A stretch of DNA of 64,000 bases from Marinicella sp. (GCA_965230295.1 OZ246001.1:1472001-1536000); one strand, 5' to 3'; positions 1 through 64,000 are shown, numbered from the stretch's first letter. Translations and numbers: made by a program. The notes: generated by a model not told the origin, from the letters alone.

Positions 1-1098
1 AGTCAACTCCATTTGCAAATTTTTCAGCCCGGCAATGGCTTTGAATTTATCACCCATTTCATCAGGTAAAACCAATTTTTTCATTTCATTGGCCAAGGCA
101 TAATAGGTTTCAAAATCACCCTCCGGATCCAACCATTTCTCAATGCCACTGGACAGCAGGAAATCAGCTTGGGTGGTGAAACCAGACACTTCAACACCAG
201 CAGCATCCATGGCTTCAGCCACAGCGGTGAAATCTACAAAAGCGGTGATGTCTTGTAAACCGATGTCTTGATACGGGTTGAAATTGGCTTGGTGCCTGCG
301 ATGACAGACTAATGTACCGGTATCACGCTGTGGGTGGAAAAAGGTACGCCGACCAAAACCGTAATCAACCATCAGCACCATGCCCTTGCTCAATGGTGTC
401 ACTACCGAGGCCAACCAGGCACTCAAATGTGGAATAAACTCCGATCGATAACCATTGGCCAAATCCAAATCCATACGTTGCAGCTGTTGTAACATTTCAG
501 GTTCAAAATCATGCCATTGTTCTGTCAGTTGACCCTTTTCATCAGCAAGCATCAACCGTTGGTATCGACCTTTGTCATATTGAAACACCTCAACAGGCAA
601 AGCATCCAGGACTTCATTGGCAAAGATGATGCCTTCAAACGGGTCCATGGGTGGTGCATCTACCCAACTGACCAATCGGCCCAAGTGATTTGGCAACTGG
701 GATACTGCCTGCTGTTGTAGCTGCTTCAGGTCTGCACTGACCTCAAAAATCAAATACCGCTCAGGCAAACAGTCCAATTGATCCAAGGCCTCTAGCACAT
801 CCACACAAAACCGGCCTGTTCCAGCACCCAGTTCAAACATTGTGGGCCGCTCTAATTGCGATAAAACTTCAGCAAAAAAACTGGCATGACAACGGGCAAA
901 CAAGTAACCCATTTCAGGGGATGTGACAAAATCACCTCCTGCACCTAACTTATTCAAACCAGCACTGTAATACCCCAGTCCTGGCTCATACAAGGCCATT
1001 TGCATAAATTCCGCAAAACTAATCACACCTTTTTGTTTGATTTGTGCGGTAATTTTATGTTGCAATGAGCGCTTAATTTCTAACAGTGTATCGGACAT
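1..1098 (-). CDS. SAM-dependent methyltransferase, MidA/NDUFAF7 (DUF185) family; 3' end runs off the window
   Basis: Absent from the ORF track because there is no stop in the window. Manual minus-strand translation from ATG 1098 gives MSDTLLEIK...ISFAEFMQMALYEPGLGYY...GDFVTSPE...ELGAGTG...ANEVLDALP...VDYG...QDITAFVDF, the DUF185 motifs. Confidence 0.9.
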   Translation of the reverse strand, partial: MSDTLLEIKRSLQHKITAQIKQKGVISFAEFMQMALYEPGLGYYSAGLNKLGAGGDFVTSPEMGYLFARCHASFFAEVLSQLERPTMFELGAGTGRFCVDVLEALDQLDCLPERYLIFEVSADLKQLQQQAVSQLPNHLGRLVSWVDAPPMDPFEGIIFANEVLDALPVEVFQYDKGRYQRLMLADEKGQLTEQWHDFEPEMLQQLQRMDLDLANGYRSEFIPHLSAWLASVVTPLSKGMVLMVDYGFGRRTFFHPQRDTGTLVCHRRHQANFNPYQDIGLQDITAFVDFTAVAEAMDAAGVEVSGFTTQADFLLSSGIEKWLDPEGDFETYYALANEMKKLVLPDEMGDKFKAIAGLKNLQMELT

Positions 1099-1103
1099 GC
1101 TTG

Positions 1104-1676
1104 ATGGACAAAGACCTCACAATTTGGTTATACAACAACCCTTATAAAAACAAGTCTGAGGCCAAGCCCCATTCTGACGCCATTTTACAGCAGTTGCTCC
1201 AAAACACACTGAATACTTCCCAACCGATCAAAATATTTAAAAATGAAAATGGCAAACCATATGTCGATGAACCGGTTTATTTTTCTCACACCAACTGTCA
1301 TAACCTGTACGCTTATGTGATTTCCACCCATGGCGAGGTGGGTGTGGATGTTGAATTCATCCGTCCAGATTGGGATTTTATGCGTTTGGCAGGTCGCTAT
1401 TTTTCTGGTGATGAAATAGAATTACTCAAGAGCCTGGAACCCAACAATAAACAACTCAAATTTTTTCAGTTGTGGACCCAAAAAGAAGCTTGGTGTAAAT
1501 TGGATGGCGGTAACCTGTGGGCCTATTTAAAGCGATCGGTTTTGAACCACGAGCAATTAACTAACCAACAAGGAACATTGATTCACATGAAGAACAACAA
1601 TCAGATTTCTGGATTCAAATGTGCCACGGCCAGCACCTACCCCATCAACCATATTTGGATCAACTCCATAAGCTGA
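1104..1676 (+). CDS. 4'-phosphopantetheinyl transferase, Sfp-like
   Basis: NENGKP, FSHT, VGVDVE and FFQLWTQKEAWCK motifs. ATG 1104 chosen over GTG 1086. Confidence 0.85.
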   Translation: MDKDLTIWLYNNPYKNKSEAKPHSDAILQQLLQNTLNTSQPIKIFKNENGKPYVDEPVYFSHTNCHNLYAYVISTHGEVGVDVEFIRPDWDFMRLAGRYFSGDEIELLKSLEPNNKQLKFFQLWTQKEAWCKLDGGNLWAYLKRSVLNHEQLTNQQGTLIHMKNNNQISGFKCATASTYPINHIWINSIS

Positions 1677-1687
1677 AGGTGTACATC

Positions 1688-3418
1688 ATGAGAGTGACAA
1701 CCCTGCTGTTTATGATGATGTTTTTAACTGGCTGCTATGTCAACAAAGAAACCATCAGACAAGTAGAACAAGTGGTAGAAGTCAAAAAAGACAGCACCAT
1801 CACTTGCACCAATGATGACGGCACCCGATGCGCCATAAAATCTCCATTTGCATCTCAATATGCGATGTCAGTTCAACAAGACAGCAACCGCATGATGTTG
1901 TTGGATCACGGAGAAGAATCATTGTTGGCTCGATTACACCTGATCAGAGCCGCTCAACACAGCATAGAAATCCAGACTTTCATCTGGGTTAACGATGAAG
2001 CCGGGCATTTTATCTTGCGTGAACTGCTGGCTGCAGCAAAAAGAGGTGTCAAAGTCAAAGTCATCATTGATCAATTGTTCTCAATGGGCAACTCGTGGTT
2101 GGTCACCGATCTGGCCACTTTACACCAAAACCTAGAAATCAAACTGTACAACCCGGTGTTCCAAGATGCCCATACCTCACCGTTTGAGTTTTTCAGTGCC
2201 ATGGCATGTTGTATGGCGCGCTTGAACAAACGCATGCACAACAAAACTTTTATTGTGGACAGTAAATATGGCATCGTTGGCGGTCGCAATTATCAAAGCC
2301 GTTACTATGACTGGGATGAAAATTTCAATTACAAGGACCGAGATGTCATGGCCATTGGTACTGTGGTTGATGACATGACAGAATCATTTGCCAGTTTCTG
2401 GCAAAGCCCGCATGTGGTTCCCGTGGAGTATTTACGTGATGTCAGCGCCCGCATTCTAAAAAACGAGCAATCAAAAATAAACTGGCAACAGGCTTTTTCA
2501 GACAAAGCCTTACAATTAACGGCCAAAGCAATCGATGCCGATTATGTGGCCAGGAAATTCTTTCCACACATCATTGAGGTTGATCAAGTTGAATACTTCA
2601 GTGACACCCATGACAAACCCTTCAACAAACAAGCCCGCAACGCCAACAAACAATTAACCCAGAAAATCCATCAAATTTTTGCCTCGGCAGAACACAGCAT
2701 ACTGATCCAAACACCCTATCTGGTTTTCAGCCGCAAAGCCCGAAAAACCTTGAAGAAGTTACGTAAGAACAACCCAGATCTGGAGTTGATTGTGTCCACC
2801 AATTCTTTGGCCTCAACAGACGCGTATTACGTGTATGCCATTTCATACAAGTACAAACGTTTTTACCTGAAAAAACTGAAGATGCAAATCTATGAATTCA
2901 AAGACCGGCCTGCCTTGATCGATGACATGTTTGCTTCACACACCATCAATGAAAAAACCCGCATCGGCATGCACGGCAAATCATTTGTGATTGACGGGTA
3001 TATTTCAATGATAGGATCTCATAATTTTGATCCAAGATCTGATGTGTTGAACACGGAGTCAGGGTTTGTGATTAAGAGTGAAGCTTTTGCCCATCTGCTC
3101 TCGCAAAATATTCGAACGGACATGAAAGATGAAAACAGCTGGGTGGTGGCCGCCAAAGAGCAAATTCCATTTTTTAGTCACATCAGCGGTGTGATTGCCA
3201 CCATATCAAGAAAATTACCCATTTTTGATATTTGGCCATTTCGTTACTCAACCAGTTACCAATTAAAACCAGGCCACCCTGAGGTACCATCAGATCACCC
3301 GGATTTTTATTTAAATTATGAAGCAATTGGCAATTTTCCGAATGTCAATTTGTCTTCTAAGCAAATTCAAACGATAATAATATCTGCTTTTGCCGGTTTT
3401 GCTGAACCTGTGATGTAA
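1688..3418 (+). CDS. Phospholipase D family lipoprotein (ClsC/YmdC-like)
   Basis: Two HKD motifs (RMHNKTFIVD, MHGKSFVID) and an N-terminal lipobox LTGC. Confidence 0.88.
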   Translation: MRVTTLLFMMMFLTGCYVNKETIRQVEQVVEVKKDSTITCTNDDGTRCAIKSPFASQYAMSVQQDSNRMMLLDHGEESLLARLHLIRAAQHSIEIQTFIWVNDEAGHFILRELLAAAKRGVKVKVIIDQLFSMGNSWLVTDLATLHQNLEIKLYNPVFQDAHTSPFEFFSAMACCMARLNKRMHNKTFIVDSKYGIVGGRNYQSRYYDWDENFNYKDRDVMAIGTVVDDMTESFASFWQSPHVVPVEYLRDVSARILKNEQSKINWQQAFSDKALQLTAKAIDADYVARKFFPHIIEVDQVEYFSDTHDKPFNKQARNANKQLTQKIHQIFASAEHSILIQTPYLVFSRKARKTLKKLRKNNPDLELIVSTNSLASTDAYYVYAISYKYKRFYLKKLKMQIYEFKDRPALIDDMFASHTINEKTRIGMHGKSFVIDGYISMIGSHNFDPRSDVLNTESGFVIKSEAFAHLLSQNIRTDMKDENSWVVAAKEQIPFFSHISGVIATISRKLPIFDIWPFRYSTSYQLKPGHPEVPSDHPDFYLNYEAIGNFPNVNLSSKQIQTIIISAFAGFAEPVM

Positions 3419-3429
3419 CAGAGAAAAAT

Positions 3430-4755
3430 ATGAACAACAGAAATAAACTCATTGTATTGGCCATTTTGGTGGCATTGGTGGCTTTGCCATACTGGCGAAT
3501 CAAGCACAACAGTAAATTTTTTGTGGAGGGCATCATGGCCCACCTCAGTCATTTGGGAGAGTGGTCACAAGGTGAAGTCTCCACATCTTTAAATGGTGAG
3601 GTCACCATGCGAAAAGTGACATTCAGACCAACAGGCTATCGCCAAAGCTTCAACATCGATTCTATACAAGTGCACACAGACATGAAAAAACTGTTGTTCT
3701 CCGGAACCCAGCATTTGATCAGTCACATGCCCAATCACATGACCTTGTATATCAACAATGCCCGGGTTGGTGGAGGCGGCAATGACCTGCAACAGGCCAT
3801 CAACAAAGCCAACTACTGGCCTATGGCAGCCAATTATCTGGGGGCATTTGGTTGTGGCGAAGGCAACGGCCCCAATTTCAGTGACCAACAATGGCAAGCC
3901 ATATTCCCAACGGCACCCAGCTTTAATATTGAAATCAACTATTCTCTGGTTGATGATTACCACATCGACTTCAACTTTAATGTAGACAGTCCAGACAGTT
4001 GGTACATCGCCTGGTCCGGTACATTAACCAGGCCCAGTGACATTGAACGCATCACCTTTAATGACACGATCATCGACACGTTGTACTACTACCAAATCGA
4101 TCAAGGCTTTAACCAGAAACGCAACAACATGTGTGCCAAAGCCAATAAAGACTCTTTTGCTGCCTACCGTTTAAAAAGTGCAGAAGAAATTCAAAAATAC
4201 CTGCGGGTTTATGCTGGCAAGGAAATGCCAGATTTTCTCAGCAACCAATACCAACGAGCCTTGTCAGAAAACATTGAGTTGAATGCCATATTTGATTTGG
4301 TTGAACCTAAATACATATTCGAATTGGCTGATATGAGTCAAACTGATTACTACAGTCAAGTAAACATTGAAGCCGCCTTGGGTGAAAATGAATACCAAAA
4401 AATAGAGTTGGCAGAAATTGATTTTCTGGAACTTGACATGGACACCTTGCGAGCAGAAATGGAAGCCAAACAAAAAGAAGCGGCGCGACTTGAAGCCGAG
4501 GCCAACAAACCCAAAGAGCTGTTAAAAACCATCACACGCTCAATTGGCAAAAGTGCCAATGAAACCACCATCAGCGATTGGACTCAGGCAGTGGGCCAAA
4601 ACATCAAAGTCAGAACCAAGCGAGGCCGGCCCATCTTTGGACGCTTATTAGACATCAATGACAAGCAATTGACCATTTCATCCAGATACATGCGCGGTGA
4701 CGCAACCATCACCGTATCTCGCAAAGATGTGGTGTCTATGAGTGTCAGTAGATAA
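3430..4755 (+). CDS. Hypothetical N-terminally anchored protein with a coiled coil and small C-terminal beta domain
   Basis: 441-aa ORF in operon position with an N-terminal TM segment. No family recognised. Confidence 0.7.
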   Translation: MNNRNKLIVLAILVALVALPYWRIKHNSKFFVEGIMAHLSHLGEWSQGEVSTSLNGEVTMRKVTFRPTGYRQSFNIDSIQVHTDMKKLLFSGTQHLISHMPNHMTLYINNARVGGGGNDLQQAINKANYWPMAANYLGAFGCGEGNGPNFSDQQWQAIFPTAPSFNIEINYSLVDDYHIDFNFNVDSPDSWYIAWSGTLTRPSDIERITFNDTIIDTLYYYQIDQGFNQKRNNMCAKANKDSFAAYRLKSAEEIQKYLRVYAGKEMPDFLSNQYQRALSENIELNAIFDLVEPKYIFELADMSQTDYYSQVNIEAALGENEYQKIELAEIDFLELDMDTLRAEMEAKQKEAARLEAEANKPKELLKTITRSIGKSANETTISDWTQAVGQNIKVRTKRGRPIFGRLLDINDKQLTISSRYMRGDATITVSRKDVVSMSVSR

Positions 4756-4771
4756 CGCCGTTTACTTGAAA

Positions 4772-5730
4772 ATGACTGCTGGAAATTGGCTGAACCGGTG
4801 GTGGTTTTGGGTTGTACTGATGGTGGTATTGGTCATCCTGGCATTATCAGTGGGCACAGTCAGGGTTCCCTTGTCTGCCATCTTCAATACCGAATCTGAA
4901 TTTTTCACCATTGTCTGGCACTTGCGCTTTCCTCGAATCATCAATGCCTTGATGGTCGGTGGCTGTTTGGCGCTGGCTGGTTTGCTGATCCAGAATCTGG
5001 TCAAAAATCCGCTGGCCGACCCTTATCTACTTGGTGTATCAGGCGGCGCCGCATCGGTACAATTACTGATCATCATAACCGGCTCAGTTTGTCTCAACAT
5101 GTGCTGTTTTTGTTTGGCTTCCTCGGTAGTTTATTGGCCACCATGCTGTTATTGAAGCTCAGTTATCGAGGCAAGATCAGGCCAGATAAAATCACCCTTA
5201 ATGGGGTGGTTTTGGCCTTCGGGTTTGCGGCATTCATCAGCTTTGTTTTGGCCACAGCATCAGGCCAGCAAGTAAAATCCATGATGTTTTGGTTGATGGG
5301 AGATTTGAGCTTTTCGCAACCCAATGGCCTCATGCCTGTGATTTTACTGTTGTGCTTTCTGGCTTTGTACAAACACAACCGGGCGCTGGATTTATTGGCG
5401 CGCGGTGAGTTGTTTGCCATCAAATCCGGGGTCAATGCACACCGCATTAATTTGTTGGTTTTCATCATTACGGCTTTACTGACTTCAATGGCCGTGGCAC
5501 AAGCAGGCACCATTGGCTTTGTGGGCTTGATCATTCCGCATTTGGTCCGTTTGTTCACAGGTTACCAGCACCGTAACCTGATGCCGATGTGTTTATTGGT
5601 GGGGGGCTGCTTTTTATTGGCGGCTGACACTTTGGCACGAACGCTCATGAGCCCGATTCAATTGCCTGTTGGCATCTTCACCGCATTGATTGGTGTGCCT
5701 GTGTTTTTGTGGTTGAACCAGAAAGTCTGA
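4772..5730 (+). pseudogene. FecCD/BtuC-family iron/cobalamin ABC permease split by a 1-nt frameshift near 5080-5090 (pseudogene or sequence error)
   Basis: N-half (LRFPRII, KNPLADPYLLGVSGGA) is in one frame and C-half (WLMGDLS, GTIGFVGLIIPH, LPVGIFTALIG) in another. One extra base restores a ~319-aa permease. Confidence 0.75.
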
Positions 5731-6434
5731 TGCTTAAGATTACAAACCTCACTTTACAACAAGATGGAATCTCGATATTTTCCGGCCTTGAGGGCACCTT
5801 TAGTAAAGGTGAATTTTGGGGAGTTGTTGGCCAGAACGGAGTGGGTAAATCAACCTTATTACAGACCATGGCGGGGATGACCCCAATGTCCGACGGCAGC
5901 ATCATTGTAGACGGTCATGCCGTCGATCAAATGGACTCAGTGACACGCGCACAAAAGCTCAGTTTCTTATTGCAAGACCAAGAGCCCTGTTTGTCCTTTT
6001 CAGTCAAAGAAGCTGTTGGCATGGGCCGCTACCCCTGGCGCTCTAGGCGAAATGAAGACCAAATCATCACCGAAACTGCTTTAGCAACTTGTCGTATCAC
6101 GAATCTGGCTGACCGCTCCATATTAAAACTGTCTGGAGGTGAGCGGCGAAAGGTTGAAATTGCCACTTGTCTGGCACAACAATCGGATTACTTGTTGTTA
6201 GATGAACCCTTAAATCATTTGGACTTGGTGTATCGGAAACACATCCTGAGTATTTTCAAATCATTCAGCCAAGATCATTGCGTGATGATGGTCTGCCACG
6301 ATCTTGAAGCGGTCAAATCCCATTGTTCTCATGTATTGATGCTGTTGGCTAATAACTGTTATCTGGCTGGAACTTCAGCTACAATATTGAACAAAGATAA
6401 CCTCAAACGACTATTCGATGACAACAGCCAGTAA
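5730..6434 (+). CDS. ABC transporter ATP-binding protein (FecE/BtuD-like)
   Basis: Walker A GQNGVGKST, LSGGE signature, LLLDEP. TGATG coupling to the permease. Confidence 0.9.
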   Translation: MLKITNLTLQQDGISIFSGLEGTFSKGEFWGVVGQNGVGKSTLLQTMAGMTPMSDGSIIVDGHAVDQMDSVTRAQKLSFLLQDQEPCLSFSVKEAVGMGRYPWRSRRNEDQIITETALATCRITNLADRSILKLSGGERRKVEIATCLAQQSDYLLLDEPLNHLDLVYRKHILSIFKSFSQDHCVMMVCHDLEAVKSHCSHVLMLLANNCYLAGTSATILNKDNLKRLFDDNSQ

Positions 6435-8196
6435 AATAACCAACAATTTCATGGCCATCACTGCCAAGCAATGGCTGACAGCAAAAATCATCTCGCAGAA
6501 AGAATTTGCTAAATTGTTAGAGAAGTCAACCGTCACTTCTGCATCGGTTCACCCATACATATCAATCATTGATAACAAGCTAACCAACTTACAAACCGGC
6601 AAGCCGATCACCATGGAGTTTTTGACCCAATGGGTTGCCAAAGCCAACAAGTTGGATTACATGAAAATAGATCCAACGAAAATCAATGTCAACCAAGTGA
6701 CTCAAGTCATCTCACAGGCCTATGCTCGGCAGCATCAGATACTTCCTGTGGGCGTTGATTCCAACGAAATCACCATTGCTGTGGCTGACCCTAAAAACAC
6801 CAGTTGGATCAACGACATACAAAAAATACATCGCCAAACCATCAAGCGCGTACATGCCAACCCCATTGACATCCAACGGTTGTTGTTTGAATTTTATGGC
6901 GTCAACCGTCAGGTGCAAAGTGCCAAGAAATTACACAAAGGGAAAAGCAATGACCCCATCCTTAACCTTGAACAACTGGTTAAACTGGGTGGCAAAGGTG
7001 ACCTCAATGCCGATGATCAACACGTTATCGGGTTGGTCGATTGGTTATTGCAATACGCTTTTGATCAGCGTGCCAGTGACATCCACCTGGAACCCAAACG
7101 TGAAAATTGCCTGATTCGTTTCAGGATCGATGGCAAATTACTCAAAGTATATGACTTACCACCAGCGGTCATGGCGGCGGTGACCAGCCGCATCAAGATC
7201 CTGTCACGCATAGATGTGGCGGAAAAAAGAAGACCACAAGATGGTCGAATTAAAACCCTGTCAAAAGGCCATCGAGAAATTGAACTGCGGGTTTCAACCA
7301 TGCCAACCACTTTTGGTGAAAAATGCGTGATGCGTATTTTTGATCCCGATGCGGTGGTGGTTGATTACCGTGATTTGGGATTCAATGACAATGAAGCGGC
7401 CAACTGGAAACAGTTGATTGACCGACCTCACGGCATTGTGTTGGTAACTGGCCCCACTGGCTCTGGCAAAACCACCACCCTGTATTCAACTTTGAAAAAA
7501 CTGGCCACTCCAGAGGTCAATGTTTCCACCGTGGAAGACCCCATTGAAATGGTTGATCCCATTTTGAATCAAATGCAAGTGAACCCAAAAATCGGTCTAC
7601 ACTTTGCCGATGGTGTCAGAACTTTGATGCGCCAGGATCCTGACATCATCATGATTGGTGAGATTCGAGATTTAGAAACCGCACAAATGGCTGTACAAGC
7701 TTCATTGACTGGTCATTTGGTGTTGTCCACTTTACATACCAATGACGCCCCGTCAAGCATCAACCGACTGCTCGATCTGGGTGTGCCCGATTACCTTTTA
7801 CGCAGTACATTGGCTGGCGTATTGGCACAAAGGCTGATTCGCTTACTGTGCCCACATTGCAAAACACCCACCAAGGTTGATGCCGAAAAATGGGTTTCCA
7901 TGGTACATCCTTTTGACATTCAACCTCCCAAAGAATTGTTCGAAGCCCAGGGCTGTGATGAATGTCGGAACACCGGTTACCATGGACGTTCAGGGGTATT
8001 CGAGATGATGCCCATTCACAACGATGTTCGACGCTTGATTCGCAACGATGTGCCATCTGAGAAAGTCGCGGCTGCAGCCTATGAACAAGGCATGGTGCCA
8101 TTGCGCATTGCCATTTCTCACTTGTTAAAAGCAGGCACCACATCTTTGGAAGAGGCCATGCGTTTGGCCCCACCTGATTTTCAAACCCACGGTTGA
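6418..8196 (+). CDS. GspE/PulE/PilB-family secretion ATPase
   Basis: ASDIHLEP, GPTGSGKTTT, MRQDPDIIMIGEIRD, TGHLVLSTLHTND and CxxC...CxxC zinc motif. Confidence 0.93.
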   Translation: MTTASKITNNFMAITAKQWLTAKIISQKEFAKLLEKSTVTSASVHPYISIIDNKLTNLQTGKPITMEFLTQWVAKANKLDYMKIDPTKINVNQVTQVISQAYARQHQILPVGVDSNEITIAVADPKNTSWINDIQKIHRQTIKRVHANPIDIQRLLFEFYGVNRQVQSAKKLHKGKSNDPILNLEQLVKLGGKGDLNADDQHVIGLVDWLLQYAFDQRASDIHLEPKRENCLIRFRIDGKLLKVYDLPPAVMAAVTSRIKILSRIDVAEKRRPQDGRIKTLSKGHREIELRVSTMPTTFGEKCVMRIFDPDAVVVDYRDLGFNDNEAANWKQLIDRPHGIVLVTGPTGSGKTTTLYSTLKKLATPEVNVSTVEDPIEMVDPILNQMQVNPKIGLHFADGVRTLMRQDPDIIMIGEIRDLETAQMAVQASLTGHLVLSTLHTNDAPSSINRLLDLGVPDYLLRSTLAGVLAQRLIRLLCPHCKTPTKVDAEKWVSMVHPFDIQPPKELFEAQGCDECRNTGYHGRSGVFEMMPIHNDVRRLIRNDVPSEKVAAAAYEQGMVPLRIAISHLLKAGTTSLEEAMRLAPPDFQTHG

Positions 8197-8208
8197 TTTA
8201 ATCCGTCT

Positions 8209-8952
8209 ATGTTCCTAATCATACAAACCGGCGACCCAGTCCCCATGGCCAGACAACAATTCGGCTCTTTTGCTGATTGGTTTATTTTTGGTTTGGGCAT
8301 TGAAACAAGCCAGGCTTTGGTGGTTGATGTTCACCTTGGCCAACCTTTACCCGACGCCAACCAATTGGCCGATGAATTCATTGGTGTCGTGATCACAGGA
8401 TCAGCAGCCATGGTCACCGATCAGGACTCCTGGTTGCTCTCAACACAGCATTGGCTGACCAACATGGCCAAACACAAGATCCCAACCTTGGGGGTTTGTT
8501 ATGGTCACCAAGTATTGGCAGATTTACTGGGTGGAAGAGTGGACTATAACCCCAAAGGTCGCAATATGGGCATGAGTGAATTCCACTTAGCCAGCTCAGC
8601 GTCATCTGATGACTTGTTCAAAAACCACCCAAAGCAAATGCCAACTTTCGCTTCGCACCTACAAAGCGTCACAAGGCTGCCTCAAAGTGCCACTTTATTG
8701 GGCTCTTGCGCGTTGGATGAAAATCATGCGTTCAAAGCGGAAGAAACCATATGGGGCGTTCAATTTCACCCTGAGTGGAATCAGCCCATCATGAAATCCT
8801 ATATCCAAAGTCGTCGGGAAGCATTGCTCAAAGAGGGCTTCAATCCCGAACAAATGTTGGATCACCTGGCACCATGCAATGCAGCGCATGCCACCTTGAG
8901 CCGATTTGCTCAATTGGCCACGGTCAATAGAAAGGCGTTGATTCAGGCTTAG
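8209..8952 (+). CDS. Class I glutamine amidotransferase
   Basis: [13 protein letters not shown] and GVQFHPE (Cys-His-Glu triad). Confidence 0.9.
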
Positions 8953-9665
8953 ATTTCAGCGTTGTGGTAGACATTTTGGACATCGTCCAACACGTCCAAC
9001 ATCTCTAAAAATTTATTGAAATTTGGCATGTCATCGGCAGAGATGGGGGCCGTGGTTTGTGGCACAAATTGAATTTCGTCCACTTCAAAGTCAATGTCAC
9101 CAAAGGCGTCCTGCAAAGCTTGTTTGGCTTTGAAGTATTCATTGTGTGGTGCAAACACTGTCAACTTGCCGTCTTCGCATTCTATGTCAGTGACATCCAC
9201 ATCAGCGTCCATCAGGGCTTCCAGAGCGGCATCTTCATCATCTCCTGCAAACACCAAAATGGCCGCATGGTCAAACATATGCATCACGGTACCTTGGGTA
9301 CCAATTTTGCTGTCAGTCTTGGTGAAACACAAACGCACATCACCAAAAGTTCGATTCGGGTTGTCAGTCAAACAGTCAACAATCACCATACAACCACCTG
9401 GACCATAACCTTCGTATCTGGCCACTGCAAAATCTTCACCGCCAGCACCTTGAGACTTGTCCAATGCATTTTTTATCACATGGGCAGGTACCTGGGCTTT
9501 TTTGGCTCGATCAAGCAAACTGCGCAATGCCAAATTGCCATCAGGATCAGCTCCGCCTGATTTGGCACAGACGTAAATTTCTCTGCTGAACTTGCTGTAG
9601 ACCCTTGCGTTGGCATCTGAAGTTTTGGCCATCGACTCTTTGCGGTTTTGATAGGCTCTTCCCAT
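8949..9665 (-). CDS. YebC/PmpR family protein
   Basis: MGRAYQNRK start, [24 protein letters not shown]. Confidence 0.93.
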
Positions 9666-9779
9666 GGTTATTCTCGGTAACTGTAAAGGCGGCTATTTTA
9701 CCGCGAACTTGATGGTTTGCAAAATCAATGACAGCGTTAACACCCTATTTGGTGGCTTTTATTTATGTAACAAGAACCG

Positions 9780-11444
9780 TCAACCGTACAATTCTGGTAA
9801 ACCTTGCTGTTGTTTCTGAGCTGTTTCAGCAGGTTTATACAACCCCTGTTTGATCAGTTGCTGCCAGTTGACTTTGAACTCACTGCTGGCGTCTTTGTAC
9901 AGCTGCCGTTGCAGTGAGGTGATGGCATCTTTCATGTCACCAGCTGCCAATTGTTGGCTGATTTGGCCTAAATTCGTGGTGTTTTGTAGGTGCTCCTGAT
10001 TCCACCAAGCGATCAATGTCGCTTGAACTTGAGCAGGTTCGGCATGGTCCAAATGTCGTAAAGACACCGTGTTGACTGGTTTGCTGGGTTGTGCTGTTGT
10101 GGTGACGGTTCCTCTGGGTTTAAACCACATCCACAAACCGGTCAGCAGCCACAAGGCTGCAAACGTAAATGTCATTGATTTCCAAAGCACCAGCGATTCA
10201 GAACCTTCAGCCCCCCATTCTAAATCAGTGGGCACCTCAGTGGCTTTGATTGTGGGAGGGTTAAAATCAATGGCTTGGGGAGCCTGCGTGGTACTGGAAT
10301 CAGCTGCTGTAACTGCCAATGTGCTGGCTGGAATGCGAGCCACTTTGGCCGATTGACTGGCCGTGTCAAACCACTCCAAAGAAAATTCCGGTATTTCAAG
10401 AGATCCTTGATCTGTTGGGATGATGGCATACTTGATGATTTTAGATGAAATCAACTGTTGGCCATCCTGGCGGGTGATGGTGTCGGTTTTGTCCTGGTAA
10501 ATTTTTGCACCTTCAATGTCAGGTATTTGTAAATCGGGTAGTTGTGTTTCTGACAGCCCTGCCACTGTCATGTTGATGGTGCGCGTGATCGGCTCACCAA
10601 CCTGATACGGTTTATTTTGTGACCAGCTTTGTTGCAAAGTGACCTGTTTGGCTGGAATCCAATCTTTGTTGAGAAATGCTTGCGGGATTTGTTTGATCTC
10701 CAACTCGAGCATTTCAGAAATTTGTCGCACTGGCCGACCCCGTTGAAACAAGCCAAAGGATTGTCTGCTGTTGTCAGTGACTTCACCTTCAAACACCAAT
10801 GGTGCCAAAGTTAACGGGCCACTGTTTTCAGCAAAAATGGCATACTTCCGCTCCAACACCTGGTAAGTCTTGCCATCACGTTGGGTGGTGTAATTGGCGC
10901 CTTTGTTGATTTGTTGAACGATCAAGCCGTCGCCATTGGGCTCAGTTAAGGCACCATTTTTAAGGTTGATGGCATACAACAATCGCACTGTTAATAAAAT
11001 TTCTTCTTGCACAAAAGCACTGTTCTTACTGGTCTCAAGCTCGATGAAAATATCACCTTTGGCTTGGGCATTGGGGTCAGGCTTATTCACCTCAATCCGG
11101 ATGGTCTTGGTACGCTCGCCCTCGATTTCCAGGGGTGGTATGAGGTGAGACCCCAGGGTTTTCGGTACCAACAACACCTGCCAAGTGGTTTGAGTTTTGA
11201 CTTCACCGTTGGTGATTTGGGTGGAAGACGATTTACCGGTTTGGCCCACATGAAAAACCGCATCGAGCAGGGTAAAGTCCGGTTGGCTGTTGGTGTTTTT
11301 ATCAGCGGTAATGGTCAAGGTTAACGACTCACCAAAGTAGATGGATTGTCGGTCAACAGTCGCTTTGATCTCTGCAGAAACCAGGGTGGATCCCAGCAAC
11401 AATAACAGCATTGAAAAGATTGTGAAGCGCATAATTTGGGACAT
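9780..11444 (-). CDS. BatD family protein
   Basis: Signal peptide, ATVDR/VGEPITRT Ig-like repeats, C-terminal TM; last gene of the MoxR-Bat operon. Confidence 0.85.
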   Translation of the reverse strand: MSQIMRFTIFSMLLLLLGSTLVSAEIKATVDRQSIYFGESLTLTITADKNTNSQPDFTLLDAVFHVGQTGKSSSTQITNGEVKTQTTWQVLLVPKTLGSHLIPPLEIEGERTKTIRIEVNKPDPNAQAKGDIFIELETSKNSAFVQEEILLTVRLLYAINLKNGALTEPNGDGLIVQQINKGANYTTQRDGKTYQVLERKYAIFAENSGPLTLAPLVFEGEVTDNSRQSFGLFQRGRPVRQISEMLELEIKQIPQAFLNKDWIPAKQVTLQQSWSQNKPYQVGEPITRTINMTVAGLSETQLPDLQIPDIEGAKIYQDKTDTITRQDGQQLISSKIIKYAIIPTDQGSLEIPEFSLEWFDTASQSAKVARIPASTLAVTAADSSTTQAPQAIDFNPPTIKATEVPTDLEWGAEGSESLVLWKSMTFTFAALWLLTGLWMWFKPRGTVTTTAQPSKPVNTVSLRHLDHAEPAQVQATLIAWWNQEHLQNTTNLGQISQQLAAGDMKDAITSLQRQLYKDASSEFKVNWQQLIKQGLYKPAETAQKQQQGLPELYG

Positions 11445-11448
11445 GGTG

Positions 11449-13233
11449 TTACCAATCCTCCGTGGTTTGTTGGTCATAGCTCTCACCGTCTTGGTTGCGT
11501 TTGTGGTATTGATATAAAAATTTTCTGCGCATCAATCCACCTGGATCATCTTTGATTCGTCGCAGCCATTGCTCCATGGCTTGTTTTTCTTCAGCATCCA
11601 ATGCTTTTTCATCCGGTGTTAGCTCTATTTCTTGTTGTTCTTCGGTTTGTTGTTCAGCTTGTTGCTGCTCTTGTTGGTTTTGTTGCTCTTGTTCTTGTTG
11701 TTCTTGCTCTGCTTCAGCTTGTTGGTCCTGTTGGGCTTGCTGCTGTTGTTCTTGTTTTTCCTGTTCAGAGCTTTCCTGATTTTGTTGATTCTGCTGATCT
11801 TGCTGTTGATCCTGGTTGTCTTGTTCAGAATCCTGGTTCTCCTGGTTTTCCTGGTTCTCCTGATTTTGTTGCTGTTGTTGCATCGCTTCTTCTACCACTT
11901 TTTTGTTGTACAAAGTGTCTTCATCAGCCGGGTCATAGGTCAAAGCCTTCTCATAACTTTGTAACGCGCCGGCCAAATCACCCGATTGTGCCAGCGCATT
12001 GCCACGGTTATAATAATCCATCAAATCATCCCCTTGCTCAGGGTATAACTTGGTGGCGGTTTTGAAGTCCTGCTTTTTATAGGCGGCTGCCGCTTTGATA
12101 TCCAGGTTTTCAGCTTGGTTGTATGCCTGCTCAGGCGCGTTTTCCAATTGGCGATAGGCTTGCTGGTCCGGATTCAGCCACAAATCATCCCAAGACACCG
12201 CCAATGAATTTTCACTGTTCAACAACAACCCGACACACAACGCCATTAAAATGCCCCGGCGATACAACAATGCCAGCATCGGCACAATCAGCAAGGCCAA
12301 TAAAGGGCCGTCGTCAATAAAATTATCACCCCCCATTTCATCCTCTGCTTGATTATCATCATCTGGATTGACTTCATAAAGCAGCTCTTCTGTGGTGTCA
12401 TTGGACAGCACATTGAAACGTCCATTGCCAATTTTTGCTGCTGCTTGGAGGCTGACGTAATCCACTTGTGGAATCACTATTTGTCCCCTCAAGTCTTTGA
12501 GGAAACCTTGGTTGGTCGGGATCGGCGCACCCTCGGCCGTCCCGACTGCCAAGACATGGATGGTGGTTCCCTGTTCACTGACACTGGTCAAGCGATCCTC
12601 AGTCTTGTACATATCAATACTGTCTGTAACCAACAATATTTGTCCTCTACTGACACCCGCTTGTGACAACAATTCTGCAGATTTTTCTAAAGCGGCTGTG
12701 GTGTTGGTCCCCGAACTCGGCATGATACTTGGGTTGAGTACATCCAACAATGAAACAATGGTGTCCGTGTCATCCGTGAGGGGTGTGACCACAAAAGCAT
12801 CTCCAGAATAAACCACCAAGGCCGTTTGACCGTCTTTGCGGTTGTCTAACAAGTCTTGAATGGTGAATTTCGCCCTTTGTAATCGTGAGGGCTTCAGGTC
12901 ATCTGACAGCATGCTTTTGGAAACGTCCAATGCCACGATCAAAGCCGACTGGTTTTTCACCATCGGAACCGGCATTTGACGCACGGCAGGTCCGGCCAAT
13001 GCCACAATGGTGATCAAAGTGATGGGCCAGTACAACCAAGTCCATCGGGTTGCTTTAGCGGCTGACTGGATTTGCATGGCTTGTAACAACTCGGGTTCAC
13101 AGCTTTGTTGCCATCCATCCTGACGACTGGTGTTATTCAACCACATATACAACAACACTGACGCAGGTATCAACAACCACAACACATGAGGTCTGATGAA
13201 ATGAAAAGCACTCCAAACCACATCCACCATCAT
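11449..13233 (-). CDS. VWA + TPR protein (BatB/BatC-like) with Gln-rich linker
   Basis: DVSKSM MIDAS, PLTDD, YNRGNALA TPR, WLRRIKDDPGGLMRRKF C-terminus. ATGA overlap with the upstream gene. Confidence 0.88.
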   Translation of the reverse strand: MMVDVVWSAFHFIRPHVLWLLIPASVLLYMWLNNTSRQDGWQQSCEPELLQAMQIQSAAKATRWTWLYWPITLITIVALAGPAVRQMPVPMVKNQSALIVALDVSKSMLSDDLKPSRLQRAKFTIQDLLDNRKDGQTALVVYSGDAFVVTPLTDDTDTIVSLLDVLNPSIMPSSGTNTTAALEKSAELLSQAGVSRGQILLVTDSIDMYKTEDRLTSVSEQGTTIHVLAVGTAEGAPIPTNQGFLKDLRGQIVIPQVDYVSLQAAAKIGNGRFNVLSNDTTEELLYEVNPDDDNQAEDEMGGDNFIDDGPLLALLIVPMLALLYRRGILMALCVGLLLNSENSLAVSWDDLWLNPDQQAYRQLENAPEQAYNQAENLDIKAAAAYKKQDFKTATKLYPEQGDDLMDYYNRGNALAQSGDLAGALQSYEKALTYDPADEDTLYNKKVVEEAMQQQQQNQENQENQENQDSEQDNQDQQQDQQNQQNQESSEQEKQEQQQQAQQDQQAEAEQEQQEQEQQNQQEQQQAEQQTEEQQEIELTPDEKALDAEEKQAMEQWLRRIKDDPGGLMRRKFLYQYHKRNQDGESYDQQTTEDW

Positions 13234-14198
13234 TGCAGCCGCCTCATCAGTAAAGTAAACAACAAGGCCACCAAAACACCCAACAAAGGCCAAAAATACA
13301 GTTCTTTGGTGGGACGATAAAACTGCTCTTCTTCAGCCAAGGGCTCTAATTCATCGAGTATGGCATAAATCTCTTCTAATTCATGGGTGTCTCTGGCTCG
13401 GAAGTATTTGCCTTCGGTGATGGCCGCAATGCGTCGCAATGAGGCTTCATCCAGATCTGAAGAAGGGTTGATGCGTCTTTGACCACCAAAAAAGCTGTTG
13501 ACCACCATTTCATCAGCACCTACACCGATGGTATAAATTTTCAAGTCCTCGGCCCTTGCCAATTCTGCTGCCTTCAGTGGTTCAATGGCCCCTGCGGTGT
13601 TTTGACCATCAGTCAGTACAATCAAAATGCGATTACTTTCTTGGGTTTCTCGGGCTTTTTTAACGGCCAGACCAATGGAATCTCCAATGGCTGTTGATTT
13701 ACCAGCCAAACCAATGGCCGCTTCATACAGCAATGTTTTCACTGTTTCGCGATCGAAGGTCAACGGTGCTTGCAAGTACGCATTCTCACCAAACAAAATC
13801 AAACCAATGCGATCTCCCACCCGTCTATCCATGAATTCTCCAGCCACTTTTTTCACGGCTGTTAAACGATCTACGGCTTGGCCATTGATCTGCATGTCCT
13901 TCTGTTCCATACTGCCGGAAATATCAATGGCGAGCATCAAATCTCGCCCTTCAATCGGCAAGGCCACTGGCTCACCAATCCACTGTGGTCGACTCACAGC
14001 CAACAATAACAACAACCAGGGCAACCAGTTAAACCAACTGGCACGTTGATGGTTCGATCCTTTTTTACCACCAAACAAATCATTCAAGAATGGCGCTTCA
14101 ATGGTGGTGATGCTCGCTTGTTTTACCCTGGGCAACCATTTAATTAAAAACGGTAAAGGCAACAATACAAATATCCACGGCCAATACAAACTGTACAT
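13230..14198 (-). CDS. VWA domain protein (BatA-like)
   Basis: RPQW, DISGSM, TAIGD, LTDG, IYTIGVG. Confidence 0.9.
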   Translation of the reverse strand: MYSLYWPWIFVLLPLPFLIKWLPRVKQASITTIEAPFLNDLFGGKKGSNHQRASWFNWLPWLLLLLAVSRPQWIGEPVALPIEGRDLMLAIDISGSMEQKDMQINGQAVDRLTAVKKVAGEFMDRRVGDRIGLILFGENAYLQAPLTFDRETVKTLLYEAAIGLAGKSTAIGDSIGLAVKKARETQESNRILIVLTDGQNTAGAIEPLKAAELARAEDLKIYTIGVGADEMVVNSFFGGQRRINPSSDLDEASLRRIAAITEGKYFRARDTHELEEIYAILDELEPLAEEEQFYRPTKELYFWPLLGVLVALLFTLLMRRLQ

Positions 14199-14704
14199 CA
14201 GGCCACCTCCAAGGCAGCTATTTTGGTTGGCCGCATCACTTGTTTTTTGATGAAATCGCGGGTCACTTGAAGCAACTGATGAGGGTCGTATTCACAATCT
14301 GACTCAAACACACCATGTGTCAAAGCCGATTCAAATTTGGCGAATGTCCCAGGTTGGTATTGGTCTAAATGTGTAATCCAGGCCTCTCCAGCCAAAGAAC
14401 TGGCCGCATTTTGATTGAGTTGAAACTTAACAAACCGACGCAGGAACATTGATATTTCAGTCAATAATTCTTGCTTGTTATTGGATTGTTGAAAACCGAA
14501 CTCAAGGGTAGATAGCTGTTGGTCAATTTGCTGCCATCGGCGTTTCTTTCGGTTGTATTGATAGCCTTTAATCACTGCCCAAATGATCAAAAGCAACAGC
14601 ACCACAATCACCACCCACCAGCCTGGTGCCAATGGCCAAAACCCTGGTTCCACAGGTAATTTGATGTCTCGCAGTGGCAAAGTCTGAACCGGCGGTGCTT
14701 GCAT
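14198..14704 (-). CDS. DUF4381 family protein
   Basis: LRDIKLP...WPLAPGWW motif in MoxR operon position. Confidence 0.85.
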   Translation of the reverse strand: MQAPPVQTLPLRDIKLPVEPGFWPLAPGWWVVIVVLLLLIIWAVIKGYQYNRKKRRWQQIDQQLSTLEFGFQQSNNKQELLTEISMFLRRFVKFQLNQNAASSLAGEAWITHLDQYQPGTFAKFESALTHGVFESDCEYDPHQLLQVTRDFIKKQVMRPTKIAALEVA

Positions 14705-15672
14705 CAGACAACACCTCCTAACCAGTGGCTGAATGCCAATGCAGGGTTACTCAAACCATTTTTCAAGGTATTGACCCAGGGATCGTTGGTCTGGATCGGA
14801 ATCAATGGTACCCCGGCTTTGATGATGTTGTCTTTTAAGGACTGGATGTGATTCAGTTGTTTGTTTTTTAGTTTTTGTTGCGTGCGGTTTTGTTTGGTGT
14901 CAAGCACCCTTGGACGTTGGGAGGTTTGTACGCCATACAAAGCCGGAAGTGGCATTTGGTTTTCAAAGGGGTCACTGATTTTTACGCCCAGTACATCATT
15001 GTGTTTTCTCAGTTGTAATAAATGCCTTTTTGCATCCACACCCAAAGCATAAAAATCACTGATCACTATGACCAAACTTCCCGGTCGAATGATGGTTCTT
15101 AATTGCTTCAGCGCCTGATCCAAATCATGTTGTTCATGGGGGGCTTGTTGGTTGGTATGGTCCGGATCAAAAGCTTTGATCAAATGTGACATCATGCCCA
15201 TCATGCCACGTTTGCCTGCTGTGGCTTTGACGATGTGTACGCCATTGATGCCATACGTAAGGACCCCAATGCGATCACCTTGTTGAACCGAAGACCACCC
15301 CAACAAAGCGGCCACTTTACTGGCCAAAACGGATTTAAATTGTGTTTTGGTACCAAAATGTAAGCTGTTGTTGGTGTCTACCACCAGATAAATTGGCCTT
15401 TCTCTTTCTTCCTGGAACAATTTGGTGTGGGCATCGCCGGTCCGAGCTGTTACACGCCAATCCATATTGCGGATGTCATCCCCTGCCTGGTAAATTCGTG
15501 ACTCCTGATAATCCATGCCTCGACCACGAAACCTTGAATCATGGAGTCCAGATATGGCTGAGGTGGCTTTTTTGATGCTGGTTAGATTAAATTGCCTGGC
15601 ATGGTGGCGGGTTTCCACCATGGTTTTGGCTGTTACCTGTGTTTTGGGATTCTGAGTTACCGAAGCAGTCAT
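14704..15672 (-). CDS. DUF58 family protein
   Basis: RGRGMDY, YQAGDDIRNMDWRVTAR, EERER, ISDF. Confidence 0.9.
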   Translation of the reverse strand: MTASVTQNPKTQVTAKTMVETRHHARQFNLTSIKKATSAISGLHDSRFRGRGMDYQESRIYQAGDDIRNMDWRVTARTGDAHTKLFQEERERPIYLVVDTNNSLHFGTKTQFKSVLASKVAALLGWSSVQQGDRIGVLTYGINGVHIVKATAGKRGMMGMMSHLIKAFDPDHTNQQAPHEQHDLDQALKQLRTIIRPGSLVIVISDFYALGVDAKRHLLQLRKHNDVLGVKISDPFENQMPLPALYGVQTSQRPRVLDTKQNRTQQKLKNKQLNHIQSLKDNIIKAGVPLIPIQTNDPWVNTLKNGLSNPALAFSHWLGGVV

Positions 15673-15686
15673 GTGGAGTTAGACCC

Positions 15687-16670
15687 TTAAGGCAGTGGAA
15701 CAATTCCCAGCAATTGATCGATCACTTGATCTACGGTAAGGCCTTCTGCTTCTGCTTCAAATGACAGTATGATGCGGTGACGCAAAACATCATGAATCAC
15801 TGCATGGATGTCTTCTGGTAACAAGTGATCACGGCCAGACAAAAAGGCATGAGCCCTGGCACAACGGTCTAAAGCAATGGTGGCTCGTGGAGAACCGCCA
15901 AATTCAATCTGGCTGTCAAGGTTGGCATCATATTTTCCAGGGTTGCGGGTGGCCAAAATCAATTCGACCATGTATTTTTCCAGGTTTTCTGCCACAAACA
16001 AATTGAGAATGTGTTGTTGGGCTGTGAATATCTGCTCTTGCGTCAACAACACTTCTGGTACCGGTTGCTGGTCGAATTCAGCCAAGTCTTTCTTTTGTGC
16101 CAATTTAAGAATGTCCAATTCAGTTTCTGCTTCCGGGTAGCCGATGGTCACATGCATCAAAAATCGATCCAGCTGCGCTTCAGGTAAAGGGTAGGTACCT
16201 TCTTGCTCTATCGGATTTTGGGTGGCCATCACCAAAAACAACTTTGGCAGATCATAAGTGGTTTTACCCACCGTGATCTGTTGTTCGCCCATCGCCTCTA
16301 ACAAGGCCGATTGCACTTTGGCAGGCGCTCTGTTCACTTCATCAGCCAACACCAAGTTATGAAACAAGGGGCCTTTTTGAAACTCAAATGAGGCAGATTC
16401 AGCATGGTATACATCGGTACCAGTCAAATCTGCAGGCAATAAATCCGGGGTGAATTGAATGCGGTGAAAGTCCCCTTCAATGCATTCAGACAACACTTTA
16501 ATGGCAGTGGTTTTTGCCAAGCCAGGTGCGCCTTCCACCAACAAATGTCCATGTGATAACAGTGACATCAACAAACGGTCGACCAACTTTTGTTGACCCA
16601 ATATTTGGGTGCCAATGGCTTCTCTGATTTTTTGAAATGCGGCTGTTAATTCAATTGTGTTTTGTTCCAT
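15687..16670 (-). CDS. moxR: MoxR family AAA+ ATPase
   Basis: EGAPGLAKT, RIQFTPDLLPAD, DEVNRAPAKVQSALLE, ATQNPIEQEGTYPLPEAQLDRF. Confidence 0.93.
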   Translation of the reverse strand: MEQNTIELTAAFQKIREAIGTQILGQQKLVDRLLMSLLSHGHLLVEGAPGLAKTTAIKVLSECIEGDFHRIQFTPDLLPADLTGTDVYHAESASFEFQKGPLFHNLVLADEVNRAPAKVQSALLEAMGEQQITVGKTTYDLPKLFLVMATQNPIEQEGTYPLPEAQLDRFLMHVTIGYPEAETELDILKLAQKKDLAEFDQQPVPEVLLTQEQIFTAQQHILNLFVAENLEKYMVELILATRNPGKYDANLDSQIEFGGSPRATIALDRCARAHAFLSGRDHLLPEDIHAVIHDVLRHRIILSFEAEAEGLTVDQVIDQLLGIVPLP

Positions 16671-16814
16671 ATATAACCTGTGTTTATTGTACTCAATACC
16701 TGGCAAAATTGACTGGGCGTATATTTAATTCCAATTTCAACATTTTCAAGGTTTTGCTAAAGAATCGGTGATTATACAAGATCCCCTTGTGATTGAATGT
16801 GTCAAAAGTAAGCT

Positions 16815-17181
16815 TCAAACGGTTGCGGTTTTCTCTCCTGGGAAAGAAGCGAACATTTGATTCATTCCCATGACTGCGGTTGCCAATCAAAAGCGGCAGA
16901 GCAGGCTCATTAAAACCCATCAAATGGTTGCGGTTTTCTCTCCTGAGAAAGAAGCGAACATTTGATTCATTCCCATGACTGCGGTTGCCAATCAAAAGCG
17001 GCAGAGCAGGCTCATTAAAACCCATCAAATGGTTGCGGTTTTCTCTCCTGAGAAAGAAGCGAACATTTGATTCATTCCCATGACTGCGGTTGCCAATCAA
17101 AAGTGGCAGAGCAGACTCATTAAAACCCATCAAATGGTTGCGGTTTTCTCTCCTGAGAAAGAAGCGAACATTTGATTCATT
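16815..17181. repeat. Tandem repeat, 105-bp period, about 3.5 near-identical copies, made of two alternating hairpins
   Basis: GGTTGCGGTTTTCTCTCCTG starts at 16821, 16926, 17031 and 17136, with only a few substitutions between copies. Confidence 0.97.
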
Positions 17182-17245
17182 AGCATGGTAAAATTTGCCC
17201 TTTGTACCACAGACAGCTCAGACCTCCAAAAGGTCGCAAAAAAAT

Positions 17246-17803
17246 ATGTACAGTTTGACCAGCGAACCCTTTAAATTAGACCGCGATGTAGAAGCCATTG
17301 CCGTACCCACTGGCGAAACCATAGAATTACCCGCCGGCGTGGTTGGATACATCACCCAGGCCCTTGGCGGCAGCTTCACCATCTTTGTGGATGGCAGCAT
17401 GTTCATGATTCTTGGTCACAATGCTGATGCCCTCGGTCGTGAACCATTGGCACCACCCGTTTTACCTGAAAATGCAACCCAACAGGATGTAGAGAATGCA
17501 GTTTGGGACCAACTCAGAACGGTGTATGATCCAGAAATCCCAGTCAGTATTGTTGAACTTGGTTTGGTTTATGAATGTGAAGTGAAACCCAATGCTGACA
17601 GTCAGCTGGGGTATGATGTCAGCATTGACATGACCTTAACCGCACCTGGTTGTGGAATGGGCGACGTATTGGTCTCTGATGCTGCGGCTAAAATCAAACT
17701 GATTCCTGAAGTCAATTCGGTCGATTGTCAAATCGTGTTTGACCCACCTTGGGATCAATCCATGATGTCAGAAGAAGCCAAGCTAGAAACTGGCATGCTC
17801 TGA
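17246..17803 (+). CDS. sufT: Putative Fe-S cluster assembly protein SufT (DUF59/PaaD-like)
   Basis: ITQALGGSFT, YDPEIPVSIVELGLVY, MTLTAPGCGMG, FDPPW. Confidence 0.88.
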   Translation: MYSLTSEPFKLDRDVEAIAVPTGETIELPAGVVGYITQALGGSFTIFVDGSMFMILGHNADALGREPLAPPVLPENATQQDVENAVWDQLRTVYDPEIPVSIVELGLVYECEVKPNADSQLGYDVSIDMTLTAPGCGMGDVLVSDAAAKIKLIPEVNSVDCQIVFDPPWDQSMMSEEAKLETGML

Positions 17804-17826
17804 AAGCAGAAGGTTCCATTTGTACC

Positions 17827-18645
17827 ATGACCCAAATACCCGTATTGACCTACCATGCCAACAACATCAATGGCAACGAATATCAAAACAATGACCACAT
17901 TGCGCTGATTGAAGACTTAAAACTGATCCACCAGTTAGGTTTTGATGTCATCAGCATCGACCAGTTAATGGCATGGCATGGTGGACAAGTGACCGATGAT
18001 CAGATCAAGAAAACCGTCGTTCTGACTTGTGATGATGGCACCTGGTTTGATTTTCATGATGTCGAACACTCCAGTTTTGGTCAACAGATCAGTTTTTTTA
18101 ACATCCTCAAAAACCACCAACAACAGACCGGCAGTCCTGTTCACATGAGTAACTTTGTGATTGTGTCACCCGAAGCACGTCATGTTTTGGATCAAACATG
18201 TTTGGTTGGCAAAAACTGGTGGCAAGATGATTGGTGGCTGACAGCCCAAAGGTCTGAGATCATGAACATTGAGAACCACAGCTGGGACCACAACCATGGG
18301 GTTTTTGACAACGACAACATCGACGATGACACTTTTGTCGGCATCAAAGATCTGGAAGGTTGTGACCGGCAGATCAAACAGGCACAACGGGTCTTGAAGC
18401 AAATACTCGAAGATGAATACCAACCACAGTACTTTGCGTACCCCTATGGTGATTACAGTGAATATTTGCGCTTTGAATATTTACCCCAATTTGGTCACCA
18501 GTTGCACTTAAAAGCTGCTTTCACCACTGAGCCCAAACACGTCACTAAAATGTCTGATCAATGGGCCTTGCCCAGGTACATTTGTAACAACGACTGGTGC
18601 AGCACCGATGACTTAAAAAACATATTGCTTTCAACCCCGAGCTAA
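17827..18645 (+). CDS. Polysaccharide deacetylase family protein (CE4-like)
   Basis: PVLTYH, LTCDDG, ENHSWDH, FAYPYG, LPRY. Confidence 0.8.
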   Translation: MTQIPVLTYHANNINGNEYQNNDHIALIEDLKLIHQLGFDVISIDQLMAWHGGQVTDDQIKKTVVLTCDDGTWFDFHDVEHSSFGQQISFFNILKNHQQQTGSPVHMSNFVIVSPEARHVLDQTCLVGKNWWQDDWWLTAQRSEIMNIENHSWDHNHGVFDNDNIDDDTFVGIKDLEGCDRQIKQAQRVLKQILEDEYQPQYFAYPYGDYSEYLRFEYLPQFGHQLHLKAAFTTEPKHVTKMSDQWALPRYICNNDWCSTDDLKNILLSTPS

Positions 18646-18759
18646 ACCCCAACTGAATATAAAGCGTGGCAGAATGTGAACTGCCTCATACATTCAACAT
18701 ACCAACATAACTTTCTTTGTCATCATTCGTTAACAGGTCAATTGATACAAGGAGTACAC

Positions 18760-19527
18760 ATGAATATTTCACTGCGCTTAACCGGTCTGATTGGGCTGTT
18801 GCTATTTGGCACTTTGTTCGGTTTCACTTACGGGGTGCCTGAACAAGTTGAACAATCGGCCAAAAGTTTTGTTAAATACCAGATTAATCAGGAAGTCAAA
18901 GCAAAAATTGCCCAAGTCTCTGAAACGAACCTTGGCAAAAGAGCCATATCGTTGGCCGACCGGCTGGGTTTTCAAGAAAGCCAACTAAAAAAAGATTTGG
19001 AAAACAATTTACCTGAAAAAATTGCCAGCATCATGGCCGCCATGTGTGGTTATGATTGTGAGAAGAAGAAACAACTGGCTCAAGACATCAAAGCAAGTTA
19101 TTTAGAACGCATACAGAATTTCCAAGTGGGGCAATTCAACTTAAGCAATGTGGTGAAAGGTAAATATGTAGAGATTGTCAGCAACTTAAAAACCGACTTG
19201 AGAATATTTACCTTCAGCAACGCTTTGATGTTTTTATTGTTGCTGTTGATCTCGTTCTTCAAGCCACAGGCCAACCAGCATTTGTTTGTACCTGGTATGC
19301 TTTTATTTTTAGCAACCTTAAGTGCCACCTGCATTTATGTTTTTGGCCAAGACTGGTTTTACACCATCATTTACAATGATTACATGGGGTATGGTTATTT
19401 GATCTATTTGGGCGTCATTTTTGGCTTTTTAATGGACATCGTATTGAACCAATGCCGAATCACCACCGAAGTGTTTAACTTCATTGTTGATGCCATAGGC
19501 TCAATTGAGGTGATTGAACCCTGTTGA
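18760..19527 (+). CDS. Hypothetical membrane protein
   Basis: AGGAG RBS before ATG 18760; one N-terminal and three C-terminal hydrophobic segments. Confidence 0.7.
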   Translation: MNISLRLTGLIGLLLFGTLFGFTYGVPEQVEQSAKSFVKYQINQEVKAKIAQVSETNLGKRAISLADRLGFQESQLKKDLENNLPEKIASIMAAMCGYDCEKKKQLAQDIKASYLERIQNFQVGQFNLSNVVKGKYVEIVSNLKTDLRIFTFSNALMFLLLLLISFFKPQANQHLFVPGMLLFLATLSATCIYVFGQDWFYTIIYNDYMGYGYLIYLGVIFGFLMDIVLNQCRITTEVFNFIVDAIGSIEVIEPC

Positions 19528-19566
19528 CCCGACAATCATGGAATTTTCTGACGTGAATGTGGCTAA

Positions 19567-20895
19567 TTACAAAGTGACAAACTCTTCTGCTGATGTGGGA
19601 TGAATGCCTATTGTTTTGTTCAACTGGGTTTTGGTTAATCCCTGTTTCAGAGCCACCCCAAACCCTTGGATCATCTCACCACCGTCGGCACCGACAACGT
19701 GCATACCCAGAACTTGATCGGTGTCTTCATCAACCACGATTTTCATGAAGGTTTTCTCAGTCACATCACTCATGGCGTATTTCATGGCACGAAACGTGCT
19801 GGTGTAACATTTGATGTTTGGATGCTGGTGTTTTGCTTCCGTTTCTGTCAATCCACAGGTGCCAATTTCCGGTTGCGAGAAGACTGTTGTTGGAATGTAA
19901 TCATACTCCGGGTATTGATCACCCCCGTTGAACAATCGATTGACCAGGTAGTGGCCTTCTCGAATGGCCACCGGAGTCAAGTTATCTGCATTACAAACAT
20001 CGCCCACAGCAAACACATGTTCAAGTGTGGTTCTTTGGTCCCGATCAACCACCACTTGGCCGTTGGGTTTGGTGTCTATGTTGACCGTTGCCAGGTTCAA
20101 TGATTCGGTGTTGGCTTTACGGCCAGTGGCAAAAAAGACCACTTCTGATTCGATGTCTTGGTGGTTGGTTTTACAGACCAGGCCATTTGCGGTTTTTTCA
20201 ACAGCCGTGATTTCCGTGTTGGTAATGACATTGATACCCGCTTCAATAAAAGATTGTTGGGCAAAGACCGCCACTTCACCATCAAACCCTCGCAAGATTT
20301 GAGGCCCACGATAAACCAAGTTAACCGCTACACCGAGTGAATTAAAAATGCCTGCGAATTCGACCGCAATGTAGCCTCCACCATTGATGGTGATTGATTG
20401 GGGCAGTTCTGCCAAGTCCAAAGCTTCATTGGATGTGATGATAAATTCTTTTCCTTCCATGTCTGGTACAGTGGGTGTTCCACCTGTTGCGATCAATACC
20501 TTGTCCGCAGTGTAATGCTTGCCACCTACATCAATCGTGTGCTCATCGACAAAAGACCCATGACCTTCAATCAGTTCTACACCGGCATTCGACAACAAAT
20601 TCAAATAAATACCATTCAGTCGATTGATTTCTTCATTTTTATTGTCTAACAGTGTCGACCAATTAAACTGGCTTTGCACATCCCAGCCAAAAGTTTTGGC
20701 CGCTTTGAATAACTTGTTGTACTGAGAAGCGTAAACAAACAATTTTTTCGGTACACAACCGCGAATCACGCAGGTGCCGCCCACTTTATCCGATTCACAA
20801 ATGGCCACTTTCTTACCGTAACCAGCTGCAATGCGAGCAGCCCTTACGCCGCCTGAACCGGCGCCGATTACCAATAAATCAAAATCATATGTCAT
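19567..20895 (-). CDS. gor: Glutathione-disulfide reductase
   Basis: GAGSGG, GGTCVIRGCVPKK redox disulfide, GGGYIAVEFAG, IHPTSAEEFVT. Confidence 0.93.
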   Translation of the reverse strand: MTYDFDLLVIGAGSGGVRAARIAAGYGKKVAICESDKVGGTCVIRGCVPKKLFVYASQYNKLFKAAKTFGWDVQSQFNWSTLLDNKNEEINRLNGIYLNLLSNAGVELIEGHGSFVDEHTIDVGGKHYTADKVLIATGGTPTVPDMEGKEFIITSNEALDLAELPQSITINGGGYIAVEFAGIFNSLGVAVNLVYRGPQILRGFDGEVAVFAQQSFIEAGINVITNTEITAVEKTANGLVCKTNHQDIESEVVFFATGRKANTESLNLATVNIDTKPNGQVVVDRDQRTTLEHVFAVGDVCNADNLTPVAIREGHYLVNRLFNGGDQYPEYDYIPTTVFSQPEIGTCGLTETEAKHQHPNIKCYTSTFRAMKYAMSDVTEKTFMKIVVDEDTDQVLGMHVVGADGGEMIQGFGVALKQGLTKTQLNKTIGIHPTSAEEFVTL

Positions 20896-20955
20896 GGGTT
20901 TTCCTGTGTTGTGTTGTGATAAGAATTACAAGACCTGATAAATGGCTTTTCATTG

Positions 20956-21456
20956 CTAAAATGGGCCAAATTCAAAGGCCGCTTTGATGATTTGTTGCTG
21001 ATGGTCCAGATCTGATTGACGTTTCCAGTAAACAATCAAATGTGGGTGCTCTGTTTGTTCAAAACCAACCGCTAAATCAATCTTATAGGCACCTTTGTGA
21101 CCCACATAGCCGAAGACAGCATCACAATCATTGAGTTGCTTCACCGATTCTGACAACATGGTGAATGCCACACCTCCTTGCTGGTTAAGTTGTGCCCTCA
21201 AGTATTTGGGTAAATGGCGCAAGGCACGGGTGTTGACACACATACCCCCGCCCAAGTACATGTTTAGGTGCTTGGTGAAATGGACATAGCCCAAAGTCAA
21301 AGCGGCCCCATTTTCATCAATTGCCATCAGCACAAAGTGTTTGGGGAAATCTGGAATCACATCATTAAAGGAGCGCAAAAAAAGTGTTCCTGCCAATGGT
21401 TCTGCATCTGCAACTTCTATCAATTGAATTTTAATGTGCTCTGAATTGTTAAACAT
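20956..21456 (-). CDS. Hypothetical protein, possible GNAT-like fold
   Basis: 166-aa ORF. LGYVHF, GGGMCV and AVGFE loosely recall GNAT topology. Confidence 0.6.
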   Translation of the reverse strand: MFNNSEHIKIQLIEVADAEPLAGTLFLRSFNDVIPDFPKHFVLMAIDENGAALTLGYVHFTKHLNMYLGGGMCVNTRALRHLPKYLRAQLNQQGGVAFTMLSESVKQLNDCDAVFGYVGHKGAYKIDLAVGFEQTEHPHLIVYWKRQSDLDHQQQIIKAAFEFGPF

Positions 21457-21517
21457 GGATGAGTTAAAAAAAAGTTAAAAAACTGGTTGAGGTATTATGC
21501 CGTTTTCAGTATATAAT

Positions 21518-21831
21518 AAAAAGCGCAAGGACGGTTATTAAGTGATCCGATTGGGTTTGAAAATATAATAAGAGGAGGCCCAACATTTTGAATCATTCAA
21601 TAACCCAAGACATTGAGAGATACAACAAAGTCACATAAGTAAAAGAAAAGCAAGTGCACCTTGGTCAACAAGGCTGCATTCCCTCGGGTTAAAATAAAAA
21701 TAAAAAGAGGGTGGAGTTACAGAAATCAGAGAGTTAAAAAGCGTTAGGGGAGGAAATTTCTGTAACTCCAAAGCTTGCATCGTTTTCAACAAATTCCGAA
21801 ATTCTAACTTGTTTGTAAAAACGACTTAATG
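21518..21831 (-). ncRNA. Candidate small regulatory RNA(s) with C-rich anti-SD loops
   Basis: Promoter at 21837-21865; hairpins at 21776-21833, 21712-21770 (perfect 15-bp stem), 21681-21711 and 21655-21678; U-tract 21641-21649; second related hairpin at 21551-21608 and U-tract ~21518-21522. Confidence 0.65.
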
Positions 21832-21836
21832 CAATC

Positions 21837-21865
21837 ACTATACTACTAAGTCTTACGTACGTCAA
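21837..21865 (-). promoter_or_regulatory. Sigma70-type promoter TTGACG-N17-TATAGT
   Basis: Minus strand reads TTGACG TACGTAAGACTTAGTAG TATAGT; each box matches consensus at 5/6 with 17-nt spacing. Confidence 0.75.
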
Positions 21866-21996
21866 TTACTTTTTGGAAAATTCAGCACGTATGATTATAG
21901 TAGTCATTCCACCTCGTCATTTTATGTGCCAAAAGTCCCTTTGTTTTTCATTGACTGATTAAATAGACCTTCACTTAACGAAATGCTTACAAATAG

Positions 21997-23463
21997 TTAT
22001 TGATATTGGACACAAACATTTTTGGGTTCGGTGAAAAAACGCAAGGCTTCCAGGCCGCCTTCGCGGCCCGAACCGGATGCCTTCATACCACCAAACGGGG
22101 TTCGTAAATCACGCAACAGCCAGCAATTAACCCATACGATACCAAAGTCCAGCCCTTTAGCCAACCGATGACAGCGGCTGACATCCTGTGACCAGATACT
22201 GGTGGCCAAACCATAACTTGAATCGTTGGCCAAATCCAAAGCTTCACGTTCTGAGCTGAATGGCTGGACGGTACAAACTGGTCCAAAAATTTCTTCTTGG
22301 TTGGTTCGACATTGGTTACCCAAACCTGCAATGATGGTCGGCTGGACAAAATAGCCATCGGCACAACGCCCCTTCATTTGAATGGGCTGTCCTCCAGTTA
22401 AGATGTGGCCTCCTTCTGTTTTCGCCAGTTCGATGTAACTGAGCACTTTGTCTCTGTGAGCCGCTGAAACCAAAGCACCGAACTGGGTCTGCTCATCCAG
22501 CGGATCACCAATCTTTAGCTGCTCAACCTGGTTCACCAAAGCATTGGTGAATCGATCATAAATGCTGTCTTCAATCAGCACCCTGGATCCACATAAACAT
22601 ATTTGACCTTGGTTGGCAAAAGCAGCCTTAGCCACTTCTTTGACCGTTCGATCGAAATCACAATCAGCAAAAACCAGGGTCGGGTTTTTACCCCCCAGTT
22701 CTAAAGACAGCTTTTTGTGTTGGTCTGCGGTTGCTTGTTTGATGGCTATACCAGTTGTAGAACCACCGGTGAAGCTGACGGCCTTGACCTGCTCATGTTG
22801 CACCAATGCGGCACCAATTTCTGCACCAGTACCGTGCAACACATTCAAAACCCCAGCCGGTAAACCCGCTTCTATGCAGAGCTTTGAAAACAGATAAGCC
22901 GTCATTGGGGTCACTTCCGATGGTTTGGCAATCACACAATTACCAGCTGCCAGAGCAGGTGCTATTTTCCATGTGAATAAATACAAAGGCAGATTCCAAG
23001 GAGAGATACAGGCCACCACGCCCAAGGGATCACGCAAGGTGTAATTGATGGCCACATTTTCCATGGCGTGAGACTCACTGCTGAACTGAGTGATGGCTTG
23101 GGCGAAGAATCGAATGTTGGCAGCCGCCCGATAAATGTCTACATTTTTGGCCAGGCTGATGGGCTTACCATTATCAATGGCTTCGGCTTCGGCCAGTTGA
23201 TCTTGGTTGGCTTCTATCAAATCAGCCAGGTCATTCAACACCTTGGCCCTGCGTTCCGCTGATGTATTGGCCCATTTTGGGAAGGCCTTCCGGGCAGCGT
23301 CAACTGCGGCTTGTAAATCTTGCTTGTCTGATGCAGGAGTGGAACTATAAACCTGTCCGGTAGCGGGTTCATAGTTGTGGTCATATAATCCCCTGATAGG
23401 CCGTACCAACTTGCCATCGATCAAATTCTCAATTTGTGGCAAAGGCTCCAAACCTACAGACAT
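21997..23463 (-). CDS. Aldehyde dehydrogenase, 2-aminomuconate/2-hydroxymuconate semialdehyde dehydrogenase type (ALDH8-like)
   Basis: ISPWNLPLYLFTWKIAPALA, LELGGKN, NQGQICLCGSR, WVNCWLLRDLRTPFGG. Confidence 0.85.
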   Translation of the reverse strand: MSVGLEPLPQIENLIDGKLVRPIRGLYDHNYEPATGQVYSSTPASDKQDLQAAVDAARKAFPKWANTSAERRAKVLNDLADLIEANQDQLAEAEAIDNGKPISLAKNVDIYRAAANIRFFAQAITQFSSESHAMENVAINYTLRDPLGVVACISPWNLPLYLFTWKIAPALAAGNCVIAKPSEVTPMTAYLFSKLCIEAGLPAGVLNVLHGTGAEIGAALVQHEQVKAVSFTGGSTTGIAIKQATADQHKKLSLELGGKNPTLVFADCDFDRTVKEVAKAAFANQGQICLCGSRVLIEDSIYDRFTNALVNQVEQLKIGDPLDEQTQFGALVSAAHRDKVLSYIELAKTEGGHILTGGQPIQMKGRCADGYFVQPTIIAGLGNQCRTNQEEIFGPVCTVQPFSSEREALDLANDSSYGLATSIWSQDVSRCHRLAKGLDFGIVWVNCWLLRDLRTPFGGMKASGSGREGGLEALRFFTEPKNVCVQYQ

Positions 23464-24242
23464 GCTGTCCTGCCTCCATCAACCGGAATATTGACACCAT
23501 TGATATAAGCACCAGCCGGTGAAGCCAAAAACCCGACCACATTGGCAAATTCTTGGGGTGTGCCAAAGCGGCGCATGGGGATGATGGCTTTTTCATGCTC
23601 AATGACTTGTTCAACCGTCATGCCGGTCTTTTTGGCCTTGTTTTCGAAGATCGCAGACAACCGGCCCGTTTCGGTGGCGCCAGGTAAAACATTGTTGACC
23701 GTGATGTTAAACTGGCCCAATTCATTGGCCAGGGTTTTGGCCCAGCTGGCCACTGCGCCTCTCACTGTATTGGATACGCCCAGATTAGGCAAAGGCTGTT
23801 TAACCGAAGTAGAGATCACATTGATGATCCGGCCATATCCAACTTGTTGCATGGCAGGTACCAACGCCTGGGCCAAAACTTGGTTACAAATCAGGTGTTG
23901 ATTGAAAGCCGCTTGGTAGGCTGAAACCTCGGCATCTTTGGCCAGTCCTGGAGCCGGTCCACCTGTGTTGTTCACCAAAATATGCACATCTGGGTGTTGG
24001 GCCAAATGTGTTTCGATGGCCGATTTCACCTCCTCAGGGCGGGTGAAATCTGCCGCCACAGTGTGGTGAGTTTGCCCGGCCTCTTGTGACAAGGATTCAA
24101 CCACTTCGCTTAACTTTTCTGCACGTCTGGCAACCATGACTACAGAGGCACCTTGGGCAGCCAACTGTTGGGCAATGGCCAAACCCATCCCTTGTGTTGA
24201 GCCGCACACCACGGCTGTTTTTCCAGATAAACTTAAATCCAC
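23454..24242 (-). CDS. SDR family oxidoreductase
   Basis: VCGSTQGMG, LVNNTGGP, NNVLPG, VDGG. Confidence 0.88.
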   Translation of the reverse strand: MDLSLSGKTAVVCGSTQGMGLAIAQQLAAQGASVVMVARRAEKLSEVVESLSQEAGQTHHTVAADFTRPEEVKSAIETHLAQHPDVHILVNNTGGPAPGLAKDAEVSAYQAAFNQHLICNQVLAQALVPAMQQVGYGRIINVISTSVKQPLPNLGVSNTVRGAVASWAKTLANELGQFNITVNNVLPGATETGRLSAIFENKAKKTGMTVEQVIEHEKAIIPMRRFGTPQEFANVVGFLASPAGAYINGVNIPVDGGRTACL

Positions 24243-24243
24243 T

Positions 24244-24444
24244 TCACACCTCCTTCATGGCCTTGACCAACAGCTCCCTGGCCAACACCGCATCAGCATG
24301 GTTAGGAAATTTAAACTTCAACATGTCTCCCACCAAGCGTACATTAAACTGTTTGCCTTCGTCATGATTGGCAGTGAACACTGCGCTGACAAAAACAATT
24401 TTTTCTAACACCAAAGTATAGCCTTTTAAATCGTATGTTTTCAT
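24244..24444 (-). CDS. Small hypothetical protein (66 aa)
   Basis: ORF ends 1 nt before the SDR start, and its last codons (GGAGG) supply the SDR RBS. Confidence 0.6.
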   Translation of the reverse strand: MKTYDLKGYTLVLEKIVFVSAVFTANHDEGKQFNVRLVGDMLKFKFPNHADAVLARELLVKAMKEV

Positions 24445-24524
24445 GACGTCACATGACCTTAAAAATGACAATCATCTTACAAGCATTGTTAATTAACAAC
24501 CACCATTGAAATCAATTAATAGGC

Positions 24525-24551
24525 AAAAAAAACGCCAAGTTCAACTTGGCG
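24525..24551 (-). terminator. Rho-independent terminator
   Basis: CGCCAAGT-loop-ACTTGGCG stem followed by a T8 tract on the minus strand. Confidence 0.75.
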
Positions 24552-24588
24552 CAATCAATTTAGAGAGTAATGAAATTAATAGATGCTT

Positions 24589-24990
24589 TTAGTTACTGGC
24601 TGGTTCTCCATTTTCAGGTTTTTCATCATTGTCATAATGCCAACCATGAAAAGGAAAAGGTTTTTCTTCTTTTTGAAAAGACACGTAACTGATGATGTCT
24701 GATAAATAATTGCCCAATTCACCATTGAATGCTTTTAAGTTCTTATTCAAGGTACCAGTGATCAGTAAGAAACCAAACTGTACCAACACCACAAAACCAA
24801 ACACCCACAGTGACAACCAGCCAATTAAGGCAAACAACAGCGTAACCAGAATTCGGGTTAATACGTCGTTGTTTAGTTTTGATTCTTTTTTTGCAGCCTG
24901 CTCAGGTTCTTTAACTTCAACCGCTTCTGCTTCGATAACTGTTTCGTTTTTCGGGTCTTCAACCCCATCGTTTTTGTCTTTGTCTGACAT
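24589..24990 (-). CDS. DUF4389 family membrane protein
   Basis: VQFGFLLITG...N..LKAF...Y..F..EEKPFPF pattern. Confidence 0.8.
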   Translation of the reverse strand: MSDKDKNDGVEDPKNETVIEAEAVEVKEPEQAAKKESKLNNDVLTRILVTLLFALIGWLSLWVFGFVVLVQFGFLLITGTLNKNLKAFNGELGNYLSDIISYVSFQKEEKPFPFHGWHYDNDEKPENGEPASN

Positions 24991-25075
24991 GGTGTTTACC
25001 TCTGTGTTGTCGTTGAATAATTACTATAGACAATCCACCTCAGATTTAACAGTGCCAGAGGTCACAGCACAGAAT

Positions 25076-25430
25076 AGGAAAGCTCTTGGGGCTTCATTCT
25101 GGTTCATGGTCTGACAGGTCTTCATATTTGCTGCGCAAATAAACCGACCTTTACAGACTATTGTCTGAGCAGTTGCTTCGCACTGCATGTCTGTTCCAGA
25201 CAAAAGTGAAAGCGACCACTGCGAGCATGACATTCTATTTCGCGCTTTTCGCCTCTGATTGGCCTACATGGATGTAGGTCTGCCGCGATAGCAGGGAGCG
25301 ATAGCGGCCGCTATAACAATAGCTCACGGCTTATCACTCATTTCATCAAGGCTTATTGACTTCGTCAAACCGCCATGATTACATGTTTGGCCTAACCGGC
25401 TCGGCGTGTCAACCTGCTCAGCTAGTTTTC
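25076..25430. repeat. Dispersed modular intergenic element, copy 1 (longest, ~355 nt)
   Basis: 25092-25205 is the exact reverse complement of 53921-54034; the remainder aligns with 36488-36750. Confidence 0.9.
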
Positions 25431-25453
25431 AATGTGAAACTGTGTTGAAGTTA

Positions 25454-26350
25454 CTACTTTAAGCTTGCCAACATAGAGCCAATAACAATCAACACCACAC
25501 CCATGTAACCAACTGTTTGAATGGTCTCCGATGCCAACAAATGTGGAAACAGATAAGCAAATGCATTGATAAAGAATAACGTGATGACTGGTGTCAGTGC
25601 CAACACCATGCCCACCCTTGATGCATTCCAATGATTCAATGCTTCGGCAAATGCGCCGTAGGCAATCACCGTATTGATACAGGCATAAGCAATGGCCCAC
25701 CACTGGATGGGTGTGATGTTGTGGTATTGGCTGAAGTCACTCCAAAAAAACAGCACGATTGAAGCAAAGACATAGATAAACAACAATATGCTTTGTGAAG
25801 ACAAGACCCTGGCTAGTTTCTTCTGAATCAGTGCATAAATGGCCCATGTCAATGCCGCAATGAACATCACCCATATGCCCATCGTGTAATCACTGTTGAT
25901 GATCTGTTGAATTTGATCTTTGAAAAACAAACCCAACCCAATGAGGATACTCATGGCACCAGTCATTTGCATGCGGCTGAATGATTCTTTGAAAATCAGC
26001 ACCCCGCCCAAAGACATCAGCAAGGGCGCCATCTGGATAAAAACCTGGGCATTGGCAGGCGAAGTCATGTCCATACCAATCAGAAAAAAGACATAATTGG
26101 CTATCAGCATCATGGCTGCCATACCCAACCACAACCATTGTTTGGTATTCAGTTTTTTGAACTCTGACAGTTTGTTTCGACTCAATAAAATGACAAAAAC
26201 TACCAAGCCTGCGGTTAAAAAACGAAACCATGTCAGGGTCATGGCATCGGTGGCTGCCAAGCTGATTTTCAGGGCAATGGGTAAAGTGCTCCAAAACAAC
26301 ACCGTGATCAGCGATAAGATCAAGCCTTTGGTCCAGCTTTCATCAGTCAT
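25454..26350 (-). CDS. DMT/EamA family transporter
   Basis: About 10 TM segments, two EamA repeats, WSTLPIALK, FKE, TPVIT. Confidence 0.88.
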   Translation of the reverse strand: MTDESWTKGLILSLITVLFWSTLPIALKISLAATDAMTLTWFRFLTAGLVVFVILLSRNKLSEFKKLNTKQWLWLGMAAMMLIANYVFFLIGMDMTSPANAQVFIQMAPLLMSLGGVLIFKESFSRMQMTGAMSILIGLGLFFKDQIQQIINSDYTMGIWVMFIAALTWAIYALIQKKLARVLSSQSILLFIYVFASIVLFFWSDFSQYHNITPIQWWAIAYACINTVIAYGAFAEALNHWNASRVGMVLALTPVITLFFINAFAYLFPHLLASETIQTVGYMGVVLIVIGSMLASLK

Positions 26351-26494
26351 AACAACACCTTGATAGCAGCCCTCATCAAGGGCACAGAGATAAAGGCGCT
26401 ATTTAACTGCATTTTTAACAACGATGATATGAAAAACTCATAATAAATTGGACTAAGTGAATAGGTCTCGGTTGGGGTATTGGGCGGGTATGCG

Positions 26495-26531
26495 ATTCAG
26501 CTTTTATTCAGCCAATCGGCTGTAGTATAGT
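26495..26531 (+). promoter_or_regulatory. ATTCAG-N5-ATTCAG direct repeat (OmpR/PhoP-type box) upstream of a TATAGT -10
   Basis: Repeats at 26495-26500 and 26506-26511; TATAGT at 26526-26531. Confidence 0.45.
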
Positions 26532-26558
26532 GGTGTTATGAAAAACAGTGTGACCAAC

Positions 26559-27785
26559 ATGAAATTATTGATACCATTTTTGACCCTGTTCTTGGCCTCT
26601 TGTAGCGTTCACAATCATCGCTACGATGCCGAGGAAGATGTTTATTATCAAGATGATTATTATGCCTATGATAATTATGACCCTTATTATGGGTATGGAT
26701 CAGGAACATACAGCACAACAGGTAATGGTGTTTATTACAACAACTACAACTATTATCCAGATCGATGGGGCATCACCTACAGCAATGTCTATTACAGCCC
26801 TTATCGTTATCCGCGGGTGGGTTTTTACTTTTCTTCAGCCTACAATTGTGGCTACTCTTACTGGTCTAACTGGTGCTCGCCAAGTTATTGGTCACCTCAT
26901 CATTATGGACGCAGCTATTATGGCTGGGCGTCCTGGGGCTTTGGTTTAGGTTACAGTAGCATTTACTATGATAACTACTGGTGGTACAACCATTGGCGCA
27001 ATCGCACTTATAACCACCACAGACCCACTCAACGTGGTTATTACTCTGCTCGCAATGAAGCCAGGAGGCTGAATAACAACCGCTACAGGAATAACTACAA
27101 AGGCAGCAACCAAAATAGCCGATACAACCGAACAGGCTATAACAGCAACCGAAGTGGGGCAGTCAGCCGTGACCGATCTCGAAGCAACCGATCCATCAGC
27201 AGACCATCGAATCGTTCAGGCAACACAATCAGGTCCACTCGATCGGTACCAAGACAAAGGCAGCAATCTGCAAGCAGCAGACAGAACAGCCGATCATCCA
27301 ACAACCATGTATCTTCCAGAAACCAAGTGGCAGGCCGATCCACCAGTTACGGCTTACAACAGCGAATCAAAGAAGATTACGAGCCACAGCAAAATCGCTA
27401 CCAAAAACCCGCACCTGTGGCCAGGCAAATTTCAGGCAGATCAAACTCTCTCAACACGGGCCGAAATACTTCACAACAAAACACCCGCACAAGGGTAAAA
27501 CCGATGAACAGCCAATCACCGGTTTATCACACCAACACCCAGCCGGTGAATCGGTCACAAAGCAGATCAACAGGTGAGTTAAGGAGGGTACAGCAACATC
27601 GTCCGGCTGTGGCAAACAACAGATCGAGCCATACCAGCTCAAAACCTGTCAACAGATCAAAACCCAGTAACAGCAGAAGCAAACCATCCAACAACCGGTC
27701 CAGCAGTCAATCTAACAAGAGCAGCCGCTCTAATAGCAGCGCCAGATCAAATAGCAACAATAACCGCCGAAACCGATCTCGCTAA
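26559..27785 (+). CDS. Lipoprotein with a Tyr/Trp-rich N-half and an Arg/Ser/Asn-rich disordered C-half
   Basis: MKLLIPFLTLFLASC lipobox and strongly biased composition. Confidence 0.8.
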   Translation: MKLLIPFLTLFLASCSVHNHRYDAEEDVYYQDDYYAYDNYDPYYGYGSGTYSTTGNGVYYNNYNYYPDRWGITYSNVYYSPYRYPRVGFYFSSAYNCGYSYWSNWCSPSYWSPHHYGRSYYGWASWGFGLGYSSIYYDNYWWYNHWRNRTYNHHRPTQRGYYSARNEARRLNNNRYRNNYKGSNQNSRYNRTGYNSNRSGAVSRDRSRSNRSISRPSNRSGNTIRSTRSVPRQRQQSASSRQNSRSSNNHVSSRNQVAGRSTSYGLQQRIKEDYEPQQNRYQKPAPVARQISGRSNSLNTGRNTSQQNTRTRVKPMNSQSPVYHTNTQPVNRSQSRSTGELRRVQQHRPAVANNRSSHTSSKPVNRSKPSNSRSKPSNNRSSSQSNKSSRSNSSARSNSNNNRRNRSR

Positions 27786-27817
27786 AAAACTCCATCATTG
27801 ATTGTGCATGAATTAAC

Positions 27818-27841
27818 ATACCCGGCCAGCCCGGGTATTTT
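27818..27841 (+). terminator. Rho-independent terminator
   Basis: ATACCCGG-CCAGC-CCGGGTAT followed by TTT. Confidence 0.6.
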
Positions 27842-27912
27842 GCCATCTGGGTATCACAAAACACTTGTCTTTGTTGTAGAATAACAACGTTTTTAATCGG
27901 AACAACTAACAA

Positions 27913-29718
27913 ATGAAAAACTTATTGACCTTGTGTTTATTACTGTCACTGATGGCTTGTCAACACAAAACCATGAACAAACCAGAAACCGAAACCGTCA
28001 CTGTTGCGGATGCGCAGGCCTTTTTGGATAAAGTGGAAGAAACATATATCAAAGATTGGGAGTATGCGGCTAGAATTGCCTGGGTCCAAGCCAACTTCAT
28101 CACAGATGACACCGTCTGGCTGAATGCCAAGAGTACTGAAAAAATCATTGGCTTATCAGTTAAATTTGCCAACGAAGCCAAGAAATTTGATGACCTGGCA
28201 TTGTCCGATGACATGCGACGCCGAATGAATATCATCAAAGGCAGCCTGACATTGGCGGCACCAGATGACGCCAGTAAAAATGCAGAACTGGCACAGATCA
28301 TGGCTGAATTAGATGCCACTTATGGTGCCGGAAAATATTGTGTCGATGATGAATGTCAGAACTTAGGCCAGCTCTCTAGAACCATATTCGAGTCAAAAGA
28401 CCACAATGAATTATTAAAAGCTTGGCAAGGCTGGCGCACCGTTTCACCAAAAATGCGTCCCAAATACCAACGCATGGTTGAGTTGGCCAACGAAGGTGCC
28501 AAAGAATTAGGCTATGATGACACTGGCGCCATGTGGCGCGCTGGGTATGACATGCCTGCCAGTGATTTTCCGGTAGAACTGGACCGATTGTGGTCACAAG
28601 TCAAACCCCTTTACGATTCATTGCAGTGCCATGTGCGCACCAAACTCACCGAACATTATGGCGAAGAAGTGATGGGTGATGATGGCATGATCCCTGCCCA
28701 TTTACTGGGCAACATGTGGGCCCAAGACTGGACCGGTGTGTACGACATGGTCAAACCAGCCGATGCAGGCTCCACCATTGATGTCACTGCACTCCTGGAA
28801 AAGCATGATTACGATGCAGAAAAAATGGTCAAAACAGCAGAAGGCTTTTTCACTTCCTTGGGCTTAGAACCGTTACCTGATACTTTCTGGAAACGTTCGT
28901 TGTTCCTGAAGCCCAAAGACAGGGATGTTCAGTGCCATGCCAGTGCTTGGAATTTAGACAACGTGGATGACATCCGCATCAAAATGTGTATCAAAGAAGA
29001 CTATGAAGATTTTGTCACCATCCACCATGAATTGGGACACAACTTCTACCAACGCGCTTATAATGACAAAAGTATCCTCTACCGCACCGGAGCCAATGAT
29101 GGCTTCCATGAAGCCATTGGTGACACCGTTGCACTTTCTATCACACCTCAATATTTTAAAGACATTGGACTGATTGATGAAGTACCAGCCTCATCTAATG
29201 ATCTCGGTATGCTGATGAAAAAGGCTTTGGAAAAAATTGCCTTTGTGCCATTTGGCTTGATGGTTGATCAATGGCGCTGGAAAGTATTCAATGGTGAGAT
29301 TTCACCAGAGACATACAATGCCGGATGGTGGGAACTGCGTAACAAATACCAAGGTGTGAAAGCACCTGTTGAGCGCACCGAAGACCATTTTGATCCAGGC
29401 GCCAAATACCACATCCCCGGCAACACCCCATACACGCGATATTTCCTGGCCCACATTTTACAATTCCAGTTCCACCGGGAACTGTGTAAAGCTGCAGGCT
29501 ATGAAGGTGATTTACATCGCTGTTCAATTTATAACAACAAAGCCGCTGGTGAGAAGTTGATCAAAGTGCTGAACATGGGTGCTGAACGGCCTTGGCAAGA
29601 TGCCATGGAAGTGGTGGCTAATTCGCGTGAAATGGATGCCACGGCTGTGGTTGATTATTTTGCACCATTGAAAACTTGGTTGGATGAACAAAATCAAGGT
29701 CGCGATTGCGGATGGTAA
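27913..29718 (+). CDS. Peptidase M2 (peptidyl-dipeptidase A, ACE-like) lipoprotein
   Basis: Lipobox LMAC, PAHLLGNMWAQ, HHELGH, GFHEAIGD, FDPGAKYH. Confidence 0.93.
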   Translation: MKNLLTLCLLLSLMACQHKTMNKPETETVTVADAQAFLDKVEETYIKDWEYAARIAWVQANFITDDTVWLNAKSTEKIIGLSVKFANEAKKFDDLALSDDMRRRMNIIKGSLTLAAPDDASKNAELAQIMAELDATYGAGKYCVDDECQNLGQLSRTIFESKDHNELLKAWQGWRTVSPKMRPKYQRMVELANEGAKELGYDDTGAMWRAGYDMPASDFPVELDRLWSQVKPLYDSLQCHVRTKLTEHYGEEVMGDDGMIPAHLLGNMWAQDWTGVYDMVKPADAGSTIDVTALLEKHDYDAEKMVKTAEGFFTSLGLEPLPDTFWKRSLFLKPKDRDVQCHASAWNLDNVDDIRIKMCIKEDYEDFVTIHHELGHNFYQRAYNDKSILYRTGANDGFHEAIGDTVALSITPQYFKDIGLIDEVPASSNDLGMLMKKALEKIAFVPFGLMVDQWRWKVFNGEISPETYNAGWWELRNKYQGVKAPVERTEDHFDPGAKYHIPGNTPYTRYFLAHILQFQFHRELCKAAGYEGDLHRCSIYNNKAAGEKLIKVLNMGAERPWQDAMEVVANSREMDATAVVDYFAPLKTWLDEQNQGRDCGW

Positions 29719-29740
29719 AAACGAACCATTGTTAAAACGA

Positions 29741-29770
29741 AAAAGCCAACTTTTTAGTTGGCTTTTTTTT
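29741..29770 (+). terminator. Rho-independent terminator
   Basis: AAAAGCCAACT-TTTT-AGTTGGCTTTTTTTT. Confidence 0.8.
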
Positions 29771-29877
29771 GCAACAAGAATTAAAACAAAGGTTACATGA
29801 TCGGCCATTGGGTGGAACTTTAAAGCCTGGCTTGCTACCCTTACAGCCCAATTAATTAAAATACAGGAGTCACCATT

Positions 29878-30081
29878 ATGAGCGTAGCTAAAGTAACTGA
29901 AATCATCGCCAGTTCTAAAAAGGGTTTTGATGATGCCATCGAAAATGGTATAGAACGGGCCGCTAAAACCTTAAAAAACGTCAGCGGCGCATGGGTAGAA
30001 AGCCAAAAAGTGGTGGTAGAAGACGGCCAAATTGCTGAATACCGAGTGGCCATGAAAGTCACTTTTGTCCTGAAAGATTGA
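29878..30081 (+). CDS. Dodecin family protein
   Basis: SVAKVTEI..SS.KGFDDAI..GIERA.KTL...YRVAMKVTF; AGGAG RBS. Confidence 0.88.
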   Translation: MSVAKVTEIIASSKKGFDDAIENGIERAAKTLKNVSGAWVESQKVVVEDGQIAEYRVAMKVTFVLKD

Positions 30082-30098
30082 TTCCAAAATAAAGCCTT

Positions 30099-30130
30099 AA
30101 AAAAACCAGCCTCAAATGGCTGGTTTTTTT
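30099..30130 (+). terminator. Rho-independent terminator (bidirectional)
   Basis: A7-CCAGCC-TCAAAT-GGCTGG-T7. Confidence 0.8.
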
Positions 30131-30238
30131 GTGCCTAAATGTTAACTTATCAAGTGGAATGACTTGAGAATGTCATGACACAGTGGTTAAATATATGGTT
30201 AAAAATAAAGTCAATAAAATAATAAAAGGAGTTAAAAA

Positions 30239-33200
30239 ATGACTGCATCAACCAACCCTTCTGCCAAACCAAACACCATTCCTAATCGCAAGTCAGCACT
30301 GACAATGGCCATTTCAATGGCATTGGCCACACCAGTTATCAGCCAAGCTGCCACTTTTAATGTCACCCAACCATTCGACAATGGCTCAGGTTCAGAAGCA
30401 GGGTCATTGAGTTGGGCCATCTTGCAAGCCAACACCAACCCCGGGCCAGATCTGATCGAGTTACAAACTGATGTCACCCTGACTGGTGTGATGAAACGTT
30501 TGATCGACTCGGACGTGACCCTATCCAGTGATGGCATCACCCGATCCATCAGTGGGAATGATCAATACCGGCCACTGTTTGTTAAATCAGGCGCTGTCAC
30601 CATGCAACGCATAATCGTCAGCAACTCCCGTGCAGAAGGGGGTGCGACAGGTGGTGGAGGTTCCGGTGCCGGATTGGGAGGCGCTTTGTTCATTTATGAT
30701 GGTCAAGTCAATCTCGACCAAGTTACCATCCAAGATTCTGTATCCATTGGCGGAAACGGGGGCGGCATTGGTTATGGAGGCGGAGGAATTTTTGGCGACC
30801 CAAATTATGGAGGTGGGGGCGGTCTGTTTGCCAATGCGACGAACAGCAATGGTGGCTACGGCGGCTATGGTAACTACCAAAACATCAGCAGTGACTTTGG
30901 TCAGGGCAGTGATTACTCTTACGTTGGGCCTGCCCTCAATGCAGGATTTGGCGGCGGGGGCGGGGGCAGTTACCAAGGCGGTGGTGGTCATGGCGGATTT
31001 GGTGGCGGTGGAGGCTACAGCTACCTTGACAGTGCAGGTGATGGCGGATTTGGCGGTGGCGGGGGCCCTGGCGGTGGCGCACCCGGCTTTGGCGGCGTTT
31101 ATCGATTTGGCGCTGGATTGGGGGGTGGAATCTTCATCCGGAGTGGCGAGCTGGATTTGAACAACGTCACTTTTGAAAACAACAGTACGCTGCGCCAAAC
31201 CCCAGCGGTTGAAGCGCTGGGCGGCGCTTTGTTTGTCATGCACACCTCCAGCAACACCAATGGCAATGACCAAGGAATGCCAGCCCAGCTGCCCAATGTA
31301 ACCGGCTGCGGGGTGAGTTTTATCAACAATTCAGCGGCCAGCAGTCCGGGGACCAGCAACAACAACAATGATTTTTTCGACTTGGCCGATCGAATTGTTC
31401 CTGACAATGGAGTGTCTCTATCAGATCCATGTGTGATTCCAGAAAGAGAGATTGTACTCACCGGCAATGGTGAGAATATCACTGATGGAGATAACACACC
31501 TGACACAGGTGATTTTACAGCTATGGGCAATGCCTTGATCATGGGCCAACCATTGAGTCGTACCTTTGAGATCACCAACATCGGCAACACCCAGCTTGAT
31601 CTGACCGGCAACCCTGTTGTTGAATTACAGAACAACAGTGGACAATTCAGCATCACTTCACAGCCGTTCAGTACAGCTCTCAATAACGGCGACATGACCT
31701 CGTTTGAGGTCACATTCACCCCTGTGGCCGAAGGTCCAGACTCGGCAACAGTGGTGATTCAAAACAATGATTCGGATGAAGCCCCATTTGATTTCAGCGT
31801 TTCCGCCGAAGGGTTTTTAAACACCATTCCCTATTTCGTCACTGAGACAACTGACAATGGAACAGGACTAGAAGAAAACACACTGAGTTGGGCCATATTA
31901 CAGGCCAACAGCAACCCAGGTAGTGACTTGATCGAACTCCAATCAGATGTGACCCTCACTGGAGTGATGAAACGCTTGGTGGATTCAGATGTCACGATTG
32001 CCAGTGATGGCACCCACAGAACCATCAGTGGTAACAACCAACACAGGCCCTTATTTATCAGGTCAGGCCAGGTTAACATCAACAATTTGACCCTTTCAAA
32101 CGGACGGGCCCAAGGTGGCAGTTCGCGATTAGGCGGCTATGGTGCTGGCTTGGGAGGAAGTCTCTTTATTTATGACGGCCAGGTCAATTTGGAATCAGTC
32201 GTCATCAGCCAATCTGTGGCTGTTGGTGGCTCTAGAGACGAATGTTTAAATGCAGGTATTTTCTGCGAAGGTGGTGGCGGCATGTTTGGATACGGCCTCA
32301 ATGGAGGTGGCGGTCTGTTTGGCTCAATTTTAACTGGCAACGCTGGCGCTTATGGGGGCTATGGGCTGTATCAAAACCCAGATCCCATGTTTGGGCAAGG
32401 CGGACAAGCCCGCAACCCTTCAGCAGGTCAAAACGGTGGCTTTGGCGGCGGTGGCGGCTACGGTTTCTATGATGCAGGTGGTCATGGCGGCTTTGGCGGC
32501 GGTGGTGGCCACACCTACGATTATACTTGCGCCAGTTATGGTGGCAGCTATTGTACATATTATCCAGGTGATGGAGGGTTTGGTGCTGGTGGAGGTAAAG
32601 CCACCAGCTACACCGCTCGGAATGGCACAGCCGGCTTTGGTGGTTACCAACATCTGGCCGCTGGCTTGGGAGGTGGTGTCTTCGTCAGATCTGGTCAAGT
32701 CAGTTTTGCCGATGTTACCATCAGTAACAACCTGGCTATGAGCTCAAATGATTCTGGCCAAAATTCTGAAGGTTTAGGCGGTGGGATCTTTGTCATGCAC
32801 ACCCTATCCAACCCCAATGGTAATCAACAAGGCATGCCTACAACCTTACCTTCAGTGACAGGTTGTGGTGTGAGTTTTTTTGGCAATACATCCGACACAG
32901 ACTCAGGTAGCGCTGATAACAACGATGATTTATTTGACTTGGCTGGTAACATTTCGGGTGTGGGCGGAGGGGTCATTACCGACCCTTGTCCTGGATCAGA
33001 ACAAGATATTTTGGTATCCGGAAATGGCACGGAAATTACGGATGGTGACACCACACCAGAGATTGGCGATTTCACCTTTTTAGGTTCTGCACAAATCATG
33101 GGGCAGTCAGTAACCCAGAGATTTGAAATCACCAATGTGGGTGTAACTGACTTGAACCTAACGGGTATACCCATCATTGAATTACAAAACAACAATGGTC

Positions 33201-34363
33201 AGTTTAGTGTGACATCCCAACCTCAAATTACCCAGTTAAGCCAAGGTCAAACCGTTGGCTTTGATGTGACATTCACGCCCTCCTCAGAAGGCACTGATAC
33301 AGCCACTGTGGTGATTCAAAATGATGACCCGGATGAGGCACCTTATGACTTCACGATAGAAGCTGAAGGGGTTGCCCAAGCACCGGTGTTACAGGTGTTG
33401 GGTAATGGTACTGAAATTATTTTTGCAGACAACACCCCCAATCCAGATGACAACACCGATTTCGGCTACACACCGGTGGCAAATGGCATGATTGAAAAAA
33501 CATTTGAACTTAAAAACATTGGCTTGGCACCATTGAATTTATCTGATGTGCAATTGTTTCAGTTTAACAATGATTTTTCCATCACCCAAAACATCACCGA
33601 CGCCACTCTGGACACTGATGAGTCAACCTTTGTGACGGTGCGACTGGATCCTGAAAATGCCGGCCCCAGTTCATTCACTGCTTTTGAAGTGTATGATGAC
33701 AACTTCAACTTTTTGCATTTCCACCAAATAACCGGTTATGGCCAACCCTCGTTGATCATCAATTCTGAGGTCAATTACGTTCAGGAAGGTGGCACTGCCG
33801 AATTCACTGTCAGCACCGATGTGCCACCCACTGAAAGCTTGAATTTCTTGTGGCAAGTCACTGGTCAAGTGGACTCGCAAGACTTCCCAGCGGGTCTTCC
33901 ATCAGGTGCTGGAATTGTCTCCGATCAATCCAATGACTTCTCCATTCAATTCCAGACCCGACAGGATGGGGTATATGAGGGGCCGGAATTATTTACAGTG
34001 GTACTCAGTACAACAGACCCAAGACTGGCCCTTGGATTCCCCAGTGTTTCTGGTGGTGTGATTGATGACGATTTGATCTTTGCTGATGGATTTAACCCTG
34101 CCAGTCTTAACCAGGTCCTGTCCGGAATGGCACGCTATGCCATTGATGGCGACAACTTGCCCAGTTGTGATGTTGAGTCTTGTCAGTTTTTAAACCGCAG
34201 CATGGATTTAAGCCGTGATCATGTATGGAATATCAATGATGTGATTGCATGGTTTGAAGAAACCCTGGTGATGGTACAACCCAATGGCGACTGGGACGGT
34301 GATGGCCTGCCCAACCACCATGACTTGAATCCTTTTGGTTTATCACAAAAACTGAAGGATTGA
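30239..34363 (+). CDS. Large secreted surface protein: two ~490-aa Gly-rich plus Ig-like (choice-of-anchor D/ASH-like) modules, a third Ig-like domain, a Calx-beta-like domain and a DLIFADGF motif
   Basis: Signal peptide; duplicated LSWAILQAN...VMKRL and GGFGGGGG blocks; FEITNIG/IQNNDSDEAPFDF repeats; DGVYEGPELFTVVL. Confidence 0.8.
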   Translation: MTASTNPSAKPNTIPNRKSALTMAISMALATPVISQAATFNVTQPFDNGSGSEAGSLSWAILQANTNPGPDLIELQTDVTLTGVMKRLIDSDVTLSSDGITRSISGNDQYRPLFVKSGAVTMQRIIVSNSRAEGGATGGGGSGAGLGGALFIYDGQVNLDQVTIQDSVSIGGNGGGIGYGGGGIFGDPNYGGGGGLFANATNSNGGYGGYGNYQNISSDFGQGSDYSYVGPALNAGFGGGGGGSYQGGGGHGGFGGGGGYSYLDSAGDGGFGGGGGPGGGAPGFGGVYRFGAGLGGGIFIRSGELDLNNVTFENNSTLRQTPAVEALGGALFVMHTSSNTNGNDQGMPAQLPNVTGCGVSFINNSAASSPGTSNNNNDFFDLADRIVPDNGVSLSDPCVIPEREIVLTGNGENITDGDNTPDTGDFTAMGNALIMGQPLSRTFEITNIGNTQLDLTGNPVVELQNNSGQFSITSQPFSTALNNGDMTSFEVTFTPVAEGPDSATVVIQNNDSDEAPFDFSVSAEGFLNTIPYFVTETTDNGTGLEENTLSWAILQANSNPGSDLIELQSDVTLTGVMKRLVDSDVTIASDGTHRTISGNNQHRPLFIRSGQVNINNLTLSNGRAQGGSSRLGGYGAGLGGSLFIYDGQVNLESVVISQSVAVGGSRDECLNAGIFCEGGGGMFGYGLNGGGGLFGSILTGNAGAYGGYGLYQNPDPMFGQGGQARNPSAGQNGGFGGGGGYGFYDAGGHGGFGGGGGHTYDYTCASYGGSYCTYYPGDGGFGAGGGKATSYTARNGTAGFGGYQHLAAGLGGGVFVRSGQVSFADVTISNNLAMSSNDSGQNSEGLGGGIFVMHTLSNPNGNQQGMPTTLPSVTGCGVSFFGNTSDTDSGSADNNDDLFDLAGNISGVGGGVITDPCPGSEQDILVSGNGTEITDGDTTPEIGDFTFLGSAQIMGQSVTQRFEITNVGVTDLNLTGIPIIELQNNNGQFSVTSQPQITQLSQGQTVGFDVTFTPSSEGTDTATVVIQNDDPDEAPYDFTIEAEGVAQAPVLQVLGNGTEIIFADNTPNPDDNTDFGYTPVANGMIEKTFELKNIGLAPLNLSDVQLFQFNNDFSITQNITDATLDTDESTFVTVRLDPENAGPSSFTAFEVYDDNFNFLHFHQITGYGQPSLIINSEVNYVQEGGTAEFTVSTDVPPTESLNFLWQVTGQVDSQDFPAGLPSGAGIVSDQSNDFSIQFQTRQDGVYEGPELFTVVLSTTDPRLALGFPSVSGGVIDDDLIFADGFNPASLNQVLSGMARYAIDGDNLPSCDVESCQFLNRSMDLSRDHVWNINDVIAWFEETLVMVQPNGDWDGDGLPNHHDLNPFGLSQKLKD

Positions 34364-34369
34364 CATGTT

Positions 34370-34409
34370 AACCCATTCAATCAAGCGATATCATTCGATT
34401 GAATGGGTT
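34370..34409. terminator. 13-bp perfect inverted repeat just after the large gene (terminator or mRNA-stabilising hairpin)
   Basis: AACCCATTCAATC-N14-GATTGAATGGGTT, with no U tract. Confidence 0.5.
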
Positions 34410-34552
34410 GACTGCAGTGGACGAGTATATTCGGTGTGTCTATATGCGCATCATAAAACAACAAGTCTGGCTTACTGGTTCAACCCAATCAGCAAGGGTA
34501 ACAACCAAAGAAAAAACTTGAATCATTGTTCGACATTGCGGTCCATTTAACC

Positions 34553-35116
34553 ATGCGACTATTCATTATCATGCTGTTGACCATGTCTTATGCAACTGCA
34601 AACCCGTTGGTTGAAGCGGCCAAAGAAAGGCTCAAACATGTGGTCATATATGACGGCGCTTACCAGCGCATAGATTACCCCAATGGCGATGTGTCTCCGA
34701 ATAAAGGGGTCTGCACTGATGTCATCATCAGATCCTACAGGTCCTTAGGCGTGGACCTTCAAAAGCTGGTTCATGAAGACATGAAAAACGATTTCAGCGA
34801 ATACCCCAATCACTGGGGACTGAGCAAACCAGACTCCAACATCGATCATCGCAGGGTGCCAAATTTAGAGACATATTTTGCTCGACATGCCACCACATTA
34901 CCGATCACAGACAACCCTGCAGACTACCAACCTGGAGATTTGGTGACTTGGCGTCTGAATGGATCAAACCTGCCTCACATCGGTGTGGTCAGCGATCAGA
35001 AAGCTGGCAGTGGAAACTACAAAATCATCCACAACATCGGTTGGGGTCCAAAACTGGATGACATGTTATTTGATCACCGCATCCATGGACATTACCGATT
35101 CAACCCGGGTAACTGA
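34553..35116 (+). CDS. DUF1287 (YijF) family protein
   Basis: YPNGDV..GVCTDVIIR, DSNIDHRRVPNL, PGDLVTW, HIGVV, HNIG. Confidence 0.88.
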   Translation: MRLFIIMLLTMSYATANPLVEAAKERLKHVVIYDGAYQRIDYPNGDVSPNKGVCTDVIIRSYRSLGVDLQKLVHEDMKNDFSEYPNHWGLSKPDSNIDHRRVPNLETYFARHATTLPITDNPADYQPGDLVTWRLNGSNLPHIGVVSDQKAGSGNYKIIHNIGWGPKLDDMLFDHRIHGHYRFNPGN

Positions 35117-35117
35117 A

Positions 35118-36380
35118 TCAATCAATTTTATTGAGCTTCTCAATGCCTTTTAAATAAGAACTGATGCCTTTGGTGTTGGCTGTTTGCTGGTATTTTTTGA
35201 TCAGTGTTTGACACAATTTTTTCGCTTGATCCATTTTGTTGTGTTGGTAATATATTTTTGCCACCAAAAAGAAATTACTGACAATTTGTTCATGCTCCAA
35301 TGGGTAACGCTTATCGAAATCCCGACACAATTTCAGGACCTGATTGAACTGGTTTTTATCAAACGCATATTGAATCAATTGGCTGATGGTTGCGGCCTGA
35401 TCAGGCTTCAACAAATGACCGTCATCTGCATAGGATAAATACAGTTCAACAGCTTCTTTCAGTTGGCCGTCATCCACCATACTTTGAAACTTATCTACGG
35501 GTCGCTGACGTTTCTGATGAACCAGTAAGGATTGTGCTTGTGCCAAATAGGTATCCAAATCTGTTCTGCCATCTTCTTTTTTCAGTTCATTGATGATGTT
35601 GATCGCTTCTTGCGGTTTGCTGTCTTCAAGCAATTGCAAGACCCTGTCCTTGATGGGGTCTTCTGGATGTGTGGTTTGGGTATCCACCACTTCAACATCC
35701 ACCGTATCATGGCCCAATTCATCGGCATGACGATACATCACATACCCAATCACCAAAAACGTAAACACCAACAAAAAATACAAAACCCATGCAGTGATGA
35801 CACTGCCAATCAAACCAGGCAATAGATCAATGGTGTAGTACCTGAATGCCAAATTGAAAGCCGCACACAACAAAAAAAACACCAACAATAAAATATATTC
35901 TGTCCCAATGCGAGTCATGACTGTCATCAGATTAACAGGATTGAATGATTCAACCACGCTTTGGGTCTTGCTGAGCATCATCAAATAAGCTGGCGTCACC
36001 ACAATGGTGACAATCAACAAAGCCAGACCCACCGGTGGATCACTGCGATAAACAAAGATAAATATCAGCAGCTGTACCACAGCCATAGCAATGGCTTTGA
36101 AGCCAATGTTGTCATCAATTTCATAAGATCGGCTGTCGGCATATTCCATTTGCCCGCTGGATACCGTGTGCAACACTTCAAATGCCAGTTTATAGGAGGC
36201 CAAAAACAACATCGCTGCAATCAACAAAGACAAGACCAGTGAAGGAATGGCCAATAACAAGTTGGCAGCAGCGAGCAAGGTGATTTGATAATACAGTTTT
36301 TCTTGATTCAAGTAACGGAAGAAAAAGCCAAATTTCCGCCAAAAAGGTGGTGGGTTATGTTCCATGTCTATATCACTCAA
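35118..36380 (-). CDS. Hypothetical membrane protein with C-terminal TPR-like helices
   Basis: About 6 TM segments followed by a soluble helical repeat region. Confidence 0.7.
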   Translation of the reverse strand: MSDIDMEHNPPPFWRKFGFFFRYLNQEKLYYQITLLAAANLLLAIPSLVLSLLIAAMLFLASYKLAFEVLHTVSSGQMEYADSRSYEIDDNIGFKAIAMAVVQLLIFIFVYRSDPPVGLALLIVTIVVTPAYLMMLSKTQSVVESFNPVNLMTVMTRIGTEYILLLVFFLLCAAFNLAFRYYTIDLLPGLIGSVITAWVLYFLLVFTFLVIGYVMYRHADELGHDTVDVEVVDTQTTHPEDPIKDRVLQLLEDSKPQEAINIINELKKEDGRTDLDTYLAQAQSLLVHQKRQRPVDKFQSMVDDGQLKEAVELYLSYADDGHLLKPDQAATISQLIQYAFDKNQFNQVLKLCRDFDKRYPLEHEQIVSNFFLVAKIYYQHNKMDQAKKLCQTLIKKYQQTANTKGISSYLKGIEKLNKID

Positions 36381-36454
36381 TGGGTCGACTAAAGTCTATT
36401 ATTTTAACTCAAGTCTAGCAGTGATTGGAGACTGTGGTGGGGCTATGTTGCCAC

Positions 36455-36478
36455 AAAAAAGGCCTGTTTCCAGGCCTT
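36455..36478 (-). terminator. Rho-independent terminator of the blaI-blaR operon
   Basis: Minus strand AAGGCCTG-GAAA-CAGGCC-TTTTTT. Confidence 0.75.
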
Positions 36479-36487
36479 CAATTCAAT

Positions 36488-36750
36488 GGAGAGCTGATGA
36501 TCAGCTCGACCGGCGCACTCGGTTAGGCAGATCATGTAAGAATGGCGATTTGACAAAGTCAAGAAGCCTTGATGGAGTGATCGATAAGCCGTGAAGCCTC
36601 GCTGGTCGCTTCCGCATCCTGCTCACGCGACAGACCTACATCCCTGTAAGCCAGTCAGAGAGTGCAAGCCCGAGGTAGTAAGCCATGTCCGCCGCGGCCG
36701 CTTTCACTTTTGTAGGAACAAAAGTGAATGAAGTCCCAAGGACATTCCTT
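36488..36750. repeat. Dispersed modular intergenic element, copy 2 (lacks the inner 114-nt module)
   Basis: Aligns with the reverse complement of 25076-25430 (CGGTTAGGC, AAGCCTTGATG, GATAAGCCGTGA, CAGACCTACATCC, CGCTTTCACTTTTG, AATGAAG.CCCAAG). Confidence 0.85.
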
Positions 36751-36765
36751 ATTCTGGTGCAAAAT

Positions 36766-38415
36766 TCATTGGACCTTAAGTAACTTTAACGTTTTTACTC
36801 TGATGGATTCTTGCTCAAGTCGGGCTTGCTCCCTTTTCATAGCCTGTACATCATCACGCAATTGTGCCCTTTCTTTTTCTAAAAGTGCATGCATTTGCGC
36901 CTCTTGTTTTTGTTGCTGAACTTGCAGTTGTCTTCGTTGTTGATCAAGCTGGGCCAATTGTTGTTTGATCTCTGCTTTTTCCTGGTTGAGTTTTTCTGTC
37001 ATGTGATCCAGTTCCCTTTGCATCTCCTGCAAATCTACTTCTGTATCTTGGTGTTTGGCCATGGCCTGCTCCTGTTCCCTCAAAGCCATTTCAACCGCTT
37101 CCATCTTTGCTTCACGCATTCGCTCGATTTCTTCGGCTTCTTCTCTTTCTTTGGCTTCATGCAAGTCTTCAATTTCTGCTGCTTCATGCCTGTGACCGGC
37201 ATGAGGAACGGCCGCCGGTGCCTGAACTGGGTGAGGTGCAACCACGCCATCAATATGGGGGTCAATGGCTGGTGTTGGAACGATCTCAGGTTGTGGTGGT
37301 TGAGCTACAGAATGAAGCGAGGGTACAGCTGGCACTTGCAAATGTGGCATTTCAGGTGAGGCAGGCCGGGGTGCTGTTGGTACAGTAACCTCAGACACTG
37401 GATCGCTGTGTTCAATGACTGTTGCTTCATGCGCAGAGGTGAGTTGAGATGCAGTAATCAGCAAAGTGGTTAAACTGGCTGAAATCAACAACAGGCTTTG
37501 TTTATTTGAATTCATGATTGGGCTCCTTTGTTGGGGGTTTAATATTAGATTCAGTCGCTGGTACATGGCGCTGGGTTGGGCCATCAAAGTCGTGACTTGG
37601 GTCAAGGGTTGTTGACATGCTGGATGAAATGACAACAATGTTTCGACATAACGGGAAGGCGGAACTTGCTGCCGCAACACCAGCTCATCACAAGCTTGTT
37701 CAAAGCTGTTGATGAGTTGTTTCTTAACCCACCACAGCATGGGATTGAACCAAAACAAGGCTGTGAACGTGTGGGCAAACATCATCCAAAACCAATCTTT
37801 GCGTTTGATGTGGGCCAATTCATGCATCAGTATCACACGAAAAGCTTCATCATTTCGGATGTTCTCAGGTATCAGAACCACTGGCTTGAACAAACCCCAG
37901 GTACAAGGTGACCTGAATGTTGGTGTCACTTTAATGGATGGCGATTGTGCTAAATTCAGTTGATTGGCACAGCGTTCAGCGATTTGATGCCATTCAAGTC
38001 GGTTGATCTTTTCAGCCGCAGCTGTGATTTGATACAGTTTGATGATTTGGTGGATTATGCGAGCCACCAAGGCCAAGCTGACCAACAAGACCAACCATGC
38101 CCAAACTGGCATGACAGGCTCTGTCGGTTGAGACGCTGCAAAATTATTCTGCCACACGGCTGGCTCAACCAGATGCGGCAAGACCTGTTCATGAGATTGG
38201 CCAACAGCCGGTAAAATGGGTAACTGGAGAAATAACAGGTGTTGGTTAAGCCACGGCAGAAACAGCAACACCATCATGCCTATACGCCAAATCCACGCAT
38301 GTGTTGCTGCACTGAACTGACACCGCTTAAGTTGTATCAACAACAGCAAAACCAGGGCCATCTTGACTGCCAGTTGTAGCCAAGGGTTGTAGACAATCAT
38401 TAACCCGTCCATCAT
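36766..38415 (-). CDS. BlaR1/M56 family metallopeptidase-sensor with Pro-rich and coiled-coil C-terminus
   Basis: SPCTWGLFKPVVLIP, HELAHIKRKD, WFNP, EQACD. Confidence 0.9.
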   Translation of the reverse strand: MMDGLMIVYNPWLQLAVKMALVLLLLIQLKRCQFSAATHAWIWRIGMMVLLFLPWLNQHLLFLQLPILPAVGQSHEQVLPHLVEPAVWQNNFAASQPTEPVMPVWAWLVLLVSLALVARIIHQIIKLYQITAAAEKINRLEWHQIAERCANQLNLAQSPSIKVTPTFRSPCTWGLFKPVVLIPENIRNDEAFRVILMHELAHIKRKDWFWMMFAHTFTALFWFNPMLWWVKKQLINSFEQACDELVLRQQVPPSRYVETLLSFHPACQQPLTQVTTLMAQPSAMYQRLNLILNPQQRSPIMNSNKQSLLLISASLTTLLITASQLTSAHEATVIEHSDPVSEVTVPTAPRPASPEMPHLQVPAVPSLHSVAQPPQPEIVPTPAIDPHIDGVVAPHPVQAPAAVPHAGHRHEAAEIEDLHEAKEREEAEEIERMREAKMEAVEMALREQEQAMAKHQDTEVDLQEMQRELDHMTEKLNQEKAEIKQQLAQLDQQRRQLQVQQQKQEAQMHALLEKERAQLRDDVQAMKREQARLEQESIRVKTLKLLKVQ

Positions 38416-38804
38416 GACCCTCGCTTTTTGGCTGCTTTTAGTTGTTGCATGATCTGTGACAATTCTTCTTCATTCAAGCCATCTTTTTCCATCCCAAGCA
38501 AAGCACTTACGGCAGCTGCAGGTGAATCATTAAAGAATGTTTTCATGACATTTTTCAATGCACTTTGTTTGGCTTCACCGGTATCCATCACCGCTTGATA
38601 AATGTACTTGGCACCTTGTTGATGATAAGTCAGGCATTCTTTATTGACCAATCGGGACATCATGGCCCTGACTGCAGAATAACTGGGCGGGTCTGGTAAC
38701 TCTGAGAGTACATCTTGCGCGGTGGCTTGACCGCGAGCAAATACGATGTCCATGATTTGGCGTTCGCGACGGCTGAGTTGGTTGTAGGGTTCTGAATATT
38801 GCAT
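38412..38804 (-). CDS. BlaI/MecI/CopY family repressor
   Basis: LSRRERQIMDIV, PSYSAVR, TFFNDS; ATGA overlap with the M56 gene. Confidence 0.9.
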   Translation of the reverse strand: MQYSEPYNQLSRRERQIMDIVFARGQATAQDVLSELPDPPSYSAVRAMMSRLVNKECLTYHQQGAKYIYQAVMDTGEAKQSALKNVMKTFFNDSPAAAVSALLGMEKDGLNEEELSQIMQQLKAAKKRGS

Positions 38805-38805
38805 A

Positions 38806-38842
38806 GTGTTAAATTTGTAGCATGATGCTAATAATGTAGCAT
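38806..38842. promoter_or_regulatory. Tandem imperfect palindromes, putative BlaI operator
   Basis: GTGTTA-AATTTG-TAGCAT (38806-38823) and ATGCTA-ATAATG-TAGCAT (38825-38842) abut the blaI start codon. Confidence 0.6.
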
Positions 38843-38981
38843 TAAGTTTTAAATTGCAAGAAAATTCTTTGGTTTTTTCCTGTGTCGATGTTTTCTTACA
38901 AAACGCATCCATAATATTGGCAGTCTTTTGTTGTACCTATAGATACACTGTGGTTGTGTTTGAAAATAAAGGAAAAGGACC

Positions 38982-39191
38982 ATGCAAAATCATTTTGTAC
39001 AACAATTGAAGTCTCGAAATCTGGCCAATCAGCGAGCCAAAACAATCAAAAAGAAAATCAGGTATTTGCAAAGAGAATTGGTACGAGCCTCATTTATGGG
39101 CGAAGAAAAAATTGGCTTGTGTCAGAAATTATTGAAATTAATCAAGCAGGAACGCAAGAAAATCACTGAACTCAGTCAACCATACCAATGA
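38982..39191 (+). CDS. Small basic hypothetical protein (69 aa)
   Basis: AAGGA RBS before ATG; amphipathic helical, Lys/Arg-rich; fills the intergenic gap. Confidence 0.5.
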   Translation: MQNHFVQQLKSRNLANQRAKTIKKKIRYLQRELVRASFMGEEKIGLCQKLLKLIKQERKKITELSQPYQ

Positions 39192-39212
39192 ACACAGGAT
39201 GGCTTTGATGTC

Positions 39213-40352
39213 TTAGGCCAATGCTTGATGCCAATCTGCAACCAAATCCTCTATATGTTCAATGCCAACTGAAATGCGAATTAAGTTCTCAGGCGTGGAA
39301 CTGGCCGGACCTTCTACAGATTTGCGGTGTTCCACCAAACTCTCAACACCGCCTAAGGACGTGGCGGCAGTGAACAGCTTTAATTGAGCAATCACGGCCA
39401 TTGATGAAGTTTGATCATCACCGATCTCAACAGATAACATGGCACCACAGCCATCCGGGTTTTGTTTTTGCGCAATGGCATGTTGGGGATGACCAGGTAA
39501 ATCGGGGAAATGGACTTTTTTAACTTTCGGATGATCAGATAAATAGACCGCTAATTTCTTGGCATTGGCCACTTGTTGACAGATGCGCAACTTCATGGTT
39601 TTGATGCCCCGTGTGATCAACCAACTGTCAAAGGCAGAAGGAACGGCACCACTGAGGTTCTGTATGTTGGCTAAACGCCCTAAAAATTCGTCAGGTGTCT
39701 GTTCACCCACCACCAAAGCACCACTGAGAGAATCTGAGTGGCCGCCAAAGTATTTGGTGGTCGAGTACATCACCGCATCGGCTCCTAACTCCAAAGGTCG
39801 CTGTAGCACTGGTGTACACCAGGTGTTATCAACCACGCACAGGGCACCATTTCGGTGTGCCACATCTGCCACCGCCTTGATGTCTGTCACTTTAAGTAAT
39901 GGATTAGACGGTGATTCAATCCAAATCAATCTGGTGTTGGGTTTAACCGCTGCCCGGACAGCCTGCAAATCAGTCATGTCCACTTGGGTATGACTCAAGT
40001 TCCAGTTGACAAACAATTCAGTCATGGTACGTCTGAGCTCATAATAAGCATCATCCGGAACGATGACATGGTCTCCTGCCTGAAGAGATTGAAGAACGGT
40101 GTTGATCGCGGCCATCCCTGAAGCAAAGGCAAACGCCCGACTACCACCTTCAATTTGAGCCAAAGCCGATTCCAACAATTGTCTGTTGGGATTGTGTTTG
40201 CGGGAGTAAATAAAACCACTGGCATAGCTGCCATCATCTTCTCGTTTGAATGTAGTCGATGGGTAAATGGCATTGGCCACAGAGCCGGTTTCATCCCCTG
40301 TTGGTTCAGTGGCCTGAATGGCCCGGGTTTCAAAGTGAATCTTTTTTGTCAT
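39213..40352 (-). CDS. Cys/Met metabolism PLP enzyme (cystathionine gamma-synthase/lyase family)
   Basis: YSR..NPN, FASGMAA, IESPSNP, VDNT, STTKYFGGHSD, SLGGVESL. Confidence 0.9.
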   Translation of the reverse strand: MTKKIHFETRAIQATEPTGDETGSVANAIYPSTTFKREDDGSYASGFIYSRKHNPNRQLLESALAQIEGGSRAFAFASGMAAINTVLQSLQAGDHVIVPDDAYYELRRTMTELFVNWNLSHTQVDMTDLQAVRAAVKPNTRLIWIESPSNPLLKVTDIKAVADVAHRNGALCVVDNTWCTPVLQRPLELGADAVMYSTTKYFGGHSDSLSGALVVGEQTPDEFLGRLANIQNLSGAVPSAFDSWLITRGIKTMKLRICQQVANAKKLAVYLSDHPKVKKVHFPDLPGHPQHAIAQKQNPDGCGAMLSVEIGDDQTSSMAVIAQLKLFTAATSLGGVESLVEHRKSVEGPASSTPENLIRISVGIEHIEDLVADWHQALA

Positions 40353-40525
40353 GACTATAGATAGTGTCGGTGGTGATGAATGTATATTATCTTGTATTTG
40401 ATACAATTAAGCCTGTAATTATTTTAAATTCTATCGATTCGTCCTTTAAGGAAGCCCGAGGATGACGGTAGTTGGAAACATCCAAATTGAAACCAATGAC
40501 ATTTAATCTAATATAAAATAACCCT

Positions 40526-41143
40526 ATGAATTTAGAAAAACTGAAAGCCGCTGAAGCGCAATTTTTACAACTGTACCCTTTGGGGTTTGATGACCCTGAA
40601 ATGCAAAAAATTGGCAAGAAACACAAGATGCCACAAATGATTGAGCAGTGCCAAACCCTGTTTGCTGAGCTTGAATTCAACAAACCGCACATCATCGTGG
40701 CAAACATGGTGAAAATGATCAGTCGTTCGTCCATGGTATCGATGTTTGAAAAACCGAAGTTTCGCGACTTTGTCAAATCATTACCTGGTGGTGATGTGGA
40801 TCGGTTGAGTGAGGCCTTTTTTGAACAGCTGTACGGCAACCAACAACAAGGTTTTGAGCAAATGCTGGACTTACTGCGCAGCCAAAAACTGGCCAAGTGG
40901 TCACTGATTTCCATCCTACCCAATTACGTTTACCCAAACCAAGAGGTGTTTGTCAAACCCACCACTGCCAAAGGTGTGATTGCTCATTTTGAGTTAGAAG
41001 ACCTGGTTTATAAACCGCAACCCACTTGGGATTTTTATCAAAAATACCAATCACAGATCTTAGACATGAAACAACACGTCGACCACACACTGACATCAAG
41101 CAACGCCGCTTTCTCTGGGTTTTTGATGATGAGTATGCAGTAA
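40526..41143 (+). CDS. Conserved hypothetical protein
   Basis: 205-aa ORF with plausible composition. No family assigned. Confidence 0.7.
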   Translation: MNLEKLKAAEAQFLQLYPLGFDDPEMQKIGKKHKMPQMIEQCQTLFAELEFNKPHIIVANMVKMISRSSMVSMFEKPKFRDFVKSLPGGDVDRLSEAFFEQLYGNQQQGFEQMLDLLRSQKLAKWSLISILPNYVYPNQEVFVKPTTAKGVIAHFELEDLVYKPQPTWDFYQKYQSQILDMKQHVDHTLTSSNAAFSGFLMMSMQ

Positions 41144-41195
41144 GGAAAGTTCTTGGGGCTAAGGTTTCCGGCTCAAGCTGCCCAGCCGCCTTCCT
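41143..41195. repeat. Dispersed modular element, copy 4 (53-nt mini version: both termini, no interior)
   Basis: AGGAAAGTTCTTGGGGCT matches 25076-25093 at 17/18 positions. The 3' part TCAAGCTGCCCAGCCGCCTTCC resembles the far termini of copies 1-3. Confidence 0.6.
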
Positions 41196-41201
41196 GTGTG
41201 T

Positions 41202-41540
41202 TTAACTGGCTGCTTCGACCACTTGGCCGCAGGACCAACACAAAGCAAAATTGCCTTCATTGTGTTCACCACAACTGGCACAAGTCCAATCAGATTGTTC
41301 AACTGACTCTTGATCTTCAGCCAGGCGACTGGCTCGCAATGGTTGTAATAAGGATTTGGCTGCTGTCCAGTCTTCATCACGATGAATCCACAATTCAGGC
41401 CAGGTCTCGGTAAACGGGACTTCTCCTGCCAGGTTTCCGGAAAACTCATTCCTGATGAAGCAAGGGATGTCAGCTGCTTCCAAAACATTTTTAGCCTGAA
41501 CCACCCAAGATATCATTTCATCGACAAATACTTTTTTCAT
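41202..41540 (-). CDS. DUF2007 family protein with C-terminal zinc ribbon
   Basis: LEAADIPCFIRNE, WPELW, W.CxxC...F.LCWSC. Confidence 0.85.
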   Translation of the reverse strand: MKKVFVDEMISWVVQAKNVLEAADIPCFIRNEFSGNLAGEVPFTETWPELWIHRDEDWTAAKSLLQPLRASRLAEDQESVEQSDWTCASCGEHNEGNFALCWSCGQVVEAAS

Positions 41541-41558
41541 AGACTCATTCTAACATTT

Positions 41559-42398
41559 TTAATTGGTGCGTTGCTCCAGTAGAGTTAACAGTTGATTGCG
41601 GTATTTTTTTGATACAGGAATGGACTTACCGTTCAATAAAACCAATTCACTGGAATCCGCATTGTTTTTTTTCAGGGCTTTGCTGTGCTTTAAATTAACA
41701 ATGTAAGACCGGTGGATTCGCATGAAATCGGCATGGTCTATTGATTTTACCACTTCTGCCATGGTGCCTCGCATCGGTATGACCTGTTGGTTGGTATGAA
41801 AATAAACATAATTACCCCCTGATTCAATGGTGATGATTTCGGCTTGATCCAACCAGAACACACCTTGTTTGTTTTTGACTTGAAACTTTTTCTTTCCAGT
41901 CACGTTCTTTGTCGGTTGTTTGACTTGTGTGAAATGTTTATAAGCAGCCAACAGCAATATGAAGACAAAATAAGTCACCACATCTTTGCGGTATTCATAA
42001 AGCCATTCATTGATCCAGTCGCCAAAATCGTAGGTACTGCCCATCCAATGATAGATAAGCTGCCTGAGCCACACCATCCACAGCACATGTAACAATGAGA
42101 ACAACACTGAGGCCAACACATGAATGATGAAGTTTTTCGGCCATTTAGACACAAATAACGGGTACTTGTGTGCCAGCCTATACACGGCAAAATACAGGAT
42201 AAAAATACACACAAAAGACGTGTATTCCCAGACATATGGATGCCAGGATTTGAAGGGCACATCATTACGTAGCAAATCAGCCGATGTGGTCAGGCTGTTT
42301 TTCCAGGCTGCCAGGAAGCCCAATACAAAGACCACGGACCAAAACACCCAAATTGAATTTTTAAAGGCAGTTTTCACTGTACAAACAATTCCCGCCAC
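41559..42398 (-). CDS. Membrane-bound LytTR family transcriptional regulator
   Basis: Four TM segments then IESGGNYV, FMRIHRSYIVN, IPVSKKY. Start codon uncertain. Confidence 0.88.
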   Translation of the reverse strand: MAGIVCTVKTAFKNSIWVFWSVVFVLGFLAAWKNSLTTSADLLRNDVPFKSWHPYVWEYTSFVCIFILYFAVYRLAHKYPLFVSKWPKNFIIHVLASVLFSLLHVLWMVWLRQLIYHWMGSTYDFGDWINEWLYEYRKDVVTYFVFILLLAAYKHFTQVKQPTKNVTGKKKFQVKNKQGVFWLDQAEIITIESGGNYVYFHTNQQVIPMRGTMAEVVKSIDHADFMRIHRSYIVNLKHSKALKKNNADSSELVLLNGKSIPVSKKYRNQLLTLLEQRTN

Positions 42399-42427
42399 TC
42401 ATCCCAGAATCCGGGACACTGATCCCA
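42396..42427 (+). promoter_or_regulatory. LytTR-type direct repeat operator (21-bp period)
   Basis: CACTCATCCCA at 42396 and CACTGATCCCA at 42417, between the divergent LytTR and acyltransferase genes. Confidence 0.6.
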
Positions 42428-42482
42428 AGCGGCTGTTATTGATGGATTTTTCATTTTACGATTGAGTTTTTGGATTGAGTCT

Positions 42483-43661
42483 ATGAACCCAAACACACCC
42501 ATGAATGAACGCCGTTATGACTTGGATTGGTTGCGAGTCATGGTGTTTGCCTTGCTTATTTTTTATCATGTGGGCATGTTGTTTGTTGCTGACTGGGGTT
42601 ACCATTATAAATCACAACATCAGTCCGAGTGGCTGCAAAACCTGATGATTTTACTGAATCAATGGCGACTGCCTTTGTTGTTTTTAATCTCTGGAATTGC
42701 CATCCGGTTTTTCCTCGATAAGGTGACGCTTTGGCGGTTTATCAGCCTCAGGACCTTGCGCTTGTGGGTTCCGCTGTTGTTTGGTATTTGGGTCATTGTT
42801 CCACCCCAGTTGTACATTGAAATGTTGAGCAAAGGTGACCTCCCTGACATCTCTTATGGGCAGTTTTACCAGGCTTTTTTCGACCTGTCGCACCCCTATT
42901 TTGTAGACTATACTTCAGGCATATTTCCTCATGTTGACGTCAATCACCTGTGGTACATCCGTGAACTGTGGTTTTTTTCTATGTACCTTTTGCTGGGCTA
43001 CGGGGCCTTGTCACTGTGTAAGTTGATGGCTTATCTATACGCACCTTTTCGCTCATGGCGGTTAATCACAACAGTCACTCTTTTGGTGGTTGGCATGAGC
43101 CTGTTGCAATTTTTTGTTTTTCCTGAAGGCTCAGAAGGGACCCGCAAAGCCTTAGGGTTCAGTTTCCTTTGTGTGGGCTTTTTGATCGGTTGGGAGGCTC
43201 ACTTTTGGCATCAAATCAGAATACACAGAAAACTGTTTTTGATCTCAGCGGTGGGTGCCTTTGCAGTGCTGATTACCTATTACCACCTGTACTACCCAAG
43301 CCGAGTAGGTGCACCCAAAGATGGGTTGTATTTCATCGAAAGGCTGTTGGTCTTTACCAATCGCTGGGCCTGGATCTTGGCCATCTTGGGTTATGCACAC
43401 CAGTACTTGAATCACAATCACCGCTGGTTGCGGTATTTGAATGATGCGGTTTATCCTTATTACATCCTGCACCAAACTTTCATCATTGTGATCGCCTATG
43501 TGTTTCGAGATTCAGGTGCCATTTCCCAACCCATACTGGTGATCGGCTTGACCTTTGGTGGCTGTGCATTGAGTTATGAATTGATCAGGCGTTCGGCTGT
43601 TTTGCGTTTGTTGTTTGGCCTAAAAATTGGTCAACCCGCCAAGCCAGTCACAAACCCTTAA
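42483..43661 (+). CDS. Acyltransferase family 3 (OpgC/MdoC-like)
   Basis: RRYDLDWLRV, RLPLLFLISG, HLWY, YPYYILHQ; multiple TM segments. Confidence 0.88.
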   Translation: MNPNTPMNERRYDLDWLRVMVFALLIFYHVGMLFVADWGYHYKSQHQSEWLQNLMILLNQWRLPLLFLISGIAIRFFLDKVTLWRFISLRTLRLWVPLLFGIWVIVPPQLYIEMLSKGDLPDISYGQFYQAFFDLSHPYFVDYTSGIFPHVDVNHLWYIRELWFFSMYLLLGYGALSLCKLMAYLYAPFRSWRLITTVTLLVVGMSLLQFFVFPEGSEGTRKALGFSFLCVGFLIGWEAHFWHQIRIHRKLFLISAVGAFAVLITYYHLYYPSRVGAPKDGLYFIERLLVFTNRWAWILAILGYAHQYLNHNHRWLRYLNDAVYPYYILHQTFIIVIAYVFRDSGAISQPILVIGLTFGGCALSYELIRRSAVLRLLFGLKIGQPAKPVTNP

Positions 43662-44448
43662 GGGCCAAAATACCCACTTTGAGTTTCTGGTAATCGTGTC
43701 CCAACAACCCTTGAAAGGGCACCTTGGCAATCCACTGCATGCGGTTGGCAGTGGTGCGCAATGCCATGACCATTTGAGCATCATGATCTTGGATGAATTG
43801 TTGGATGCTGTCGGTAAAAAATCCAGCATCCTCAACAAAAAACCGGGCTGTCGAATTAACCAATAAAAGCACATCACGGGCTTGGGCTTCAGCCAAATTC
43901 ATCACCGACAAAGGATCATCTTCAAAATCAATGAATGCCACTTGCTGGTTGTGTTTGTCCATCAGCATGTTGCGGATAAAACCTTGACTCAAATACTGCC
44001 CCTTCAGATGCAACTCTTTGATGGCTTGTAAACAGGCAGTGAACAATTCCTGGCGCCGGCCTTGGCTGGTGTCCTGTTGTTTCATTTCACGGATGATCGA
44101 TGACCCCACATCTTTGATCAACAACCAACTGTTCTCATGGGCGATGAGTTCGGGGACCAATATTCCATGGGATGCTAATTGCTGAATGCGCTTGATTTCG
44201 GTATTGATGGCTGCATCACCACCGGGTTGTGGCACGGCCTTCAACAAAGGTATACGCATCAGCCAACTGAAAAAATTCAAGGCGTGGTAGCGAAACACAC
44301 CCCTGGCAGGCGCCGCTTTTTTTAACCAATAATCGCCCTGATCACTGGTTATTTTCTCAATCCGCTCGGCAGAATCCATGGCCGCACGCCATCGACATGT
44401 GGCTATGCCATGCTGTTCCAGTTGTGTTTTTAATTCACTCGACACCAT
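43648..44448 (-). CDS. Kinase-like fold protein (Kdo/RIO/InaA-like, atypical)
   Basis: WLKK, E..RI..L...GI.VPELI, LH.KG, RN, FIDFE, QARD. Confidence 0.65.
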   Translation of the reverse strand: MVSSELKTQLEQHGIATCRWRAAMDSAERIEKITSDQGDYWLKKAAPARGVFRYHALNFFSWLMRIPLLKAVPQPGGDAAINTEIKRIQQLASHGILVPELIAHENSWLLIKDVGSSIIREMKQQDTSQGRRQELFTACLQAIKELHLKGQYLSQGFIRNMLMDKHNQQVAFIDFEDDPLSVMNLAEAQARDVLLLVNSTARFFVEDAGFFTDSIQQFIQDHDAQMVMALRTTANRMQWIAKVPFQGLLGHDYQKLKVGILALKGL

Positions 44449-44503
44449 GGGCGGTATTGTACTGACAATACCCACACAATACCAAAGCAAAGGCTTATAA
44501 TAT

Positions 44504-44540
44504 CCTGACAACAACCTGACATGTCACCTCTGTGACGTGT
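44504..44540 (+). promoter_or_regulatory. CCTGACA-N4-CCTGACA direct repeat plus overlapping inverted repeat, putative XRE operator
   Basis: Repeats at 44504 and 44515; ACATGTCAC-CTCT-GTGACGTGT at 44519-44540. Confidence 0.45.
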
Positions 44541-44595
44541 TGTGGGTTGCCTGTTGTATTGAAAATAGCGGTACTTTGAAAACATCGGAAACACC

Positions 44596-45105
44596 ATGAT
44601 TTTACGAAAACTCAGATTACAACGAGGTTGGTCCCAAGAACAGGTGGCAGAGCTGACTGATTTGTCTGTCCGAACCATTCAACGCATTGAGCGTGGCGGT
44701 CAACCCAGTCTAGAGTCTGCCAAAGCCTTGGCTGCTGTTTTTGAAGTTGAGTTATCTACTTTTCAACAACCAACAGGAGAAAAAAACATGCATAAAGAAG
44801 AACAACAACTCAACCCCATTGGATCCAACACAGAAAATCCTGTGGATGTCACTCCCGAAGAGGAAGCCGCCATCAACTATGTCAAAGGCATCAAAGAATT
44901 TTACGGCCACCTGTTCATGTTTGTGGTCTTCATGGTGGCTTTTTTGGTGACCGGTAAATTCAGCCAACCACAGGTGTTGTGGATGGTACTGGGCTGGTTT
45001 GCCGGCCTGATTATCCACGGCTTGGTGGCCTTCGAAATATTTGGTTCATTTGGTACCCAATGGGAAAAAAAACAAATAGAAAAAAAGTTAGGACGTAAGT
45101 TATAA
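44596..45105 (+). CDS. XRE HTH + 2TM domain protein
   Basis: LRLQRGWSQEQVAELTDLSVRTIQRIERG; FYGHL...GLIIHG...WEKKQI. Confidence 0.88.
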   Translation: MILRKLRLQRGWSQEQVAELTDLSVRTIQRIERGGQPSLESAKALAAVFEVELSTFQQPTGEKNMHKEEQQLNPIGSNTENPVDVTPEEEAAINYVKGIKEFYGHLFMFVVFMVAFLVTGKFSQPQVLWMVLGWFAGLIIHGLVAFEIFGSFGTQWEKKQIEKKLGRKL

Positions 45106-45157
45106 ACCAGGTCCGCTACAGAAACATGGCGGGCCACAAACAACGAGGTGCAAAGTT

Positions 45158-45400
45158 ATGGACATGGTCACATTACAAGCCTTTTTGGGCTGGAATTTAG
45201 TCATTCACATTGGCCTGTTATTGCTGGTCTTTTTGTTCATAACTTTGGGTCGCAATTGGGTGCTAAAGATTCACCAAAGCATGTTTGGGGTGACCAAAGA
45301 TGATTTGGTGAAAATGTATTTTTATTACATCGCAACTTACAAAATGCTGATCATCATTTTCATTTTGATCCCTTATTTGGTACTGCGCTTTTTATTGTGA
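45158..45400 (+). CDS. Small membrane protein (DUF6868-like)
   Basis: FLGWNLVIHIGLL, IH..MF, YK.LII.F..PYL; GAGG RBS. Confidence 0.7.
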   Translation: MDMVTLQAFLGWNLVIHIGLLLLVFLFITLGRNWVLKIHQSMFGVTKDDLVKMYFYYIATYKMLIIIFILIPYLVLRFLL

Positions 45401-46293
45401 ATCAAAAAATCAAACCTTTTGGTGGTTTCCAACCCACTGACCGCATTGCCAAGAAAATCGCTTGGTGTCACCGGCTACCAGCGAATTGGATAGGCAAACA
45501 AGTGGCTCAGATTTTGCGCAAGCAGGTCATGTCTCAAACCCAGTTACCTTTAGATTTAACTTTCGACCAAGTGCGTCTGCGCTGTTATTTGAAAGACAAC
45601 GTTTCAGAACGGGGTTATGTGTTCATGCCGTGGCGCTGGGACAAAATTGAGCGCCAAGTCATGGTTGATGCCCTGCCCCCAGAAGGCGTTTTCATAGACA
45701 TAGGAGCCAATGTCGGCATTTATTCCGCGATCGCTGCCACCAAACTGAATCGCCTGGGTACCATTTTAGCAATTGAACCCAATCCGCCTGTGAATGACCG
45801 TTTGAGGTTCAATTTACAAGCCACTAAAAATGGTTTGGTCGAACAACCACGCATAGAAATCATCCAACAAGGCGTCAGCGACACCGAAGGAGAGTTTGAG
45901 TTGTTTTTAGATGATGACAATTTAGGTGCCAGCACCTTACTGAATCAAGGATCAGAAAAAGCTTCAATCAAAATCCCCTGCAAACCCTTGTTGGACCTGA
46001 TATCTGACCAAAAGTTGTCTCGGGTCGATGTGATCAAATGCGACATTGAAGGGGCTGAAGACCGGGCTTTGATACCGTTCTTGATCGATGCACCACACCA
46101 TCTATTACCGCATTGTTTTATCTTCGAAAACAACCAAGACCAATGGCAAGGAGATTTATTGGAGGTCTTAGAGCAAAGGAACTACATCCAAACCCACCAA
46201 ACTCGATTGAACTTTATTTATCAGTTACGCCAGCCCATACATTTCACAGCCAAAGAAAAAAAATACAAAGATGTGGTGCCCGCCGCCTGGTAA
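45397..46293 (+). CDS. FkbM family methyltransferase
   Basis: FIDIGANVGIYS, AIEPNP, VIKCDIEGAE. Confidence 0.88.
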   Translation: MNQKIKPFGGFQPTDRIAKKIAWCHRLPANWIGKQVAQILRKQVMSQTQLPLDLTFDQVRLRCYLKDNVSERGYVFMPWRWDKIERQVMVDALPPEGVFIDIGANVGIYSAIAATKLNRLGTILAIEPNPPVNDRLRFNLQATKNGLVEQPRIEIIQQGVSDTEGEFELFLDDDNLGASTLLNQGSEKASIKIPCKPLLDLISDQKLSRVDVIKCDIEGAEDRALIPFLIDAPHHLLPHCFIFENNQDQWQGDLLEVLEQRNYIQTHQTRLNFIYQLRQPIHFTAKEKKYKDVVPAAW

Positions 46294-46303
46294 GTCACTG
46301 GTG

Positions 46304-47116
46304 TTATTTGATCTTCAATGGTAGCCCTTTGTCCTCTCCAGGTTTACGGGCCCTTAAATACACCAATTCATAAGTGGCCGGATACAAACCATCTTCAGTG
46401 CGAAATTCCTCAAAATTTTGTGTCAGCTGCTTGATGACCTTAGGCGAGGTCAGACCACGAGGGCGGTTATTATCCACATTATGTGCGCCGATGTTTTTCA
46501 AGTCTCTCATCATGTCCACCACATTGGCATACGTCATGGTGATGAATTCTGAATCAGCTATCACGTCTGCAAACCCCAGCTGTAGTGTCAGGTCAGCCAC
46601 TTTGGCTGCTGGCACAAATTCATTCACATGAGGCTGATCATCGATGACCTGCCAGGCGGTTTTCAGTTCATGTAAGGTGTGTTCTCCCATGGTAGTCAAG
46701 TGCATCAAACCACCTGGTTTCAGCGCCCGTTTAATTTCTTGTAACACCGTACTTTCGTCACACCACTGGAGCATCAGGTTAGAAAACACCAAATCACAAC
46801 TTTGGGCATGGACATCAATGGCATGGGCATCGGTCACCCGTGGATCCACTTGTGGATGGCTGGGCACTTGATTCACCATCGCCGGAGCAAAATCTGCCGC
46901 AATGATATGAGCTTCCGGGAAGCACTTCAACAACTCTGGTACAGCCCAACCCGTGCCACAACCCAAGTCCAGGATTTGTTCAGGCGCCGCCTTGATGTCA
47001 TCATTCAAGCGCTCAAGCAAACGGTTCAAAGACTCCTTTTGCAAAATGGCATGCTGTTCGTATTGTTTGGCTGCTGCATCAAAAGCAGCTTGAATCAAAT
47101 GATGTTCTAAACTCAT
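46304..47116 (-). CDS. bioC: Malonyl-ACP O-methyltransferase
   Basis: F..AA..Y..HA.LQ, LDLGCGTG, FSNLMLQW, TLHELK.AW, LK.IGA; adjacent to bioH. Confidence 0.88.
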   Translation of the reverse strand: MSLEHHLIQAAFDAAAKQYEQHAILQKESLNRLLERLNDDIKAAPEQILDLGCGTGWAVPELLKCFPEAHIIAADFAPAMVNQVPSHPQVDPRVTDAHAIDVHAQSCDLVFSNLMLQWCDESTVLQEIKRALKPGGLMHLTTMGEHTLHELKTAWQVIDDQPHVNEFVPAAKVADLTLQLGFADVIADSEFITMTYANVVDMMRDLKNIGAHNVDNNRPRGLTSPKVIKQLTQNFEEFRTEDGLYPATYELVYLRARKPGEDKGLPLKIK

Positions 47117-47122
47117 GAGTTG

Positions 47123-47878
47123 TCAGTTAAAAGTATGGGTTGTTATCAATTCGGTCAATTCATCGGCTTGTCTGATGAAAGGTGCATGCCCAGAACCACG
47201 CAGCATGTGGTAATCACCACCACACAGACTGGCAGCTTGTTCCATGGCCTCAGGCAACACCAGCCGATCTCTGCGTCCACTGATCCATAATGAGGGTGTT
47301 TTTAGTTTTTTCAAATCTTCACTCAAGTCGACTCGCCCTAACAGCGACAATCCAACGTTCAACGCCTGGGTACTTGGCAGTGGCCGTTCGAACACTTTTT
47401 GTTTCAACACCCGCAATTGTGACCGCTCATCTTTGACACCCATCACCTCAAGGGCCAAAAACTTCTCAATGGTTTGCTTCACATCCTGCTGCAAATTGCT
47501 GGCAAATTGTGCCAACACCTGTTCTTCGGTTCCATGTGTCCAATGCGGGTGTTGGACAAAGCAAGGTGTGGCACACAACATGATCAGGGCATCCACCTTT
47601 GCTGGATTTTTCAGTGCCAAGTTGAGCGCCAACATCCCCCCCATTGACCAACCCAACCACAGTCCGGCAGGCACGTCATTGGCTTCTGCAGCCAACTGGT
47701 GTAAATCCAACGAGAGGTGTTCCTGGTGGTTCAAGCCATGACCAGGCAAATCAATCAAATTTACTTGAAAATGCTGTGACAAGTCTTCTGACCAGTCATC
47801 AAACAAATGTGCGTTCATGCCCCACCCATGTAAGACGTTTAAAACCGGCCCTTGGCCTTTGGTGGAAACAATTTTCAT
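47123..47878 (-). CDS. bioH: Pimeloyl-ACP methyl ester esterase
   Basis: LHGWGMN, DLPGHG, GWSMGG, GHAPF. Confidence 0.88.
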   Translation of the reverse strand: MKIVSTKGQGPVLNVLHGWGMNAHLFDDWSEDLSQHFQVNLIDLPGHGLNHQEHLSLDLHQLAAEANDVPAGLWLGWSMGGMLALNLALKNPAKVDALIMLCATPCFVQHPHWTHGTEEQVLAQFASNLQQDVKQTIEKFLALEVMGVKDERSQLRVLKQKVFERPLPSTQALNVGLSLLGRVDLSEDLKKLKTPSLWISGRRDRLVLPEAMEQAASLCGGDYHMLRGSGHAPFIRQADELTELITTHTFN

Positions 47879-47998
47879 CAGGAAGCTGCGTCAGCTGAAA
47901 TTCATGGAAGCGGTATTATACAGAATACTTTGATAAAGCACATCGTCATTGATGGTGAGTGGCCTGCATAGCCAGATCAGATAATAAATACAAATTCA

Positions 47999-48026
47999 TG
48001 GCGCAAATCAAATGTGGTTTTCGCAT
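47999..48026 (+). promoter_or_regulatory. Possible ECF-sigma promoter TGGCGC-N16-TCGCAT
   Basis: Lies 30 nt upstream of the secreted-protein ATG and next to an ECF/STK pair. The assignment is inference. Confidence 0.3.
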
Positions 48027-48056
48027 GAATACATATATTCATACAAGAGAACAACA

Positions 48057-50240
48057 ATGAAACCCATGCAACTGTTATTGACCTTACTTCTGGGCTTTGC
48101 TGCAAACAATTTGTGCGCTGCTTATCAATTCAACAACCAGTTTTTTGGCGGGCCTAACCAAAGTGTCTTTACCCTCAGCGGTGATTTGAACGGTTTTGTT
48201 GCGGCCAGACAATCGGTACCCGTCGAATATATGAATGAAGCAGGTGATTTAGAGTGTCATGTGTTGTTCAGAAAAACCGCCAATTCCTGGCAATCAATGG
48301 GTGATATTGGATCAATCAACAATGGTCAAGATTGTCCTTTGATCACAGGAGGTGCATTCCCTATTCAAGCGGTTGAAGCGTTTGGGCCTGATACCTGTAT
48401 CGGTGGAGAATTCACCAATTTGGGCGGTGTGGCCGGGTTGAGTTATTTTGCCTGTTATTCTGATTCATTGGGCTGGTATCAACCCAATGGCATTGGCAAC
48501 GGCCCCAATGGGCCGGTGTATTCGATAGATTCAGATGCCTTGAATTTATACTTGGGAGGCGCATTCACCGAAGTCGATGGCGGTACCAGTGCCCGACGGG
48601 TGGTGAAAACCGATGGTTTGTTCTGGACGCCTTTGTACACTGATAACCAACAAACCAGTGATGGTGTCAATTCGACAGTTCAAGCGGTCTTTTCCACCAC
48701 CAGTTTCCTGGTCATTCAAATGGGCAACTCAACCATCACCTGGAACCCTTCAGTGCCTGAGTTTTTGGTCAGGGGAACACACAATGGCAATGCCGCATCC
48801 CATCCTGATGTGGTTATCAATGGTTCCACATTGACCGTTTCAACACGTGGTGCCTCACTGGTATCAGGGGATCCCGGTGGCAGCATTTCAGATTTTAATA
48901 TTGGTGGCGAGGAATGGTCAGAGTTTGGCATGACCGATGGTATTGATACCGATTTTGGTCAATTGGCTTTTGGCCTGGGTCCTTTGTATGCCACCGGGGA
49001 TTTCACCAGTTTTGATCCTGATGCCAGAGGACTTGCTTGGTACAACAGCATCACCTGGGAAGCCGCACCAGATGCAGCCTTGTTAGGCGATTTAGCCACC
49101 ACCCCACCTACAGATTTACAGCAAGGTGGTTCCCAGTTTTGTGTGTTGACCCAAGGGGTTCCTACCGATGCTGAACTGTATTGGAACACCCAGGTTTGTT
49201 ACGATGGCAGCAATTGGCAAGGCGACAATCAAGCTCCCATCTCTAACATCATCCAAACCATTGGTGAATTTAATAACCGCATCATTCATGGCGGCGATTT
49301 CAACGCCATCGGTGATCAAATATCGCCATTTGTGGGTGAGTTGGGTTCTACCAACCTTTGGACAGCCATCAGCCAACTGGCCTGGAGTGGCGCAGGTTCA
49401 GGGCATGTACGTCATTTGCAGGTATTTGATGGTGAACTGTATGCCACAGGCCTTTTTGACTCCGCCAATGGCGTCCCTGTACAGCACATAGCCAAATATG
49501 ATGGCACCAACTGGTCGCCAGTCATCACTGGTCTGAATGCCCTGAACGGTCACATGACTGTCTGGAACAACCAACTGATCATCCAAGGCACTTTCAACGC
49601 CATGGGACCCATCCTGACCTGGGATGGCAGTAACATCGGTGAAGCCGGGAACTTCAACCAAGGCGGCATCATCACTGATTTATCTACCCATCAAAACGAC
49701 TTGATCCTGGCCAATTTAGCCGCTGGAACCAGTCGCCTTTATGCATACGATGGTGGCACATGGCAGACTTTCGCCGGGACCCTACAAGGTGTCATCAACA
49801 CCACTGAGTCAGTGGGTAATCACTTGTATGTGGGTGGCGATTTCAGCAGTGCATGCAACACGGTGGATTTTGTGTTCGCTGAAAACATTTTCAGGTGGGA
49901 TGGCACGGGTTGTGACGCTTTGGGGGCAGGCGTCACCAACTCAGGCCCGATTGTCGGCATCAGCGACATCGTGCCCTATGGCAATGGCGTGATTGTGACT
50001 GGTCGCTTTAACCAAGCCGGTGGCCAAGCAGCCAACAGTTTGGCAATTTGGAATGGCAACAATTGGTTGGCCATGGACCAAGGGTTGGTGGATGGCATCG
50101 ACGAAGGTCAAGGCAATGCGTTGTGGATGAAGGACAACGCCCTCTATGTGGCTGGCTATTTTGAACAAGCCGGGGCGGTGTTATCACACAACTTTGCTTC
50201 AGTTGACCTGGATCCCTTGTTTAAAAGCGGGTTCGAATGA
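48057..50240 (+). CDS. Secreted beta-propeller-like repeat protein ending DPLFKSGFE
   Basis: Signal peptide; repeated LY.GG.F / W(D/N)G..W units. Confidence 0.78.
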   Translation: MKPMQLLLTLLLGFAANNLCAAYQFNNQFFGGPNQSVFTLSGDLNGFVAARQSVPVEYMNEAGDLECHVLFRKTANSWQSMGDIGSINNGQDCPLITGGAFPIQAVEAFGPDTCIGGEFTNLGGVAGLSYFACYSDSLGWYQPNGIGNGPNGPVYSIDSDALNLYLGGAFTEVDGGTSARRVVKTDGLFWTPLYTDNQQTSDGVNSTVQAVFSTTSFLVIQMGNSTITWNPSVPEFLVRGTHNGNAASHPDVVINGSTLTVSTRGASLVSGDPGGSISDFNIGGEEWSEFGMTDGIDTDFGQLAFGLGPLYATGDFTSFDPDARGLAWYNSITWEAAPDAALLGDLATTPPTDLQQGGSQFCVLTQGVPTDAELYWNTQVCYDGSNWQGDNQAPISNIIQTIGEFNNRIIHGGDFNAIGDQISPFVGELGSTNLWTAISQLAWSGAGSGHVRHLQVFDGELYATGLFDSANGVPVQHIAKYDGTNWSPVITGLNALNGHMTVWNNQLIIQGTFNAMGPILTWDGSNIGEAGNFNQGGIITDLSTHQNDLILANLAAGTSRLYAYDGGTWQTFAGTLQGVINTTESVGNHLYVGGDFSSACNTVDFVFAENIFRWDGTGCDALGAGVTNSGPIVGISDIVPYGNGVIVTGRFNQAGGQAANSLAIWNGNNWLAMDQGLVDGIDEGQGNALWMKDNALYVAGYFEQAGAVLSHNFASVDLDPLFKSGFE

Positions 50241-50271
50241 ACCCATACATTGACCAGGTGGTAACAACAAG

Positions 50272-50838
50272 TCACTGCATTTGGGTGATAAGCCAGGCCC
50301 TGGCAGCAGTCCAGTGGCGGTTGACTGTACGCGATGATGTGTTTAATGCCAAGGCAGTCTGCTCAACATTGAGACCGGAAAAATACCGCAACTTAACCAC
50401 GTCTGCCATCATCGGATCTTTTTCCTCAAGCTGTGACAGAGCACGATCCAAAGCCAAGATTTCGCCGCCCATGCTGTCTTCCAGAGCCACATCAATATCC
50501 CCGGTATGGGGCGCATTGGCACCACGTTTTAAACTGGCTTTGGCACGCGCGGATTCAATCAGTATGCGGCGCATGGACTCAGCCACTGCGGCAAAAAAAT
50601 GGCGTTTAGAATCCCAATTGAGGTCCGGTTGATTAACCAGGCGCAGGTAGGCTTCATGAACCAGTGCAGTTGGGGTTAATGTGTGGTTGGCTCGCTCGGA
50701 TTGCATCTTGGCTTGGGCCATGCGCCGCAATTCGACATAGATCAGGTTCAACAGCTGATTCTGTTTATCCTGATCACTGATGTCGTCTCTGGTCAACAGC
50801 GCTGTAACTTGTGAGCGGGTTTGGTCAAGCGAATCCAT
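50272..50838 (-). CDS. ECF-type sigma factor (STK-associated, TIGR02999-like)
   Basis: VTALL, YVELRRMA, HTLTPTALVHEAYLRL, HFFA, LRYFSGL, W..ARAWL. Confidence 0.9.
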   Translation of the reverse strand: MDSLDQTRSQVTALLTRDDISDQDKQNQLLNLIYVELRRMAQAKMQSERANHTLTPTALVHEAYLRLVNQPDLNWDSKRHFFAAVAESMRRILIESARAKASLKRGANAPHTGDIDVALEDSMGGEILALDRALSQLEEKDPMMADVVKLRYFSGLNVEQTALALNTSSRTVNRHWTAARAWLITQMQ

Positions 50839-50889
50839 GTTGTTATTGTAACTCAGCTCAAACTAAAAATTATGCGATAATCATAGACA

Positions 50890-53769
50890 ATGACTGATAA
50901 AGAGAACAAACACACAAAATCAGACACCACAGACTGGGATTTGCAATGGCAATTGTTTGATCAAATCATTGAGGCTGATGCAGAAAGGCAGGAACAATTG
51001 CTGTCTGAAATCAAACAGCAACATCCGCAGCATCACGATGTTTTGGTTGAACTGTTGGCCTCACACAACACGGCATCCACTTTGCTGGATGAGCCCATTA
51101 CCCAATTTGATGTGACCAAAAATGAACACATTCCCACTGAAATCGGAGGCTATGAAATCATCGAGCCCCTCGGGGCAGGTGGTTTGGGTGATGTTTATTT
51201 GGCACGCAAAGCTGAAGAAGGCTTTGAGCACATTGTGGCCTTGAAAATGGCCCCTTCTGGCCGCTATTCGAACCTGGTTTTGGACAGTTTTAACAATGAA
51301 TTGAGGATGTTATTGAACCTCAATCACCCCAACATTGAGCGTTTATTTGAAGGTGGTGTTTCAGCAGATAACATTCCTTACCTGGTGGTTGAATACATTG
51401 ACGGTGCTCACATTGACAGGTACTGCGACCAAAATCAACTTAACGTCAAACAACGCATCAAATTATTTGTCCAAATTTGTGAAGCTGTGGCCACACTGCA
51501 CCAATCACTCATCATTCACCGAGACATCAAACCAAGTAACATCATGGTCGACCAACAGGGCACAGCCAAGCTGCTGGATTTTGGCTTAGCCAAACTGATG
51601 GACATGAACCCGAGTGAAACACAAGAGGAGGCGACCATTTCAGGTTATATGATGACTTTGGCGTATGCCAGCCCTGAACAAATCAAAGGGCAAAACATCA
51701 CCACCGCCAGTGATGTTTATGCCTTGGGTATGCTGCTCTATTATTTGCTGTCCGGACAACTGCCTTACCGGATCAAACACAATGATTTGGCTGACGCAAG
51801 CAGACAAATCACTGAAAAAGTCCCACCAGTCGCCAGCCAGAACATCTTGAATGAGGCCGTCATTAATCAGCAACATGGCCAACTCAAAAAGCAGTTAAAA
51901 GGTGAGTTGGATGCCATTTTAGCCAAAGCCATTCACAAGGAACCTGAACGCCGTTATGCATCGGCCCAACAGTTGGCTGACGACCTCAACCGTTACTTAA
52001 ACCACCACCCCATCACAGCCAAGCCTGATAGCATCAGTTACCGCATGAATAAATTCATCCAGCGCCACACAGCTGGTGTGTTGACTTCATCGCTATTTGT
52101 GATTTCTTTGGTGGTCTTGACGGTGATGCTCTTCAACCGCTCACATGAATTGGAAAATGCCCTGTTGGCCACCCAGCAGGAACAAAGGCGAGTCACTGCG
52201 GTGACTGATTTCCTGGTCGATGTTTTCAAAGTGTCGGACCCGCTGTTGAACCAGTCTGAAATTGTAGATGTGAAAGATTTGCTGGATTACTCAACTGAAC
52301 AGTTGCACAATCAATTCAATGAAGAACCTGCCACCAAAGCCCGTTTATACGAAACTTTGGGGTCGGTTTATCTGAACATGAGTGACATCACCCAAGCCGA
52401 TCAGCTCTTGCAGCACGCCGCTGCCATCCATTACAGCAAACAACCTCAAGAGCAGCTGTCTTCCTTGCTGATCCAAGCTGAACTGATGTTACGCAAAGGC
52501 GAACTGAACCCAGCTTTGTCATTGATTTCTGAGTTCAAACAGCAACACGCCGACCTATCCATCAACCCATCAACACAATTACGTTTGGCATTGCTGCAAG
52601 GTACCTTACAGTACCAACTGGGCCAATCTGATGCAGCCATCAGCACCCTGACTCAAGCAGAACAAACATTGGCCAACGATGAGTCCTCTAACAACCTGTT
52701 CAAAGTGCAACAATTGCGTGCTGACATCAACCATTTACTGGGGAATGTTTATTGGAAACTGGGGGATTTTCCAAAAGTGGCCGAGCATTATGAAAAAGGT
52801 TACAACAGCAACTTGGCTCGCTTAGGACCAGACCATCATTTCACCCTGAAAAGTTTGTCTGCTTTGGGTGTGTTGGCCTATGCCCAAGGTGATTTCAATC
52901 AAGCCTTGGTACAGTTGGATCAAGTACTGAAATCTCGAAGCGCACACTTGGGAGAAGATCATTTTCTGACGGCCGACGCCCACAATCGACTCGGAGCCAC
53001 CCACTATGAGTTAGGCCATCTGGACGATGCGGTCACCCATTACGATGCTGCACTGAAGGCATTTGACGCCAGCGGTTTAACAGACTCAATCAAGTACACC
53101 CGGGTATTGAACAATTTGGGATTGGTCAAACGCCTACAAAACCAAGCCACTGAAGCCCAAGCCCTGTTCACCGAAGCCCTGCGAATTCAAACCCAGTTAC
53201 TGGGTGAAGGACACCCTGACCTGGGCACCATGATGCATAATCTGGGTCTGGTGGCCATCGATCAGCATGAATATGAACTGGCCTTGGACTGGTTCATGAA
53301 ATCGTATGACATCCAATACCAAGCCAATCAATTGAACAACATCAACATCACCCATGCCATGAGCAACATCGCCCGCATGCATGTGTTTCTTGGTCAGCCA
53401 GAACAGGCACAAACCTGGATTGATGACGCCTTATTTTTGCGCCTGTCACAACTAGGTGAAGACAACTTACTGTATGCAGTGACTTTGATGGTTCAAGCCG
53501 AATGGGCCTTGGCTTCTGGCAATGATGAATTGGCCAGGCAAGCCGCACAGGCTGCATTCAAGATACGAGACCATTTATTGGATGATACCGACATCCGTTT
53601 GATTTTCTCACGGTTGTTTGTTAACAGCATGGCAGCTGATAAACCAGAACAAGCCCAAGCGGCTATATGCGACTTGATCAAGCTAGAAAACGCCTTTGGA
53701 CAACAACACCCTACTGTAGTTGCTCTGGCCTCCAGGTTACCTCAAGGCTTAACGTCTTCATGTCAATGA
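50890..53769 (+). CDS. Hanks-type Ser/Thr protein kinase with TM segment and C-terminal TPRs
   Basis: LGAGGLGDVY, VALK, HRDIKPSN, DFG, YASPE, SDVYALG, RRY; multiple LG.DH/NNLG TPRs. Confidence 0.93.
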   Translation: MTDKENKHTKSDTTDWDLQWQLFDQIIEADAERQEQLLSEIKQQHPQHHDVLVELLASHNTASTLLDEPITQFDVTKNEHIPTEIGGYEIIEPLGAGGLGDVYLARKAEEGFEHIVALKMAPSGRYSNLVLDSFNNELRMLLNLNHPNIERLFEGGVSADNIPYLVVEYIDGAHIDRYCDQNQLNVKQRIKLFVQICEAVATLHQSLIIHRDIKPSNIMVDQQGTAKLLDFGLAKLMDMNPSETQEEATISGYMMTLAYASPEQIKGQNITTASDVYALGMLLYYLLSGQLPYRIKHNDLADASRQITEKVPPVASQNILNEAVINQQHGQLKKQLKGELDAILAKAIHKEPERRYASAQQLADDLNRYLNHHPITAKPDSISYRMNKFIQRHTAGVLTSSLFVISLVVLTVMLFNRSHELENALLATQQEQRRVTAVTDFLVDVFKVSDPLLNQSEIVDVKDLLDYSTEQLHNQFNEEPATKARLYETLGSVYLNMSDITQADQLLQHAAAIHYSKQPQEQLSSLLIQAELMLRKGELNPALSLISEFKQQHADLSINPSTQLRLALLQGTLQYQLGQSDAAISTLTQAEQTLANDESSNNLFKVQQLRADINHLLGNVYWKLGDFPKVAEHYEKGYNSNLARLGPDHHFTLKSLSALGVLAYAQGDFNQALVQLDQVLKSRSAHLGEDHFLTADAHNRLGATHYELGHLDDAVTHYDAALKAFDASGLTDSIKYTRVLNNLGLVKRLQNQATEAQALFTEALRIQTQLLGEGHPDLGTMMHNLGLVAIDQHEYELALDWFMKSYDIQYQANQLNNINITHAMSNIARMHVFLGQPEQAQTWIDDALFLRLSQLGEDNLLYAVTLMVQAEWALASGNDELARQAAQAAFKIRDHLLDDTDIRLIFSRLFVNSMAADKPEQAQAAICDLIKLENAFGQQHPTVVALASRLPQGLTSSCQ

Positions 53770-53789
53770 GGGTTATACATGTGTGACTC

Positions 53790-54050
53790 GGAAAACTGGT
53801 GATCAGTTCGACCAGCGCAGGTAATGAAAGCATGGTGGTTTACCTGAAAGGTAATAAGCCTTGCTTGAATACCGTAGCTCGTCCGAGGTAGCAAGTTATG
53901 CTCACCGCGGTCGCTTTCATTTTTGTCTGGAACAGACATGCAGTGCGAAGCAACTGCTCAGACAATAGTCTGTAAAGGTCGGTTTATTTGCGCAGCAAAT
54001 ATGAAGACCTGTCAGACCATGAACCAGAATGAAGACCCAAGGGCATTCCT
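53790..54050. repeat. Dispersed modular intergenic element, copy 3
   Basis: 53921-54034 is identical to the reverse complement of 25092-25205; ends match copy 2 (TGATCAG.TCGACC.GCGCA; CCGAGGTAG; CCCAAGG.CATTCCT). Confidence 0.9.
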
Positions 54051-55261
54051 TAATGTTGCTCAGCATAGGTTTCGACCTCACGCCAAACTCGCATTAAATT
54101 ACCTGACAATATTTTTTCAATGTCTGCTTCCGTATAACCGCGTTGCAACAAACCATCTATCAAGCCGGGATATGTGGACACATCTTTCAACCCAGTTGGT
54201 AATGAATCACCAACCCCGTCATAATCAGAACCGATGCCGACATGATCAATACTTGTTAGCTTGACCACATGATCAAAATGATCCAACACATCGTCTAAAT
54301 CAGCAAACGGGAAAGGCTTGGCCGCATTGTAATCTGCGGTGAATTTTTCAACCTCAGGGCTATCGACAGCCACTTCATGCTCACTGATGAACGCTTCTCT
54401 GGCAGCCTTGAACGTATTCCAATGATCCAGTGATTTTTGCGCAACGAATGTAGAACCAAAGTTGATAAAAATCACACCGCCTTGTGCTGCCATGGCTTGA
54501 ATCATGTCATCATTCATGTTGCGTTCGAAGCCTGGGGTGAAGTGTCGTGCTGAAGAATGCGAGGCGATCACCGGAACTTGGCTGATTTTCATCACATCGT
54601 AAAAGGCCAGATCTGAAATGTGCGAAACATCGACCATCACACCCGTTTCGTTCATCGCTTTGACCAATTTTTTTCCAAAAGCAGTCAGGCCCTGGGCCGG
54701 ACGTGCCTGGTCATAAGAAGAATCTGAAATGTGGTTGCTTAAAGAATGTGACAAGGTGATGTAGCGAATCCCTCTGTCATAAAAATGCTGCAAGTTCTTC
54801 AAATCACCGGCTATGGGCGAACCATTTTCCATACCCATGGGCAAAGAAATCAGTCCTTTGGTAAAATTGTCTTCCACTTGTGCGGTTGAATAGGCATGGG
54901 CAAATTTTCCTGGCGATTGTTTTACCATCAGCTCGACTGAGTCTATCAACTTATTGGCCACAGCCGTGCTGTCTCCCCCTTCGGCTTCAATGCTGGCCGG
55001 GACATAGATCGACATGAATGGGGCATCAAGACCGCCTGCCACCGCTCTTGGGTAATCAAAATCCCCGCTTTCTGTGGCTTGTGATACATCTGCGTAATTT
55101 TCTTCCAATCGATAGGGCACATCGACATGTAAATCAGTGATGATGTATTGCTTGCTGATTGACTCACCGGTCATTGGCTGCTGTTTAGGAGCAGGGGTTT
55201 GCTGGCAGCCCATCAATAATAATGTGCTGATCATAATACAGGTGGTGATTAATTGTTTCAT
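54050..55261 (-). CDS. Membrane dipeptidase (peptidase M19) lipoprotein
   Basis: Lipobox LMGC, DLHVD, GMENG, VDVSH, ASHS, HVGIGSDYDG. Confidence 0.9.
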   Translation of the reverse strand: MKQLITTCIMISTLLLMGCQQTPAPKQQPMTGESISKQYIITDLHVDVPYRLEENYADVSQATESGDFDYPRAVAGGLDAPFMSIYVPASIEAEGGDSTAVANKLIDSVELMVKQSPGKFAHAYSTAQVEDNFTKGLISLPMGMENGSPIAGDLKNLQHFYDRGIRYITLSHSLSNHISDSSYDQARPAQGLTAFGKKLVKAMNETGVMVDVSHISDLAFYDVMKISQVPVIASHSSARHFTPGFERNMNDDMIQAMAAQGGVIFINFGSTFVAQKSLDHWNTFKAAREAFISEHEVAVDSPEVEKFTADYNAAKPFPFADLDDVLDHFDHVVKLTSIDHVGIGSDYDGVGDSLPTGLKDVSTYPGLIDGLLQRGYTEADIEKILSGNLMRVWREVETYAEQH

Positions 55262-55397
55262 ATTGGTATTTTTCTGTGCTTGTTTGTTGGCTGTTGAAGA
55301 TGACATCAACAGCTCATTTTATCGATTGCCCAGACATGAAATTTGACCATCAAATCACCTGGGAAATAACTGACTGATTAGTTTACTCTAATTGAAA

Positions 55398-56180
55398 TCA
55401 AAAGCGCAATGACAAGCAACTGACACCACCATCTAACTTTTGGAATTCAGAAACATCCACCGCCAACACTTCAAACCCTGCTGACTGCAACAAGCCTTGA
55501 GTGACTGGAAATCCAGCTGGCATGATGACCCGATCATTGACCCAGATACAATTCGCCGCATAGACTTCAGATGGCGGTACCTCCAATCGCCTGAATGATC
55601 TGAATTCAGGTTTGTCAATGAATTCACCACTGACCAATAGAACACCATTTTCCAAGTAACTGACACCCGTTTTCAGATGCAAAACATCCTGCAAAGAAAT
55701 CACCGATCCCGTCAACTGTTGTTGTTCTAACCAGGCGATCAATTGCTCAGCCCCTGCTTGATTGGTCCTGGCGGATAACCCAATGTAGTAATGGTTTCCA
55801 ACCATCATCACGTCTCCGCCATCCAATGTACCAGGCGCTTCAATCTTGGCCAAAGGAGTAAATCGTGTTTCAAGTGCGGCTGCAATGGCCAGGGTTTCTC
55901 CTTGGCGAGAAGTCGCACCAGGGTGGGTAATGATCGCACCTGCTGGTGTAATGATGGCAGGGTCTTCAACAAAACACGCATCAGGAAATGAATCTTCTGC
56001 CGGCAACACTTCGACCTGTAAGCCACATTGTGCCAAAGCCCCTATGTATTGCTTGTGTTGCTCTAAGGCCAGATTGTGATCTGGTAAACCCAATCCGGCA
56101 TGGGTGATCCCAGCCACCATCGACTGAGATGGTGTTTTCACCAAGGCATTCTTAAACATGTCTTGTTCAACTAAAAGCAT
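55398..56180 (-). CDS. Dimethylarginine dimethylaminohydrolase family
   Basis: FPDACFVED, SRQGE, LDGGDV, RTN, HLKTG, DGGVSCLSLRF. Confidence 0.9.
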   Translation of the reverse strand: MLLVEQDMFKNALVKTPSQSMVAGITHAGLGLPDHNLALEQHKQYIGALAQCGLQVEVLPAEDSFPDACFVEDPAIITPAGAIITHPGATSRQGETLAIAAALETRFTPLAKIEAPGTLDGGDVMMVGNHYYIGLSARTNQAGAEQLIAWLEQQQLTGSVISLQDVLHLKTGVSYLENGVLLVSGEFIDKPEFRSFRRLEVPPSEVYAANCIWVNDRVIMPAGFPVTQGLLQSAGFEVLAVDVSEFQKLDGGVSCLSLRF

Positions 56181-56298
56181 TCATTTTGCGCTGCTGGTCA
56201 AAAATATTCAAGGCCTACTGCTGGTTGTGGCCAACCAGCCCATGGGATAAAATTCTAATTTACACCAGATATCCCATTGGGCACCACAGGAACACACC

Positions 56299-56883
56299 AT
56301 GCGTTTTGAACCCACCACATTAAGCGGCCAACATGTTCGATTGGAACCCCTGCAAAAACATCACTTGCCCGGCCTTAAAACAGCCATTTTAGACGGACAA
56401 TTGTGGCGGTTAATGGTGACCAGTGTGCCGCACCCTGATCAACTTGAAAACTTTTTAGATCATGCGCTGAAAGAACAACAACTCGGCTCAGCCATGGCCT
56501 TTGCCACCATAGACCAACTCAACAATCTGGTGGTGGGTTCGACCCGTTATTTGAATACCGATTGGCTTCATGCCAGGACAGAGATAGGGTTCACCTTCAT
56601 TGCCAAGAGCAAACAAAGAACAGCCATCAACACCGAAGCCAAATTACTGATGCTACAACATGCTTTTGAAACTTGCCCATTCAATCGGGTGGCTTTTCTG
56701 ACTGATTTCCTGAACCAGCCTTCAAGGAATGCCATCCAAAGACTGGGTGCGAAACAGGAAGGCATATTACGCAATCACATGGTGATGGTAGATGGGCGGG
56801 TCAGAGACACTGTGGTCTTCAGTATTGCCAAACACGAATGGCCAGGCATCAAGCAATTGTTGCAGGAGAAATTGAACCGGTGA
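56299..56883 (+). CDS. GNAT N-acetyltransferase (RimJ/RimL-like)
   Basis: VRLEPL, VGSTRY, EIGFT, NTEAK.L.L.HAFE, RLGAKQEG.LR.H, RDTVVFSI. Confidence 0.88.
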   Translation: MRFEPTTLSGQHVRLEPLQKHHLPGLKTAILDGQLWRLMVTSVPHPDQLENFLDHALKEQQLGSAMAFATIDQLNNLVVGSTRYLNTDWLHARTEIGFTFIAKSKQRTAINTEAKLLMLQHAFETCPFNRVAFLTDFLNQPSRNAIQRLGAKQEGILRNHMVMVDGRVRDTVVFSIAKHEWPGIKQLLQEKLNR

Positions 56884-57335
56884 TCTCTTTTCGTTTTGCT
56901 GAACGCCCCGACTTGACCACTTTGGTGAACATGCTGGCCGACGACCCTTTGGGCGCTCAACGCGAAGACCCGTCTTTGCCCTTATCAAAAACCTATCAAC
57001 AAGCCTTTGCTCAGATCGAGAAAGACGACAACAATGAATTGGTGGTGATAGAAAACCAGCAACAAATTATCGGCATGCTGCAGTTGACCTTCATACCTTA
57101 TTTGACCCACCAGGGTTCCTGGCGATGTTTGATAGAGGGCGTTCGGATTCATAAAGATTGTCGCGGTCAAGGATTGGGACAAAAAATGTTTGAATGGGCC
57201 ATTGATCGGGCCAAACAAAGGGGATGTCGCTTGGTCCAGCTGACCTCTGACAAGCAAAGACCGGATGCCATTCGCTTCTACCAGTCTTTGGGCTTCAAAG
57301 CCAGCCATGAAGGCTTTAAGTTGAAACTGGATTAA
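56880..57335 (+). CDS. GNAT N-acetyltransferase
   Basis: LADDPLG..RE, IEGVRI...RGQGLG, QLTSDKQR..A.RFY..LGF; GTGA overlap with the upstream gene. Confidence 0.88.
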   Translation: MISFRFAERPDLTTLVNMLADDPLGAQREDPSLPLSKTYQQAFAQIEKDDNNELVVIENQQQIIGMLQLTFIPYLTHQGSWRCLIEGVRIHKDCRGQGLGQKMFEWAIDRAKQRGCRLVQLTSDKQRPDAIRFYQSLGFKASHEGFKLKLD

Positions 57336-57928
57336 TCTTGTTTTTCCAGCAAGGCTTGTTGCATGGCCGCCAGTAAATCGGCGTCCTTGACCGGGTCCAG
57401 ATGATTGATCACGCCTTGTATGTCAGCCAATGAACGGTTTTGATTCAATTTATACTTACATTGAATTTCTGTGATCTTCAATTCAAAACCCACGATGGCC
57501 CTTAACATCTCTACCCGGTACTCTGGTACCCAAGGGTTTTCTCGATGCTGTTCGTATTGGTCAGCCAGGCCATTGACCACTTCAGCCAGTCGTTCAGTGT
57601 CATTGAACACTCGGCATTGACCATAAATATGCACCGCTTGGTAGTTCCAGGTTGGGACACTGTTGACTGTATACCAAGTCGGGGAAATGTAACCATGCGC
57701 ACCACTTAATGTGACCAAAACCTGCTGATTTTCCAAGCTCAAATGCTGTGGATTTTGTTTGGCCATGTGGCCTGTCAATACGGATAATTCAGCATCATAC
57801 AAAAAGGGTAGGTGGGTGCAAATTATTTGTCCTTCATGCAGCGAATTGAGCTGCCCAAAGGCATTGTTCAAGATAAACTGGTCAATGGTTGCCTGATCTG
57901 TTACAACAAAACTTTGGGGTATAAACAT
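57332..57928 (-). CDS. FMN-binding PaiB-like protein
   Basis: THLPF, GHMAKQN, HGYISP.WY, VPTWNY.AVH, KLNQN. Confidence 0.88.
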   Translation of the reverse strand: MFIPQSFVVTDQATIDQFILNNAFGQLNSLHEGQIICTHLPFLYDAELSVLTGHMAKQNPQHLSLENQQVLVTLSGAHGYISPTWYTVNSVPTWNYQAVHIYGQCRVFNDTERLAEVVNGLADQYEQHRENPWVPEYRVEMLRAIVGFELKITEIQCKYKLNQNRSLADIQGVINHLDPVKDADLLAAMQQALLEKQD

Positions 57929-57980
57929 CTATGCTTTCAGATACACTTAACCCTGACTATCATATACCAAATTTTTCAAT

Positions 57981-59579
57981 TCACTCAAAATCATCAGCAA
58001 AAATCAAATCCACCAAAGGTTGAACATCGACTTGCCAAGTGTATTCAAAGGTAGGCAAAGTACCGTGTTGGCTGACATCAACCACCGCCGAATTGTCTTT
58101 GACTTCGACTTTGATTTCAACTTGACCAACCGCTGAAGGGGTATATTGAAAACTTTGTGTGACCACAGATGAGTTATTGGCACCCTGATTGACACCAGCC
58201 ACAAACCAGGTCACTTGTAAATCGTGGGTAGGCTGTAAAGTATCGATTGAAAAATTCATTGGTACCGATACATGACCGGTTGGTGTTTGACTGGCAGGAA
58301 CCGGGCTGTCAGGTTCAATCAGACTCAACAATCCTCCATCAGCAAAGGGAACGGCATAGACCCGATCAACATAGGCTTCTTGGCATACCTCACAAAATCC
58401 AAAACCCAAAAACTGCATGTTACAGGCATTTTTCGGCCGATACATGCCTGAGCTCAAATACCTGGCGCCCTCAAACAGACCAACCACGGTGTCGTACTGG
58501 CTGGTTTCAGGTGTTGGAATGGGTGTCGAACCTGCAATCAAATGATTCCATTTGATGCTGTTGCGAACAGTTTGATCGGTCACATTGGCTTCACAGGGTG
58601 AATTACCGGAAATGTCACTACAGGGTGGAAAACCAGGAAAAGGTGTGTCGTATTCATCTGCCAGACCGGTGAAGCTGTGGCCGTATTCATGGATAAAAAT
58701 ATCATCGGCCAGGCTGTTGGTCGAAAACGTTGAAATGGCTCCACCAGCTCCACCGTATTCATTGTCATTAACAATCACAGAAATGATGTCCCAATCCGGG
58801 CTGGCCGCAGCGGCCACCAATACTTTAGAGCTGTTGATGGTTAATAACCGCTGAATGTTGCTGGTGCAATAAGTCGCATCAAAGGCCGTATCAACAAAAC
58901 TTGGAGCTGCAAAACAGGGTGCCGGTTTGTCTCCGCCTGATTGGTTACTGGCTGTAAACAACCGATCAAAACTCACAAAATTCGCATAGTTTTGATAAGG
59001 AACAAATGTCAACATATAAGCGACCACTGAATCAACATCGGTGTTGAACGTACTTTGTTGGCCACTGGTATAACCATCGCCCATGAACAATAAATTGATG
59101 CGGTTATCGGTACCACCTCGATGAGATTGGGTGTATGTTTGTGGCCCCAACGCTTTGGCATTGGCAACCAACTGGTTGTAATCATGAACCTGGTCGAATG
59201 TATTCATGGTTTCAGGCAACTTGATTTGTGAAACCAGACCTTGCTGGCTACGAATCACAAATGAAATGGTCTCATTTTTAAACACCTGTCCATCTATGTG
59301 GTGGTGACCATGGTGTTCCGACCGGGTGTATAAGGCATGCTTCAATGACACTTCGCCAACCAACTCATGATCTGCACCCAGTAGCTGTACATTGTGGTGA
59401 TCCCGGTGAGGTGATTCGATTTTTCGATTGGCTGGCAAATCGACGATTTGGTGGTATTCAGCAACCAAACCGGCTTGTTCATTCCAACTCAAAACCAGGT
59501 AATCAGTAGGCACCGCATGTGTTACAGTGGTGAATAATGCCAGCAGAATGACTGACAACAGATGTGTGATATGTTTCAT
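57981..59579 (-). CDS. Secreted peptidase M64 family protein ending DLIFADDFE
   Basis: Signal peptide, GDGYT, YGGAG, HEYGHSFTGLADEY, GLFEGA, YRP...C.M, FC.VC. Confidence 0.88.
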   Translation of the reverse strand: MKHITHLLSVILLALFTTVTHAVPTDYLVLSWNEQAGLVAEYHQIVDLPANRKIESPHRDHHNVQLLGADHELVGEVSLKHALYTRSEHHGHHHIDGQVFKNETISFVIRSQQGLVSQIKLPETMNTFDQVHDYNQLVANAKALGPQTYTQSHRGGTDNRINLLFMGDGYTSGQQSTFNTDVDSVVAYMLTFVPYQNYANFVSFDRLFTASNQSGGDKPAPCFAAPSFVDTAFDATYCTSNIQRLLTINSSKVLVAAAASPDWDIISVIVNDNEYGGAGGAISTFSTNSLADDIFIHEYGHSFTGLADEYDTPFPGFPPCSDISGNSPCEANVTDQTVRNSIKWNHLIAGSTPIPTPETSQYDTVVGLFEGARYLSSGMYRPKNACNMQFLGFGFCEVCQEAYVDRVYAVPFADGGLLSLIEPDSPVPASQTPTGHVSVPMNFSIDTLQPTHDLQVTWFVAGVNQGANNSSVVTQSFQYTPSAVGQVEIKVEVKDNSAVVDVSQHGTLPTFEYTWQVDVQPLVDLIFADDFE

Positions 59580-59835
59580 ACCAGCCCCCTTTCAAATGCC
59601 CCATCGGAATCAACAGACTTGCCCAGACATCAAATGACATGATCATAAGGACTTGTCTTTGATAAAAATAATTATTATATCTGATGGGTTACTCTTAACC
59701 AACCACAAACGTCTTTTTTAGCGGGTTGGTGTTTTCAATTGTTTACATATGAGACAACAAAATGTGTGGTAATTTAATTGTGAAGAATCCGCAAAAATCT
59801 GCGGTTTCAGTTAGATTCATTCATAGGAGTGTAAA

Positions 59836-60096
59836 ATGACTTTAGAAGCTTTAATTATTACCTTGGTTGTAGGTGCAATTGCAGGGTGGTTGGCAGGTAC
59901 ATTAATGAAAGGTTCCGGCTATGGTTTGGTACCAAACATAGTCATCGGTATTATCGGTGCTTTTGTTGGTGGTTACGTTTTTGGCCTATTGGGTGTTTCG
60001 ATTGGCGGTGGAATTGTTGGTTCAATCATTATGGCCACCATTGGCGCCATCGTCCTACTCCTCATCATTGGTGTGCTTAAAAAAGCCACCAAGTAA
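59836..60096 (+). CDS. GlsB/YeaQ/YmgE (transglycosylase-associated) membrane protein
   Basis: GAIAGWLA..MKG.G.G...NIVIGIIGAFVGG...ATIGAIVLL; AGGAG RBS. Confidence 0.9.
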   Translation: MTLEALIITLVVGAIAGWLAGTLMKGSGYGLVPNIVIGIIGAFVGGYVFGLLGVSIGGGIVGSIIMATIGAIVLLLIIGVLKKATK

Positions 60097-60123
60097 TTCC
60101 CAAAACGTGGCTTTTAAAACCAA

Positions 60124-60152
60124 ACCCTCAGGAACTACTGGTTTCTGAGGGT
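60124..60152. terminator. Hairpin between convergent genes
   Basis: ACCCTCAG...CTGAGGGT overlaps the stop codon of the GGDEF-EAL gene. Confidence 0.45.
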
Positions 60153-61874
60153 ATCGGCCTTGGCAGGTCGCCCCAATAAAAACCCTTGAAAATAACCACA
60201 ACCCAAAGCGGCCAAACAGTCTTTTTGATCTTGCGTTTCCACCCCCTCTGCGATGACATCTAAATTCAATTCTTTTGCCATCAGGACCATGATCTTGATC
60301 AATGAAATATCGGTTTTTGAGTCGGGCAGTTCTTTAACAAAACTGCGGTCTATTTTTAAAGCATTGAAGCGGATTTTTTTCAATTGTGACAAGTTGGAGT
60401 AACCCGTACCAAAATCATCAACAAAAAATCGCAGGCCTTTTAATTCACGTTGTTGCGTTAGCTGGGTGATGTAGTCATTCATGTTGACCATCACATTCTC
60501 CGTCACTTCTATGGCCAATTGTGCGGGGGCGGTCGAAGTGCTTTTCAACTTATCAATCAAATAAGCCTTGAATGATGGGTGCATCAGTTGCTTGGGTGAA
60601 GCATTGATGGAAACATATTCACCACTCTGACACTGTTGTTGGATGAATTGAATGGCTTGATCAATCACCAGTTCCCCCAGCGGCAAAATCAGGTCTGATT
60701 CTTCGGCAATGGCAATGAACTCACTGGGGCTGACTGAACCAAAAATCCTGTCGTTCCAACGTGCCAGGGCTTCATAACCAATAGGGCTTTGCTGCTCGGC
60801 ACTGAAGATCGGTTGAAAGTGAACTTCCAATTCTTTGGACTTGATCGCATCACGCAAATAAACATCCATCTCAAGTTTGCGTTTGATGGTCATGGTATAG
60901 GCTTCTTGGTAAAACTGATGACCACCTCGGTTGTTCTTTTTAGCCACATACATGGCGGCATCGGCATGTTGTGCCAGGGTGATCACATCACGGCCATCTT
61001 CAGGGTACGTTGCAATGCCTATACTGGCATTGATGAACACCCGATGTTGGTTCGAATCGAATGGCTTTTTAAGGATGCGGAAAATGTTTTTCGTGACTTT
61101 TTCAATTTCGGCCTTGTCTTTGTAATCAACCAACAACATGAATTCATCACCGCCAACTCGCGCGACCTCACCACCTTCTTTGGCCACCTTGACCAAACGA
61201 TTCCCGACGGCTTTGATCAAGGCATCGCCTACTGGATGACCATAACTCTCATTGATGAACTTAAAGTCATCCAAATCGAGAAAAATCATGGCAAACTTTT
61301 CGTCAGATTGTTCTGCCCTTTCAATGAACTCTGTGGCCGCTGTGATCAAAGCGGACTTGTTCATCAGCTCAGTCACCGGGTCGACATTGGCCATCCACAC
61401 CAACTTTTCATTGACACTTTGTAATTCTTCGGTCCGATCAGCCAGAATCAATTTCAGTTTGTTGTTGGCCTCGTTCAATTCTTTTTCATAACGGGTTATT
61501 TCAGTGATGTCAGTGATCACACCACACAACACACCGCCTAACTTGTCATCCTGGAAAACCATTTTTCTGACTTGCAGGTTCACTTGATTGCCCTTTGAAT
61601 CAATGATGGTTTCAAGGCTGACAATCGCTTCAAGTGAAGCAAAGGCTTCGTCGTCTTTTTGGCGACAAATTTCAGCTTCATCTGCATTTAAAAATTTATA
61701 ATCTACTTTACCGAGCATTTCAGCCCTGCTTCGGCCCATCAATTCACAGAATGCATCATTAACCAGAATCAAGCGATGCTTTTTGTCTTTGACAAACACA
61801 GGCGTAGGCAAAGAGTTGATGATGCTCTCGAATAAAGCGGCTATTTTCAAGCCTTGTTGCAGGACATCAACCAT
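60135..61874 (-). CDS. PAS-GGDEF-EAL c-di-GMP signalling protein
   Basis: PAS (VFVKD...VNDAFC), DLDDFK.IN..YGH..GD, RVGGDEF, YEALARW, DDFGTGYS, LKIDRSF, AEGVE. Confidence 0.92.
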   Translation of the reverse strand: MVDVLQQGLKIAALFESIINSLPTPVFVKDKKHRLILVNDAFCELMGRSRAEMLGKVDYKFLNADEAEICRQKDDEAFASLEAIVSLETIIDSKGNQVNLQVRKMVFQDDKLGGVLCGVITDITEITRYEKELNEANNKLKLILADRTEELQSVNEKLVWMANVDPVTELMNKSALITAATEFIERAEQSDEKFAMIFLDLDDFKFINESYGHPVGDALIKAVGNRLVKVAKEGGEVARVGGDEFMLLVDYKDKAEIEKVTKNIFRILKKPFDSNQHRVFINASIGIATYPEDGRDVITLAQHADAAMYVAKKNNRGGHQFYQEAYTMTIKRKLEMDVYLRDAIKSKELEVHFQPIFSAEQQSPIGYEALARWNDRIFGSVSPSEFIAIAEESDLILPLGELVIDQAIQFIQQQCQSGEYVSINASPKQLMHPSFKAYLIDKLKSTSTAPAQLAIEVTENVMVNMNDYITQLTQQRELKGLRFFVDDFGTGYSNLSQLKKIRFNALKIDRSFVKELPDSKTDISLIKIMVLMAKELNLDVIAEGVETQDQKDCLAALGCGYFQGFLLGRPAKADTLRNQ

Positions 61875-63243
61875 GCTGGAAACGCGGTAATTTCTGTTTA
61901 ACCAAACGCTCGGCCCGAGCAAAATCAACCTGTTCAACAGCCTCAATACCTGTACTCAGGTCGGTCAGTATTTTGGCTTGGATTTTGCCCCGAGAAAAAG
62001 CCTGTGCATAAGGTATCAGGTGGAACATCACCATCGAATAACGTGGGATGAAATACTCAGGTAGGCGCCGCTCCAGTTCAAATGCAATGGCTTTTTTTAA
62101 ATGAAATTTAGGGTCATTGACTGTGGCACGCATTTCAACATAATTTTCCAAGGCCATGTCAGCAATGGCGTTGCTGTTGGCCATGCGACTTTCAACAAAG
62201 GCTGACATGGCCAATTGCCAGTCATCCTGATACAGATCCAGGGCTTTGTCCATGGCCACACAATCCTCAAACCCTGCATTCATACCCTGTCCATGAAAGG
62301 GGACGATGGCATGGGCGGCATCACCCGTCAAGACCGCTCGGCTGAATTGCCAATCATGACACCTGATGGTACCCAAATAGCCCGTGGGGTTGTTGAAATA
62401 ATCATTCACCAACTCTGGGATCATGGGTTTGGCATCTGCAAACTGTGCATCAAACAAGGCATGCAATGCCGGTTCATCGTTGATTGATGCAAAACTCACC
62501 GGGCCTTCATTGGGCATGAATAAAGTGAGGGTAAAACTGCCATCCGGGTTGGGCAAGCCAATCATCATGTAATCATCACGAGGCCAAATGTGCAGGGCTT
62601 CTTTTTCTAATTGAAAAACGCCATCAGGTCCAGGCGGGATATTGAGCTCTTTGTAAGAATGGTCCAGTAATTCTGCAGTGAACTCTGTTTCCTGACGGTT
62701 TTTCATGGATTCCCGCACCTGACTGCCACCGCCATCGGCACCAATCAGATAATCATAATCAACCATCACAGTCTGGCCTTGAACCTGGCTGTTGACCGTA
62801 CAGTTGTGTTGCTCAAAATCAATGGCAACACATTCATGTTTGAAGAAAAATTCAACCTGTCCTGTGGCTTCAGCAGCATCGCGTAAAATACTGACCAAAC
62901 CAGCACGAGACACCGAATAAATCACTTCTTCAGGTTTTTGCCCATAGCTTTGAAATTTAAGCTGTCCTTGTTCGTCATGCAACATGCGCCCTTGCATGGG
63001 AATCAACAATTCATTGACCTGATCCATCAGGCCCAATCGATCCAAGGCATCGATGCCGCGATTGGCCAGCGCCAGGTTGATTGACCTGCCTGCAGAGATG
63101 GCTTCTTTGCGGATGTCTGGCAGTTGCTCATAAACACTGACTTGATAACCACGTCGTGCCAAATAGATCGCATGCATGGATCCCACCAGCCCGGCGCCCA
63201 TGATCACAATGTGCTTGGGTTGGTCGTTGTTGTTTTCGCTCAC
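61867..63243 (-). CDS. kmo: Kynurenine 3-monooxygenase
   Basis: GAGLVG, GRSINLALANRG, LHIWPR, GDAAHAIVPFHGQGMNAGFEDC, ENYVEMR. Confidence 0.92.
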   Translation of the reverse strand: MSENNNDQPKHIVIMGAGLVGSMHAIYLARRGYQVSVYEQLPDIRKEAISAGRSINLALANRGIDALDRLGLMDQVNELLIPMQGRMLHDEQGQLKFQSYGQKPEEVIYSVSRAGLVSILRDAAEATGQVEFFFKHECVAIDFEQHNCTVNSQVQGQTVMVDYDYLIGADGGGSQVRESMKNRQETEFTAELLDHSYKELNIPPGPDGVFQLEKEALHIWPRDDYMMIGLPNPDGSFTLTLFMPNEGPVSFASINDEPALHALFDAQFADAKPMIPELVNDYFNNPTGYLGTIRCHDWQFSRAVLTGDAAHAIVPFHGQGMNAGFEDCVAMDKALDLYQDDWQLAMSAFVESRMANSNAIADMALENYVEMRATVNDPKFHLKKAIAFELERRLPEYFIPRYSMVMFHLIPYAQAFSRGKIQAKILTDLSTGIEAVEQVDFARAERLVKQKLPRFQHG

Positions 63244-64000
63244 AATGAAGCCTCCAAAATATCTACAAAACGAACACAGTCTTGGTATGAATTGTACAAC
63301 GGCACTGGAGCCACTCGAATGACATTCGGTTCGCGCCAGTCACAGGTCACGCCAGCCAATTCAATGGCATCAAACACCTGCTGGCCGGTTTTGTTGTTGC
63401 TGTTGACACAAATTGATAATTGACAACCACTCAAAGTTTCATCAGGAGTGATGATCTCCACACAATCCGCCAAACGGTTGTTCAATAAAAAGCGTAAATA
63501 AGCAGTTAATTGCTTCGATTTGTCGCGAAGTACAGAAATTCCGCCGGCTTGTTTGAATGTGTCAAGTGAGGCCCTGATGGCTGCCAATGACAAGATCGGC
63601 GGGTTTGATAACTGCCAACCTTCTGCGGTTTGTATCGGAATGAAGTGGTTCTCCATTTTAAATCGAGTGGCTTTGTCATGGCCCCACCAGCCTGCAAATC
63701 TGGGCAATTCAGTGTTGTCGTGGTGCTTCTCATGAACAAAACAACCAGCCACTGAACCCGGACCAGAATTCAAATATTTATAGGTACACCAGGCCGCAAA
63801 ATCCACGCCCCAATCATGTAACTGCATGACTACATTGCCTGCCGCATGGGCCAAATCAAACCCCACTGTGATGTCATGATGTTGTGCCGCATCCGCGATG
63901 GCTTGCATGTCAAAAACCTGACCAGTGTAGTACTGCACACCTGGTAACAGAATCAACGCCAACTCATCGGCATGGGCATCCATGGTGGCCAGGATGTCTT
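63240..64000 (-). CDS. kynU: Kynureninase; 5' part outside the window
   Basis: GVQYYTGQ, GFDLAHAAGN, WCTYKYLNSGPG, GWWGH, DWREPNVIRVAPVPLYN. Confidence 0.93.
   Translation of the reverse strand, partial: DILATMDAHADELALILLPGVQYYTGQVFDMQAIADAAQHHDITVGFDLAHAAGNVVMQLHDWGVDFAAWCTYKYLNSGPGSVAGCFVHEKHHDNTELPRFAGWWGHDKATRFKMENHFIPIQTAEGWQLSNPPILSLAAIRASLDTFKQAGGISVLRDKSKQLTAYLRFLLNNRLADCVEIITPDETLSGCQLSICVNSNNKTGQQVFDAIELAGVTCDWREPNVIRVAPVPLYNSYQDCVRFVDILEASL

Follow-up and report, generated by a model that had tools for sequence, protein, structure and literature searches.

The mosaic repeats of bacteria, for example REP/BIME, BOX and ERIC, have been on record for decades, and for most of them it is still unsettled how they move and why their folds are kept. 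The BOX elements of Streptococcus pneumoniae are built as boxA-boxB(n)-boxC, and the ERIC/IRU elements of enterobacteria come in variants in which additional inserts occupy fixed internal positions; both are predicted to fold stably, lie beside gene ends and have no coding capacity, and to our knowledge their mobilising enzyme is either unknown or debated. The bcr1 repeats of the Bacillus cereus group are MITE-like sequences of ~150 nt found in one lineage, with a fold that is backed by compensatory changes; a TTTAT duplication and transcription data have been reported for them. Elements of the IS200/IS605 type (PMC5027513, PMC3333891) are without duplications or inverted repeats, have hairpins in subterminal position and insert in a strand-specific manner at the replication fork.

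The window analysed here, a stretch of 64,000 nt from Marinicella sp. (GCA_965230295.1 OZ246001.1:1472001-1536000), contains four stretches that are real copies of a single family, their similarity being far beyond chance. A sequence-only reading of the window had predicted from their density that many more would exist genome-wide, and this was borne out: a blastn search with the four copies against the whole genome (G000) returned 473 matches, which merged into about 115 loci of 53-634 nt each, 31,656 nt (31.7 kb) in total, in a genome of 4.0 Mb. The end sequences are common to all copies (GGAAAGCTG... at 5′ and ...CCCAAGAACATTCCTT at 3′), and similarity between copies drops sharply outside GGA...CCTT. 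The 3′ motif RNCCCAAGNNCNTTCCTT occurs exactly 69 times in the genome, while three additional two-mismatch matches are apparently spurious. The shared ends had already been noticed in the window, but the terminus then described as the looser one proved to be a clearly defined 5′ end, in which a covarying 7-bp hairpin comes after GGA. The copies fall into discrete size classes of 149, 236, 269, 300, 356, 420, 453, 485, 550 and 633 nt. A frame of >100 aa in the 633-nt copies was rejected as a real ORF, as it begins inside the repeat and looks spurious, and four long-range end pairs were likewise rejected as larger elements, the genes they enclose being ordinary ones (e.g. ribonucleotide reductase).

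Searches against Rfam 15 gave no match in the window at gathering scores and none on the element at E values up to 10; the family is neither REP nor ERIC, in line with the earlier judgement, nor any family in Rfam. No description of the family was found in the literature, where the 3′ motif had no match in main texts. Like the mosaic repeats in the broad sense (BIME, NIME, BOX, ERIC), the copies are intergenic, non-coding, multi-copy and composed of interchangeable modules, but they have no sequence relation to any named family of this sort and belong to the general kind only. The evidence supports a family of undescribed, non-coding, lineage-restricted and modular interspersed repeats.

The common 149-nt core has a three-hairpin single-strand fold, in the order GGA, 7-bp hairpin P1, long irregular hairpin P2, long irregular hairpin P3/P4 and NCCNN, with hairpins subterminal at both ends (3 nt precede P1 on the 5′ side and 5 nt follow P3 on the 3′ side). 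The two ends of the element had been thought to pair imperfectly with each other; this holds over GG/CC only, and in the long-range helix, the outer helix of P3/P4, the partner of the 3′ terminus is an internal ATGTTC instead. An alignment of 69 copies, drawn from G000 and 12 relatives (13 genomes in all), shows compensatory, both-side changes in 21 of the 40 pairs, and paired cells reach 98.4%, compared to 90.6% in shuffles (none of 500 reached the observed value) and 35-42% when partners were slid, so that the proposal of a structured nucleic acid stands. The 3′-terminal helix exists as ATGTTC/GAACAT, GTGTTC/GAACAC, ATGTCC/GGACAT, ATGCCC/GGGCAT and ATGATC/GATCAT, and as CCGTTC/GAACGG in a relative with 62% GC, the fold as a whole being kept through compensatory changes across species ranging from 44% to 62% GC. 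Also kept into the 62%-GC genome are tandem G-A and wobble pairs and a set of conserved unpaired motifs (GGTTGG, GAGCGNAGCGAA, CAGAG, CGCCGTGGTCG and GAATGAAGNCCCAAG). Rare within-species variants are about four times as frequent in unpaired as in paired columns (134 in 69 unpaired columns versus 38 uncompensated ones in 80 paired columns). Folding either strand, as DNA or as RNA, gave z values of -2.1 to -3.3 for all four and did not distinguish the strands; among distinct helix haplotypes, 33 G-T pairs stand against 15 A-C, in addition to two conserved wobble pairs.

The window copies illustrate how this scaffold varies, and their exact extents are within a few bases of those first given. 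Copy 1 (25075-25430, minus strand, 356 nt) consists of the core, a P2-apex module of two hairpins, one of them TTGAC-GAA-GTCAA, and a 115-nt 3′ module, with CCTA replacing CCTT at its 3′ terminus; the same architecture is found in G000 copies at 1426230, 1998272 and 3091196. Copy 2 (36488-36750, plus strand, 263 nt; covariance-model match at 36618-36750, 81.4 bits, E 2.5e-20) combines the core with the TTGAC-AAA-GTCAA variant of the P2-apex module and a simple P4 hairpin. It is preceded by CAAT (that is, C at -4) and lies between a terminator-like hairpin (36455-36480) and the stop of a minus-strand gene (36766-38415). Copy 3 (53790-54051, plus strand, 262 nt; match at 53790-53966, E 5.3e-7) is made of the 5′ hairpin, one hairpin cassette (TTACCT-GAA-AGGTAA) standing where the P2 apex would be, and the 115-nt 3′ module, and its final two bases overlap the stop (54050-54052) of a minus-strand gene (54050-55309). 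Copy 4 (41142-41194, minus strand, 53 nt) is ends only, as had been claimed, with a P1-like 5′ end running into the 3′ terminus AGCCCCAAGAACTTTCCTT; the copy and the TAA stop that closes the gene at 40526-41143 overlap. The AAGG/CCTT terminus does overlap the stops at 41141-41143 and 54050-54052, the triplet of related hairpins is present in the window copies as listed, and the 115-nt module of copies 1 and 3 replaces the simple TTCACTTTTGT...ACAAAAGTGAA hairpin, as the sequence-only reading had it. A repeat search within the window paired 25076-25242 with 53884-54050 (167 nt, 93%), 25200-25309 with 36604-36713 (75%) and 25324-25420 with 36498-36594 (78%).

Across the family there are at least six optional hairpin modules, all at fixed places of the core fold, which bears out the idea of interchangeable cassettes. 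The earlier term ‘nested’, if it means that one element has inserted into another, is not supported: the modules do not bear the family's ends, occupy fixed positions in the fold and can differ between strains at the same site. In two metagenome strains with flanks 96% identical, one site holds the core in one strain and the core plus one module in the other, a difference that exchange between copies fits as well as insertion does. A single nested case consists of an element flanked directly by the AAGG of an older end fragment on one side and by its AATG on the other; copies of mosaic build and head-to-tail arrays also occur.

A fold of this kind brings in the main rival explanation, a structured RNA, either a stand-alone ncRNA gene or a portable 3′-UTR element affecting transcript ends or stability; selection acting on every single copy would then maintain the fold, and dispersal would be secondary. 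We consider this possible, if rather on the unlikely side. The multi-helix fold with long-range pairing, the unpaired motifs and the tandem G-A and wobble pairs persisting into the 62%-GC genome all speak for it, as do the scarcity of rare variants in paired columns and the fact that many copies abut stop codons, copy 2 sitting between a stop and a terminator-like hairpin. Against it, no Rfam family matched even at the permissive threshold, >100 copies with presence or absence of whole domains would be unusual for a functional RNA, and the flanks of copies are mutually unrelated, so there is no shared promoter.

Members of the family were found in most species of the genus; within the order, two or three further genera have them as well, and none was found in 150 other families of the same class. 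Copies lie at non-orthologous sites in different species: at the orthologue of the copy-2 flank an element is nearby in only one of nine species, and inverted there, one site in another genome (G002) has the element in none of five relatives, and 58 copies from 12 relatives yielded a single orthologous pair. In that pair the element is 97% identical and the flanks 81-86%, a further point in favour of a structured RNA. Each species has its own subfamily consensus. Copies of the 149-nt class are 91-100% identical and those of the 633-nt class 93-98%, whereas orthologous coding flanks are only ~70-80% identical between species, which points to recent amplification in each species; the same divergence of flanking genes between species representatives means that intergenic DNA is not alignable. 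In the public sequencing runs that contain this stretch (three rows from one study, none listed as RNA), metagenome contigs stop at the repeats, with no joint across any copy, and viral contigs gave no match to a 26-nt 3′ pattern.

At the insertion sites, no target duplication, direct or inverted, was seen in 126 end pairs for k=2-5 at many offsets. Position -4 relative to the 5′ end is a C in 78-79% of copies (57 of 73 in the own genome, 45 of 57 in relatives) and in all nine readable copies from the genome of another family; AAGG always precedes the left end on the reverse strand but is not distinguishable from element sequence. Orientation relative to replication, with ori and ter placed by GC skew, dnaA at 1.72 Mb and rRNA orientation, is strongly biased in the own genome: the reverse strand sits on the template of the lagging strand for 89 of 128 copies (89:39, p ~1e-5), and the two most uniform size classes give 16:2 (149 nt) and 9:0 (600-634 nt). 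Six of seven copies in the other genus of the family follow the same bias; it is not universal, however, since only one of four copies does so on contig C1 of G001. The wobble-tolerant (G-T) strand is the one on the leading-strand template. RNA genes are usually not transcribed head-on to replication, and the wobble-favoured strand of a structured RNA would be transcribed in just that way in 70-100% of copies. Nor is orientation tied to neighbouring genes as such an RNA would lead one to expect, with 34, 34, 28 and 22 copies over the four arrangements and no link comparable to the replication bias.

The same data bear on a classical MITE, i.e. a deletion derivative of an IS with a DDE transposase, moved by cut-and-paste via terminal inverted repeats. 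The ends are weakly inverted (GGAAAG... and ...CATTCC) and co-vary between species (GGAGTG with CACACC, GGAGAG with CATACC), and a variant at 701206-701372 in G000 has two 3′-type ends in inverted orientation; moreover, replication-linked orientation bias is known for transposase families of several pathways (PMC3971601). Yet the terminal inverted match is only 6 nt long and imperfect, the 2-5 bp target-site duplication is absent at every offset in the 126 end pairs, and the covarying internal fold is not required for such elements. A self-megablast of the genome revealed no multi-copy IS and no autonomous partner, and DDE_Tnp_1 genes are absent from the genome, whose one rve ORF has no copy linked to it. 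We regard this origin as very improbable.

The sequence-only reading had placed the mobilising enzyme outside the window, but none was recognised either in the window or in the whole genome. Reverse transcriptase (PF00078) had no match in this single-contig genome (97.9% complete), so that a retroelement-derived repeat (group II intron, retron) was rejected; the IS110 DEDD transposase (PF01548) and TnpB genes were likewise absent from the genome. The Y2 transposase expected for IS91 derivatives (PF04986) had no match in five genomes, as was also the case for its positive control. Y1_Tnp (PF01797) is found in 16 of 24 genomes of the genus, but it is lacking in three genomes with many copies (G019, G021 and G016) and occurs in one without any (G003), and the covariance model found no match around 24 Y1 loci (72.7 kb), with no element less than 1.5 kb away. 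A Y1 HUH transposase was thus rejected as a partner, as it neither tracks nor adjoins the element. Genes for rve, DDE_Tnp_1 and resolvase are patchy across genomes in no consistent pattern, and no element lies beside a resolvase gene. Separately, the genome has a small REP family of its own around its single RAYT-like gene.

With no plausible enzyme in the closed chromosome and Y1 genes patchy within the genus, the copies could be relics of an earlier amplification, with the enzyme responsible (e.g. Y1 or another HUH) gone and the copies now inert, reshuffled only by homologous recombination and slippage, which would give head-to-tail arrays and mosaic copies like those observed. The high within-class identity set against the divergence of coding flanks, pointing to recent amplification, and the separate subfamily consensus of each species make this unlikely.

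We infer that the family is mobile and tentatively favour, at somewhat less than even confidence, a non-autonomous element that travels as a folded single strand, served in trans by an enzyme not recognised here, with modules recombined. Spread, ongoing or until recently, would proceed as a folded single strand, most simply ssDNA at the replication fork, by a duplication-free and strand-specific pathway akin to the ‘peel and paste’ of IS200/IS605 and REP/BIMEs. The enzyme would be supplied in trans and lie outside those recognisable here, and the module mosaic would arise mainly from recombination or gene conversion between dispersed copies. However, the fold conserved over the whole length and the junction motifs exceed the needs of known HUH elements and look RNA-like, and both the position of the wobble-tolerant strand on the leading-strand template and the exception on contig C1 count against a single-strand element. 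A more radical version, to which we give little credence, would be a selfish structured nucleic acid of a new class, a ~150-nt fold with plug-in hairpins copying itself into new intergenic sites at the fork without a dedicated transposase or reverse transcriptase. The work might be done by the replication or repair enzymes of the host, or by a family of enzymes whose part in mobilisation has yet to be recognised, and the conserved junction motifs and the C-NNN-GGA and NCCNN ends could then be signals for recognition and joining.

Whatever moves them, these repeats form an unusually clean case: a closed genome without multi-copy IS, >100 young copies and no recognisable mobiliser, together with a fold held by compensatory changes, optional domains at fixed positions and a strong replication-strand bias. 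In a marine genus that can be cultured, these features open to testing the question of what moves structured repeats that carry no genes. For annotators, the covariance model means that ~0.8% of the genome no longer counts as ‘unexplained intergenic DNA’, and the repeats account for short-read assembly breaks at their sites in these bacteria.

Compared with the systems described at the outset, the family resembles bcr1 in its core of ~150 nt, its restriction to a lineage and its fold with compensatory changes, but unlike bcr1 it shows no duplication and is known here from sequence alone. The unit of 149-634 nt with a three-domain fold differs from REP, a hairpin of 20-40 nt, and from REP/RAYT pairs in that it has no GTAG-type head and Y1 genes neither track nor flank it. 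With REP/BIME-RAYT and IS200/IS605-derived elements (PMC3333891, PMC5027513), it shares (i) an intergenic, non-coding and multi-copy character without an inverted-repeat or duplication signature, (ii) subterminal hairpins with covarying stems, mosaics and head-to-tail arrays and (iii) a single-strand logic with replication-linked strand bias. In contrast to the IS608 rule (lagging template), its wobble-tolerant strand is on the leading-strand template. Like BOX and ERIC/IRU, the Marinicella family is modular, folded, non-coding and located beside gene ends; unlike them, it is without sequence relation or TA-type duplication, and has a marked replication-strand bias, a 3′ terminus locked by a long-range helix and at least six optional modules.

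The sequence-only reading had proposed that four stretches of the window are related to each other, and this is borne out both by direct reading and by the pairwise matches of a repeat finder. In forward orientation (GGA 5′ end to CCTT 3′ end) all four copies start with GGA(A/G)(A/G)G and then a 7-bp hairpin, and all end with ...GAATGAAGNCCCAAGNNC(A/T)TTCCTT. Specifically, copy 1 (25075-25430, reversed) consists of a core with a tip module and a 3′ module, copy 2 (36488-36750, forward on the + strand) of the core and the tip module, copy 3 (53790-54051, also forward on the + strand) carries one hairpin cassette replacing the tip together with the 3′ module, and copy 4 (41142-41194, reversed) is reduced to the two ends. 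The reported overlap of a terminus with the stop codons at 41141-41143 and 54050-54052 is real. Directly adjoining copy 2, at 36455-36480, a GC-rich hairpin with a T run behind it on the minus strand resembles a terminator, so that copy 2 would be transcribed, in reverse orientation, in the 3′ UTR of the gene at 36766-38415. Other repeats in the window are a tandem repeat with a 105-nt period at 16815-17187 (three overlapping 163-nt copies, 96-99% identical) and, within a 1374-aa ORF at 30239-34363 that has glycine-rich repeats of the GGFGGGGG type, an internal duplication of ~1.5 kb (blocks 71-78% identical).

When the four copies were compared by blastn with the whole genome (G000, a 4,008,074-bp single contig in which the window is C1:1472001-1536000), 473 matches were obtained; joined up, these amount to 115 loci that are 27-642 nt long and together cover 31,656 nt, exactly four of the loci being in the window; the 3′ motif RNCCCAAGNNCNTTCCTT has 69 exact occurrences. 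The borders are sharp, with similarity beginning at GGAAAG and ending at CCTT when 10 long copies and 17 short ones are aligned. Pairing of ends by profile HMM gives a 5′ partner within 700 nt for 80 of 128 3′ ends, and the lengths fall into discrete classes of 149 (the commonest), 236, 269, 300, 356, 420, 453, 485, 550 and 633 nt. The 149-nt core is present in every class (one representative per class compared), and the longer classes add modules at fixed places: a tip module, whose two hairpins replace the second hairpin's own tip (flanked by CCGGTT and AATCAG) and which may itself hold a further insert; following GGCGAAGAG, a single hairpin cassette or a pair of them; in the interval from GTTCGCC to GTGGTCG, either of two alternative modules; and the 115-nt 3′ module, which takes the place of AAAAGT in the last hairpin. 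Judged by eye, four cassettes are variants of one ~65-nt hairpin design. Units that lack the 5′ hairpin P1 also form head-to-tail arrays with a period of ~120-150 nt, one of five 122-nt units outside the window (G000:C1:1312978-1313526) and others in G015, G008 and G024 (loci L253 and L255).

For the fold, 69 copies of the core, drawn from 13 genomes (those of G000 and of 12 relatives), were aligned and submitted to RNAalifold, which predicts 40 pairs, 21 of them with pair-keeping changes on both sides. Standard pairs make up 98.4% of the 2,673 cells on the predicted structure, compared with 90.6% (sd 0.3) in column shuffles, none of 500 of which attains the observed value on any of five measures, and with 35-42% when partners are slid by 1-3 columns. 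The structure comprises P1 (alignment columns 4-10 with 14-20), a long irregular hairpin P2 (columns 25-72), P3 (columns 87-92 with 145-150, and 96-101 with 138-142) and P4 (columns 106-116 with 122-133). Of these, P3 is the most informative, as in it an internal hexamer is predicted to pair with the 3′ terminus itself; its forms include ATGTTC/GAACAT, GTGTTC/GAACAC, ATGTCC/GGACAT, ATGCCC/GGGCAT, ATGATC/GATCAT and ATGTCT/AGACAT, with CCGTTC/GAACGG in the GC-rich genome G033. Forms of P1 include AAGCTGC/GCAGCTT, GAGCTGC/GCAGCTC, GTGCTGC/GCAGCAC and GAGCCGA/TCGGCTC. Unpaired motifs kept in all these genomes are GGTTGG, GAGCGNAGCGAA, CAGAG, CGCCGTGGTCG, GGAAC and GAATGAAGNCCCAAG. Rare within-species variants number 134 in 69 unpaired columns versus 38 uncompensated in 80 paired columns, a roughly fourfold difference in density, and a further 32 cells are compensated. 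With a fold over the whole length and conserved junction motifs, a role of the element as a structured RNA is seriously in play. Two wobble pairs are kept in 64 of the 67 distinct rows, and G-T outnumbers A-C by 33 to 15 among distinct helix haplotypes; these observations favour, though only moderately, the forward strand as the one that would fold. Energy folding of either strand, as DNA or as RNA, did not tell the strands apart.

Of 23 further species of the genus, 18 have the 149-nt core by blastn. The 69 copies were used to build a covariance model, which, run over 151 genomes of the order, including G000, detected the family in 11 of the 12 species of the genus sampled, with 7 matches in G024 (the sole sampled species of a second genus in the same family), 16 in G033 (62% GC, one genome from another family) and a weak single match in G031; there was none in the remaining 60 genera of the order searched, nor in 150 further families of the class, each represented by one genome. 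The family was not found in viral contigs, and 27 loci in marine-type metagenome contigs carry it. The element has no match in Rfam, and the literature search found no paper with the 3′ motif and no relevant work on repeats in Marinicella.

Element positions clearly differ between species. For the gene on the left of copy 2, an orthologue was found in 9 other species, only one of which (G023) has an element nearby, in inverted orientation, and for a copy in G002 the orthologous intergenic region of 5 relatives is without the element. Among 58 copies from 12 relatives, a single pair shares flanks (G014 and G016), the element being 97% identical and the flanks 81-86%. Between the species representatives in general, flanking genes are ~70-80% identical, too distant for base-exact empty sites. 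Identity within G000 is 91-100% among the 149-nt copies and 93-98% among those of 633 nt, and each species has its own consensus; this combination indicates that amplification has been recent and separate in each lineage. At strain level, the comparison consists of two metagenome assemblies (flanks 96.3% identical), in which one site holds a bare 149-nt core (L266, 6750-6898) or the core with a tip module of ~120 nt (L283, reverse complement, 1-248), all else in the element being identical, which indicates in-place gain or loss of modules. Insertion of a mini-element would be no better an explanation of such a change than exchange between dispersed copies, and the family's ends are missing from the modules; therefore the nesting that had been read into the four copies is not established.

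In 126 end pairs, neither a direct nor a reverse-complement duplication was seen at any offset. The 5′ flank has C at -4 in 57 of 73 copies in G000, 45 of 57 in relatives and all 9 readable copies in G033, with the three intervening bases unconstrained. The 3′ end follows NCCNN (TCCTT in G000, ACCTT in one subfamily, GCCGA in G033), and the flank beyond it is rich in A and T, position +3 being a T in 62 of 95 copies. One element sits precisely at the boundary between AAGG and AATG of an older, truncated end, and in two cases a pair of 3′ ends meets head to head.

Cumulative GC skew places the origin of G000 at ~1.70 Mb and the terminus at ~3.84 Mb; dnaA lies at 1,721,237, and both rRNA operons are co-oriented with this assignment. 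The forward strand is on the nascent-lagging side, that is, the leading-strand template, for 89 of 128 3′ ends (p ~1e-5). The bias reaches 16:2 in the 149-nt class and 9:0 in the 600-634-nt class, and is weaker in the heterogeneous remainder (28:15, 30:18, 6:2 and 0:2). Since the bias is strongest in the classes with the most uniform copies, which are presumably the youngest, we infer that it arises at insertion rather than through later loss. Crude gene calls are 60% co-oriented with replication, and the way an element points has no comparable link with its neighbouring genes (34, 34, 28 and 22 over four arrangements). With dnaA as sole guide, 6 of 7 matches in G024 obey the same rule, but only 1 of 4 on contig C1 of G001 does. 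Mobilisation as a DDE-type MITE would be compatible with an orientation bias, which alone is no ground for exclusion (PMC3971601), but this reading is unlikely because there is no target duplication.

As for candidate mobilisers, self-megablast found no multi-copy insertion sequence in G000, its long repeats being only two rRNA operons, tuf, a few paralogous genes and internal gene repeats; RT, TnpB and IS110 domains are likewise absent from this genome. A single RAYT-like Y1 transposase ORF (187 aa) lies outside the window at G000:C1:1669261-1669824 (L001, 1300-1863), flanked by inverted REPs of the form GGAGCG-(TTGAC/GGGAC/GTGAC)-TTCAG-(complement)-CG, which occur at ~20 sites across the genome with stems that covary between copies. 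Gene and repeats together make up a classical REP/RAYT system that is distinct from the mosaic family and not related to it. Y1 genes occur in 16 of 24 genomes of the genus, are missing from three copy-rich genomes and are present in the sole copy-free one; none of 24 Y1 loci contains the element. The Y2 (IS91) profile search returned nothing, and its control also failed. Genes with rve, DDE_Tnp_1 or resolvase domains are patchy and unlinked to the element.

Taken as a whole, the element would work like a duplication-free, strand-specific, hairpin-ended element, and among working models the single-strand ‘peel and paste’ known from IS200/IS605 and REP/BIME-RAYT comes closest (PMC5027513, PMC3333891). 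Membership of these families is nevertheless rejected: the enzyme link that defines them was sought for this element and not found, and the strand that appears to fold is on the wrong template. The family belongs to a known kind, the mosaic structured interspersed repeats, among which it is unusual in having no visible mobiliser, plug-in domains, a strand bias and a 3′ terminus locked by covariation.
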